Shown here: piece after piece, positions 1 through 64,000 of the stretch | Layout of the letters: every line of letters starts with the position of its first letter | How positions within the stretch are numbered: position 1 is the first letter of the stretch | DNA from: Pocillopora damicornis | Taxonomy: Eukaryota | Direction: 5' to 3' | Length of the DNA stretch: 64,000 nt | NCBI RefSeq assembly: GCF_003704095.1 | Contig: NW_020844818.1 | Location: forward strand, 496,001-560,000 | Notes under the pieces: model-generated | Databases searched by the model: none | What the model saw: the letters and a program-made list of their open reading frames with translations, nothing else | What the model was told of the DNA's origin: nothing | Position numbers and translations under genes: made by a program

Positions 1-450
1 TTTAGCTGAAATTCATGATTGCATCATTTCATGGACAATACTGGGTTGAGGGATGGAGGTAACAGAGGGAAGGACTAATTGGTGAGAGCCCTTTTCAGGG
101 GCATGGCCAGGACTTTTCACCAGAATATTGTAGGTTGTTTGCATAACTCTTTAACTCCCAGATCGTTTAAGTAATTCACCTCACTGTCAGCAATACAATT
201 CTTGTATTGACATTGTGAGGAGAAATTCTGTCTTGGTCACTCATGGGAATAAATGGATAAAAAAGGCTTACAAAGGAAAGGGGGGGGGGGGGTTCATGGG
301 AACCCCAGTACCCTTCCCTAAAACTCTTGCCTTCAGGTCAAGGTATCAGTAGGTGTTTGGCATAGCAAAGAAGCTACAAAAGGGTACAGTACATGTACAT
401 CAATGCTTTAAAACAAAAGGATCTACATTACTCATAACTTCAAACTGCAG

Positions 451-692
451 CAGCCCGCCATGTTTTTGTTGCTAGTGTAGGAGACAAGGAGCAAGGAGTT
501 GTTCTTAAAATTGACTCTGGGGATACCAAACTACAGTCTGAGGATTACACATGTGACAGGAATGTCTTTGAAGTATTCAACATTGTTGCAAACTTTATTC
601 AAGTTTTCCCTGTCAATAGTTCCACAGCCAATTGCCTGGAAATTATGTCGGAGAGCACACCCTTGGACCCCCAAAAAGTTCCTTTTGGTTAA
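451..692 (+). CDS. Probable terminal coding exon of an unidentified gene entering from the left
   Basis: After acceptor ctgcag (450) there is an ~80-codon open frame without ATG (ARHVFVASVGDKEQGVVLKIDSGDTKLQSEDY...PLDPQKVPFG*), TAA at 690-692 and AATAAA near 836. No family recognised. Confidence 0.45.
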
Positions 693-1212
693 AGGAGTCT
701 TGTAGACATGCACAATCACCAGAGAAAAATTAATATGTGTCGGGATGCAAAAGAAAAATTAATTACTTGTAACTCAAATTTTGCAACCTACTGATCTTTA
801 AATGAACATAATGAAAAAGACAATCAAAATAGTTCAATAAAACATAACATTGCAATGGTATGGCCAAATTTGCATGTGTTTGGTAGAAGTCTTAAAATAC
901 ATGTACTTCAGAGTAACCAACTGCTGTGCTACTGAAATTACTGAAGTCACCACAGGGTACCCAAGCATCTTCCACATGGTGACAACAACTGTTGCTTCAA
1001 ATAAATAATTAACAGTACCTTATTGTTTTCATTTTTCATTGAAAGCTATTATTTTGCAGTCTGTAACTTTTGACTCCTGAGAGTTTTTAAAACTGCCTGA
1101 CTTGCTTTAAACTTTGAGGTAATCATCTCTACTTGTGATAAGTCTTACACAGGCATGTTGAAATCACATCTGGGTGCTATATCTGTAGTTATCACACCAG
1201 TGAATAACATTA

Positions 1213-4200
1213 TTATCTCTGGCCTACTTCTGGTGTCTTGTAAACTGGTGCATCTGATTTGGGTAATGGAGGATTTCCCAGGATGATGTCAGCTGCCTTC
1301 TCTGCAACCATAACAGTTGGTCCATTGAGATTTCCACTAACAATACTTGGCATGATTGATGCATCAACAACTCTCAAATTCTCCACTCCAAACACCTCTG
1401 TTTTGTTGTTGACAACGGCCATTGGGTCATCTTCAGAGCCCATTTTGCAGGTGCATGATGGGTGATAAGCAGTGTCAGCATTCTGTCGTACCCAAGCATC
1501 AATTTCTTCATCAGTTTGGACATTGTCACCTTAAGGGTTAAAATTAAAATATTATTTGTTGCAGAGCATGTTCAATTTGTATCCTATGTTCTATGTACAA
1601 TGATATATAACAGAAAATAATTTGTTTCCTCTATTGATAGATGTTTAAATTTTTTTGTACTGTACCTGGCTGTAGTTCTTTTCCACGAAATGGATCAAAA
1701 GCTTTTTGGCTAAATACCTCACGCGTAAGTTTAATACTATCTCTTAACTCCACTCTATCCTCTTCAGTAGACAGGTAGTTGGGTTGGATGATTGGATGGT
1801 CATAGGGACTGGTTGACTTGATCTTCACATACCCACGACTTGTTGCCCTCATGGAGCCAACATGGACCTTAAAAAGAACAAATACATTTTACAACTTGTG
1901 TCATGCGAAATATAGAAACATGAAGGAAATGTTTAAAATTGAACATAAAAAGGAACATACACTACACATGGTGGCAGACTTTCATCTGTCACTTACTTGA
2001 AAAGCTTCTTTTTCTACTGTCACTCTACCATGATCTTTAAATGCAGAGGGTAGAAAGTGGTACTGGATATTTGGATGTGACATTCCCTCCCTGCTGCGAA
2101 TGAAGCCACCAGCCTCTAGATGTGCAGTGGCACATGGTCCTGTCCGAGTGAGGAACCATCTGACACCTATTGGAACCATGTTCCACCATTTGAGAGAGCG
2201 GTACAAACTTAAAGGTTGTGTACATTCCTGAAACAAGATTACAGAAGAGAAGCAAAATCTATATAAGGTTACTAGACAAAGCTTCCTCCTCATGGTGTCA
2301 CTGGATGTCTGAGAGCTGTAAGTTTTTCCAAAACTCTGGGGTGCCCAGCTCTTCTAAACTTCCATTAAAGAAAATTTCAACAATTTGCTAAAAGAAAAAG
2401 TAAGTTGCTAGACTTCTGCTAGAGCCTAAGAGAGGCTTGGTGCTCATTAAAATTTTGGATCAATATCAGTATCTGGGCAACTGCCCACCTACCCCTCCCT
2501 TAAGTTGTTGTCAATTGACTGTTGTTGGGTTAGGGGAGGGGTAGGTGGGTAGTTGCCCAGATACTGATATTGATCCAAAATTTTCTTCCTAGAGGCTGAG
2601 GTGAGCACTTGATTGAATGAATGCACTATGTCATCACCAATTGTTCCTCACCACCTCACGGTCAACTTTCTACATGTAGGATAGGTGGAGAATAATTTAC
2701 AAACCTGGTGGAAATACATCTCCAAATGATCTTGAAAGTTTTGCCCTACACCAGGAAGGTGAACATTCACAGGAATACCAAGCTTTTTTAAATCATCTGC
2801 ATTTCCTATACCTGACAGATTTAGGATCTGAGGTGTATTAATTGCACCAGAGGTTAAGATAACTCCCTTTCTGGCCTGGGCACATTTCACATGACTGCCC
2901 TGGTGGTAGACAACACCTGATGCACGATTCTTTTCAAATACTAATCTAGTTATCAGTGTTCTTGTCTCTGTGCGAAGGTTTTTACGCCTCAGTGCAGGCC
3001 TCAAGTAGGCATTCGCTGTATTCCACCGGAATCCTTTATGAATTGTCATGTCCATCCATCCAAACCCTTCCTGTTGGTAGCCATTCATGTCATCTGTGAA
3101 GGGATAGCCAGCTTCAACACCTGCATCGATAAATGCTTGGTACAAAGGGTTGTTTGATTTACCACGGGATACATGAAGAGGTCCACCACCCCCCCTGTAA
3201 TCATCTGAACCTAAAAAAGAAAATGCAAGTATTGTTTGCTTGTCAACAGTATGACCTCTGCAACAGCTTCGCATAGTATCAAATTCAACAAGAAACATGT
3301 CTCTTGTAGACGACTTAAAAGCCTTTTGAAAATTTTAACACCATACATGTATTTCCTTGAAAGTTCCCTAGTGCTTTTTTAAAATTTTGGCCTACAGGAA
3401 GAGCACTCAGTGGAAGGAGGGTGCTCAACCAAGTGGGGTGCTTATTAGGAAACTATTAACCTGTACTGATCCTGCTGAAGTTGAGGCTTAAAAAGTTATT
3501 TAAAAACAGGCAATAGAAAAAGGTTTTCCTTGAATCTCTACTATCTGAGAAAATAAGGGAGGAAATGGGGATGGCAATTAATTGAAAGGGGCTCCTCTTC
3601 CATATTATAAGCTAGGGGGGGTAGGTGCTTGTTTGGAGGGCACTTATTAGAGTGTGGACATCCCAGTATAAGTAAACTCTATGTGAAAAGGACTTTTTAC
3701 ACATTCCCATTTCTTCTGTGTCAGGTCAATCTTTAGCGCTACAACATAGGGATTTGACATTGATATGTAAATAGCAATTCTCTCTTAGTTGCTCCTAGGA
3801 GTAAAAGGGCTAACAATTCCTTATTATAGAATTGTGGACTTTTGTTAGCTTACCTAGTTCATGAGTCTGAGATTTCCTGAAGTATGGCAAACAATCTGCA
3901 TATGACCATCCTTCTGCACCTTCCTTCTCCCAGCGATCATAATCATAAGCATGGCCTCTGATGTACACCATTGCATTAAGGGATGAGGATCCACCCCATA
4001 CCCTCCCTCTGGGTTGATAGATCCGCCTGTATGGGTAACAGGGTAACCAATTTCACAAAATTTTACACAACAGATACACATATTTTAGAAAAAAAGAAAA
4101 TTTAAATACCAATTTACCTATTATCCATAAACTCTTGAGGTTCTGTTTCATAATACCAATTATATCTATTGTCGCAAAGATTATAAATAAGAGCAGCTGG

Positions 4201-5190
4201 CATGTGGATCTTCCACGTCCAATCTTTTGGTCCGGCTTCAAGAAGAAGAACTTTGTTTTCACCACTAGCTGATAGACGATTGGCAAGAACGCAACCAGCC
4301 GATCCAGCTCCACAAATAACGTAGTCATGAGATGAGGAATATCTTGTGATACCAGTCCCAGTTAGGAAACATTTTTGCTGTACCATTGGTCTATGGACTT
4401 AAGGATAAAATAATGAAAACCATACATTGAGATAAGTCAAAGATACCCATGATAATTATCAATATCTACTTAACCATTTCACTTCCAAGATCCAATTCCC
4501 TATATATTGCTTATAGTTGTGGTTTTGAGAATTTAATGTTAATAAAGCAATATCCCTGTGCTGATATTTTCTAGCTTTTTGTTGCCTTACTGTTTACAAA
4601 TGTATGGATATCAAGGAGAAATTCCTTGTTGGTCATTCCTGGGTGTAAACAAGTTGAGAAATAGATTCCATGTTGCTGTACACAGATGATGGCAAAATGT
4701 GGTGAGAACAAAAAAGTGGTGCACAAGTCCACTTCCGTTATCATTATGGAAGAGATGTATACAGAATAGAATCAAAATGTTATCAAAAAGGAAAATGTTT
4801 TCAATGGTGACTTCAATGATGTATGCAGCTGTCATCCAAAAGATGACTTATCAAACTGGGTGTATAATTCAGTGCATTATATAATGCAGCCGTTACTCTG
4901 TAGACATCACCTGTAGTAGTGTAATGTGACAGCAATCAACATCTTCACCCATAACATTGCATGAGCTGAGCCCTAACAACTGTTACAGGTTATGATCCTT
5001 ATTGACAGCCTTGCATATTGCTTAATAAATCAATGTCCATCAGTAGGAGTTGTGAATGGTCACAGTGGCAATAAAATATGGGAACAAAATTAAAGAGCAA
5101 GTTAATATTCAGACACATACCTTTTATGAAATGAAATGAAGGTGCAAGGTTTCTATAGAAACATCTTTTAAGCATCAAGAAAGACGCCAT
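1213..5190 (-). CDS. CHDH: Choline dehydrogenase, mitochondrial (GMC oxidoreductase), canonical copy
   Basis: Exons 5190-5121, 4397-4118, 4026-3854, 3210-2705, 2227-1997, 1867-1666, 1529-1213, all GT-AG and in phase. Basic N-terminal presequence [16 protein letters not shown] motif [55 protein letters not shown]. Confidence 0.93.
2451..2582. mobile_element. Palindromic hairpin MITE in a CHDH intron
   Basis: aattttggatcaatatcagtatctgggcaact...agttgcccagatactgatattgatccaaaatt: near-perfect inverted arms of ~50 bp. Confidence 0.85.
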
Positions 5191-7641
5191 GAAATTTGCC
5201 TTAAAAAGGAGAGATGGTAAAATAGTTTATTTCATAGATAAATTAGATACTCAGCTCTACTCAGGCATATAACTCTGAAGTACAGTAGTACATAAAAATC
5301 CTCTAAGCCTTGGCTGACTGAAATAAATATACCATATCATAAACAGAAATGAATTATGTTACATTTACCTCATTTGAGATGTAATATAATCTACCAGTTC
5401 TCTACAATAAAAAATTTTGCCCTCAAACACAAAGCAGAGAAAAATGACATGATATAATATCACCCCTAAATCACATATTAAGGCCACGAGAATAAAGAAA
5501 ATGACCACCAACTAGAGCAGCTCTTAATTTTTTTTAACAAATTCTCCTTGTCAGCACTTTAGGAAATGTATAGAGAATAGTATGGAGAATTTGGATAACG
5601 TTGTGAGGATGTGAAGGGTAAAAGGGAAACAGTGATTTCCCGGCGAATTATGCAATCCTACAAATGCATGCAAGAATCAGCTCGTGGATTCTATTTAACG
5701 TAAATATCTTAGGACGGGAGAGACTTTGAAGGCTCTTTTTCTGTTGAAAAATCGTGTTGGCACATTTAAAGTGCTCTGCTCATTCACCTTACAGTGATCG
5801 TCAAGGCTGAGTAAAACCACTGACCTACAGCTAGAGATCGCTCCCGAAAATCTCATTTGCACATGGCTTAACTACAAGAGAAGAGCGCCTTTGCCGGCGT
5901 GATTTTTAAAAATTGCTAAGGTATTTTTATATCCAGACGGATATTTACCTGAATTTGCAGCCAGACGGTATAAAAACGTAAAATCAATCGGTAATTAACC
6001 CAGAGACGAACTATACAGCGGTAGGCGTTCGGAGCTGCGCCCGCTAAAGACTAGAACTTAATAAGGTTGAAAGACTGGTAACGACTTCCACTTTGATTTG
6101 AGATAAAATAAAAGTTTACGGTCATGGTACGACACAACATGATTGCATTTTAGAATACTAATATTTACCACTAGAATAAAGTTCTTGATGAAGTATTCTT
6201 CAGTAGTGGTATCATAAAGAGAATTTATCGAGGTTGACAATAATAAACGAAATCGGTCAGCGGAGTATCACGTATGTAAAATGTGTTCGTATATAAAGAA
6301 GGAAAAAATCCAGATCTATAAAATGTTGACTTTATTGAGTGTTCAGACTTCAGCGAGTTTTTTTTACATAGTTGAACTTTTCTTAGTGCGCCATTATCCA
6401 TCGGAGGTGGAGATTTTCGGTGACAGCAATGACCTTACAGGCCCTCCATTCGACAAGCTGTCAATTACGTAGCCGCGAAACGTGTGCCGGACATATTCCA
6501 TACACCCGGCAGATGTCGTCAGTTATAAATCAAAGTAATTTCGAGATGAAAAAGGTTTTTTCGATCGTTGATCATGCTGAGTATCGTGACTGGAAATTTC
6601 AAAAACCGCTGGCACAGGAGGCGGCTCCCACCCCCTCCCGTTCCTAAAGACTCGTACCGCACCTCCTCCTCGTCAGTTTATTTTTCTCCCAGCAGCTTTT
6701 AACATTTTCGGTTTGTGACTGCAACAGGTGCGGAGATCGGGTACAATTTGAGCTAACCGAGGTTAGTATTCTCTGTTTGCCCTCTACCTTCTTCCATTGA
6801 AACGATGACCAGATCCGCCAGGCGAAAAGATGTGATTACGGCGATATTAATCATTTCTACCATCTCCTAATTTGAGAAATGCAAATATTTCATAATACTC
6901 GTAGCAAACTCGGCCTTTGGTCAGGGCCTTTGGTCAGGGTGCATTGGCACGATTCAGTCCTCCTGCCTCGTATCTAGTCTCATGGTGTTCCCAATGTGCT
7001 AAAACTTCCGCTGTTTGATGGTGAACTGTACAGATCTGATTCAGGAGGTTGCGTGACATTACGACGCAGACCTGAAGCCCATATTTTCATAGGGATCGAT
7101 ATTGAACAATTCTAATACAGAAGACACAGTGTGAGTTTGAAAGAGATTTCCGGGTTTTACATCAGATTTGTATCAGACACACTCAGAAAAAGTACAAATA
7201 AGAATCTTCTCCAAACGTGGAAACGCTTTTAAAGAAGCTTCCACCAGCAACATCAATATCGGTCAGCAGATAGAGTGGCTAGAGGAAGCGAAGAGTTTCA
7301 CCTCCCTTAACACAGCATGATTCACTCCGGCGGCCCTTTGCCTGTACTTCTTTAGCTCTCTTAGGATAACAGATATGTTTTCATCATGTTCAGGATATTA
7401 TATACTCAAAAAATTTACATAAGCTTCTGCCCATACGATGTATACAAATCATATTGCGTTACGCGAAAAAATGACCCTGTAATGTAATTGTTACGTGACT
7501 TTTGCCTACATAAAACCTGGATAAGCAACGCCGAAAACTTCCTTGTAAGACAAAATATAATCTATCAATTTGGCATTTCTTTGTATATTTTGCATTCCTT
7601 TTCAGATGAGGCAATGAGATATACTTGTGTGTTCTACCACG

Positions 7642-10600
7642 ATGGCTTCTTGGGCGAAGGTCAAAACACTGTTTTTCACGAGGCCATTTCTCATACTCTG
7701 TAAGACGAATCATAAGCCTCAACAATCTTTGCAGTTGATTTTTGTAATATTGTGCTTATCTCGAAGCAATCAAGCTTAATTCAAGTAACCTTACTCATTT
7801 TTGGTTATTTTCAGTCGAACACGTTAGCTTCCAGCGACGATGTTTTCAGTCCACTGTAAAGTTTTCTTCATCTTACGACTATGTCATCTGTGGAGCTGGA
7901 TCTGCAGGGTGTGTCCTTACCGATCGTCTGTCGGCCAGTGGTGAAAACAGAGTTCTAATTCTTGAGGCAGGACCAAAAGATTGGACATGGAAGATCCACA
8001 TACCAGCTGCTGTCAAGTATAATCTTTGGAATGACAAATACAACTGGTATTACGAAACGGAACCACAAGAGTTTACGAATAACAGGTAATACAGTTTTGG
8101 AGTGTTTTAAGCACCAAGCTTAGTCAAACATAAAACTATTGAAGGACAATAACAAAGATAAGTCATAAGCTGGTGTTCGTAAACTTCCCCCCCTCCACCT
8201 GTGCCGTCAAAAAAAGTGATATAAAATCATAAAACAATAAAGCAAGTCCCTGCCTCAAACAACTAACACGCTACAGGTATAGAGCCCCATACTGGAAAAT
8301 CACTCCCACCTTCCTGCAAATTGCTGCCCAATGAAACAAAATTTAGAAAAATAAAAGGATATTTTGCTTGCTCGTTGTCCACCAGCATTTGAGATTGAAG
8401 TAGTCGAAACGAAGTTTCAAGGTTTTATGTTTCACTCATAAGATACCAATTTCCTTCCATACAGGCGGATCTATCAACCCAGGGGGAGGGTATGGGGCGG
8501 ATCTTCGTCTCTAAATGCAATGGTGTACATCAGAGGTCATGCGTATGATTATGATCGCTGGGAGAAGGAAGGTGCAGAAGGATGGTCATATGCAGATTGT
8601 TTGCCATACTTCAGGAAATCTCAGACCCATGAACTGGGTAGGTGTTCACTTCATTTTTCGACTTCCACTGTATATTTTTATTCTTGGAGCGCCACATCCC
8701 TTTTATCCTGGTAGCGCGCGTCATGACCAACCGTAAAGACCTAACATCGGACAAACAGGGATTAAAAGTCTCTATTTTCTAAGTCTCAGTAAGGCACCAC
8801 AGACGTTTCCTTATTGAAGCTGGGATACTGCGATATTCTCGTTTTCTTTAGATGATGATTTGCAAAAGCTTCGTATTCCTGTGATGACTCGTCCTTCCGG
8901 TTTCGTTTGCAATCTTGAAGATCTTTTGCGCAATTTTTTTTATAGTCTTGTCGCGAGAGATAAAAGCATTCTAGGCGATGTAAAACCTATTCCGTGAGGG
9001 ACAAAAGTTCTTTATTTACTAACACCGTTACCTGATACCCCTAATAGGTAAAGGAGGTTGTTGTTACGCATGCTGCTGTTGTTTTTGTTTCAGAGGTCAT
9101 GTAATGGACAAGTTAACAATTTGATCATTCTTGCTTGTAGGCCCAGATGATTACCGAGGAGGCGATGGACCGCTCCATGTATCCTGTGGTAAGTCAAACG
9201 GTAACCCTTTATACCAAGCATTTATTGATGCTGGTGTCCAAGCTGGTTATCCCTTCACAGATGACATGAATGGCTACCAACAGGAAGGGTTTGGTTGGAT
9301 GGACAAGACGATCCATAAGGGAGTACGATGGAATACAGCAAATGCCTACCTCAGACCTGCACATAAGCGCAAGAATCTTCAAACACAAACAAGGGCCTTG
9401 ACCTTGAGAATTTTGTTTGAGAACCACCGTGCTGTAGGAGTGGAGTATCAGTTGGGCAATGAAATAAAACGTGCTGGGGCCAGAAAGGGAGTTATCATAG
9501 CTGCTGGAGCCATTAACACACCACAGTTACTGAATTTGTCAGGCATTGGGAACGCAGTTGATTTGGAAAAGCTTGGTATTCCTGTGAAGGTTCATCTTCC
9601 CGGTGTTGGTTACAATCTTCAGGATCATATGTCTGTGGCTTTTATGCAGGTATGTAGTATTTATCAAGGTATTCCGGAGAGTGCTATGCAATCTTAAGTT
9701 ATCACACCACTGCTCTCTTGTTTCAGGAGTGTACTCAGCCCCTGACGCTTTACCGTACTCTGAAGTGGTGGAACATGATTCCAGTAGGAGTGAAATGGTT
9801 CCTCACAAGGACTGGACCATGTGCAACAGCACACAAGGAGGCAGGTGGCTTTATTCGCAGCAAGGAGGACATATCGCATCCTGACATCCAGTTTCAGTTT
9901 GTGCCTCTGGGGTACAAAGATGACGGTAAAGTGATATTCCAGAGGGATGCCTTCATGGTGGGTGGAAGATAAGCTCTTAGGATATCATGTAAATTTTCAG
10001 GCGTATTTCCTATAACCCTTTAAATCCTAAGGGTGACTGGCTTTCACATGATTTCTCCTAACGTAAAAGGAAATGATCATTAATTCCAGTAATTCCAGAA
10101 GTTTATGATTGTCAAACAAATTCTCCTTGTCAACGCCCTAGGAAATATATAGAGAATAGTATGGAGAATATAGATACTGATGTAATGGTGTAAAGGGTTA
10201 AGCTGTTGTGTTGTGTTTTTGTCTATTTAACGTTTTGTCCATACTTAAGAGGAACTAACACAAGACTTTCGTGGCTGGCCACAAAACTTGGTTTTCTTTT
10301 GTTCATACTGAATATTAAACCAAGTAGAATTTATCCTTTCTTCATATTTATCTGGCTATGAGTAAAAAAACTTTCTCTTGGAGAAAATCTTGAGAAGAAG
10401 GAAATTACTTTGTCAGTGTTGCTACACTTCCTGATTTTCCGCCAATTTCAGTGCGGCACTATAATACATGGTAGTCTTTTTAAAAAATAATAGTTATGAA
10501 AACGTTCTGAACGCTTCTGTTGATCACGTTGTTTTATTTCCTTACGAGATTCACGTTGGCACCTTACGTGCTACAAGTCGTGGATATGTAAGACTGAAGT

Positions 10601-11403
10601 CCACAAATCCATGTGATCATCCCAGTATCAACCCGCGATATCTGTCCACTGAAGAAGATCGGGTGGAGCTAAGAGATGCTGTTAGACTTACCAGAGAAAT
10701 AATCAGCCAACGGTCTTTGAAGCCATTTTGTAGGAGGGAGTTAGAACCAGGTACTTACAGTGAAAAGATATGATAGGTATAAAATGCTTTGTTTTAGCAG
10801 ATATCTCAGCAGGTTTTAGGGTCTTACTTTCCATGAGAATTAACTAAAAAAATAAAAGAAGCAGACCACTACCACATCAAGGCACCTTTTAGACCACTTG
10901 CTCACTAGGCGATCCATGTGTGCATCCTTCGGTTTGTTACACTTTTGATTCCCTATTCCTTCTATAGACATTCTCCTTTGATCTCCTGTGACTGGCTGCT
11001 TGAAGTTTGTTCTTAATAAAAGTTTGTTTGTTGAGGTGTCTCGCACTTGTTGGTGTGAAATGCTAAATTACAGTATGTTTGTTTGTACGCTTACAAAGGT
11101 GACCATGTTCAGACAGATGAACAAATTGACGCCTGGATACGACAGAACGCCGACACTGTATATCACCCATCATGCACCTGTAAAATGGGTTCCGAAGATG
11201 ACCCAATGGCTGTTGTCAATAATAAAACGGAGGTATTCGGTGTGGAGAACCTAAGGATTGTCGACGCATCAATCATGCCGAGTGTTGTGAGTGGAAATAT
11301 CAATGGACCAGTGATAATGATCGCGGAAAAGGCTGCAGATATAATTTTAGGAAATCCCCCTCTTCCTAAATCGAGAGCACCAGTGTATAAAAAGCCAGAA
11401 TAA
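7642..11403 (+). CDS. Choline dehydrogenase-like GMC oxidoreductase, paralogue 2
   Basis: Exons 7642-7699 ([19 protein letters not shown], gtaaga donor), 7815-8085, 8465-8637, 9141-9649, 9727-9957, 10549-10750, 11099-11403. Intron positions match copy 1 and the nucleotide sequence is very similar. Motifs [23 protein letters not shown]. Confidence 0.88.
8725..8925 (+). pseudogene. Decayed duplicate of CHDH exon 4 inside intron 3 of paralogue 2
   Basis: 8854-8922 translates [23 protein letters not shown], matching [23 protein letters not shown] / [23 protein letters not shown]. Upstream [11 protein letters not shown] resembles [11 protein letters not shown]. Confidence 0.65.
10013..10201. mobile_element. 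TTAA-flanked (piggyBac-like) MITE
   Basis: taaccctttaa...taaagggttaa termini; internal motifs (atttctcct, aaattctccttgtca, gagaatagtatggagaat) shared with more than 15 copies in the window. Confidence 0.75.
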
Positions 11404-13128
11404 AAAAAGTTTTAAAATATATGTGCTGGCTTTTTGACGTAAGAATTAAAGTAGGTATATTAGTGGATTTTTAGAACGTATAAGGATCGTGATTCCAGTC
11501 GAAACAAAGTTTGTCCAGCTGCTCCAGTACCTTATGGAAGAAAATTCTGTTTTGAAAAACACTTCGAAAAAACAATTTCGAAAAGAATGAGCTATCTACA
11601 GGTGCAATTAGTTCCTTGCTGTTTGAGGATAAATAACGAATCTATTTTAGTTGTTATGGTATTGTTAATACGATCTTTGCAGCTAACTTATGAGTCGAGC
11701 AAATTATCCTGTAAATTTTAAAACAGTGAGCACGTGAACCGTTTGTCGTTTCTGCACTCAATTCATCATTTAGAATTTGCAAGTTAATATATGGGACCGT
11801 GTCATCGTTCAAGTTTCTCACCCACTTTTTCAAAGCTTTGTTACTCTTCCTCATGAGCATCAAACGATGATATCTGGAGGAAAAATAAGATCGAAGGCAG
11901 CTCGTCCAAGTGAAGTTGTATAGCATGGAAAATAGACTTCAAAAGTGGATAGAAGTGAGCTTTTCACTGATGAATTCGAAGCTCCTGTACTCTTTCAAGA
12001 CTTCTTGAGGGACGACCTGCTACTGAGGTGGAAACGATCAGCAGAGTTGCAGCTGCGTTTTTTGGCGCGAAAATCCGATGAGTGCCGATAGATTTCGACT
12101 CTCAACCAATCAGAAACGATTACTTAGAAACCAAGTGAACACTGCTTTATCTTTCCATGATTTGTACTCCACAAAATAAATAGAACATTTATTTTTTTCT
12201 TGCTTTTGATGAACTACTTACCAGTCTATCATAAAATTGAAAGAATTGGAGAACCGGTGACAAATCAGTGAACTGTTTTTTGGACGTTTAGCGATAGAAA
12301 GACTGGAAACTAGTACCTAAAGTTTACATGTTCTTAGAGGTCCAATGAAGAGTGAAAAATGAAAGTTGCTGTATTTTCTTAAAAATAGAGTGTTTTACAT
12401 ATATTATGAACGGCAAATTCAATTTCATTTTGACTGCAATGAACCGCTGATTCACTTTCGGTGGTATGTCGTGACATCAACCCGTGACATTCTTCTGTGA
12501 TATTGGAAAATTAAAGTCGTTGACTCGACAAAATTAATACACTCCTGCAGGTGCAGGGGTTCGAGAAATCCAGGATAAAATTTCAGCTATACGTTGACAC
12601 GAGCAACAGTGATCTGGCGTTCAGATAGCGATAAATTTTGGTGCTTGACGTGCAAAACTTATTAAGGTGAGTCTGTACAAAACTTATCAGCAGGGTGAGT
12701 ATGTACAAAAAGCGAGAAAAATCGCCAGAATCACGGACCTTGCCGCAGGGTGTAGTTAGGGTCAATTGAGCCTATGTTAAAATTTAGACCTGTATCTTAC
12801 AATCTATTGATACAAGACTTGCCTTTAGTGGACGTTTGCTCAAAGTGTAAGCGAGCACTTAAGAGGTAACTGCAAAGTCTGCGGGGATAACTTAGGGATC
12901 GAGTATTGCAGTAGACCTACTCTAGATACACAACCCCCATAAACAGATACAAATTATTACATGGACTAAATAAACTTCTGCATCAACCTCTCCCCCCCTT
13001 CCCACCCTTGTTCGAAAAAAAAGAAACACAAGGCAATAAATAAGAGTATCTAGAGGTAAGTATGAAACTAATGGACCATACTAGACTATGGTTTTTAACA
13101 CTTCCTTATTTTGTTGCAGGTATTGAAC

Positions 13129-16100
13129 ATGAACAGGTTTTCCTTGGGGTTTGTTCAGAGCACTTATAAGGTATCCAGAAAAAAATTTACCTGGAAATTG
13201 ACTGGTTAGTTTGAAGCCAATTGAAATCTTATCGATATGGTTAATTTCCTTAAAGATAATCTTCAATGCAAAAATTACACTCCTCCCATCACACACCCTT
13301 ACCAATCAAACATGTAGAAGAGGGTGGATGGAGCCATCCCTGATTGACATGAGTTGACCCTATGTTAACACATGAAGGATTTGATGCACTACACAAGATA
13401 AGATGCATGTTACAGGTTGTGACATGGCATGGGGTATGGTCAGGAGGTAGCCAATTTGGATTGTTTCAGGTTTAAATGAATTGCACTTTCTCTGTGATAA
13501 CTGCATAAAGAAGTTCTAAGGCAAAATAAAGTTTTAGTACATTCATTAAGCTTAAAGAACCCACAATTAGAATATTTAATAAGGTGAGGATAACTTAATG
13601 TTCAGTAGTGAACTGTCAGGGAAATTTGGAAAATACTGCGGAGATAACTTGTGATGAGTGTAAGCCTAAGCATACAGTTGAATGAGCAAAAAATATGCCA
13701 TGGAAAGTAACCCTGCCAAACCATGTGGCCCCATGAGGTAAAGCGTACATTATCATGCAGTGAAATTTATTGTTTCTTAATCTAACCAGGAGGCCAAGTG
13801 ATACAAAGATACTCTAAGTCAACCACATCATTTTCCTCCACCCATGAATACATTATCATTGGTGCGGGATCAGCTGGGTGTGTTCTGGCCAATCGGCTGT
13901 CAGCTAATCCAGATTTAAGGGTACTCCTCCTTGAAGCTGGACCATCAGATAACACATGGAAAATACAGATGCCAGCAGCCATGTCATATAACTTAGAATA
14001 TGACAGTCACAACTGGTTCTATACATCAGAGCCTCAGCAATATTTAAAAAATAGGTGTTAAAACAAATTTAATTTTCTTTTCATTTTCACACCATTGCTA
14101 ATCATAACAGTAATTCACTTGGTGATTCTGCAGTCCAACCAAGATCTGTTAACCCTTTAACTCCCAAGATCGGATAGTTCCTTCTCCCTCTAGCTGCTTG
14201 ACATTTCCTTCCAAAAAAGTTACGAGAATTTAATGTTAGATCAAGATGACAACCTATACCTGATAAGTTTGAGTATTCCTATTACCTGTTTGCTGGATAG
14301 TGTATGGATATTGTAGTGAGAAGTTACATTTTAATCACTTCTGGAAGTTAAAAGGGTCAAGGAAGTAGGATGGTAGGAGCCTGGGGAAAAATGGGGAATA
14401 TCATGGGAAAGATGGATGGGGGGGTGCAGTATTGAAATTGGACTTAAAGTGGGTTAACCAGCTCTTGACCCTCATGTAGATTTGGTTAATAAGCCACAAG
14501 TGTTTATGTTTCTAGTCTGAAATTATTTTTGGTTTTCAGATTTTCTCTTTGTCTCATGCCCAAAGCAAATGAATTTAACATATATTGTTGTCATACAGAA
14601 GAGCCTACAAACTTCAGTCTCTCTTTCTCCTTCCCTGCTCATTGGTTTATCATGTTTTGGATACCCAGATCTCAGCTGAATTGAAAATCTTGATTGAAAT
14701 CTCCCAATAGTCCAGTTTGCAGTTGTGTGCTTGGTCACCAAGCCTTTGAACAAGAGTGAGGCTAAGGGTGACCTTGTTACAATACAAATGGTGCTGCTTT
14801 TTAAAAGTAAATTTTTTTGTTATCGTGCTAGCTAGATACTGGTCTCTGTCACAACAAGGTCACCTTCAGCCTTGCTCCAAATCAAAGGCTTGGCAACTAA
14901 GTAAATAACTATAAAATGGCCTATTGGCTGTCAGAGGACTGGGCAAGTGATGAGTAGAGCAGTTGAACAGTGCGTTAATTTATGGGTTTGATTCTCACTG
15001 GAGGCTTTTTAGCTTTAACTCACACTCACCAGAGATTTATCAATCTATCAAAAAATAATTTTTAGTGAACTCAAATGGCTGCTCTTCATGTATATTGCAG
15101 GACTATTTACCATCCAAGAGGTCGTGTACTGGGCGGGTCCTCCTCAATAAATGCAATGATTTTTGCACGCGGACATGCGTTTGATTATGACAGATGGGAT
15201 AGGGAAGGTGCCACAGGATGGTCCTATGCAGACTGTTTGCCTTACTTCAAGAGGTTGGAAAGATACGAACATGGTATGTTTGTGTTTACCACACAAGGAC
15301 TTGATCACCTCTATGTCTTACCCAATAAGTTTTTTGCTTTTAGCAGACACTTTCATGTCAAGCGGTGTTTGTCTTCTCAAATACACTCTTTGACACAAGA
15401 TGAGAGAAAAAAATTAATCTATTTGGATTTTGTTGGTCTAAAGCAAATAAAATTATCTTAAATTATCTCAGTTACCCAGCAAAATGCACTTTTATTCGAT
15501 ACAAAGCACTCCTTTATAAACCATGCACTATCTAAACTAAGGCTGTTAGGTGGAGACAAGCAGTGTAACAGAAAAATGTTTTGCTCAAAAATGCAACACC
15601 AGTGACCACACCGAGGACTCGCACCGAACCTCTCAATCGGTTTTCCGACCCTTCTCCGGCCGCTGTGTCTACCTCATGGACATGACGCGAGTTTCTATGT
15701 TTAGGTGCTAGTCAGTATCGTGGAGGAAGTGGACCAATGCGAGTGTATCGTGGAACACATTCTAATCCTCTACACCACGTCTTCATCGCTGCGGGTGTAG
15801 AGGCCGGTCACCCATTTACAGATGACTTCAACGGTTATCAACAGGAAGGAGTTGGCTCACTGGATCGTACTATACACGAAGGGAAGAGATGGAGTGCCGC
15901 ATCCGCTTATTTGAAGCCAGCTCTTCCTCGGAATAACTTAACGACCGAGACCAGAGCACTGGCAAACAGAGTGTTGTTTGAAAACGGTAAAGCTATCGGA
16001 GTAGAATATCGGGTTGGGGATTCAGTGAAACGAGCACGCGCCTCTAAAGAAGTCATCCTTTCTGGTGGAGTAGTTAATTCTCCACAGTTACTTATGCTGT

Positions 16101-16322
16101 CTGGGATTGGGGATGAAACAGAGCTGAAGTTGCTGGGAATACCTATGGTGGCAAAGTTACCAGGAGTGGGAAAAAATCTGCAAGATCACGTCCAAGTGTA
16201 TGTCCAATATGTAAGTAATTAGCACCAGATAACCTACATGATGTAGAGATCTTGAATGTATTTTAGGAATGTAGAGCATTGCACCATTCACTGGGAATTT
16301 CAGGCCTTAAGTCGTTCAAAGT

Positions 16323-16367
<45 letters not shown>

Positions 16368-18404
16368 ATAACAGGGTAATTTAGTGTTATCAACTGAGCT
16401 GACTGAGTTGACTGAGTTAGCCCTTCATCAGAGCGATCGCTCTGACGAAGGGCTAACGCTCGAAAAGTCAGCTTTTAAACTTCTTTACAGTGGCCAATTA
16501 ACGTTATCAACTTAGTTGATGATACCAAATTACCCTACTTAAGTTGTCACCCTGTTCACAGTGGCTTATGATCATCATCATCATCCTCATCGTTATTATT
16601 GTTATCATAATTATTATTGGTATCCCTGTTACATTTTATTACTAAAATCTAACTCGATTGGAAATAATTTTTATGACTACGAACACAACAGGAAAGCCTC
16701 AAGCCAGTGACGTTGAACAGTACGTTTAAACTGCACAACATGATACGAGCTGGCCTACAGTGGTTTTTATTCAAGAATGGAGTGTGTGCCTCTAACCATT
16801 TTGAGAGCGGTGGGTTCGTTAAAAGTGATCCCAGCGTGTCACACCCCGATATACAGATGCAGTTTGTTCCTACTGCGATGAAAGAGGCGGGCAGTTCTGA
16901 GATTATTCAACATGGATACCAGGTAAAACTGTCGACAGTCCTGCTTTGAAAACGAAAGAGTTGGCAACCAAAGGAAAAACGAATGGATATAGGGAAAGGG
17001 AAGACGCAAGTTTCGCAGCTTGTTATTTTTTGTTGCCGAGTTCGCATCAATTTCTCACCAGAGACTTCTGAGAACAGGCTTATAGGATAATTACCTTCCT
17101 GATGGATTCTCTTTCAGGTTTGTGCTGAGATTCTTAGACCCAGCAGCCGGGGCTTCGTGAAACTGCGATCACGTGACCCACTTTCCCATCCTGTCATTCA
17201 ACCAAACTATCTGTCACGTGACAGTGATCGTCGCCTAATGAGGACCTGTGTGCGAATTGCACGTGATGTACTCAACCAGAAGGCCTTTGAACCTTATAGA
17301 GGAAAACCGATAAAACCAGGTTTGTATAGGTAACAGTACGATTTAGAGTGCAATTTAAAGTGCATAAGCACGAAAAAAATTTTCAGATACCAAAATTTGT
17401 AGTCTTGAAAAATAAATTTCATGAAAAACGCATCACAGAAAGTCAAAACGTAAGAAATTTTGGCAGCGCGCTATTTATAATTTTCACTCGTTTACAACTT
17501 TGCACTCGTGTCACATGAAAAATGCATCGTTTTCAGCCAATCAGACGCGCGTAATTTTTTCATGTATTTTATTAGATGATTTATATGTATCTTGTTGCAC
17601 TTGGCGTTGAATTATTTCTTAACCCTTTAAACCACGAGAGTGACCTGAATGTAATTTCTCCTTCCAATAATAATGCTGAAGCAAACGTCAAGACCATGTG
17701 AGTAAAGGAAATGATCACCAACTCAAGAAAATTTAATTGTTAAACAAGTTATTAAACCTTTTTGTCAATACGAAAGGAAATTTATAGAGAGGAGTATGGA
17801 GAAGAGTGGTTACTGATGTTTGAGTGTAAAGGGTGTAAGGACCGGCAGTCATTTTTTATCTTGTGGGGGAGGGGATCGGAGAATTTTAGGGAGAACATAT
17901 GGTTTTCATGGAGAACAGAGCGGGGGGTGGGGTTAGTAGTCGCTAACAGAGTATAAGGGCGAACTAAAGCCATGTTACCAAGCAAAATAAGGACATCTTG
18001 ATAATCTTTATGACCTACCCTTGAATCCGTTACACCCTAGTTATTTTACTGGACCCTGGAATTCTAGAAAGATAAATTTTAAACTTGATTTTTTCCTCTC
18101 AGCTAAGACTTGTGAAACCGAGGACGAAATAGACGCTTTCGTTCAAGGATACGCTAAGACTGATTACCATCTCTGTGGAACGAACAAGATGGGAGCCGAA
18201 GATGACCCGATGGCTGTTGTCGACGCGCAAACTCGTGTCTTCGGAGTCGACAATCTCCGGATCGTGGATGCGTCTGTATTCCCCAGTATAGTTAGCGGTA
18301 ATCTTAATGCTTCTACGCTCATGATGGCGGAAAAAGCCGCAGATTCTATTTTGGGGAAGTCGCCATTGCCTAAGGAACACGTTCCAGTATATGGCACATC
18401 ATGA
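13129..18404 (+). CDS. Choline dehydrogenase-like GMC oxidoreductase, divergent paralogue 3
   Basis: Exons 13129-13204 ([25 protein letters not shown]), 13790-14054, 15101-15273, 15705-16210, 16692-16922, 17118-17319, 18103-18404. Same intron phases as copies 1 and 2. Motifs [40 protein letters not shown]. Confidence 0.9.
14149..14360. mobile_element. TTAA-flanked MITE, second subfamily
   Basis: ttaaccctttaactcccaagat...gaagttaaaagggtcaa; closely similar to 31734-31945 and 51270-51471. Confidence 0.75.
14706..14925. mobile_element. Inverted-repeat MITE
   Basis: aatagtccagttt...cttggtcaccaagcctttga...gaggctaagggtgaccttgtt is mirrored by aacaaggtcaccttcagcct...tcaaaggcttggcaactaag...aaatggcctatt. 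Confidence 0.7.
16322..16536. mobile_element. Penelope-like inverted terminal remnant containing a hammerhead-like core
   Basis: gggtaatt...gttatcaactgag and cccttcatcagagcga|tcgctctgacgaagggctaacgctcgaaaagtcagc...gttgatgataccaaattaccc. Related copies at ~24510-24745, ~32398-32550 and ~50015-50108. Confidence 0.6.
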
Positions 18405-20645
18405 CCTTTAGCTGTTGTTACAGAACTCTGAGTAGAGATCGATGATTTATAAACGTGAACCAGTCTTGTTTCTTCGAGAAAAGCCATATCTCCCCACATG
18501 TCGAACGCTATAACCAGTTCTGATCTTTTCATTTCGTGCAGACACTTTAATACCTTTTAATTCATTTTCTTTTGTGCGAGTCGTGATTATGCAAAGATGT
18601 GTCATTCATTGATTACCGTCTTCTGAGCTCCAAGATGCCCGGAGGCTTTGTCTAAAAACGAGGCCGAGTGCCAAACAGATTTCAGTTATCATGCAATAAA
18701 AACTCTTTTCCACAAGGAAATTTCTGCATGTGACCTCGTTTTGAAATTGAAGCTGTCTAAAACTCGGAGACATGTCTCTCTTACCCCGCGCCTATATCAC
18801 AATTTGACATAATCTACCAGAGATTTCTTCCCCGATAGCAAAATTGTTCGGCAGCTTTGGTAGTCTCAAATCCGATTTCCAGTGAATTTCAACCCATAAA
18901 CTTAACGAAGTCTGTATTATTCAAGTTATAATCCAGGAAACCGGACTTTATTTCTTTTACTCATATTCTTTCTTTTTTTGACATTGAACTGTCCATTTCG
19001 TGGCAATTCAGACGAGGATTCCATGCAGGCACGATATCGTCATTGAATCTTTGTCTTAAATATCTTACAATTATTGAGAAATTATACCAAGCTAACTTTC
19101 TAAAAATACACTTATTCTAAGAATTTGAACATTTTTTCCCTTAAATGTTCAAAAAATGGTGACGATGATAATCATTGAGAATAATTGTTATGATTACGAT
19201 GAGATTGACTCCGACGTCTTTCAAGTTCGAACGTTCACTTACGTGTGGTGAGTTACATCGACCCTTATCCAATAATCTTCAATTTTTTTCATGTTGTCCA
19301 CCGATTACATTCCTCTAATGGTATTTCTTCTGTACAATGAATGATCTTCATATGTCATTTGCTTATGCGCTTGACAACATGGAAATAGCTTGAGGACAAT
19401 CCCTTTGAATCGAAATCACACATTGCCTTATTGGGCTTTATTTTAGGAATTTTCTATTACTCCGGGAAGTGTTGAGTGGCATTAATGCTCGACCTTTTTT
19501 TTTTTGCCTCTCGGACATACCGTCGTAGGCTACAATTAATAGCCGTAATACGTTTCGGAAACGTTTGGCGTTTGAAAGAGTTTCGCTTGCGGGGATCACA
19601 TTTTCCACTTCTCAACGAGGATTAACTGGGTAGTGGAGGTTGAACTGTTATCTTCATAACAATCTGGTTAAAGCTGTTAATTTTCATCCGCCGATGATAT
19701 ACCAAAAACAGGCCTGCCTCTGGGCAATTAATCAAATCAGCCATCTGTTTTATCCCCTGGGCTAAACACATTCGTGCCATAAAAAATCTCAATGATCTAA
19801 CCCTCTCTGAAAAGCACTTAGGACATCGACTAGAACTCATTCACCTCTAACAGCAACAATTTCCGAGCATATTATCTTTTCCTATAACACGAAAGCTACT
19901 TAAACTCGATTTTAAGATATACCTAAAAAGTCCTCCTAAACAACTCCCTCTTGTAGATAATCATTTTTTATTTTTATTTTAAGGGTGAACAGTTATCTAA
20001 GTTCTCACACTATGCCTTAAAAAAATTATCACATGTCAAGAAACAATGTGACACCCTGTTAATATCAGCTTTTGAGGGAATACATGGAAAAGTGTGGTCT
20101 TATCAGTCCATCAAAGAATTGGTGTTAAGAAATAAAAGATACCATACAGAGCTACCTTAAACTGTTCTGTTTCTCTTCTTGTGTCATACAATATCAATAT
20201 TATATGGCAAATCCTATCCCTTGGGGAACAATTCTAAAAGATTTTCAAAGTCATCCATGCAGTGCAAAGCACAAGTTAAGCTCATTTGTTGCTCTTGAAT
20301 AGCTATCCAGAACACAGGATTTACTTCACCATCTTCCAGTTGAAACTTTATCATGTGGTAACCCACAGGAAAAGGCAGGGTGACTGCTCAATACATGTTC
20401 ACTACTTCATACAGGTTCCTCAGTATAAAAGACAACTAAAAATGCCATTTTAAGGCATAATTGATGACAAAATGTACAAAATCATGCTCAAAAATACTAT
20501 ATTAGCAATACTTTTGGGAGATAAACATGGATTAAATATACTTGAAAGCTTTTCTTACTTTTATTTGAGTGATTCTTCATTAAGTGACCATTCAGTACTG
20601 GGACTTAGTAAAGGATGGACACAAATGCTTCAGAGAGGCGACCTC

Positions 20646-20856
20646 TTAACCCTTTACACCCTAACATCAGTATGCAAATTCTCCATTCTGTTCTCCGTAC
20701 ATTTCCAAAAAGACTGAAAAGGAGAGTTTGTTTCACAATCAAGAGCTGCTCTAGTTGGTGATCATCTTCTCTATTCTCATCACTTTCATGTTGATTCAGG
20801 GGTGATATTGTGAGGAGAAATTAGATGCTAGTCACTCTAAGGGTTTAAGGGGTTAA
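20646..20856. mobile_element. TTAA-flanked MITE
   Basis: ttaaccctttacaccctaacatcag...cactctaagggtttaaggggttaa. Same family at 17618-17837, 23990-24204, 29628-29834, 55367-55577 and 58808-59010. Confidence 0.78.
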
Positions 20857-21210
20857 TAAAGGTGAAAATTACAGTGTTTTCCAGACTTGGACAACTGACC
20901 ACTTAAAACAGGTTTGGCTGTAACTAGTTCCCCAAATTTAAGTGATTGTACAAACAATCAAAGCACTTGATATCCCTTTGACCCCCTGATCAGTAGAACT
21001 ACACAGAGAATTACATGATACAGCAAATAACTCTGTTTTGTTCATTTTATTTTGTTACAAAACTAGTCTTATAAATCTATAATAAAACCATAGTAGATCA
21101 CCTTTCCCTTGGCAACATCACATTCTTAAACTTATGTTTTACAGTAAAAAGGCATTAATAATTGAAAGGCTCAGAGCAAGAACGACCCCTTGATTTTTTG
21201 GCCATTTTTG

Positions 21211-22944
21211 NNNNNNNNNNNNNNNNNNNNNNNNNNNNNNNNNNNNNNNNNNNNNNNNNNNNNNNNNNNNNNNNNNNNNNNNNNNNNNNNNNNNNNNNNN
21301 NNNNNNNNNNAACCCTTTCACTACTGAAAGCACCCAAGAAAAAATATTGAACTTCAGCTTGCAACATTGAGAAATAGCTTTCATTTGAATGTTCACACTT
21401 TGGTATAATGTTTGGTACTTGNNNNNNNNNNNNNNNNNNNNNNNNNNNNNNNNNNNNNNNNNNNNNNNNNNNNNNNNNNNNNNNNNNNNNNNNNNNNNNN
21501 NNNNNNNNNNNNNNNNNNNNNNNNNNNNNNNNNNNNNNNNNNNNNNNNNNNNNNNNNNNNNNNNNNNNNNNNNNNNNNNNNNNNNNNNNNNNNNNNNNNN
21601 NNNNNNNNNNNNNNNNNNNNNNNNNNNNNNNNNNNNNNNNNNNNNNNNNNNNNNNNNNNNNNNNNNNNNNNNNNNNNNNNNNNNNNNNNNNNNNNNNNNN
21701 NNNNNNNNNNNNNNNNNNNNNNNNNNNNNNNNNNNNNNNNNNNNNNNNNNNNNNNNNNNNNNNNNNNNNNNNNNNNNNNNNNNNNNNNNNNNNNNNNNNN
21801 NNNNNNNNNNNNNNNNNNNNNNNNNNNNNNNNNNNNNNNNNNNNNNNNNNNNNNNNNNNNNNNNNNNNNNNNNNNNNNNNNNNNNNNNNNNNNNNNNNNN
21901 NNNNNNNNNNNNNNNNNNNNNNNNNNNNNNNNNNNNNNNNNNNNNNNNNNNNNNNNNNNNNNNNNNNNNNNNNNNNNNNNNNNNNNNNNNNNNNNNNNNN
22001 NNNNNNNNNNNNNNNNNNNNNNNNNNNNNNNNNNNNNGCAAAAAACCTTGAATTTCGTAGCGGCTTTCATTGAATGAAGCCGAAACAAAAGGAGCCTTTT
22101 GTTTCATCAAAACAATACAGCCCCCGAGAACTCGCATATTCATAACCAGCTTAAAGAAAGAGCATGTTTTTTGTTTTGAGTTTAAAACACCATTTAGCAA
22201 ACGTAAAATATCCTGGAACAAACTCGCGCTACAGCAGAATTGAAGACAAAACCAAAGATACGTTGACATAGCCAAAAGTTTATACGAAAACGCTCCTGTC
22301 GAACGCTTACGCGAAGGAGTGCCGCAGTTTTATTTGACGATAAAATTTAAGTCGTGTAATCGAATGTTCTCGTAGCAAAGTCGGTTAGGCATTGGACTCG
22401 CAGTGAGACGGTCAGTACGGCTCTTTTTTAACAGATGTCTTTTTTTTCGCTCACCCTTTTTTTTTTCCTTCTCTTTTTCAACTCGGGAAGAGGCAAAGCC
22501 ATTTTTGAGAGTTTGATATGTTGACATCGCCAAAAGTTTATACGAAAACGTTCCTTTCGAACGCTAACGTGAAGGACTGCCGCAGCTTTATTTGACGATA
22601 AAATGTAAACCGTATTAACGAATGTTCACGTAGCACAGTCGGTTGACATTGGACTCGCCGTCAGCCGATTTCTTCGCTCACCCTTTTTTATTAGGTTATT
22701 CACTATCAATTTTTAGTGGGGCTGGGGTGGATGCAACAGATATTTTTGGAAATTTTGAAACGCGAATTAATGCTATGCTGCCGATTTTTGATATTTCAAA
22801 GTTTGCCCATGCCTGTCAACGTTGCCATGGCAACCGCAACCACANNNNNNNNNNNNNNNNNNNNNNNNNNNNNNNNNNNNNNNNNNNNNNNNNNNNNNNN
22901 NNNNNNNNNNNNNNNNNNNNNNNNNNNNNNNNNNNNNNNNNNNN
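21211..22944. other. Assembly gaps (N runs 21211-21310, 21422-22037, 22845-22944)
   Basis: Runs of N; ORFs crossing them are artefacts. Confidence 0.99.
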
Positions 22945-23222
22945 TGTCGAACGCTAACGTGAAGGACTGCCGCAGTTTTATTTAACGATAAAAGTTGAAT
23001 TTTGTTATTGAATGTTCATGTAGCAAAGTCGGTTAGGCACTGGACTCGCAGTCAGGCGGTCGGCAAGGTTTTTTGAAGAAATGTCTTTTTTTTCCTTCTC
23101 TTTTTCAACTCGGGAAAAGGCAAAGCCATTTTGAGAGTTAGATACGTTGACATCGCCAAAAGTTTATACGAAAACGCCCCTGTCGAACGCTAACGTGAAG
23201 GACCGCAGTTTTATTTCACGAT
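22257..23222. repeat. ~258-bp tandem repeat (satellite or TE subterminal array), partly collapsed in gaps
   Basis: gataYgttgacatMgccaaaagtttatacgaaaacg...cgaacgctWacgYgaagga recurs at ~22257, ~22515, ~22945 (partial) and ~23141. Confidence 0.85.
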
Positions 23223-23355
23223 AACCCCCTATGAAAGGGTCTACAATGCTTGTATCAAAATATAGTTGACAAGTGTTTGATCATTTATCCACATAAAAAT
23301 ACATTGTGCAAAGTAACTTAGTTACATGTCACTGAATGTGACCAAAATTAGGGGT

Positions 23356-26009
23356 TTACTTTCCAGTCAAGTGGAGTGCGCCAGCCCCAGCCCCATAGCC
23401 ATATCCTTTGGGTCCGAATAGTTTGCCATAGCAGCCTCTACAGTACACTTGATCTGGAAAACAAATAGGAACTTTGTTTGAATTTATCCTTTTCCGTGAG
23501 GCCTGGTATTGGAAGACAAAAACCAGGCATCTCATTAATGGAAGACAACTACATGCATATCATTACTGCATGGTGCTGAGCCATGACCACTACAGTAAAT
23601 TTAGTGGATGTTCAGTTTTAAATAATGAAATAAAGGCAAAAAAAAACCCCTCAGTGCTGAATAGCATTTTTAAAAAATTAACAGATCAAACAAACAGTAT
23701 GAATAACAACATACCATCATGCTCATTGAATGAGCCACTGTCTAAGGACTTGTTGCAAGTGGGCTTATTGTTACAAGTGAAGCATCGTTTGTGATACTTG
23801 TTTTTTCCAGCTATAACTTGCTCCGCTGCATAGACACGGTCATTACAACGAGGACACCGTCCTACATGTACATGATAAAATAAATGAAATTGTTGAGTTT
23901 GTGTTTAATCGCAAAATATCTTAAATATAATATCTCCATAACAAGCACAATGTGCTTGCAATGTGAGAGTGAATTGTGAGACACAGTGGTTTAACCCTTT
24001 AAACCCTAAGAGAGACTAGCATCTAATTTCTCCCTACAATATCACTCCTGAATCATACACTCAGGACATGAGAATAAAGGAAATGGTCACCAGGGAAGGA
24101 ACCCTTTGATTGGCAAACAAATCCTCCTTGTCAGTGCCTTAGAAAACGTATAGAGAACAGTGTGGAGAATATGCACACTGATGTTAGGGTGTAAAAAGGG
24201 TCAACATTTACTGTGCTGGTCTGCAGATCGAGGGGTCTGAGTTCAAAACCTGGCTTAGTCATATCTTCCATTTTTTGACAAGAAACTTCATTTTCTCAGT
24301 GCCTCTCTCTCCCCAGGAATTTAAAGAGGTAACGGCAAGCTGTCATAGAATCATAGTGCAAAGCTGGGGAAGTGGCAAGGGAGTGGGTAAACTGCACTGC
24401 ACTACCACCCCATCCTGGGGTCGTAGAAATACTCCTTGTCTCTTCATGGTGGGGAAACAAGGAAATGTCAAACAGGGTAGGCCAACTGGTTCCAAAGAAT
24501 AATAGAGGCAAGTTACCAAGGAAACTGTTGTGCTGCATTGGTTGGTGAGTGTAACAAAATAATTTGGTGTTATCAACAGATTTGATAATGTACATTGGCC
24601 ACTGCAAAGAGCTTCAAAGCTGATGTTTCAAATGCAAGCCCCTTGTCATGGCTCTTATTTAGGGCTAACGCTCAATATGTCAGCTTTGAAACTCCTTACC
24701 ATGACCAATTTACATCATCAACTCAGTTGACAAACCCAAATTCCTTAGTTCAAGTGTTGACTTTACCTTAAAAGGCTGCAATACAACCTCAATTATTAAA
24801 AAAAAAATTTCAAGGCAGAAATGCAATACTCTTGTTCACTTCATGCTGCAGAAAGCCAGGATAAGCTCTTACAGCTATAGAAGTTGTCTTACAAGCGGAA
24901 TATTTTGAAAACAACTGATTGAGTAAACAAAATGATGAGTTCTGGATGACAATGTGCATGGATAACCCAATGCCTATTAAATTAGAGATGTTTGTTTCAC
25001 ATCTGGCAAGTTTGAATTACAAAAGAATCTGACTTAAACAAGGTAGTTAAAAAAAAAATTTTACCATCATTCTGAGTCTACAAAATACATCACCATACTT
25101 TCTGGTGCCAAAAAATTTGCCTAATAGCTTAAAAATATTTTTTGTTTCTTCGTCTCATCAAAAGCTTGGAATAAAGAAAAGTAAGAGTCCTCAGATATCA
25201 TAGAAAATGCTGACTGATGAAACAGCAGGACAGACAAGACACTGCTACTTCATTGTAGAGAGAAGGCATTTAAAGAATGCAATGAGGGATTCTAGACTGT
25301 TCTGTGAAGCCACGCGAAACAAAAGAGTTCAGACAAGTATAACTATAGAGCATGCATCCTTAATTTTACATGTTCTGGTGGGTGATCAAGAATTCTTTTA
25401 GAAGAAAATGGCTACCCGGGATATACAAATAAACAACAATTACGGAGCTGTACAACTACGCATCGGTTTATGTCCATAAATAAACCATAACTTAAACAGT
25501 TTTTTAGCTTCTTCGACTTCACATTCGTCTACTCGCAACTTGGTCACGAAATCGCTCCAAACTACAGTGGTTTTGTTACAGTTACCACTAAAGTGTTTTC
25601 CACTTACTGTTGATAGCTCTTGGCGATTCTCTGGTATTAAATTTACAGAAATATGAGTTTTCTTCGGCTTATCGGAGAAAGGAAAAGGAGCTGTCAGCGT
25701 GAGACATCAGTTTCTAATTGCAACTCAGTTGTGTGTTATTTATGATGACCTCGAAAGATTAACAATCGTGTGCCAAAACAATTGTCCCTTTGCTTAGACT
25801 AAATTGCTTTGTGCATGAATCTGAAATTTGATTTCGCTCCTTCGAAGAGAAATCGCACACCGAATTCGTCAAGAAGAGATTAAAGTGAAAAAATGGAAGG
25901 ACGGGCGACGGTTAGTTGCACCTAATCGCAAAATGTACATAGTTATCTAACAAAGCTTCGCTCTTGAGTTAAATTTCAGAAGAAAAAATTAATTTCACTT
26001 ACCAGACAT
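23356..26009 (-). CDS. Single-LIM cysteine/glycine-rich protein (CRIP/CSRP/muscle LIM family), 83 aa
   Basis: Exons 26009-26003 (ATGTCTG|gtaagt), 23861-23715, 23453-23356 give MSGRCPRCNDRVYAAEQVIAGKNKYHKRCFTCNNKPTCNKSLDSGSFNEHDDQVYCRGCYGKLFGPKGYGYGAGAGALHLTGK. LIM ligands plus a GPKGYG glycine-rich tail. Not in the ORF track. Confidence 0.9.
23975..24500 (+). mobile_element. tRNA-derived SINE interrupted by a TTAA MITE
   Basis: gagacacagtggtttaa [MITE 23990-24204] ...gtgctggtctgcagatcgaggggtctgagttcaaaacctggc (B-box-like), followed by a body typical of Deu/Nin-type SINEs (ctctctccccagga, ccatcctgggg...aatactccttgtc). Confidence 0.55.
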
Positions 26010-26734
26010 AATTTTTGGTGTCAACAGTAGACAGCTTTCACTAACAAGTCAAGAAATATGGTCGCTTGTGCTACACTAGGCGGCCAATTAAGGAGCGACT
26101 TTCGGAAGCCAAGCCTCCGCATTCTAAGCGTAATTTAAAGTCCAAAGCCACAGGGGATACAAAAGTAAACAGTACAATTATTCCCCACCGGGTAAGGGTG
26201 AAAGGCAGACTACTTCAATAGCATTCTAAATTATGGACAGGGAAACCCTTTTTTATTACCTGTTCTAAATTTCCAAAAAGTTTCACGAGTGAGTGTCGTT
26301 TAGTCAACAGGGCCTTCATTACGTACCTTGAGTAGCGCGCAAAGCGCATCACCCTCGCGTGACCCTCAAGACCAGCAGTGAGATGGCTGTCCTCAGATTG
26401 GACCAAAATGGTTAAAAAAAAAAATTTATTTATCAGAGATCTCTCGATATTCCTAGCAAAAGATACAGTTGGGTCTAAATATCGAATTTTAATCGTGACT
26501 ATAAATCATAATAGGCGAGAACAAGTAAAAAAAAATGTCCTCTCTAACAGGAGCCCATTACCTCCTGTCTCTACTAAAGAAACCAATTTTTTAACTCCAG
26601 TCATTTTATCAGTCATTAATACAAAAATGAAGAAGAGAGAAAATTTCTATCAACGTAACAATCACAGATAAATCAATTGGTCAATTAACAGCCTGTGCCA
26701 ACGATATAAACACTAGCCAATCAGAAAATCCATT

Positions 26735-27253
26735 TCATTGTGTCCTTGTTAACGCCCCAGCCCCGCCTCCAAATCCGTATCCCTTGGGGCCATAATTTTT
26801 ACCATAACAGCTCTTGCAGTAGATATCATCTGAAAAAATAACGACAAGTAAGATGACAAAGGAAAACGGAGTGAGACCAAAGCAACAACAACTACAAAAA
26901 TTACCAGTGCCCTAAGACAAATCCAAGGTTTTTCTTAAGCTACAGCTATGACTAAGTGTCATCCATCAGCAGCCTGGTGTCAAGAGATATTCTCTCGGTG
27001 TATCATATCCATTTTAACTGGTCGGCGTCCTAACACATTTGGGGAAACGAAAGGATTGAATCTTTGGTGTTATCACGTTTTACTTACCGTCGTGCATGGT
27101 CAGAGTAGTACTGTCCAAGCCTTTTTTGCAATCCGTACACGTGAAGCAGCTCTTGTGCCACGGTTTGCCGTTTGAGTCTTTTTTCTCTTCGGCTTGGTAA
27201 ACGGACTTTGCACATCTCTGGCATTTCTTTTGAGGTGCTGGAGTAAAAGGCAT
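26735..27253 (-). CDS. Single-LIM muscle LIM protein-like (CSRP/Mlp60A-like), 86 aa
   Basis: Exons 27253-27088 and 26829-26735 give [86 protein letters not shown]. Possible 5'UTR exon ending at the gtaggt donor near 28605. Confidence 0.92.
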
Positions 27254-29330
27254 GTTGGCTTCCTATTATATCATAATAATAAATAATGAGATGAGTATCG
27301 ATGAATCTTATTTAAAAAAAAACAAAACAAAAAATAAAATTAATAACTGAAAAGAAAGAAAATCACTCTAAATTAAAAAAGACTTTTCAAAGGATTGTTG
27401 GGAAATGATCTTTACAAAGGTGTTTATTTTATAATCGTAGATTTCTTCATAACGTAAAGGTTAGTGACGTCATCAAAATTGATTTAATTTTTGGCTTGAA
27501 GTCACGATGCTCTCTGTCAACATGAGGACGTCACAACAAAACTTTTTATTCTCTCCAGTCTTCCCCCTCTCTCCCCCCGAAAAACGTAATCTACTGAAAA
27601 TAATTTCTGAAGCTAAGAGAACTGAATAGTATTTATCGTTTTTATCTTGGAGGAAACTAGTGTTGATCATTTGAAGAAAAAAATAAAGAACAGAAAGGAG
27701 GCCTAAATGGGGTTAACCGCTAGTCGTAACACGGCAAGGAAAAAATCCGTCTGGCGTAAAAATTGACAAATTTTAATCTTTAGTCGTGAGAAGGGTTAAC
27801 CGTAAACAAATTTCTTTTAACCACAGTGGAAATGAATTAATCGTTAGCCGCAAAATGGACTAATTCTTGAGGCGTTTGCCAGAAGAGTCATCATCTCCAT
27901 AAGAACCTCAGAAACAGCCGAGCTACACACACTCAAGTGTTATGGTTTGCAAGCTTCCTTCCTTCAAAGGTTTTTTTAATTTTTTAAATTTTTTTCAGAA
28001 CATATCGATGATTTCAGCTTCTGTACACTAGAGGCTTGGGTAAATAAGTTTTGTTCCCCTAGGCCCGTGCTCATAGGAGCAAATTCTCTCTGCATAGTTT
28101 CTGATTTGGAATAGACAGCTGCTGTTCTCTACTGGAAATGCACAGTTTTTAATTAGGATAATTACCTGTTCTTTTGTAATTCTATTGGCCAAACCAAAGA
28201 AACCAAAACATACACGGTTTACGCTATAGATATGTTTGCATCAAAGACATAACAGTTTGCATACCAAACGAAACCAAATGTTTTCTTTGGCTGTTCCTTT
28301 TTTGCCAAACATGACCGATGCCTGCTTTGAAAGATAGCTGTAATGTTTAATGTGAGTTTGATGTTGATAGTTTTTCGTTCAAAACAATCACAATAAACTG
28401 AAACATTCGTCGGAAGAAGAAGCAGTGACAAATCAAAACTCTGTTAAGTTGCAAGGGTTAGGACGTCGCCTGACTAGGTATAGATATCGTCTTTAGCGGA
28501 TATCTACGAAATTTGCTTTGAAATCCCCCGAAGAAGGAATAGCTTTCCATTTGTGACACAATTAAGAAAGAGAAAGTTTTTAAAAGCTAGGAATGTATGA
28601 CCTACCTTGAACTGCACAAACAGAGTCAGCGCATTCGATAGAATCTCGTACCAAACAACACAATGATGAGCTTCAACCTACAACCTCGCTATTTTTATTA
28701 GGGTCGAAGAGAATTTAATTACTTTTTGTTTTGCTCGATAAAATCAGTCAACGATGCCCTTTAGAGAGTTGGATCATTGATCAGCTCATCAATGAGTTAG
28801 TTTTGAAGAATTCTCTCCAGTTGTTTAAGACATGTAGAAAATCTCTAACACCTCGATTACCGGAAACGACAATCATATGCTCGGCTGGCGTTCACTTTCA
28901 ACACTTTTCTCTGTTCCTTTGATTGGCGAGAAACTCTAAGCATTTGTTCTAGTTTATTCCCCAGACATCTCTGGTATGAGATAGCCATCGAAAAGTGCAT
29001 TTCCATCGTTTTTGGAGCGTTTGCTACATACCGTTCTGAGGGACATAAAGCTTTTTTTTGAGTTTGTAAGTTTATCTCTGGGTTCGTTGAGGCGCGCCGA
29101 GTATTTGTGGACATATAAGGAGATTTTAAACGTTCTCGAAAAAATAACTTAAGGTACACGAAAAAAATTTAAGAGACCATTAACTCTCACCGTGTTATGC
29201 TAAAATTTGCTCACTCACGGAGTTCCTACAGCACAGCGTAAATAAACCTCGAAACAGACTTCCTTTGGATGTTGAAAAATCTTCATCAACAACAATCACG
29301 GATCATTCCAGAAAGGTGGTAGGCGGTAGG

Positions 29331-29331
<1 letters not shown>

Positions 29332-29379
<48 letters not shown>
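29332..29379. repeat. Poly-G tract
   Basis: About 48 consecutive G; the length may be a sequencing artefact. Confidence 0.9.
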
Positions 29380-29380
<1 letters not shown>

Positions 29381-30833
29381 GTGGATGTAAGCCCTCTCAC
29401 CGTTATCTTTCATGTAAGACTACTCAAAACAATTTCTTTTTGATAACAGATTCATCATTCCCAATGATTTTATATACACTTTATCGAGATCCTCTTTTAG
29501 GTTTGAAAACTCTGACCTCTCCAGCTCTTAAGAAATAGAAAAATGCCGAAGTCTCGCCTTCCACAAAATTTGAAATACGAACAGTCAAGGCAAAATCGTC
29601 GGATCGCAAATTTCAACCCATCAAATGTTAACCCTTTTGGGAGTGACAAACATCTAATTTTCTACTTGCAATATCTCCCCTGAATCACACATAAAGGTCA
29701 CAAGAATAAAGGAACCGATCACCAACTAAAGAAGATCTTGATTGTTAAACAAATTCTAACTGTCAGCACCTTAACAAATGTACGATGACCAGTATGGAGA
29801 ATATGCATACTGATATTAGGGTGTGAAGGGTTAAGAAAAGGCCTTTCGCACTTCCCTCCTGCACGTCCACCTTACTCCCCCCCCCCCCCAGAATTTTGGC
29901 CTCTCGACCCCCAGCCAAAAGTGCTTTGTGTTTTCCTATTCAAAGCAATAATCAAGCCCATGGGTGTCACACCCCGCCCGCCCACACCCCTATTTTTTAA
30001 CGCTCCTATCGACTTGTCAACCGCCCCATCTGACCTCGTGAGACTGAGAGACTTTTATGTAGGAGAAGTGAATGACGGAAAACAACGCAAAAGAATTAAT
30101 GTAGACAATGTATGACATGTTAGAAGTAAATCCTAGGAAAGGACGAAGTAGGTGCCTGAGTACGGTTGCATTTTTGGCAAAGAGCATGAATTTGTGGCAA
30201 GCTTCGAATATTTCAAATCAGTCAAATTAATAAATAAATTTAGCACGAAAATGCGCCGTATTCACGTTGAATTAAAGTTGCCCCTCCGGTAACTTCAACA
30301 CATCAACATTATTGACAGGAGGTCCAAGTTTGCCGGGACGCGTTTCTTAGGCGTAAGTGGCTCCTACCTAGTTTCTTGAACAAAGACTGAAACGATTAGC
30401 ATACCAAGAGCTTTTCTCCCATTGCTATGGCAATCACTGGATACAAAGACGCACGGGATTACGCTCTAAAGTGCATAAATTGTAACCGCTTTCCAAAACC
30501 GGAAAAAACCCGGCATAGCAGGCTGTAAGGAGTCTGAATTACGAGAATGACATCCGAATTGTCTTCTTTTCCCTGTTTACTTCTATTGTTGCTTAATCAG
30601 CCATTAGGCAAGGGTAGCATCACCTACCTTTTAAACTAAGGCTATCTCAGTTGTTTACAGGGTAAACCGACACTTTCAATAAACACTACTTTCGAAACAT
30701 ATAAGGGATGACTCAAGGTTTGCTGAAGAGTTTCCTGTTTACAGTTGTGGGGGAAAATTGGAACTTACGTGGTATAAGCTATAGTATGTCATATCCTTTC
30801 ATGTGTAGTTTAATGGTTGTTGTCAGAAGTGTG

Positions 30834-31105
30834 CATCCTCGGAGACCCAGGGGCTGTGAGTCAATTTCAAGTCAGGGCAGGAGAGCCCCTGGGGATCAAC
30901 AACACTGGCAAGCAACTGAGCTTCATACACTTCGCCGTGTTAAAGCACACGAAAGGACTCTAAAGCATACTTCACTCCGATTGGGTAGAAAAACAAAGAT
31001 TTTCTGTGGCTGTGACCGTTTGGAACTGGCCTAATAAGATTATGTCCCCATGGGCTCTCCCGCCCTGACTTGAAATCGACTCACGGCCCCTGGACTCCGA
31101 GGATG
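30834..31105. mobile_element. MITE with ~60-bp TIRs and a 9-bp target-site duplication (Mutator-like)
   Basis: catcctcggagacccaggggctgtgagtcaatttcaagtcagggc... and ...gccctgacttgaaatcgactcacggcccctggactccgaggatg; agaagtgtg directly flanks both ends (30825-30833, 31106-31114). Confidence 0.88.
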
Positions 31106-31533
31106 AGAAGTGTGTTGTGTTCTTTCTTAAACTTTAATTACAGGATATGAAGCCACGGTATAACCAAGATCAACAGAACTTTAATTAACCCTTTCAATAC
31201 TAATATCTCGTTACTAATTCTCCTTACTGTCTTCCTTACAATTCTGATGTTAGTTGGGAGAATTTGGATTTGGATCAAACAAAAAAAAATCCTCAAATTG
31301 ATGGTTTTTAGTGCATTGATATTGGAGAAAATTCTGTCTTGTAATGTAGCTGCTTACATTTATGTACATAAACCTTCCTTATGCACTCAGATTTGTTTAG
31401 AGTTTTGCAGAAATTTTACAACCATTCAATATCATCTGTACTCATCACAGCCTTTAAGCTGTACCTTACGGCAGTACTTATCTGTGACTGTTTTTGACAG
31501 GCTGCTTGAAAGACTCCTGAACACTTCTCTTCA

Positions 31534-31952
31534 TTGACCCTTTACACCCTAACATCAGTATCCATATTCTCCCTACTCTTCTCCATATCTTTCTCTTGGA
31601 ACTGACAAGGAGAATTCATTTGATGATCAAAGCTTCTTAGGTTGGTGAACATTTCCTTTATTCTCATGATCTTAATGAATGATTTAGCAGTATTACTGTC
31701 AGGAGAAATTAGATGCTGGTCACTCTTAGGGTTTTAACCCTTTAACGCCTATGATATGATTGTTAATTCTCTCCTCTAGCTGCTAAACATTTCCTTGTAA
31801 AGCAGCTGGGAGAATTTGGTCTTAGATCTAGATAACAACTTTAACCAAATAAGTTTGAGTATTCTCATTACCTGCTTGCTGGATAATGTATGGATATTAT
31901 AGGGAGAAGTAACATGTTAATCACTTTTGGGAGTTAAAGGGTTAAGGGTTAA
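31534..31952. mobile_element. Nested TTAA MITEs
   Basis: Element A (31534-31737 plus 31946-31952) is split by element B (31738-31941), with TTAA duplicated on both sides. Confidence 0.8.
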
Positions 31953-32150
31953 CAACTTGTAAATGCTCCAAAACCAAAAAAAAAGTAAACCACCACTAAT
32001 GCAGCAGAAGCACTGAACTGTTTGTACAGGAAGGCTTCCCATGGTCTACTGCTGCTATAAATTCTTCTTCCTGATATAAACATAGATAATCAGACCTAAA
32101 AATCATACATCCACTTAGTAAAACCTGGTAAGAGACATCATTTTGTGACT

Positions 32151-35100
32151 TTAAACAACTATTCTTGCTTCATCATGATGACTTTGGCCAGAGGAAAAGA
32201 TCTCTGCATTCTTCGGTTGTACTTGAATGATGACAATTATCTTTTGAAACTCTCGGAAGTATGTCAGAAAGTAGAGAAGGAAACATATGCTCATCAACCA
32301 TTCACTGAAAGTACTCGCCAGATGGGCATTGTATCCCTGTTATGGTTAAAAAAAAAATGCAATCACAATAAGTTAGAGCAAGAAATATGATTAAAGGGGG
32401 TAAGTTTCTAGAGAAACTGTGGTGTTGTGTTGCTGGGAGAGTACAACAGGGTAATTTGGTTCTATTAACTTAGTTAATAACGTAAATTGGCCACTGTAAA
32501 CATTTTAAAAAGTTGAAGTTTCTAGTGTTAGCTCTTTGTCAGGGCAAATGATGAAGTATCAGATTAAAAAACAAACAAAAAAAAAGGCACAAGAGACATA
32601 TTTGGATCTAGGAGGATCTCTACAATAAAATCATTGCCAAATGAGCCACAAAATTATACAATCAGAGAATTTCCTCACACATCAATCAACTTGATAGCAG
32701 AATAGGGAACTTCAATTACAAAATCTAGGAAACATCTAAGGCTAAACTGGAGAATGATACTCCTCAATCAGTAAGAACTGGTATTCCCTGTGCACGCAAA
32801 GGATGGGCAAGTGATTTTTCTGAGCACTTACATCATCTGTTTTGTTCCACTTGAGTTCAGCAGCCATGTCACTCATGTTCTTATGCTGTTCTTTGTATGC
32901 TACTGAGGCGGCACCTCCAGCCGCTAGTGCTATTTTCAAAATTAATTTAACATCAAGGACAAAATCAGCAATAATTTGTCTTGGCATCAGATCTTAAGTT
33001 TCCTAAAACCCTCTGCTTAACTCATGAAGCTACAAAAATTGGAATTACTAATACTAACTTGATCTGCATATTGGAGCAAGGATAAAAACAGCTTCTATAC
33101 TTGAAGACTGCGTGCATGAAAGACTAGCATAGCTTCAAGAGCTTAACCCAGTAACTGTGCCATACAACAGAAAGGAATATTGCCACTCGTTGTAGATAAT
33201 ATGGGAATGATAATGGGAACAATGGGCATTTAGCAGTGGACATCCCACGAGGTAGCTCTTCTTGTCCACTGTTTCCAGGTTGAATTGGAATGTGAAAAGT
33301 TAGTATTTCTGGAGGGAAGAAACCCAGAAGACTAGGAGAGTAAACCTCAGAGCAAGGATAAGAACCAACAAAAAACTCAACCCACGTATGGCAACAGGTC
33401 TGGGAATCAACCCAAGGCCAGAGCAGTGGGAGTTGAGTGGTATCACCACAGCACCATCCTGCTCTCCTCATTTTCTAGTCTACAATTTAGTTGAACTTTT
33501 ATGACATTTTGCTGGTACTTATAAAAACTCAATGGCCTTTTAAGGTAATATGTATTATGATCCTGACCAACTGTCTAAGCTATGTTTCTGATCTAGTATA
33601 CAGTGCACTGTGATTATGAACTCACACTGCACATTCCATCTCACTGACATGTGGATAGCAAAGTTTGATTTAACTGAAAGAGGATACTGATGATAAAGAA
33701 CACAGATATGAGAGCTGAAAGAATAAATCTGGTGCAAGAGCTAAGGGCAGAGCTTGTTGCCTGATTTCGCATTAAATGGGAAATAAAGGCCTGCATCCAG
33801 CAGTACAGTGTCCCTAAACCAAACACCATGATAGCGCCTGTCAAATGTGTTGGCAAAGAATTTGTCTCCTATAAAAGAACAATAGCAATCTATATCATTA
33901 CACTGTCAGTAATTGAAAGAGTGTTGGGAAGATTGAGAAATGCCTGCCTTCATAAACATCAGGCCCCCTTTTTTGTGACAATTATTTTATAGTTTTTATC
34001 TTTTTGAAGTATCCAAGCAGGCCTGGCCCATAACCAGTCCAACTTCTTACAATACAGACCAGTGTCTGGAGTTTTTTTCTCTTCCATTCCAGCCAAGAGG
34101 AAAAAAGCAAACCAGCAGAAAAAATAAACAAGTTACTAACCAATCTAGTTCAATCTGTATGTAAAAAAACAAAAAAAACCAAAAAAAAAAAAACCAACTG
34201 TGCCTTCAAGCCTTGGACTGTACTCAAGATATCAGCCACAGTTTTTTTCCCCTATCAACTTTCCAGATGGTGTCTTGAACTATTAAAATACCTCTCTCTT
34301 GCCAAGAGGAGGAAGTGATATTCATTTTATTTAAAACCAGATGAATTGAACTTAGGTGTTGATCAATTTGAAGCTTCAACACCCCTCCCCCCCCCTCCCT
34401 TCTTCAAGTGCTCCCACCCAAGTGCTGAATTAGCAACTGTGCAATTCTTGTGGACCTCTTCTTCTGAGCCATCTGCTCACAAAAGTGAACTTTCTACATT
34501 TATACACTTCCACATTAGAGGATAAAACACATTCATTTAGTGGGAAAGCAGTTCTGGTTCAAATTCTCCACCACCCTGGAAAGGTTCAAATTCCCCACCC
34601 CCCTCCAAGGGGGGAGGGGTACAAGGGATGTTGAAGCTAGATTGCTTTTTTTTATGTTGATAATGGTAATTGTCATGGGGAAAATTTCTCAACACATCAC
34701 TTGTTTTTACTACAATTTTCTTCAAAAAAGAACAAGTTAAAAAATAAAACAGTTCCCCAAATGTGTTAAACAAAAATTGGATTTCACAAAAATAATGGGG
34801 TTTTGCCCACAATAACACGCCCTTGATAGCAACTTAATAATTTCAGTACTCAGATCTTGCCTAACTTACTTGAAAATTTGCAACCATGGAGAGACCCAAG
34901 CATGTAAAGGCTGCTATCCACAAGGACCAATAGTTAAGATTCGAGATTATCGGCATGTCTGTGACATTGGATTCTCTTACATGTCTGTAGTGGATATACA
35001 TTACTACAAATGCTGCAAATTAATCAAACAATAATCTAAAACATTTATGTCAAAGATGGCTCTTGCCAATATTGGGATTTGAAAAATCTGACCTGAAAGT

Positions 35101-37573
35101 ATTGTGTGCATTATGTGGAAAAAGGAAAAAAAATTTGTAAATTTCATAAAGAAATAGGCATACTGTTGAGCGGAATTAAGTTTTGATCAAATTATTTAGT
35201 TGGCTGCACTCAATGAAACAGTAATACAAAAATAACAACATTTAACCCTAGTTATAGTCAGATCATGGCTAGAGGGAATATACACCTTGAGGATAAATAC
35301 TGTCCAACAAACAACTTTTAAATGAAGTTATATGTTTTGATTTTTAGTCAGCATGAACAACTCAGATCATTCGACAACTGTTTCCATGGTGTTAAAGGTA
35401 AGAGCAAGCTAGATAAAATACTCATTTATGATCAAAGTTCTTTCAGTTTATCTACCAAAAGAATTCTTAAGAATGTATCATCTTAACTACGAGATAGAAA
35501 AGATCTTCACAATACCAATCACTGCAGCCATATTGAGAAACTGTCCAAAGATGCAACTCTCAGGTGCACGAGACCCTGCATCGCTAAAGAGAAACAAACA
35601 GAAAAACAGTCAAAGAACATGAATTTCACCAAAGAAATGTCATGGTTCAAACTTGTTAGATACAGACAAATAAGGATGGAATGGTCTGCCAAAGATTTAT
35701 TCCTCCCCTCCAGAAATTTAATCATACAACAACATTAATTGTGTTCATTTAAAATTCATAAATTCCCAATTTGAGCCCAAACTTATCCCAAAAAATATCC
35801 AATTATCCTTCCCTCCTTTTTATTATTTTCCCCACAAGAAAATTTCCACCACTGGATTTAATTACAGAATTTTTAAAAATGATCTTGAAAATAACATGTG
35901 GAGGACCAAATAAGAATTTAATCCTTTAACTTTGATGAGTGACCAGGACATCATTTCTCCTTACAGTGTTAATACAATATCAAGCAAACAAGTGACGAGA
36001 ATAAAGAAAAATATAAATTAGGGTATTACTAGTTGATGCTATACCAAATTCTCCACACTAACATCATAAGAATTGTATGGCAGACAGTAAGGAGAATTGC
36101 TCATGAGATTTTGGGAGTGAAAGGGTTAAAGCACTTAGTTTGAGGAAACAAACAGAACAAATATTGGCCATAAGAAACTAAAATTTTGTGCTGCTGGCAT
36201 GTTCAATCATAGGATGTTCCATGCCTTCCCTCTGCATGATCTCCTAAGGACTCCTACAAAAAAAGATCTTGTTGCCATCTAAAATAGAACCTAGTGGGAT
36301 ATTCAACCATCAAAATTACTTGATTGTGTTTATTTTAAGTAGGAAATGAAAATGTCCTTTTAAGGGTGCACTCAGTGTTATGACTACTTTTTTACGACTT
36401 AGCTATAAAATCAACTCATTTATATGCTACAGCACATAAAGTGCCGTCACTGAGACCAGTTGAATACAACATTAACATATTTTTAGTTCCAACAAACCTT
36501 ATATATGGCCAAACAGCTCTGACATCCCCTCTCTTTACAGACATGCCATAGCTAATAATAGAAATATAATGTATTACTTATATACATGATGATTGGAAAG
36601 AGAATCTCATCCATGTCCCATGTTACCTGCTAAATTTGCCCTTGCACTATATTCAACCTTCAACTACAGAATTATTACACTCAATGACTTACAATGACTT
36701 GTGACTACATGCATAAAGTCATTCTCCTGGCATGACCAACAAAATAAACACTGATCAACAGATAATCAAAAATACTAAATGCTAAATTCTACGACCATCA
36801 TCAGATGTCAATTTGTTTGTCATGGTGCAAATTACAAATTGATACAATGTGAAATAAAGATAAATCCTGATGGACAAAGACAATCAATAAAAATCAATAA
36901 CAGCAATTGACCATCCCATTGAAAAATCAGATTCATCAACTGCTCAAGAACAATGACTTCAATATTAATATCCAAGGATCATTGCATTTTCATCAAAAAG
37001 TATAAATTTTCATCAGTTCATACTGGTAATAGGACCGGGAGGACTCCAATTTAGTCTGTAATCATGCAAGTAATGAACAAAATCAGATGACTGCGAAGTA
37101 GGAGTCCAATTTGTCAATCATGACCATGACTATAGACAGAATTGGATGACAAAATGTCCTGTTAAAAATTCCTCTATTTTTGGGAATGTCCCATTTTTAT
37201 CTATTAGGATATCAAGTGGTTGTTGCTGTGATTACTGTGATCAATTACTTGATTAGTGGATTTAGTTGAGTGGACTTAGTATGATTGACTGCTTCAACTG
37301 TCCGATTATAGGGGTGCAATAAAAGCCAACTGTCTGATTACAATTATATGGAATGATATTTGAGGAATCACATTTGAGGAAATTGTCACCTTTATCATTA
37401 TTGCTAATAGTAAATCTTAATTGGTCACGCAAGGGTTGATTACAAGTAAATTGTAGGTAATCTTATATAACTTTATACATCCATAATACTTACGCAGTGA
37501 AGAAAGCAATGATTGCAAAGCAACCAAGGACAACAGGTAGAAAATGAAGATTCCCAATGCCTTGAGGGGCCAT
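32151..37573 (-). CDS. DRAM2: DNA damage-regulated autophagy modulator (DRAM/TMEM150, Frag1 family), ~269 aa
   Basis: Exons 37573-37494, 36551-36498, 35583-35516, 35012-34870, 33868-33688, 32929-32832, 32336-32151. Motifs WPYISDAGSRAPESCIFGQFLN, GLSMVANFQ, HLTGA, STFSEW, YFREFQKI and six hydrophobic segments. Likely 5'UTR exon ending at 38803. DRAM1 versus DRAM2 cannot be resolved. Confidence 0.88.
33225..33468 (-). mobile_element. tRNA-derived SINE
   Basis: Minus strand reads gagagcaggatggtgctgtggtga (A box)...gggttgattccca (B box)...gtgggttgagttt...ttggttct...ccttgctctgagg, a typical SINE2 head and body. Confidence 0.7.
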
Positions 37574-40500
37574 AACTATAATTTCTTCCAATTTCTGTTC
37601 AAAGAGAAAACAAATCAGTTATTTGTGAACACAAACTCTTTTTTTTTCTATCATTCTAGCCATAACATGGTATGCTTCTAGTATTTCTGATTCCAAGTTA
37701 CCATTATAACTAGGAACTTAAGGGCCTGTAAGATTTGAAGTTTAATATATATATATTTTTTCATTTAAGAACCGTTTGGCACAATCCACTCCCTCTAAGT
37801 ACACACTAAATAGAACACCAGCTAACAGCTAATGACTGAAAAGTTGTCTTTCCACAAAATTTGATTAAGCCACACGAAGTTTTAATTGACAGAGTTAAAG
37901 ATAGTGAGGTTTTTCAGCATAACTAACATACAGGCAAACCACAAACAGCCTGCTAAAACACCTACAGGGTCAAGTTTGAACTCACAAATTTGATTCCACG
38001 CTGTATAACTTTCAAGAAAGTTAAAAAATCTAGTGTTGATAGGATCAAATTTGTCATGAGACAAAGAAATACCGCAATTGCGTCGTTTCTAAATTCAGTG
38101 CAGAATATTAGATCTCACAAAACCGCTATGGAGATTCAATTGAGTCGGTAAAGTCTGTTTCCTCTCAGTTAAGTCGTGAGTTATATTGCTAAGGCGCACT
38201 TCCGAACGATTAAAATTTTCAGAAACGTAAAGTGCACACCCAATGGACAATTTTCATATTTACAAAGCCGTTCTAATTTTTCCATGACAGAAATGAGATG
38301 AGCTTTCCAAATTTTAACACCTAACATTTCTTTCACAATTACTTGTTAAAGTTTTGAATTGAATTCCCATGTGTGTTTAAGAAATTTCACACGTGAGTAC
38401 TAGTAAAATTTCTGCCGCGAGTGAAATACAGCAAATACATATATATATATACAAATTATGCAACAAGAAATCAAACGCAGTGTTGCGTACTTGGTTACGC
38501 AAAATATAACCAGGCTAGAACTTCACCAGCAAGGGTGGCTGGTTTATCACCAATGAGAAAATAGTTTATAAGTCGATGACACTACATAAGAAATCTACGG
38601 CGAAGTTTCTCCGAATACGAGCGACCTTCCATGATTCAAATATTGAAGATGTTAAGGACATATGCAAGGAACACTTGATAAATATTTCATTCCTTCCAGT
38701 GCTTTGTTTCTTTTGGATTTTACGTAAAACAGTAATGTGCATGATTTTATACCAAGAGCTTAATTTTCCCAAACATTTCCTACAAAACTACTATTTTCTT
38801 ACCTGAGCAAACAGGGTCAACTATTTCGAGCGAATGACATGGCTACAACTCCGTCCGGGAAGCGAATACTTGTAACCATGTGACCGAGGACCACAATTTC
38901 CGTTCCATGAAGAGGAAGAGAAAGGCATTTTGGGAAGGCAACCAGAAATAAAATTACTCCCCAGGTGTTTTAATTTCAAAAAGATAAAGCAATGCCTAGG
39001 TTGGGAAGAAACAGTTATTTGGGTAGATTCGTCTGAATTCCCTGTGCTTACGCGAGAGACTGCACAGCAGCCGTTTCAGTTTAAAAGTTCACTACAATAG
39101 TGAGCAGACTGTGAAAGACTACCAGTAAATCACTAAACTTTTTAACTCAAGAAATAATTTGGCATTCAATTCGAAGAAAGATGGTGACTCGTACACGACC
39201 ACTTGGCGAAATAAATATTTAATGGACATAATTTTCATATTTATAATTCATACAACTCTTCATGGGCATTATTTTCATAAACGTCATTATAATAGAGATT
39301 ACTCTTCTCTTGATTTATGCCTTAGAGTGTATTAATACTCAATACAATAAATAGTACGACTCCTATACAAGTGGCTAACACTAGTCTCGCGCTTGTAGGT
39401 TACAAAACATTGTTTTCAAAACAGAAAATTTAGCTTCGAGTGAAAGAGACTTGAAAGTACAATAAGTACTAAAGCTTCACTGGTAGGGATTTCTGTCACA
39501 ATAAGGCCATATAAATTTCACTTGCAATAAATTCCTGAAAAGTTCCCAAAACTTTCCATCATGCCAACACCTTTCTGGAAACCCATCAACCTTGGAAATG
39601 AGATCATTTCTTCCTACCCTTGCAGTAACTCGAACACTAAAAGATTTGAATAGGACATATCTCAGACGCATATTTCTATCAATACAAGGCAGTGATCTAA
39701 AAATAACTGTTTCTGGCCAGCTAATGCAAACTACATGGGTGTAAGACCTATTTCAGCCTCCTCCCCCCTTCTTAACGAAGACCTTTCTTTAAGCGAGGGA
39801 TGGGAATTCCATTGTTTAAATATTTTGTCTTCAATAGAAACCTCTCGAAGATTAATTTGTTTAAGTCACTAAGGTAAAAATCTTCCATTCACATATTTAA
39901 AGTGAACTTCTTCCAAAACCCTTCTACGAAACTTTATTGTGACCATCAGGGTCTTTCAAAGAATCCTTATACTCTTTTACCCCCAGAAAAATACTTAACT
40001 GAATAAAGCTTTCATTGCAAAGGTTGTTTTTCGTTTTTAAGTCCTAGGACTGATGCAAGCTATTAATTACAATGGTCGTTGAGACACAAAAGTCTACCTC
40101 TGAGGAAATTCAATTTGTAAGGAAATTAACTATGGGAAGCTTCAAGAATCCAAAGGTTAAGTCTGAATTTGAATCACACCTATGGAGAGACATGTCGTTC
40201 TTAGTGCCCATTTGCAAGGATGTGAACTTTCATTGTGGTTTTCTTACTGTTCCTAAGGTATTAGAAAAGGTGAAAAGGGGTAAAACAAAGAGGCAGTAGA
40301 GACTCCTATATTACACATGCATATTAATACCAATAACACATGATCATGTAGTACAATTGGAGAAAATCAGCTATTAGCAAGGTAAGATGGGATCAGTCTC
40401 CTTTAATACACAGTATTTTCTTTATTTTCATTCCTTTTCCTTAAATCAGGTTATGCATTCTCATTGTATTACTCAGTGAATAAACTTCAGCGATCTGTTA

Positions 40501-41101
40501 TCAATTAGTCCCCACCTAGTTCAGTTATGCAGAAACCACCATCAAGGTTTTGTGCATCACTATAAAATTCAAGCCTGTACAATTCAGTTTACTACAAAAG
40601 ATAACCATCAAAGAGAGCTCAATGCATATTTGTAGCACACTTGAACTACTAAGAAGTTCAAATTGTAATAAATAAAAAGGCTGATGAGGAAGCTTAATAT
40701 ACATTTATGACTATTTACAAATCAATGTTGTTCTCATGAGTTGACCATGTCCAGTATATGTTTATGTAACAACATTTAAGGGGTTTGTTTGTTACTGTCA
40801 GATACAAGTAGTAATTGGGAACCTTGAAAAACACACTTTTCAATATTAAATCTTTGATGCTAGTGCTTTTAGTTACAGAAAGGCTTTCTAGAACTAGAGC
40901 AAAGTTTAACTTCCTTCACTCTCCCATGTAACAAATAATTACAACTGATATTGATAACTCATTTCCAAAATTGCATATCATATTGATTGCCAGGGAGTAT
41001 GAAAGGAAATTACGAGACACAGATTAGCTAGGACTTGCACAAAAAATTATATAAGCAGGTTTGTTTACTTTGAGATTAAGAGGAGGATGATGACTTTGAG
41101 A

Positions 41102-44100
41102 TTAAGAGGATGATGAAGATGACGAGTCTGATGGATATAAGGTATTTAGAAGCTCATCCACATTGTTTAAAACAATGTCAGCCTCCTTTTCTAGAAATTT
41201 CTGGTTGCCAGCCCCACTAAGAACACCTATTGTTAGACCCAGCCCAGCAGAACGACCCATTGAGGTGTCGGCAATAGTGTCACCAACAATAACAGTTTGA
41301 GTTGGACAAACATTTAACTCTTCACAAATGCCCAAGGCAGTTTCAGGATTGGGTTTTGGTTTGATGTCTGTATCATCCCCACAAACAATTTTGTCAATCA
41401 TGCTCATGAGGCCTAACCTGTCAAGAGCTGACAGAGTGCCTTCTCGACTGTCAGTTGTACAGACTGCAGTCTTAACACCCTTTGCCCTCAGAGTTTCAAA
41501 AATTGCTGGGAGGTCACCCAGAGGCTCCAGGGTATCATGCCCACCACTGTCAAAATCTTTACAGCAGTTGCTAACCAGCTTCTGTGCTTTTGCTCTATCT
41601 AAACCACTCTTAATTAACACTGTGACAAATGCTTGTCTGATTTCAGCAACAGTCGCATGGGCTAGCAAGCCTCCATCAGAGTAGATGCGCTTCTTAGGAC
41701 AATAACCCACTTCTTCATACATTTTATCAGCCAGATCAAGACCAGTTGCCTCTTCCAGTTCCTGCACATGACTCTCCATCCAAGGAATCCACACATTATT
41801 CAAATCTATCAGAGTACCATCTTTGTCAAATATCACAAGGGAAGGGTCCATTGAGTCTGGGAAAAATGATCCACTGCTTTGGCCATCCCCAGCAAGGGAT
41901 GAGAAACCTGCTGAACAGCCACCACGTCGAGGGAGCTGAGGTCTAGCCCAGGGGGCATTTCCTACAGGAGCCAAGTGATATTAGCAACACAAAAGGGGGG
42001 AAGGGGGAGACAGTGACTAGCAAACCTAAGATGTCAATCATATCTTGGTAAGTGTAGGCAATGTGATCATTTCTGAAAGATTCTTGAGAGATTAGGATTT
42101 CTTTGCATGTAGCAAAGTAGCTAAATTGCTTTTACAACATGGAACCATAATTTGCTTACACAAACAACACTTCACAACTACTTTATTAAAAAAAAACGAA
42201 CAAACCAAAGTGAAGCCTGTTCTCAAGCTAACTTTTGCCAAACTTTAAATAACATTGTAACTTTTCTCAGTTTCTTTTTGTTCTTAAATAATAATAAAAA
42301 ATCTTCTGGTAGCTTTTTGCAAGAAAACAGTCTCAAGGGAATCTGTTTTTGGTGGAGTGTTTGTCTAGTTTGAAGATTGTGACTTAAGACATGCCCTCTT
42401 TCAAAGACAGGAAAGTTACACCAGAGGTAGAAACAATTATTGAAAACTTTTGACAAGGATTATAAAATTTCTAAAAACCAAGATATAGCTTACTGTCATC
42501 TTGAGGAATCATGCCACTATCAATCAAGAATATGGCAGTTCCTACAATTAATGTAATCCTTTGGATACCTGTTATTCTAGGACCCTGGTTCCAGAGGTCT
42601 TTGTCAATAAATGCTTTTTTCACTGCCGATGTTCGAATGGTTTGCTCTGGGGCAGCTGGAGGGCCATAAAGCTTGTTGTAATCAAACCCATCAGCACTTC
42701 GCCTGTTGACAATTACATATCAGCACCACATAACATCAGGCCTTTGACAAGCAAAGCTTGTAGGCCTCTGCACACAACTACAGTAAACTAAAGCTTTAAT
42801 ATAACAACCTCACTTGCTGTATTGAACACTATTTAGAAACACCACATGACTACTATCGCTTTCAAGATAATGTGACATTTAAATGCCAAATGTAAATTCT
42901 CATGCTAAAATCTTTGAAACTTTAGAACAAGCATCACTTTAAATTCTGAGAAGGAACATTGAAATGTCTCTCTTTTCTTTTCTTTTTTTGGACTGTGAGG
43001 AGGTGGTTATATCAGAAGACTGATCATTATAACACTTACCTTATAATTCAATTTATACAAGAATTCATTTACAATTCATTTAGTGCTACCAAGGTTAGAT
43101 TACAACAGTTCATACTTTAAAACCAAGTTACACAGCCAGAAACTTAAAACTCAAAACATTGTCACACAGTTGAGAAAGACCACCTGTTTTTGTTTTTTTA
43201 CAACTTTTGAATGACTTTGTATCATGGCTAAACATTCCAATATTTTGGGAAAACAATATCAGAAATTGTTAGGTTTGGATTCAGCCTTGCATCCAAACAA
43301 ATGGCCCTTGTATTAAAATAATGATAATACACAAATAGAAAGCTAAAAAAACCAACATAACAAAATTGAAAACAGCTTAACCTTTCAGAATCTACCATTT
43401 CTGCTTTGAGAAACATATTTAATCTGTTCCAGTGAAAGTAGAGATCAAAGTTCTGAATTTCTTCTCAAATTCCACAAAAATTTAAAAAATTGATTGAAAT
43501 TAAAAGTGGCCACTAATGCTGTGTGTCGATCTACTACCAATTAACTTCTTTTTTTTAAGCCACTTCAACTTAAATCTTTTTTTTAAGCCACTTCAACTTA
43601 AATCTTTTTTTTAAGCCACTTCAACTTAAACTTTTTCCAGTGTTGAGACTAGGCTGCACAAATTTGCAAACTATATGCTTGACAATCCACAAAATCTTGT
43701 GATAGCACTCATTTGGTTTCACATTGTGGGCCAATTGTGTCCTATCAATTCTTCTGAAAAATTTAGTTTTCTTTCTAACTAAAGAGTTGTTTGATATTTG
43801 TCATATCAAGTTTCTTTTCATCATGAAACCAAAAAAAAATTTTCAAAGGATTTTGTATGCCCAGAACAACTATACAACATTTGTGCCAGTCGTCTGGGCC
43901 TACAGAGAACTCTGATTTTCTCCACTGAGGATCTTGACCAGGAAGGAATTGAAACATACCTTGGTTTACCTAGGATAAAGTTCCAAAGTGAAAATGTTTG
44001 TGAGAGAATGTCATTGATGGAACCAATCATTTAAACAGAGTTTAAAAGAAATTCAGTCAGTTGCAATGTGTCTTGTGCCCAATTGTTTACTTTGCCCTAG

Positions 44101-45137
44101 AGTCATTTCAGACATTGGCTAGTTTTATGTAAGTAAAAGTGTTACTGCACTAGAAATAAAAGTTGTCAGAAGTTATCGTCAAAGTCACTATAAGTAGTTG
44201 TATCCAAATTTGTTACATTGTAAAAAGATGTTTGAAGATTAACATGAATAATTAACTAAAGGTGATTAATTCTTAATTACATGTACTTGTAACTATGTTC
44301 AAAATTAAGTGGTCCAGAGTTCACACTGGATAAAATATGTAAAGCTGGATGATCTCAAGGTAATCAATCAATAAAAATGCAAAGTTCCCCTCTCCCCTTT
44401 TGTGTCTCATTAGGGAAAAAAGGAAAAAAAGGAAAAAACAAAAAAGAACAAAAACAAGACCACCATGTCACACTGATCATTCAAGGCACAATCCTCGTGA
44501 CTTCAACTTTGGGAAGGCCTTGATGTGCCCCTTTACACTGACCCTAAGAAGCAGAATAACGAAGAGCCAACACTGCTCAATTACTGTATATTATCAAACA
44601 AATCAACATTGAGCATTAACTATAACTTACTGAGAAGCTTGTGCCACAAGAAAAACCTGTCCTTCATTGTCTATACCAAATCCAAGTCTCTCATTCCACA
44701 CCCCAAGAGCTGATATCCCTGCAAAATTCAAGAACAACATTCATCACAAGGAAAGATGCAAATTTATTAAACAGATAGAACAAACTTTTCTTATGAAACT
44801 CAATGGGAGGATTACAATTTTCCAGCTTGGAGTCTTAATTCAACCTCAAGGTTTCCACTTTAAAATTTAGAGATTCCATAACGTTTCCATCAGAAGTTGC
44901 TTTGTAAATACCGTAAAAATATAATTTCCTGATGTACTCCTTGCTTTGTTGTTTACAGAAACTCAAATTCCTTCTAATGTGTAGGCTTCTCGCAAAACAT
45001 ACTCCAACAATATCTCTTGCCACACTTTAAACTCTGTTCTTACCTTTAAAGGAAGTTTGACTCTTAAAATGGATCTGTCTTACACATCTTCTTTGAAGTA
45101 GCCCAAAAACTTTCCTTGCCTGTCTATTTAATGCCAT
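41102..45137 (-). CDS. HAD-superfamily phosphatase (C1-cap, phosphoglycolate phosphatase/PpaX-like) with a predicted mitochondrial presequence
   Basis: Exons 45137-45044 (MALNRQARKVFGLLQRRCVRQIHFKSQTSFK), microexon 43969-43960, 42702-42569, 41961-41102. HAD motifs FDKDGTL, CTTD, KPKPNP, GDTIAD; poly-Ser tail. The HAD exon is certain; the upstream exons are inferred from splice sites and phase. Confidence 0.8.
43549..43636. repeat. 29-bp tandem repeat, three copies
   Basis: ttttttttaagccacttcaacttaaa(tc) repeated three times. Confidence 0.9.
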
Positions 45138-46518
45138 TTTACAGAAGGGAAATGCTTAAGCTGCAAACCACAATCAGAAATAAACTATGAGAAAGAAGGT
45201 ACAATGATTTTTCCCTTTATCACAATCAGTGAAACATTGGATATAGCACTAATTAAATGGCAATTGTCGTTGTCACCACAACACAGATAAATAACACCAA
45301 AATAGTGATAATCAATATTTTGGTTGTTTGCACATCTCAAAAGAATAATTGGATTAATTTCTCTTTGAGGAATTGAAGTCATCATGTTGTCATGATTTAA
45401 AAGTTTGTGCAGGTTTTCACCCTGGTGGATAGCAATTTAAGTATAACATAACTCCTGAAAATTTTAGCATTGCAATTTTGATCTTGAACTGATATTATCA
45501 CTGTTTATGCACTTTGATTTAACTTCATAACAGATATTATTGAACACTTAAGAGGTTTTACAGGTTAATCTTTCTGGTGGAGAGCACTTAAAGCATATCA
45601 TATTTCTTCCTCATGCAGGCGACAATGTGTAAGAGCCTGAAAAAAATTCATGACTTTTTTTGTCAACTCTAGCACTGGGGTGTAAATGGTACTCTCTAGA
45701 CTATATGGTATGCTGAGCTTTCAAACTTCCAATTTTTTTAAACTTTTCTATTTCCTTGCCCAAATCCGGTTCCGGCCATATGCATATTTTGAGTGTCAAC
45801 AAAATTACCGGTAAAACCGCATACCATTTTCACGGACGAATATTGTCCCTGAATATTTAACCCTAAGGTTATCTCCGTTTCTCTAAAGATTCAAGAACCC
45901 TCTGACGAGTTAATTGCGAAAATTCTTTACACGGGATATAAAATTTGTGAAACTCTCACCAGTTATCAATCTGGGCGGATAACTTAGTTAAGCGAAAGTG
46001 CAAGCGATAACGCTATTTAAAATATTCTACCGGCAAGAGGGCTGATCGATAGTTATCTTTAGAAGTGTCGGCCGACAAAATTCGAAATTCTCCGACTAGA
46101 GAAAACACATTTATTAAACGAACATTTCGCCTTCGCTATCTCGCCTAACTATAGATCGTAAAAATTTCACTGTAAGCTATCGATGAACGATTTCCAAGTA
46201 ACAGAGCAACAACTGAGGCTAATATATATCAAGAGAGTCAATGTAGTTTTCCAGAAACAAAACAGTGTAAAAATCCAGGAAACAAAGAAGCTGTTACAGA
46301 AGTTTATATCTTTTAAAACGCGAAGTTAAACAGTAGAAAGATCATGCCACATTTCTTAAGATAACTTGGGCTTTACCATCGAGTCCAGGATAACAAAAAT
46401 CGCGGCGGACCGGCCTAACAGTTAACACTACCGCAAAAATTTCAGCGAAATTCCGAATTTTACCCAACACTCAAGCAAAACATTGTAGAAACTAAAGATG
46501 TGATTCAAATGACATTAC

Positions 46519-46670
46519 CTTGTATACAATCTCTCGAGGAAAGGACGGTGACCGCTTAAATTCGTTATTCTGGTGTTACGTCTGGAGGGAAACCCTTACT
46601 AGACTTTCCGCCATGAAAGTACTACTAAATTGTTGGGAGCGCCAGTTTATATAGTAAGAGTGATCACGTG
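46519..46670 (-). promoter_or_regulatory. Probable promoter and first (5'UTR) exon of the HAD gene, with a uORF
   Basis: CACGTG at 46665-46670, TATATAAA at ~46653-46646 (minus), ATGGCG uORF 46614-46576 (MAESLVRVSLQT*), donor AAG|gtaatg at 46519/46518. Confidence 0.55.
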
Positions 46671-47971
46671 TTCTATTTCGTCATAACAACTGGTTCATCC
46701 CGTTTTTAAGGGAAATTACGCACCAATTATAGAAATCTCGCAGTCGCGTGATTTTACTTTTCACGTGCTTCCGGTGATGTGTCTTACCGCGTGTAACGCA
46801 ATAGTTTTGTCATTCAACTAGAGCATTTCAATCGGCGGTCTATCTGTTTTCTGCCTTTGAAAACTGGCTTGCCTTTAAATCAACAATGCCTCTGCTGATA
46901 ATTGCATATTTTGAAACGTTGGTATAAAAACAGTAATGACGCGGACCCTTCTGTGTTACTTGTAGCCGCTTTTTTCCCTTGGAGGATCCTGGCCTTTCAA
47001 GGTTTAGTTCTTTTATCTCCGTTTTTCTCCAACATCAAAAAAATAGCTTGTGAAAAATAGGCTTTTAGTGTGATCAGCAGAGACAAGGGTTTCCATCGCG
47101 TTGCCGCGAGATCTCCAATATCATCCGCATCTTCAGTACGGCGTTCATTGCATATTGCATAATATATAGTTTCTATTGGTGAAAGGTTCCACAGTGACTT
47201 CAAACATGTGCTAGAACGCGTGACAAGGAAATGCAAGTACGATCTTTTTTCTGGGGAGATTCGAAAGTGTGTTAAAACCATTTATTCTCGGTGTCAGGAA
47301 AACAATTTTGTTAAATCTGGGACCAATTTTGATTTCACTATATTATAAACGTGACAAAAGGCCGGTTTAAAGACAACATTTGCCCGACGATCGTGAGCGT
47401 CATCGCTTTTGACCTTGGTCATAATTCAGAAATTGATTTTATGATAATTTGTACCTCTGTGTAATGTTCAAAGGATAAATATGACGTAACAGTTTTTTTC
47501 CGAATTTTTGTTCTCATTTCATACTGACTACACGAGATCCTACCCGTTCCAGTGTTCCACAAGTTCCAGATGGTGAATCTTGCGTGGTCGGCGAACAAGA
47601 CTTGGTAAGGAAATAGGGAAGATTTGGCTTGATGGAAATGCAATTGTTCAAGTTCACTGTGCCTAATTTTTTCTGGCTGTTCGGTTTTTGACCAAGATAT
47701 CAGGAACTGAGACATCCAGTGAATAAAAAGGCATAGAGGGCTTAGAAAAAATATCTCCTAGTTTTCCCGTTACCTCGCACGGCTTTAAAACTCGATTCAC
47801 CTCAACTCCTTACTTTGTTTCGCTTTCGTTCAGTCGTTGGAAGATATACAATTCCTGGATAAAGCCACGGAGACTATTCTCTTGTATCACGCAAATTGTG
47901 GCAACATCATGATGCACTAACCTGTAATTAGATAATGGCGTAATATGTGACTAACGCAGTCTATGGCTGTA

Positions 47972-48280
47972 CGATTTTACGCCACTATCTACGTCAGTGT
48001 ACATACTGTAAGATTTCAAGCTGTTAACTAACGGCGTAAAATCTCTCAGTATGTATATACACACTGGAAGAAATAACGCCGTTAGTTAATGGCGTAAAAT
48101 CTTACAGTGTGCATATTTCACTGACTGAATAAACATTACGTCGTTAATTGCGGCGTAAAATCTTACAGTGAGTATATGCTACCGAATGAATGAAATTACG
48201 TCGTTAGTTGTTGGCGTAAAATCTTACAGTAAATATATATATATACTACGGACTGAAGGAAATTACGCCGTTAGTTGCAG
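47972..48280. repeat. ~61-bp minisatellite with a palindromic core
   Basis: ttacgYcgtta.tt...ggcgtaaaatcttacagt recurs at ~48031, 48074, 48135, 48195 and 48262 (partial), with an inverted unit at ~47972-48015. Confidence 0.85.
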
Positions 48281-48333
48281 TAGAATTCATGTAAATAATC
48301 ATTTATTTATCTATTAAGGCCTTAGAAATACAA

Positions 48334-49809
48334 TTAATCTCTAGGTCGAGTTCCCTTATTAGCATTGCACTTACTATGTATATTACAAACTGTGTTGATG
48401 TCACAGTTATCCTTGATATGCGAATAAAAAGACAGAAACTTTTCAAGACTGCAGTACATTTTTCCTTCACAGGCCGGCATTGCGACCACCGCTTCGTTTA
48501 CTAGAAGCTGTATTTTTATATGAGATTCCTGAAATGTCCCTCCGAATTCATTCCTGTCAGTGCTAACGGATTGTTGACACTGTCCGATGCAATCATTCTT
48601 TTCTTTTGCATCTCTTTTCGCACCGTCACGATTACAATTATAAAGCACAAAGGCAACATTCGCCGACATGGGTACTACATCTGAAATGCGAAAAGTACGG
48701 TTGGCCTGTTCGTTAAAATTGTCCGCTCGGGGTGGTACTGAGTCATTGTAGAGTCCAAGCATAGTGAAGAGAGGTATCACAGTTCCCGTATGCGCAAATC
48801 GGAAAATACCGTGAGGTTTCCCATTCTTGAGGAATCTTTCAATGCTATCTGTAATCTCCGCATAGAGAGGGCAAGCCATATTGTAGTTAATTTTACGCCC
48901 GTAGCTTCGGTCCCAGTAAAGTTTCAAGTCGTTCAGATACTCCAAAACTTTAAATTCTTCGTCTTCGAACACTGAGCACCAGCTGCTATCAGCGCTGTCA
49001 GTCTGAACCCCAAATGCGCACATCAAAAACATTTCCACAGCATCCTCAGGACGAAGGGAATACTTTCCGCTTAGTCGCAACCTTTTTACGATTTTACGCG
49101 AAACTTTTCGCATTTCTGGACCGTTCATAAATTTTCGGTATTCCGATTGAGATCTTTTCCTCGCTGTAATCTTTTGCCATCTTGGACAAGCTTCAAAAAT
49201 TCGTAGAACAATGTCGTCGTTGTAAGAACCTGAAAACTTCACCGCTACTGGACGAAATTTCATGCTTCCTAAATGTCCTTTTCCCTCAAAAAGGCCTTGA
49301 GCGAAAGCTATCGCACTCTGACTTGATCGCAGTTTGTCGGTGGCGATAAAGCTGTAGTTAGTATTGGAATAGCCGTGTTTTAAGATCCCGCGGAATTTAG
49401 AGAGGAAACGCCTTGCCATGGAGTACATCTCTTCTGTTCCTAGTTCGGACATCTCTTTGCTAGCCGAATTTATGATATCGGGCGGGAAACTCCAGGGAAG
49501 TGACAGGCCTTTGTAGTGAAAGGTGGAATTATTAGGGAAGAATCTATTTATCTTTTCAAGCAGTTTTTTCGCTTTTTTGATTCGAGAGCCTCCCGGGTAT
49601 CTGGAGCCATGACGAATCACCATGTTGATGTGTATTGGTTCGCATCTCGGAGGCCTCTCTATTGGCCTGCTGCTAAAATGATACGGCGTTTTGTCGCTGA
49701 AAAGATACTTTTTAGGAGGCGAGTTTAACGCCGAGCCATAATCTAAACATAGCATGAGTAGAAGAGCAAGAATCACCCTCAACAAGACCTCGGCAGATGC
49801 AGTTGCCAT
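48334..49809 (-). CDS. MINPP1: Multiple inositol polyphosphate phosphatase-like histidine acid phosphatase, intronless, 491 aa
   Basis: ATG at 49809 (MATASAEV...), signal/anchor peptide, SDKTPY, RHGSRYP catalytic motif, LRIFEACPRW, LEYLNDLKLYW, INYNMACPL, VVPMSANVAFVLYNC. Confidence 0.88.
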   Translation of the reverse strand: MATASAEVLLRVILALLLMLCLDYGSALNSPPKKYLFSDKTPYHFSSRPIERPPRCEPIHINMVIRHGSRYPGGSRIKKAKKLLEKINRFFPNNSTFHYKGLSLPWSFPPDIINSASKEMSELGTEEMYSMARRFLSKFRGILKHGYSNTNYSFIATDKLRSSQSAIAFAQGLFEGKGHLGSMKFRPVAVKFSGSYNDDIVLRIFEACPRWQKITARKRSQSEYRKFMNGPEMRKVSRKIVKRLRLSGKYSLRPEDAVEMFLMCAFGVQTDSADSSWCSVFEDEEFKVLEYLNDLKLYWDRSYGRKINYNMACPLYAEITDSIERFLKNGKPHGIFRFAHTGTVIPLFTMLGLYNDSVPPRADNFNEQANRTFRISDVVPMSANVAFVLYNCNRDGAKRDAKEKNDCIGQCQQSVSTDRNEFGGTFQESHIKIQLLVNEAVVAMPACEGKMYCSLEKFLSFYSHIKDNCDINTVCNIHSKCNANKGTRPRD

Positions 49810-50242
49810 ATTAAGACAGAAGATTCTATGTGCGTGCTGCGTACTTTTTTCGAGGATCAAGTTTATCTTTCATCATGTCACTATGAGAGGTTGCGTGACC
49901 AAATACTAAGCCGAGTTAAGCTTATTCACACCCCTCTAGGCGGGATAGGCAAGACTGGTACTTAGTGGCCTACGTGTAGCCGTATCCTCCCCCCATGGTG
50001 AAACGGAGGAGCTTCCGAGTAAGGATCAACGCTCGAAACGTCAGCTTAGAAACTCTTTGCGGTGACCAATTTAAGATTTCAAATCAGTGAATAATACTAA
50101 ATAACCCTGATGGTGTCTTTTCTCCGCACGTTTGCCCCTCCCCACTAGTAGAGGGCATTAGTTTCGTCATTTTCGTGACTTTCACGGGTATCGATGAGCC
50201 TGGAACCGAAACTTGTGGCTTCACAGCGTCTGAATACTGAAA
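49810..50242. promoter_or_regulatory. Bidirectional promoter region between MINPP1-like and FKBP4-like genes
   Basis: Start codons are head-to-head and 433 bp apart; the region is CpG-richer than surrounding introns. Confidence 0.6.

Positions 50243-64000: not shown

What the first reader, a model, noticed from the sequence alone, without database searches (positions are those of the whole stretch)
1213..45137. Candidate mitochondrial phosphocholine-to-betaine module: three CHDH-like genes linked to a mitochondrial HAD phosphatase
Seen: three CHDH-like genes and, ~23 kb away, a HAD phosphatase; all four begin with basic N-termini with almost no acidic residues, as mitochondrial presequences do. 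Recollection, to be verified: this HAD subfamily (LVIFDKDGTL..W..W, LEEATGLDL, VCGDD..PKP, GDT..D..MG..AGLG.T.GVLSG) occurs fused to the N-terminus of choline dehydrogenase in some other invertebrates. Inference: here the fusion is split but still linked, and the HAD may dephosphorylate phosphocholine or a related ester to supply the dehydrogenases for betaine-type osmolyte synthesis. LIM and DRAM genes lie in between, so linkage alone is weak evidence.
Basis: partly seen in the sequence, partly recalled or inferred. Interest (0 to 1): 0.75.

Follow-up and report, generated by a model that had tools for sequence, protein, structure and literature searches.

The report
Coral choline dehydrogenases linked to partner phosphatase
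A stony-coral genome keeps its only three choline-dehydrogenase genes about 23 kb from an uncharacterised phosphatase gene whose relatives are fused to choline dehydrogenase in many other animals, so the two enzymes probably work together.

Summary
The window, probably from the 234-Mb Pocillopora damicornis assembly, carries three intact multi-exon GMC/choline-dehydrogenase genes (A 1213-4386 minus strand, B 7642-11403 plus, C 13129-18404 plus). A four-exon HAD_2 phosphatase gene (41102-45137, minus, 391 aa) lies 22.7 kb from C. LIM and DRAM genes and three N gaps lie between them.

HAD-CHDH fusion proteins occur in molluscs, nemerteans, an annelid, a flatworm, amphioxus, a crinoid, an acoel and one protist record: 23 of 23 and 43 of 44 long hits in two searches. 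The coral HAD falls in the same strongly supported clade (100/99) as the fused HAD domains. In this assembly all 6 GMC matches and the single HAD match lie inside this window.

HAD, B and C have clear presequence-like N-termini, and C's is confirmed by RNA contigs. A's is weak.

Phosphocholine as the substrate, mitochondrial localisation, synteny in other cnidarians and continuity across the gaps are untested. Seven full-text searches, six of them on this question, found no paper describing the fusion.

My reading is a split but linked form of a widespread, uncharacterised HAD-CHDH pair. A functional partnership is likely; phosphocholine phosphatase activity is only plausible.

The parts
1213..4386 (-). 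CHDH-like gene A, 565 aa. Coding exons: 4386-4118, 4026-3854, 3210-2705, 2227-1997, 1867-1666, 1529-1213.
   Evidence: Pfam GMC_oxred_N on 2648-3298. tblastn matches to P0224 and P0200. Splice refinement and frame check: all introns GT-AG, no internal stop. The best NCBIfam family for 3 of 3 exons scanned is choline dehydrogenase NF002550. A keeps the His of the IQ.HF.P motif that B and C lack. The ATG at 4386 sits in the first homologous exon; an upstream exon is not excluded.
7642..11403 (+). CHDH-like gene B, 582 aa, 78% identical to A. Exons: 7642-7699 (predicted start exon), 7815-8085, 8465-8637, 9141-9649, 9727-9957, 10549-10750, 11099-11403.
   Evidence: The start exon was found by eye (ATG, GT donor, phase 1, matching the acceptor at 7814/7815). 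There is no RNA evidence for it.
13129..18404 (+). CHDH-like gene C, 584 aa, 53-57% identical to A and B. Coding exons: 13129-13204, 13790-14054, 15101-15273, 15705-16210, 16692-16922, 17118-17319, 18103-18404.
   Evidence: All six joints appear in RNA-run contigs with GT..AG ends. They were seen in 4/4, 1/4, 4/4, 3/4, 4/4 and 4/4 runs. One 2091-nt contig is listed over five of its exons. Frame check. Pfam and NCBIfam matches.
21211..22944 (.). Three assembly gaps (21211-21310, 21422-22037, 22845-22944) with two short sequence islands between them. The region is repeat-rich and non-coding with respect to the four genes.
   Evidence: Island 22038-22844 and the right flank 22945-23224 share an 82%-alike repeat. 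Parts of the island recur on other contigs at 97-98% identity.
23356..27253 (-). LIM-domain gene (CSRP-like by eye). Only two ORF pieces were examined.
   Evidence: Pfam LIM 2.1e-12 on 27083-27253. The glycine-rich ORF 23356-23535 had no Pfam match.
33644..33856 (-). One exon of a DRAM/Frag1-family membrane protein gene.
   Evidence: Pfam Frag1 1.4e-8. A merged HAD+Frag1 gene model exists in the sea anemone Actinostola (P0037), which suggests that this neighbour is conserved.
41102..45137 (-). HAD_2 phosphatase gene, 391 aa. Exons: 45137-45044 (presequence-like start), 44718-44631, 42702-42569, 41961-41102 (the whole HAD domain).
   Evidence: Pfam match. tblastn with the 391-aa Stylophora-cluster protein P0002 covers all four exons. 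All introns are GT-AG, there is no internal stop, and the model is 89% identical and collinear with P0002 and P0262. Motif residues D9, K10, D11, G12, T13, T132, D134, K166, G190, D191 and D195 are invariant in 40 relatives. AlphaFold2 mean pLDDT is 92.8.
48334..49860 (-). Single-exon histidine acid phosphatase gene (MINPP1-like), directly upstream of the HAD gene.
   Evidence: Pfam His_Phos_2 3.6e-40. Stylophora PFX30835.1 (P0263) is a merged His_Phos_2+HAD gene model.

Best explanation
The window holds a two-part enzyme system that many other animals encode as a single polypeptide. One part is a C1-capped HAD phosphomonoesterase with a presequence-like N-terminus. The other is choline dehydrogenase, present here as three paralogues. 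A is the canonical copy, B is a recent copy of A, and C is older and expressed.

Shown:
- The genes are intact.
- The HAD belongs to the clade whose members are fused N-terminally to CHDH in at least seven animal phyla.
- In this assembly the partners are the only genes of their kinds and lie within 45 kb of each other.

Inferred:
- Both proteins are imported into mitochondria.
- The HAD removes phosphate from a choline ester, most likely phosphocholine.
- The choline released is oxidised by CHDH to betaine aldehyde on the way to glycine betaine.
- The linkage is a remnant of an old adjacency, which became a fusion in other lineages.
For: Fusions.
- 2 of the 10 longest HAD hits Pfam-scanned are HAD+GMC_N+GMC_C. 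One is RefSeq XP_075262799.1, 'choline dehydrogenase, mitochondrial-like', from Convolutriloba.
- 23 of 23 hits and 43 of 44 hits among long relatives carry both HAD and GMC families. They include Mollusca, Tubulanus, Lineus, Owenia, Macrostomum, Branchiostoma, Antedon and an EukProt record 'Rmarinus'.
- Several lie on intron-free contigs of 2.9-4.7 kb, for example P0304 (1191 aa on 4340 nt, 83 member sequences). These must be transcripts.
- All 14 complete fusion N-termini printed look like presequences.

Shared clade. In a careful tree of 61 HAD domains, the cnidarian HADs sit in a 48-row clade with 100/99 support. That clade holds every fused HAD domain plus the nematode and copepod stand-alone forms. 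The nearest non-cnidarian row is the fused 'Rmarinus' domain (84/88).

Catalytic motifs are intact. The fold is a C1-capped HAD phosphatase.

Linkage. 6 of 6 GMC matches and the single HAD match of the assembly lie in the window.

CHDH identity. The best NCBIfam family for 9 of 9 exons scanned is choline dehydrogenase. The CHDH part of P0224 matches the solved BetA structure 9lq0 at 2e-175.

Gene C is spliced and present in poly(A) RNA runs.

Precedents. Pseudomonas PchP is made during growth on choline or betaine (PMC3170909, abstract as shown in the search listing). The solved bifunctional HAD phosphatase/dehydrogenase MtlD appears among both sequence and fold matches.
Against: - No substrate evidence exists. 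The HAD is far below every NCBIfam equivalog cut-off: PpaX 65 vs 218 bits, phosphoglycolate phosphatase 60 vs 180, phosphonatase 43 vs 220. The top 50 fold neighbours are generic.
- Phosphocholine is a cytosolic metabolite as far as I know, and no import route into mitochondria is known to me.
- The two loci are separated by two unrelated genes and three gaps, two of them 100 N long. I believe, from recall, that this length marks scaffold joins. The source assembly is a Chicago/HiRise scaffold set that may lack up to 14% of non-repetitive content (PMC6208414, passages). So 'only copies' is a lower bound and the distance is an estimate.
- Gene A's N-terminus is weakly basic. B's start exon is only predicted.
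- B and C carry Gln where A, BetA and the fusions have His in the IQ.HF.P motif. They may not use choline.
- Among 80 bacterial loci with the nearest prokaryotic HAD relatives, only 1 has a GMC gene nearby. The usual neighbour there is an ABC importer.
Confidence: 0.45

Rival explanations
1. The HAD and CHDH are true partners, as the fusions show. However, the HAD works on something other than phosphocholine, such as another phosphorylated small molecule in mitochondria. Candidates are a sugar phosphate, a damaged-metabolite phosphate such as phosphoglycolate, phosphoethanolamine, or a flavin nucleotide needed by the FAD enzyme.
For: - Source databases name relatives 'PpaX-like' or 'phosphoglycolate phosphatase', and the best weak NCBIfam matches are to those families.
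- Fold neighbours are sugar-phosphate and sialate-phosphate phosphatases.
- Bacterial relatives sit beside an ABC importer with an SBP_bac_6 binding protein, not beside bet genes.
- From my own knowledge, a plant HAD FMN hydrolase is fused to riboflavin kinase. I did not check this here.
Against: - None of those families' cut-offs is approached.
- A fusion to choline dehydrogenase specifically, kept across at least seven phyla, is most simply explained by consecutive steps on one substrate skeleton.
- The database names are automatic.
Confidence: 0.3
2. In this coral the linkage means nothing for function. HAD and the CHDH cluster are merely leftovers of an old neighbourhood, or are neighbours by chance. 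They are regulated and used independently, even if they are fused elsewhere.
For: - Two unrelated genes (LIM, DRAM) lie between them.
- B and C point the opposite way from the HAD gene.
- The HAD gene's conserved neighbours seen elsewhere are DRAM (Actinostola P0037) and MINPP1 (Stylophora P0263), not CHDH.
- Nematodes, copepods and other cnidarians have stand-alone HADs.
Against: - The chance of a given single-copy gene landing this close is about 2e-4 (my arithmetic).
- The pairing was predicted independently by the fusions.
Confidence: 0.15
3. The linkage is an assembly artefact. The scaffold join across the gaps at 21.2-22.9 kb is wrong, and the CHDH cluster and the HAD gene are not neighbours.
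For: - There are three gaps in 1.7 kb of repeat-rich sequence. Parts of the island between them recur on contigs C3362 and C1527 at 97-98% identity.
- The likely source assembly was scaffolded with Chicago/HiRise and is incomplete (PMC6208414, passages).
Against: - The same repeat stands on both sides of the third gap.
- From my own knowledge, proximity-ligation joins over such short ranges are usually right.
- There is no positive sign of a misjoin.
Confidence: 0.1

Closest known systems
HAD-CHDH fusion proteins of other animals. Examples: Convolutriloba macropyga XP_075262799.1 (1013 aa), Mercenaria mercenaria LOC123548319 (1195 aa), and the Branchiostoma belcheri and Antedon mediterranea records. 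They are annotated only as 'choline dehydrogenase' or 'uncharacterized'.
   Same: They share the HAD clade (100/99 support). They share the BetA-like GMC dehydrogenase (61% identity to the largest exon of A, B and C). They also begin with a presequence-like N-terminus.
   Different: In the coral the two parts are separate genes 22.7 kb or more apart, each with its own start, and CHDH is triplicated. Lophotrochozoan fusions have two HAD domains. In the 5 molluscs checked only the first domain keeps the DKDGT motif.
Pseudomonas aeruginosa phosphorylcholine phosphatase PchP followed by BetA/BetB
   Same: It has the same proposed logic: a HAD-superfamily phosphatase frees choline from phosphocholine, and a GMC choline dehydrogenase then oxidises it. 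PchP is made during growth on choline or betaine (PMC3170909, abstract as shown in the search listing; PMC4113454 seen in the listing only).
   Different: From recall, PchP is periplasmic and serves catabolism in a bacterium. It did not appear among the sequence matches or the top 50 fold matches, so no kinship beyond the superfamily is shown.
Plant glycine-betaine route: phosphoethanolamine methylation, then phosphocholine phosphatase, then choline oxidation
   Same: A phosphocholine phosphatase step precedes choline oxidation for osmolyte synthesis. This rests on my own knowledge; PMC5796140 and PMC5853852 were seen only in the search listing.
   Different: Plants oxidise choline with a Rieske monooxygenase in chloroplasts. 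From recall, the known plant phosphatases (PECP1/PS2) belong to another HAD family. Pfam Put_Phosphatase did not match here.
Bifunctional mannitol-1-phosphate dehydrogenase/phosphatase MtlD of Acinetobacter (PDB 7ocn and related entries)
   Same: A HAD phosphatase domain is joined to a dehydrogenase to make a compatible solute. Its HAD domain is a sequence match and a fold match to the coral HAD.
   Different: The order of reactions is reversed (dehydrogenase first, phosphatase second), the dehydrogenase fold differs, and the substrate is different.
PHOSPHO1, the vertebrate phosphoethanolamine/phosphocholine phosphatase
   Same: It carries out the reaction proposed here (PMC9360546, abstract as shown in the search listing).
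   Different: It belongs to a different HAD family and is not fused or linked to CHDH. No vertebrate protein appeared among the 120 listed relatives of the coral HAD.

Membership tests
HAD superfamily phosphatase, subfamily IA (C1 cap) | Motif I DxDG[T/V], with the nucleophile Asp and an Asp two residues later | tested here: met
   DKDGT is present. D9, K10, D11, G12 and T13 are invariant in 40 aligned relatives.
HAD superfamily phosphatase, subfamily IA (C1 cap) | Motif II Thr/Ser, motif III Lys and motif IV GDxxxD | tested here: met
   T132, K166, G190, D191 and D195 are invariant. Assigning these residues to the motifs is from my own knowledge.
HAD superfamily phosphatase, subfamily IA (C1 cap) | Profile match above the curated cut-off, and a Rossmann-like core with a helical cap inserted after motif I | tested here: met
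   HAD_2 scores 85 bits against a cut-off of 23.8. NCBIfam HAD-IA v1 scores 31.9 against 23.3. The model has mean pLDDT 92.8 with helices 17-96 after strand 5-8. The top PDB neighbours are C1-capped HAD phosphatases.
Phosphoglycolate phosphatase / PpaX (the names that source databases give to relatives) | Score above the NCBIfam equivalog cut-off | tested here: not met
   PpaX scores 65 against a cut-off of 218. PGP_bact scores 60.1 against 180.
Phosphonoacetaldehyde hydrolase (PhnX) and PhnX-like | Score above the NCBIfam cut-off | tested here: not met
   TIGR01422 scores 42.8 against 220. TIGR03351 scores 62.4 against 218.9. From recall, motif I here has Asp at the +2 position where PhnX has Ala.
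PHOSPHO1/PECP1-type phosphocholine phosphatases | Pfam Put_Phosphatase profile match | tested here: not met
   It is not among the Pfam matches of the HAD ORF at E up to 0.01.
Clade of HAD domains that occur fused to choline dehydrogenase | Placement inside the clade in a phylogeny with outgroups | tested here: met
   The 48-row clade has 100/99 support. It holds the window's HAD, five other cnidarian HADs and all fused domains. The quick tree of 92 rows agrees but is less resolved.
Clade of HAD domains that occur fused to choline dehydrogenase | HAD and GMC domains on one polypeptide | tested here: not met
   The coral HAD gene ends with a stop at 41102. It is collinear with the 391-aa stand-alone Stylophora protein. 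The nearest GMC exon is 22.7 kb away.
Choline dehydrogenase (BetA/CHDH) within the GMC oxidoreductases | GMC_oxred_N and GMC_oxred_C profile matches | tested here: met
   One search gave matches on exon ORFs of all three genes (N domain), plus gene C's last exon (C domain). tblastn covers the whole CHDH part of P0224 for A, B and C.
Choline dehydrogenase (BetA/CHDH) within the GMC oxidoreductases | Whole-protein score above the NCBIfam NF002550 cut-off of 605 bits | tested here: inconclusive
   Only single exons were scanned, because the joined model was not searched. NF002550 is the best family for 9 of 9 exons. The three exons scanned per gene sum to about 486 bits (A), 474 (B) and 443 (C). 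This is my own addition of the scores.
Choline dehydrogenase (BetA/CHDH) within the GMC oxidoreductases | Catalytic His and Asn in the C-terminal part, and the substrate-side His of the IQ.HF.P motif | tested here: inconclusive
   By eye, the YH(P/L) and SGN(L/I)N stretches are present in A, B and C. The His of IQ.HF.P is present in A, P0224, P0200 and BetA 9lq0 but is Gln in B and C. The functional labels for these residues are recalled, not tested.
Mitochondrial matrix-targeted proteins | N-terminal presequence: basic, hydroxylated, no acidic residues, amphipathic helix | tested here: inconclusive
   Only composition and a simple hydrophobic-moment calculation were done. Net charge in the first 40 aa is HAD +8, C +8, B +5 and A +2. 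No dedicated predictor or experiment was available.

The most novel reading that the evidence does not exclude
This HAD clade is the missing animal phosphocholine phosphatase. Together with choline dehydrogenase it forms an ancient two-step unit. It appears fused in spiralians, deuterostome invertebrates, acoels and at least one protist record, and split but still linked in corals. The unit lets marine invertebrates make glycine betaine in mitochondria from de novo phosphocholine. On this reading the coral cluster would be a co-regulated osmolyte and stress locus.
Probability: 0.3. Interest if true: 0.75.

Novelty: new variant of a known kind. Interest (0 to 1): 0.6.

Why it matters
Glycine betaine is a major osmolyte and stress protectant in corals and molluscs. 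Yet the step that supplies free choline to mitochondrial choline dehydrogenase in invertebrates has no assigned enzyme. A conserved fusion is one of the stronger purely genomic signs that two proteins act together.

Here that sign points to an uncharacterised HAD family that is missing from the vertebrate hits seen. If the family is a phosphocholine phosphatase, it would complete the route from de novo phosphocholine to betaine in animals. It would also explain the 1200-residue 'choline dehydrogenases' of molluscs and give coral stress biology a defined locus to follow. The claim is directly testable with one recombinant protein and a small substrate panel.

I found no paper on the fusion. Six full-text searches addressed it; a seventh was used only to identify the assembly.

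Tried and rejected
Merged gene models served as a substitute. They show HAD next to DRAM (Actinostola) and next to MINPP1 (Stylophora), but say nothing about CHDH.

Substrate clues.
- NCBIfam, PDB by sequence, and an AlphaFold2 model with Foldseek against PDB placed the HAD only among generic C1-capped phosphatases.
- Phosphonatase was considered and rejected on score and, from recall, on the motif I Asp at the +2 position.

Bacterial context.
- 80 loci of the nearest prokaryotic relatives were examined, mostly Chloroflexota at 31-40% identity.
- One of the 80 has a GMC gene next to the HAD: L051, an Acidiferrobacteraceae MAG, where the genes are divergent and no BetB is seen.
- The common neighbours are an ABC ATPase (46 of 80 loci), two permeases (40 and 36) and an SBP_bac_6 binding protein (25). 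Pfam was run on one representative of each cluster.
- These loci lie outside the eukaryotic clade, so I give them little weight.

Literature. Seven full-text searches were run; six addressed the fusion and one was used to identify the assembly. None returned a paper on a HAD-CHDH fusion. Papers read:
- PMC7240134, passages found by term. It mentions coral betA and codA homologues but neither a phosphatase nor phosphocholine.
- PMC11849188, passages. It gives no domain information for oyster CDH.
- PMC6208414, passages on assembly size and method.
Supplementary tables, such as Table S2 of PMC7240134, were not opened. They may list the coral CHDH genes.

Own-species protein. No database protein is identical to the window's HAD; the best is 92% over a part and 89% over the full length. 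Splicing of the HAD gene in this species therefore rests on homology, not on reads.

Gaps. Continuity across the gaps was probed only by repeat comparison beside the N runs.

Joined model. The joined spliced proteins were not sent to any search, family or fold tool. Pfam, NCBIfam, PDB and structure prediction used single exons or database proteins. As a result, the whole-protein cut-off for choline dehydrogenase could not be applied to A, B or C.

The quick tree kept only every third unnamed representative (92 of 178 domain rows). The careful tree used 61 hand-picked rows.

Full report
WHAT IS THERE

The window is eukaryotic, with short exons and GT-AG introns. The HAD protein is 89-92% identical to proteins of Stylophora pistillata and 89% identical to a partial Orbicella protein. 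The assembly has 234,350,878 bases in 4393 contigs. This fits the 234-Mb Chicago/HiRise assembly of Pocillopora damicornis (PMC6208414, passages). The species name is my inference; no tool stated it.

Three GMC oxidoreductase genes occupy positions 1.2-18.4 kb.
- Pfam finds GMC_oxred_N or GMC_oxred_C on their exon ORFs.
- tblastn with two HAD-CHDH fusion proteins gives six collinear exon matches per gene, covering the whole dehydrogenase part.
- A small splice-refinement script gave models with only GT-AG introns and no internal stop.
- Gene A is on the minus strand and encodes 565 aa. B is on the plus strand, 582 aa. C is on the plus strand, 584 aa.
- A and B are 78% identical and lie head to head. 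C is 53-57% identical to either.

For gene C all six joints were seen in contigs of RNA runs, including the joint 13204>13790 in 4 of 4 runs. That joint brings in a short start exon. One 2091-nt contig of a poly(A) library is listed over five of C's exons. B's start exon (7642-7699) was found by eye and has no RNA support. A's ATG at 4386 lies in the first homologous exon.

The best NCBIfam family for each of the 9 exons scanned is choline dehydrogenase. The joined spliced models were not sent to any search, family or fold tool, so the whole-protein cut-off could not be applied.

The HAD gene is on the minus strand and has four coding exons: 45137-45044, 44718-44631, 42702-42569 and 41961-41102. 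It encodes 391 aa. It is collinear with the 391-aa Stylophora protein at 89% identity, without the 10-nt microexon proposed in another note on this window.

The N-terminal ~145 residues, which lie ahead of the HAD domain, are 37-83% identical to the four cnidarian orthologues compared and have no Pfam match.

Several genes surround or separate the two loci.
- Between HAD and the CHDH cluster lie a DRAM/Frag1 gene and a LIM gene.
- Upstream of HAD lies a single-exon MINPP1-like histidine phosphatase gene.
- Beyond that lies what looks by eye like an FKBP-TPR gene (not tested).

THE GAPS

The N runs are at 21211-21310, 21422-22037 and 22845-22944. They fall between the 3' end of C, where RNA contigs reach 18678, and the last LIM ORF (23356-23535). 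No exon of the four genes borders a gap, so reading frame is not in question.

What is in question is whether the two halves of the finding are truly neighbours.
- The region is repeat-rich.
- The 807-nt island and the right flank share an 82%-alike repeat, so the third gap sits inside one repeat array.
- Parts of the island recur on two other contigs at 97-98% identity.
- Nothing bears on the first two gaps.
- I used the one read-laying run on gene C, so continuity remains untested.

THE RECOLLECTION ABOUT FUSIONS IS RIGHT AND UNDERSTATED

An exhaustive HMMER search with the coral HAD found 109 representatives at E up to 1e-30. Of the 10 longest among the 150 listed, 2 carry HAD plus GMC_oxred_N plus GMC_oxred_C. 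One is RefSeq XP_075262799.1, 'choline dehydrogenase, mitochondrial-like isoform X6', from the acoel Convolutriloba macropyga.

Two further searches used the HAD parts of fusion proteins as queries, so that long proteins were admitted.
- The first returned 23 of 23 hits with both domain types.
- The second returned 43 of 44.
- The named hits include many bivalves, gastropods and cephalopods.
- They also include two nemerteans, the annelid Owenia, the flatworm Macrostomum, amphioxus, the crinoid Antedon, and an EukProt record labelled 'Rmarinus'. I cannot name the organism behind 'Rmarinus' with certainty.

Several fusions stand on intron-free contigs of 2.9-4.7 kb, so they are real transcripts.

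Lophotrochozoan proteins of about 1190 aa have the architecture HAD-HAD-CHDH.
- In the 5 molluscs checked only the first HAD keeps DKDGT.
- In the 2 nemerteans both do.
- In Owenia only the second does.
- The amphioxus, crinoid, acoel and 'Rmarinus' proteins have one HAD.
- All 14 complete N-termini printed look like presequences.

A careful tree of 61 HAD domains puts the window's HAD with five other cnidarian HADs (100/99). That group sits inside a 48-row clade (100/99) that also holds every fused domain, the nematode and copepod stand-alone proteins, and some unnamed ones. Oomycete and other sequences fall outside. Within the clade the backbone is unresolved. The nearest non-cnidarian row is the fused 'Rmarinus' domain (84/88, not starred). 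The earlier quick tree agrees.

LINKAGE

In the whole assembly, all 6 of 6 GMC_oxred_N matches and the only match to the HAD lie in this window. The tool states that such counts are lower bounds. [quoted passage not shown]

With that caveat, the chance that one given gene lies within 22.7 kb of the cluster is about 2e-4 (my arithmetic). The pairing was predicted by the fusions, not by the linkage, so this figure carries some weight.

On the minus strand HAD lies upstream of gene A, in the same order as in the fusions. However, B, C, LIM and DRAM lie between them.

WHAT THE HAD IS

- All catalytic motif residues are invariant in 40 relatives.
- The AlphaFold2 model of the HAD exon is confident, with mean pLDDT 92.8.
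- Its PDB neighbours are C1-capped HAD phosphatases: sialate-9-phosphate phosphatase, beta-phosphoglucomutase, phosphoglycolate phosphatases and the phosphatase domain of bifunctional MtlD.
- No NCBIfam equivalog cut-off is approached. The database names 'PpaX-like' and 'phosphoglycolate phosphatase' are therefore automatic labels.
- The nearest prokaryotic relatives are mostly Chloroflexota, next to an ABC importer. Only 1 of 80 sits beside a BetA-like gene.

So the chemistry, a phosphomonoesterase, is well supported, while the substrate is not.

HOW IT MOST LIKELY WORKS

Shown: two intact gene sets. One encodes a HAD phosphatase whose relatives are fused N-terminally to choline dehydrogenase across much of the animal tree. 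The other encodes the coral's only detected GMC enzymes. They lie 23-45 kb apart.

Inferred: both products enter mitochondria. HAD, B and C have strongly basic, acid-free starts, while A's is weak. The HAD would hydrolyse a choline phosphate ester, most simply phosphocholine. CHDH would oxidise the freed choline to betaine aldehyde.

Precedents are the Pseudomonas PchP-BetA route and the plant phosphocholine phosphatase step. MtlD is a further example of a HAD phosphatase joined to a dehydrogenase for osmolyte synthesis.

I rate a functional partnership at roughly three in four, and phosphocholine as the substrate at roughly one in three to two in five.

A is the most canonical paralogue. B and C have Gln where A, BetA 9lq0 and the fusions have His in the IQ.HF.P motif. 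That partly agrees with another first-stage note on this window. I did not map that note's 'Glu'. The Glu of the ..E.GGF stretch is kept in all three genes by eye.

DIRECTION OF EVOLUTION

The word 'split' assumes an ancestral fusion. In P0224 and P0200 the linker in front of the dehydrogenase is rich in Arg, Ser and Thr. It resembles the short presequence-like stretch in front of the coral CHDHs. This fits a fusion made by reading through from HAD into a neighbouring CHDH gene. The 'Rmarinus' fusion and the unresolved tree leave the other direction open.

NOVELTY

The fusion architecture is visible in public protein records but is annotated only as 'choline dehydrogenase' or 'uncharacterized'. 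Six full-text searches on this question found no paper that describes it or assigns a function to the HAD clade. The split, linked state in a coral is a new variant of a known kind of arrangement: a phosphatase coupled to choline oxidation.

Noticed in passing
window 14000-14970, 16150-16540, 17530-17720: Intronic stretches of gene C draw RNA-contig depths of hundreds to about 27,000, with many loose ends and non-GT-AG 'joints'. They look like copies of abundant transcribed repeats, not exons.
   Followed up: no
window 12800-13204: The 2091-nt RNA contig of run X10 extends 416 nt upstream of 13789. Only about 85 nt of that lie in the start exon 13120-13204, and the record runs over the end of the laid stretch. 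Gene C therefore has further 5' exon(s) upstream of 12800, towards the 3' end of gene B (11403).
   Followed up: no
window 9727-9957 and 16692-16922: Paralogues B and C have Gln where A, bacterial BetA (PDB 9lq0) and the fusion proteins have His in the conserved IQ.HF.P stretch. The Glu of the nearby ..E.GGF stretch is kept in all three.
   Followed up: partly
window 43960-43969: Another first-stage note proposes a frame-essential 10-nt microexon here. The four-exon HAD model is in frame without it and is collinear with the 391-aa Stylophora protein. No reads were laid on this place.
   Followed up: partly
window 48334-49860 and 33644-33856: The HAD gene's neighbours appear conserved. Stylophora PFX30835.1 is a merged MINPP1+HAD gene model, and Actinostola QZH41_003043 is a merged HAD+DRAM model. 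Both match the gene order on the window's minus strand.
   Followed up: partly
window 41961-42702 and 44631-45044 (HAD residues about 30-145): About 110 residues lie between the presequence-like start and the HAD domain. Over the N-terminal 145 residues as a whole, identity to the four cnidarian orthologues compared is 37-83%. The region has no Pfam match and is absent from the nematode and acoel proteins seen.
   Followed up: no
proteins P0273, P0279, P0289, P0303, P0314, P0308, P0301, P0312, P0307: In the HAD-HAD-CHDH proteins the DKDGT nucleophile motif survives only in the first HAD of the molluscs checked, in both HADs of two nemerteans, and only in the second HAD of Owenia. One of the two domains is therefore probably inactive in some lineages.
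   Followed up: partly
L051:8145-10711: In an Acidiferrobacteraceae MAG, a BetA-like GMC gene (51% identical to a mollusc CHDH part) lies 113 bp from a HAD relative and is transcribed divergently. A NUDIX gene lies behind it. This is 1 of the 80 bacterial loci examined.
   Followed up: partly
L001-L080 (mostly Chloroflexota): The nearest prokaryotic relatives of the HAD usually sit beside an ABC importer. Clusters were found in 46 of 80 loci (ATPase with TOBE_2), 40 and 36 (two permeases) and 25 (SBP_bac_6 binding protein). This hints at an imported organophosphate as substrate there.
   Followed up: partly
protein P0146: A 633-aa representative joins an MFS_1 transporter to a HAD of the outgroup clade. 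Its organism is unknown.
   Followed up: no
window 50243-58156: Plus-strand ORF pieces look by eye like an FKBP-type isomerase with TPR repeats. This was not tested with any profile.
   Followed up: no

Follow-up and report, generated by a model that had tools for sequence, protein, structure and literature searches.

The 64,000-nucleotide window of Pocillopora damicornis DNA analysed here carries a tandem trio of choline dehydrogenase (CHDH) genes at positions 1213-18404, comprising three intact seven-exon paralogues that are each spliced in RNA, together with a separate phosphatase reading frame.

Positions 1213-5190, minus strand: CHDH copy 1, a canonical choline dehydrogenase of 592 amino acids (no stops, GT-AG introns, spliced RNA joints); exons 5190-5121, 4397-4118, 4026-3854, 3210-2705, 2227-1997, 1867-1666 and 1529-1213.
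Positions 7642-11403, plus strand: CHDH copy 2, 582 amino acids (open frame, RNA joints, Stylophora orthologue); exons 7642-7699, 7815-8085, 8465-8637, 9141-9649, 9727-9957, 10549-10750 and 11099-11403.
Positions 13129-18404, plus strand: CHDH copy 3, 584 amino acids (open frame, full-length relatives, RNA contigs); exons 13129-13204, 13790-14054, 15101-15273, 15705-16210, 16692-16922, 17118-17319 and 18103-18404.
Positions 41102-41851, minus strand: reading frame of a stand-alone phosphatase of the HAD family, with 42% identity to the HAD domain of an abalone CHDH fusion.

All three CHDH genes have GT..AG introns in common phases and zero internal stops. The copy 1 protein is identical to the P. 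damicornis record P0243, and the full-length proteins P0001 and P0183 are 99% identical to copy 3, exons 4-7 of which are spanned by RNA contigs from two studies. Exon 1 of copy 2 (7642-7699) was located by its likeness to the Stylophora orthologue (P0121, 90% identity) and confirmed by a spliced joint, 7699-7815, in two of four RNA runs, ruling out a copy 2 without a start exon; a 5' non-coding exon lies further upstream. Five of the six copy 2 introns were seen as GT..AG joints in RNA contigs, and intron 3 has no bridging copy 2 contig. Pseudogenes or mis-assembly are ruled out by the open frames, splicing and orthologues. The N-termini of the copies (39-46 amino acids, with 6-8 Lys/Arg and 0-1 acids) are presequence-like. 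We found no GMC genes in the genome besides the trio, giving a total of at least three, and a literature search found no publication on these coral paralogues. The span named in the original prediction, 9600-16922, takes in only parts of copies 2 and 3.

Each of the copies contains the FAD-binding GxGxxG motif, as GAGSAG, and scores above the PF05199 cut-off. Predicted models are confident GMC folds (pLDDT 94.3 and 91.9), and the model of a copy 3 orthologue matches choline oxidase with Z 50.4 and rmsd 1.7 over 504 residues; pocket membership of residues was taken from alignment to choline oxidase, not from model distances. In HMMER alignments to choline oxidase (PDB 2jbv/9ugm), copy 1 residues E338, L380, H400, G424, A508, H510 and N554 correspond to Glu312, Trp331, His351, Asn378, Val464, His466 and Asn510, and the catalytic pairs H510/N554 (copy 1), H504/N548 (copy 2) and H507/N551 (copy 3) align with His466/Asn510. 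The six motifs originally quoted (QDHLE and QYHFLP in copy 1, QDHMS and QFQFVP in copy 2, QDHVQ and QMQFVP in copy 3) are all present, YH and SGN.N are indeed kept by all three copies, and the mapping of these motifs onto choline oxidase, made by eye, was borne out: copies 2 and 3 lack equivalents of Glu312 and His351, and have those of His466 and Asn510. From copy 1 to copy 3, the Glu312 position holds Glu, Ser and Gln, the His351 position His, Gln and Gln, and the Val464 position Ala, Val and Asp. The covalent-FAD His99, located from a published FAD-contact list, is absent, with Leu, Leu and Ile preceding the conserved Asn of SSLNAM/SSINAM. Contact and gate residues of choline oxidase were taken from PMC10980864 and PMC10991250, which report higher activity toward an alcohol other than choline after substitutions at 351 and 378; Glu312 is described as having no close contact to betaine in the crystal (PMC10980864).

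The copy 2 pocket differs from the canonical one at the following places.

Positions 8015-8017, plus strand: copy 2 Lys87, in the segment matching Trp61/Met62, with a register uncertain by one residue (from sequence and alignment range offsets).
Positions 9632-9640, plus strand: copy 2 Ser332 at the Glu312 position and Ala334 at the Tyr position (choline oxidase alignment).
Positions 9835-9837, plus strand: copy 2 Lys374 at the Trp331 position (choline oxidase alignment).
Positions 9895-9897, plus strand: copy 2 Gln394 in place of His351 (choline oxidase alignment).
Positions 11158-11166, plus strand: copy 2 Val502-Tyr-His504, with Val at the Val464 position and the catalytic His retained (alignment).

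The Tyr replaced by Ala334 is present in 215/230 canonical sequences, and Lys at the Trp331 position is confined, among the tabulated sequences, to copy 2 and its relatives in Stylophora. Copy 2 in the window has zero acids at the mapped pocket positions. Its Stylophora orthologue has the same S, A, K, Q, V and K pocket residues, Lys87 included, and an Asp at the Asn378 position, which counts against the change of substrate proposed below.

We classified 39 coding variants among those listed from RNA contigs. Copy 2 has 12 non-synonymous and 10 synonymous changes among these variants, and copy 3 has five and nine, which suggests that copy 2 is under weaker constraint. It is very unlikely, however, that selection on copy 2 is relaxed and that this duplicate is drifting to loss with functionless pocket changes. 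Such a reading would accommodate the variant counts, the marginal pocket enrichment (p=0.075, below) and the lack of a full-length transcript-derived copy 2 protein among the matches listed, but the open frame, the correct splicing and a Stylophora orthologue 90% identical with the same pocket residues argue against it, as do dS values of 1.9-3.3 against dN values of 0.06-0.23 in exons 5-7, and a likely Desmophyllum orthologue with eight derived states in common. Overall, dN/dS between copies 2 and 1 is about 0.1.

For copy 3, the pocket is altered at other residues.

Positions 16193-16195, plus strand: copy 3 Gln335 in place of Glu312 (choline oxidase alignment).
Positions 16860-16862, plus strand: copy 3 Gln397 in place of His351 (choline oxidase alignment).
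Positions 17121-17129, plus strand: copy 3 Cys419, replacing a His at the Thr376 position, and a new Glu421 at the Asn378 position (alignment).
Positions 18156-18170, plus strand: copy 3 Lys503-Thr-Asp505-Tyr-His507, with a gained Lys (-4) and Asp (-2) relative to the catalytic His (alignment).

Lys503 occupies the Asn462 position and Asp505 the Val464 position. Q335, Q397, C419, E421, K503 and D505 are invariant in 9/9 aligned copy 3 proteins, a set that includes Pocillopora, Stylophora, Oculina and Orbicella, and both remodelled pockets are conserved in other corals. Over a list of 16 pocket positions, drawn only from the two papers cited above and excluding E312 and H351, copy 3 has rare residues at 8/16, against 32/422 of other positions (Fisher p=2e-5), and copy 2 at 4/16, against 42/422 (p=0.075, which falls short of significance); among canonical coral CHDH controls the figure is 1/16. 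An initial test, biased by including E312, H351 and positions added after the data were seen, had given p=4e-5 and 3e-6. The choline-binding residues are lost from copies 2 and 3 as originally proposed, but this is not mere loss, as new charged residues have been gained.

Phylogenetic analysis places copy 2 within the stony-coral CHDH clade (support 100/99), and copy 3 in a cnidarian group (82/82) on a long stem (0.65), with support of 56/16 for its exact placement. The copies have six introns in common in place and phase, making horizontal transfer of copy 3 unlikely, and no nearer non-animal relative of copy 3 was found among the best 150 of the 50%-identity representatives, of which copy 3 is not itself one. 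Word-index searches gave no copy 3 orthologues in Acropora, Montipora, Porites, Desmophyllum or anemones among the matches listed, which does not imply absence. A clade of copies 2 and 3 as sisters is rejected (p-AU 0.023), so that their shared His-to-Gln change is probably convergent. This idea, already raised in the original prediction, is further supported by the nesting of copy 2 and by its likely Desmophyllum orthologue, which still has His351 and shares the eight derived states. Full-length identities (75.9% between copies 1 and 2, 55.2% between copies 1 and 3, and 52.9% between copies 2 and 3) agree with the claim that copy 2 is nearer to copy 1 than to copy 3, although this closeness is partly inflated by apparent conversion of one exon.

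Positions 8457-8640, plus strand: exon 3 of copy 2, a likely gene-conversion tract (DNA 94.6% identical to that of exon 3 in copy 1, including 83 consecutive matching bases).

Between copies 1 and 2, dS is 0.37 in exon 3 but 1.9-3.3 for exons 5-7. Copies 2 and 3 lie next to each other on the same strand and both carry Q-x-Q-F-V-P, and copies 1 and 2 show apparent conversion; the Gln and Val common to copies 2 and 3 might likewise stem from an old, short conversion out of copy 3. We regard this as very improbable, since the flanking codons differ at several synonymous sites, every exon is saturated at synonymous sites in the comparison of copies 2 and 3, the replacements of Glu differ (Ser versus Gln), and in Desmophyllum P0123 the Val occurs but the Gln does not. 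A change at Leu402 moreover accompanies loss of Glu312 in 6/6 independent pairs (median p 0.03), indicating that the Val recurs without conversion.

We propose, with a probability of roughly 0.6, that copies 2 and 3 both prefer a non-choline substrate, and reached this state separately. They would be mitochondrial FAD alcohol dehydrogenases, directed to mitochondria by their presequences, with pockets remodelled independently and a presumably unchanged chemistry, in which the His takes the hydroxyl proton, a hydride passes to FAD, the aldehyde leaves and the electrons enter the quinone pool. Of the earlier idea of two intact enzymes with altered substrates, splicing and alignment thus uphold the intact genes and remodelled pockets, and the change of substrate is a prediction.

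That copies 2 and 3 instead remain choline dehydrogenases, of lower affinity or different expression, with pocket changes that tune kinetics, appears improbable. All three copies pass PRK02106 (cut-off 605), and the TIGR01810 BetA equivalog model, built for prokaryotes and with a cut-off of 732.1 bits, gives 786 for copy 1, a barely passing 733.8 for Stylophora copy 2 and, below the cut-off, 709 for copy 3 (via P0183), although whole-protein HMM scores are blind to pocket residues. His351Gln is a tolerated change in choline oxidase and is found, with Glu312 kept, in the HAD-fused protein P0151; our literature search found no paper with E312Q/H351Q kinetics. Set against this, a copy 2 Lys sits where the trimethylammonium of choline lies and the Tyr is gone, and copy 3 altered 8/16 pocket positions and then fixed them.

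Under our preferred reading of non-choline substrates, copy 2 is predicted, at about even odds, to prefer an anionic alcohol: Lys374 and Lys87 would take the place of the acid/aromatic cage and bind a carboxylate, sulfonate or phosphonate group, with 3-hydroxypropionate, isethionate and hydroxyethylphosphonate as candidates. The gain of two Lys makes a sulfonium alcohol, another suggested substrate, unlikely for this copy. Copy 2 might in addition, and compatibly with this, have shifted toward an O2-using oxidase that makes hydrogen peroxide, which we consider doubtful. Its Val502 equals Val464 of choline oxidase, where CHDH has Ala (215/230), and V464A and V464T are reported to reduce oxidase activity of that enzyme (PMC7312611); this is, however, a single residue, the His for covalent FAD is missing, and Val or Ile at this position is common in bacterial GMC proteins without an assigned acceptor.

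Copy 3 is predicted, at slightly less than even odds, to prefer a polyol or sugar. Hydrogen bonds from Lys503, Asp505, Glu421, three Gln and an Asn would hold the hydroxyls of such a molecule, or of a glycosyl-glycerol. By range offset in a weak alignment (E=1.4), K503, D505 and H507 fall on glucose oxidase positions 512, 514 and 516, and Arg512 and Asn514 of that enzyme bind glucose (PMC8537048). Within its glucose-binding set (Tyr68, Thr110, Asp424, Arg512 and Asn514), Asp424 falls on Cys419, again by range offset, with the new Glu421 two residues on. Outside copy 3, K-x-D-x-H was seen only in a bacterial GMC family with K-T-D-H-H, which keeps His351, has Asp312, and has a sugar ABC transporter in its operon at 3/3 loci opened and glycerate kinase at 2/3, these loci being related to each other and not independent; we found no substrate for this family in the published literature. 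We think it unlikely that both predicted substrate classes, anionic for copy 2 and polyol or sugar for copy 3, are right together. An anionic alcohol, as once suggested, is unlikely for copy 3, which gained two acids and a Lys.

It is possible, if somewhat unlikely, that copy 3 still binds a cation, its counter-charge having moved from Glu312 to Asp505/Glu421, and acts on some other amino, ammonium or sulfonium alcohol. Ethanolamines, homocholine, methylcholine and dimethylsulfonio-alkanols would be candidates, feeding coral betaines or DMSP-type compounds; corals are reported to contain several betaines and DMSP (PMC7240134, PMC5557254). The net gain of acids and the retention of Tyr337 and Phe377 are compatible with such a substrate. 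An acid occupies the Val464 position in 0/255 sequences with Glu312 versus 43/75 without (a very redundant set, 25/43 being copy 3), and a 64-row tree requires four such changes, each on a lineage without Glu312: copy 3, scallops and a mussel-like group. This is suggestive of co-evolution between the two positions, but the independent-pairs test is not significant (3-4 the same way, 0 opposite, p 0.125-0.25). Also at odds with a cation are the gain of Lys503 beside Asp505, such a Lys being absent from the mollusc paralogues, and the motif K-x-D-x-H, which outside copy 3 came up only in the bacterial sugar-operon family.

The HAD phosphatase gene lies 23 kb from the CHDH copies and is homologous to domains fused to mollusc CHDH; a protein atlas look-up for it gave no result. 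This link suggests a phosphocholine-to-betaine route in invertebrates. Similar re-pocketed CHDH paralogues occur in scallops and other invertebrates.

Animals are thought to possess a single CHDH serving a single function. Two copies whose pockets were remodelled separately, retained across coral families, would point to reef osmolytes, sulfur compounds or symbiont sugars being oxidised in mitochondria in ways not yet recognised. As databases label all of these genes choline dehydrogenase, gene counts used to gauge betaine synthesis in corals may take in enzymes with another function. The residue changes define a short, testable substrate panel, and the natural series (canonical enzyme, Desmophyllum intermediate and copy 2; copy 3; scallop and mussel-like variants) could serve as a map for re-engineering choline-oxidising enzymes. 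More speculatively, and with low confidence, copy 3 might, after convergence on the sugar-binding residues of glucose oxidase, burn symbiont polyol or glycosyl-glycerol directly into the quinone pool, and copy 2 might be an animal DddA/IseJ-like enzyme for DMSP-derived 3-hydroxypropionate or a hydroxy-sulfonate, both enzymes having evolved from CHDH in robust-clade corals to use symbiosis-derived compounds; CHDH would then have been re-purposed repeatedly in marine invertebrates (at the least twice in corals, in scallops and in the mussel-like group), beside an as yet unrecognised phosphocholine-phosphatase partner that is fused in molluscs.

Among the closest known systems is CHDH/BetA; the best PDB sequence match is to 9lq0, the Pseudomonas denitrificans BetA, at E 4.6e-181 in the case of copy 1. 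The fold, the motif for FAD, the catalytic His and Asn and a presequence-like N-terminus are alike, and copy 1 is a plain member, whereas the Glu and His kept in 9lq0 and canonical CHDH are missing from copies 2 and 3, copy 2 adds two Lys, and copy 3 a Glu, an Asp and a Lys. The Arthrobacter globiformis choline oxidase (2jbv, 4mjw; 31-33% identity, rmsd 1.7-2.5), the source of the residue roles, has Val464 in common with copy 2 only; it differs in its covalent-FAD His99, absent from all three coral copies, and in pocket charge, which copies 2 and 3 have inverted or shifted. Like copy 3, glucose oxidase (Aspergillus niger, 1cf3) and the bacterial K-T-D-H-H GMCs of rhizobial sugar-ABC operons (e.g. 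UIJ94948.1) have a basic residue at -4 and a polar or acidic one at -2 from the catalytic His, but are only 27% and 42% identical to it, respectively, and, as copy 3 descends from CHDH, any likeness is convergent. Isethionate dehydrogenase, IseJ, is a GMC enzyme. DddA, the 3-hydroxypropionate dehydrogenase of DMSP breakdown, is a GMC relative of BetA with an anionic alcohol substrate (PMC4744692), and offers a precedent for the predicted role of copy 2. Both enzymes are likened to copy 2 by description and not by sequence; copy 2 itself shares 76% identity with CHDH and originated within the corals. Finally, the insect GMC oxidoreductase cluster (Iida et al. 2007, PMC1891103) likewise represents tandem GMC duplication in an animal, with duplicates, such as ecdysone oxidase and glucose dehydrogenase, that took on new substrates; its genes are no nearer to CHDH than to other GMCs, whereas the coral copies derive directly from CHDH, with introns kept.

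We identified three GMC oxidoreductase genes within positions 1213-18404 of the window, which is intron-bearing animal DNA. The minus-strand copy 1 and copy 2 are arranged head to head, and copy 3 follows copy 2 in tandem. Each contains seven exons with GT..AG introns at matching sites and phases and no internal stop, and the copy 1 protein matches a Pocillopora damicornis record at every residue, marking the DNA as that of a Pocillopora-like stony coral. At least three genes in the 234 Mb assembly matched both the CHDH exon and PF05199, and those found were these three only. Spliced RNA contigs were present for all three copies: five of the six copy 2 introns were seen as RNA joints (four runs of one study), the exon 4-5 joint also in a second study; for copy 3, two studies each yielded a contig reaching from exon 4 to exon 7, its spacing of about 430 bases being what exons 5 and 6 together would fill. 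RNA contigs (6730-6760 and 5880-6300) also splice a non-coding 5' exon, near 6730, onto the first coding exon of copy 2. The starts of copies 1 and 2 lie about 2.5 kb apart or less, and the two genes may have a bidirectional promoter in common. Mitochondrial presequences are rich in Lys and Arg and poor in acids; the N-termini of all three copies (39-46 residues) are Lys/Arg-rich and almost free of acids, and appear presequence-like. The remainder of the window contains the following features, the labels of the first, second, fourth and fifth being our presumption from the look of the frame, with runs of N (assembly gaps) at about 21.2-22.0 kb and about 22.9 kb.

23686-23904, minus strand, presumably a LIM-domain exon
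33641-33868, minus strand, presumably a DRAM/Frag1-like exon
41102-41851, minus strand, stand-alone HAD phosphatase frame with a DKDGT motif
48334-49869, minus strand, presumably a single-exon histidine-phosphatase (MINPP1-like) gene
50234-58156, plus strand, presumably an FKBP/TPR gene

The original prediction had matched the motifs of the three copies to choline oxidase by eye, and alignment of the C-terminal half of copy 1 bears this mapping out: DHLE corresponds to DHPE (Glu312), the Leu of AHLE to Trp331, the His of QYHF to His351, the Gly of VHVG to Asn378, and TAYH to TVYH (Val464, His466). The predicted loss of the Glu and His from copies 2 and 3 is likewise real, with Glu312 replaced by Ser332 and Gln335, and His351 by Gln394 and Gln397, respectively. 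According to PMC10980864, betaine is contacted by Trp61, Ser101, Ile103, Trp331, His351, Val464, Tyr465, His466 and Asn510; Glu312 is described there as reportedly stabilising the choline charge, yet without close contact in the crystal. Asn378 and Asn462 are placed close to the far end of the bound alcohol in PMC10991250, which also describes higher activity of H351V and N378S on a non-choline diol. AlphaFold predicts confident GMC folds for a copy 3 allele and for the Stylophora copy 2.

Pocket replacements in copies 2 and 3, from alignment (choline oxidase numbering for the positions)
Copy 2 Ser332: Glu312 position
Copy 2 Ala334: Tyr in 215/230 canonical sequences
Copy 2 Lys374: Trp331 position
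Copy 2 Gln394: His351 position
Copy 2 Val502: Val464 position
Copy 2 Lys87: Trp61/Met62 segment, register uncertain by one residue
Copy 3 Gln335, Gln397, Cys419: pocket replacements
Copy 3 Glu421: Asn378 position
Copy 3 Lys503: Asn462 position
Copy 3 Asp505: Val464 position

Copy 2 and its Stylophora orthologue are nested within stony-coral CHDH (support 100/99), and copy 3 belongs to a clade on a long stem, with orthologues from Stylophora, Oculina (two genes), Orbicella and further coral sets. A sister relationship of copies 2 and 3 was rejected (p-AU 0.023, tested on 34 of 340 aligned proteins). The same copy 2-copy 3 tandem occurs in Stylophora, as one fused gene model, and in Oculina a single contig carries four or more copies, their locus numbers next to one another. 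A Desmophyllum paralogue (P0123), with Asp312, His351 and Ile331, has eight of the derived states of copy 2, including four on the pocket side, and is likely an intermediate towards copy 2 by its residues; a quick tree instead places it with its own neighbour. Milder pocket changes, like those of P0123, were also seen in an Oculina paralogue (P0133). The original prediction that the His-to-Gln change shared by copies 2 and 3 might be convergent holds up, since a grouping of the two copies was rejected and the likely Desmophyllum intermediate retains His351: His351Gln probably arose twice. The count of Gln at this position (0/127) is a product of how the comparison was built and carries no weight.

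Copies 1 and 2 are unevenly diverged, with exon 3 DNA 94.6% identical (dS 0.37), a dS of 1.9-3.3 across exons 5-7, and an overall dN/dS of about 0.1. Gene conversion appears to have homogenised a FAD-binding exon as the substrate-binding exons diverged, with exact matches of 83 and 47 bases in the apparent tract between the inverted copies.

3854-4034, minus strand, apparent conversion tract in copy 1
8457-8640, plus strand, apparent conversion tract in copy 2, extending into exon 4 near 9248

The RNA contigs of copy 2 end within this tract. At the position of copy 1 Met229 (exon 4), where most canonical CHDHs carry Met and BetA 9lq0 carries Arg, both paralogues gained a basic residue, Lys in copy 2 and Arg in copy 3.

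For copy 3, rare residues were concentrated in the pocket (8/16 positions, against 32/422 elsewhere, p=2e-5), using a list confined to positions from PMC10980864 and PMC10991250 with Glu312 and His351 left out; canonical coral CHDHs have rare residues at 1/16. Gln335, Gln397, Cys419, Glu421, Lys503 and Asp505 are invariant in all nine aligned orthologues, which are 76-92% identical elsewhere, and copy 3 retains Tyr337 and Phe377. Glucose oxidase and CHDH-type enzymes have a catalytic His in common, which anchors an alignment weak on its own (E=1.4, range offset) that equates copy 3 Lys503, Asp505 and His507 with glucose oxidase 512, 514 and 516; PMC8537048 counts Arg512 and Asn514 among the residues that bind glucose. 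A basic residue at -4 and an acid at -2 from the catalytic His occurred in 28/439 motifs (533 proteins), all KTDYH, from copy 3 relatives and one bacterial representative, and a second bacterial representative has KTDHH. At all three loci opened for plasmid relatives of these two, the operon also encodes a sugar ABC transporter, a further GMC protein and a short-chain dehydrogenase, and two of the loci add glycerate kinase. The conserved operon was noted on rhizobial plasmids (L004-L006), often also with aldehyde dehydrogenase. Because of the glucose oxidase positions and the sugar-operon relatives with the K-T-D motif, the analogy favours a polyol or sugar as the substrate of copy 3. Alternatively, copy 3 might still bind a cation, the counter-charge having moved from Glu312 to another site: an acid at the Val464 position occurs in 0/255 sequences with Glu312 and 43/75 without, amounting to four changes on the tree, although the paired test of this acid against Glu312 loss was not significant. 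Directly 3' of the catalytic His codon (18171-18185, plus strand), two changes distinguish YHLCGTN of copy 3 in this genus from YHPCGTC in other corals.

For copy 2, the pocket has no acid and two Lys across 18 tabulated positions, and, across 340 aligned full-length proteins and cluster representatives, Lys at the Trp331 position was confined to copy 2 and its relatives from Stylophora. As the acid and the Tyr are lost and two Lys gained, the sequence points to a charge reversal, with an anionic alcohol as predicted substrate. Against this, the Stylophora copy 2, which scores above the BetA cut-off (TIGR01810), has Asp at the Asn378 position. Enrichment of rare residues in the copy 2 pocket was not significant (4/16 versus 42/422, p=0.075). 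Among the RNA-contig variants listed, from mixed samples, copy 2 has at least 12 non-synonymous and 10 synonymous changes, and copy 3 at least 5 and 9, none of them altering pocket residues of either copy.

Re-pocketed CHDH paralogues without Glu312 were additionally identified in Pecten, Argopecten, Ylistrum and a mussel-like group, with rare residues at 5/16 and 3/16 pocket positions, and are independent of the coral copies. Several of these (P0030, P0064, P0053, P0079, P0087 and P0115) have Asp or Glu at the Val464 position; some are HAD-fused, and one group has Arg at the conserved Tyr position. In molluscs and lancelet, many CHDHs carry tandem HAD domains as a fusion. The stand-alone HAD frame, the sole strong match in the coral genome, shares 42% identity with the domain fused to abalone CHDH (E 3e-61). 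It is located upstream of copy 1, on that gene's strand, at a distance of 23 kb from copy 3, and may encode a phosphocholine phosphatase or represent a split ancestral fusion.

The altered pockets of the original prediction are real, and its reading of them was less specific than the alignments suggest: copies 2 and 3 are likely two separate redesigns, the first basic, the second polar-acidic. The matches listed included no paper dealing with coral CHDH paralogues or with HAD-CHDH fusions, in a search with subscription literature largely outside its reach, and the main text of a coral BetA survey (PMC7240134) contains neither 'paralog' nor 'duplicat'. Both copies would be variants within the known GMC/CHDH enzyme family, with predicted substrates of their own. 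Against the polyol or sugar reading of copy 3, the bacterial sugar-operon GMC family keeps His351. Corals make DMSP, as stated in PMC5557254, and DddA, a BetA relative that according to PMC4744692 oxidises 3-hydroxypropionate in DMSP breakdown, offers a precedent for such an enzyme acting on an anionic alcohol, as predicted for copy 2.
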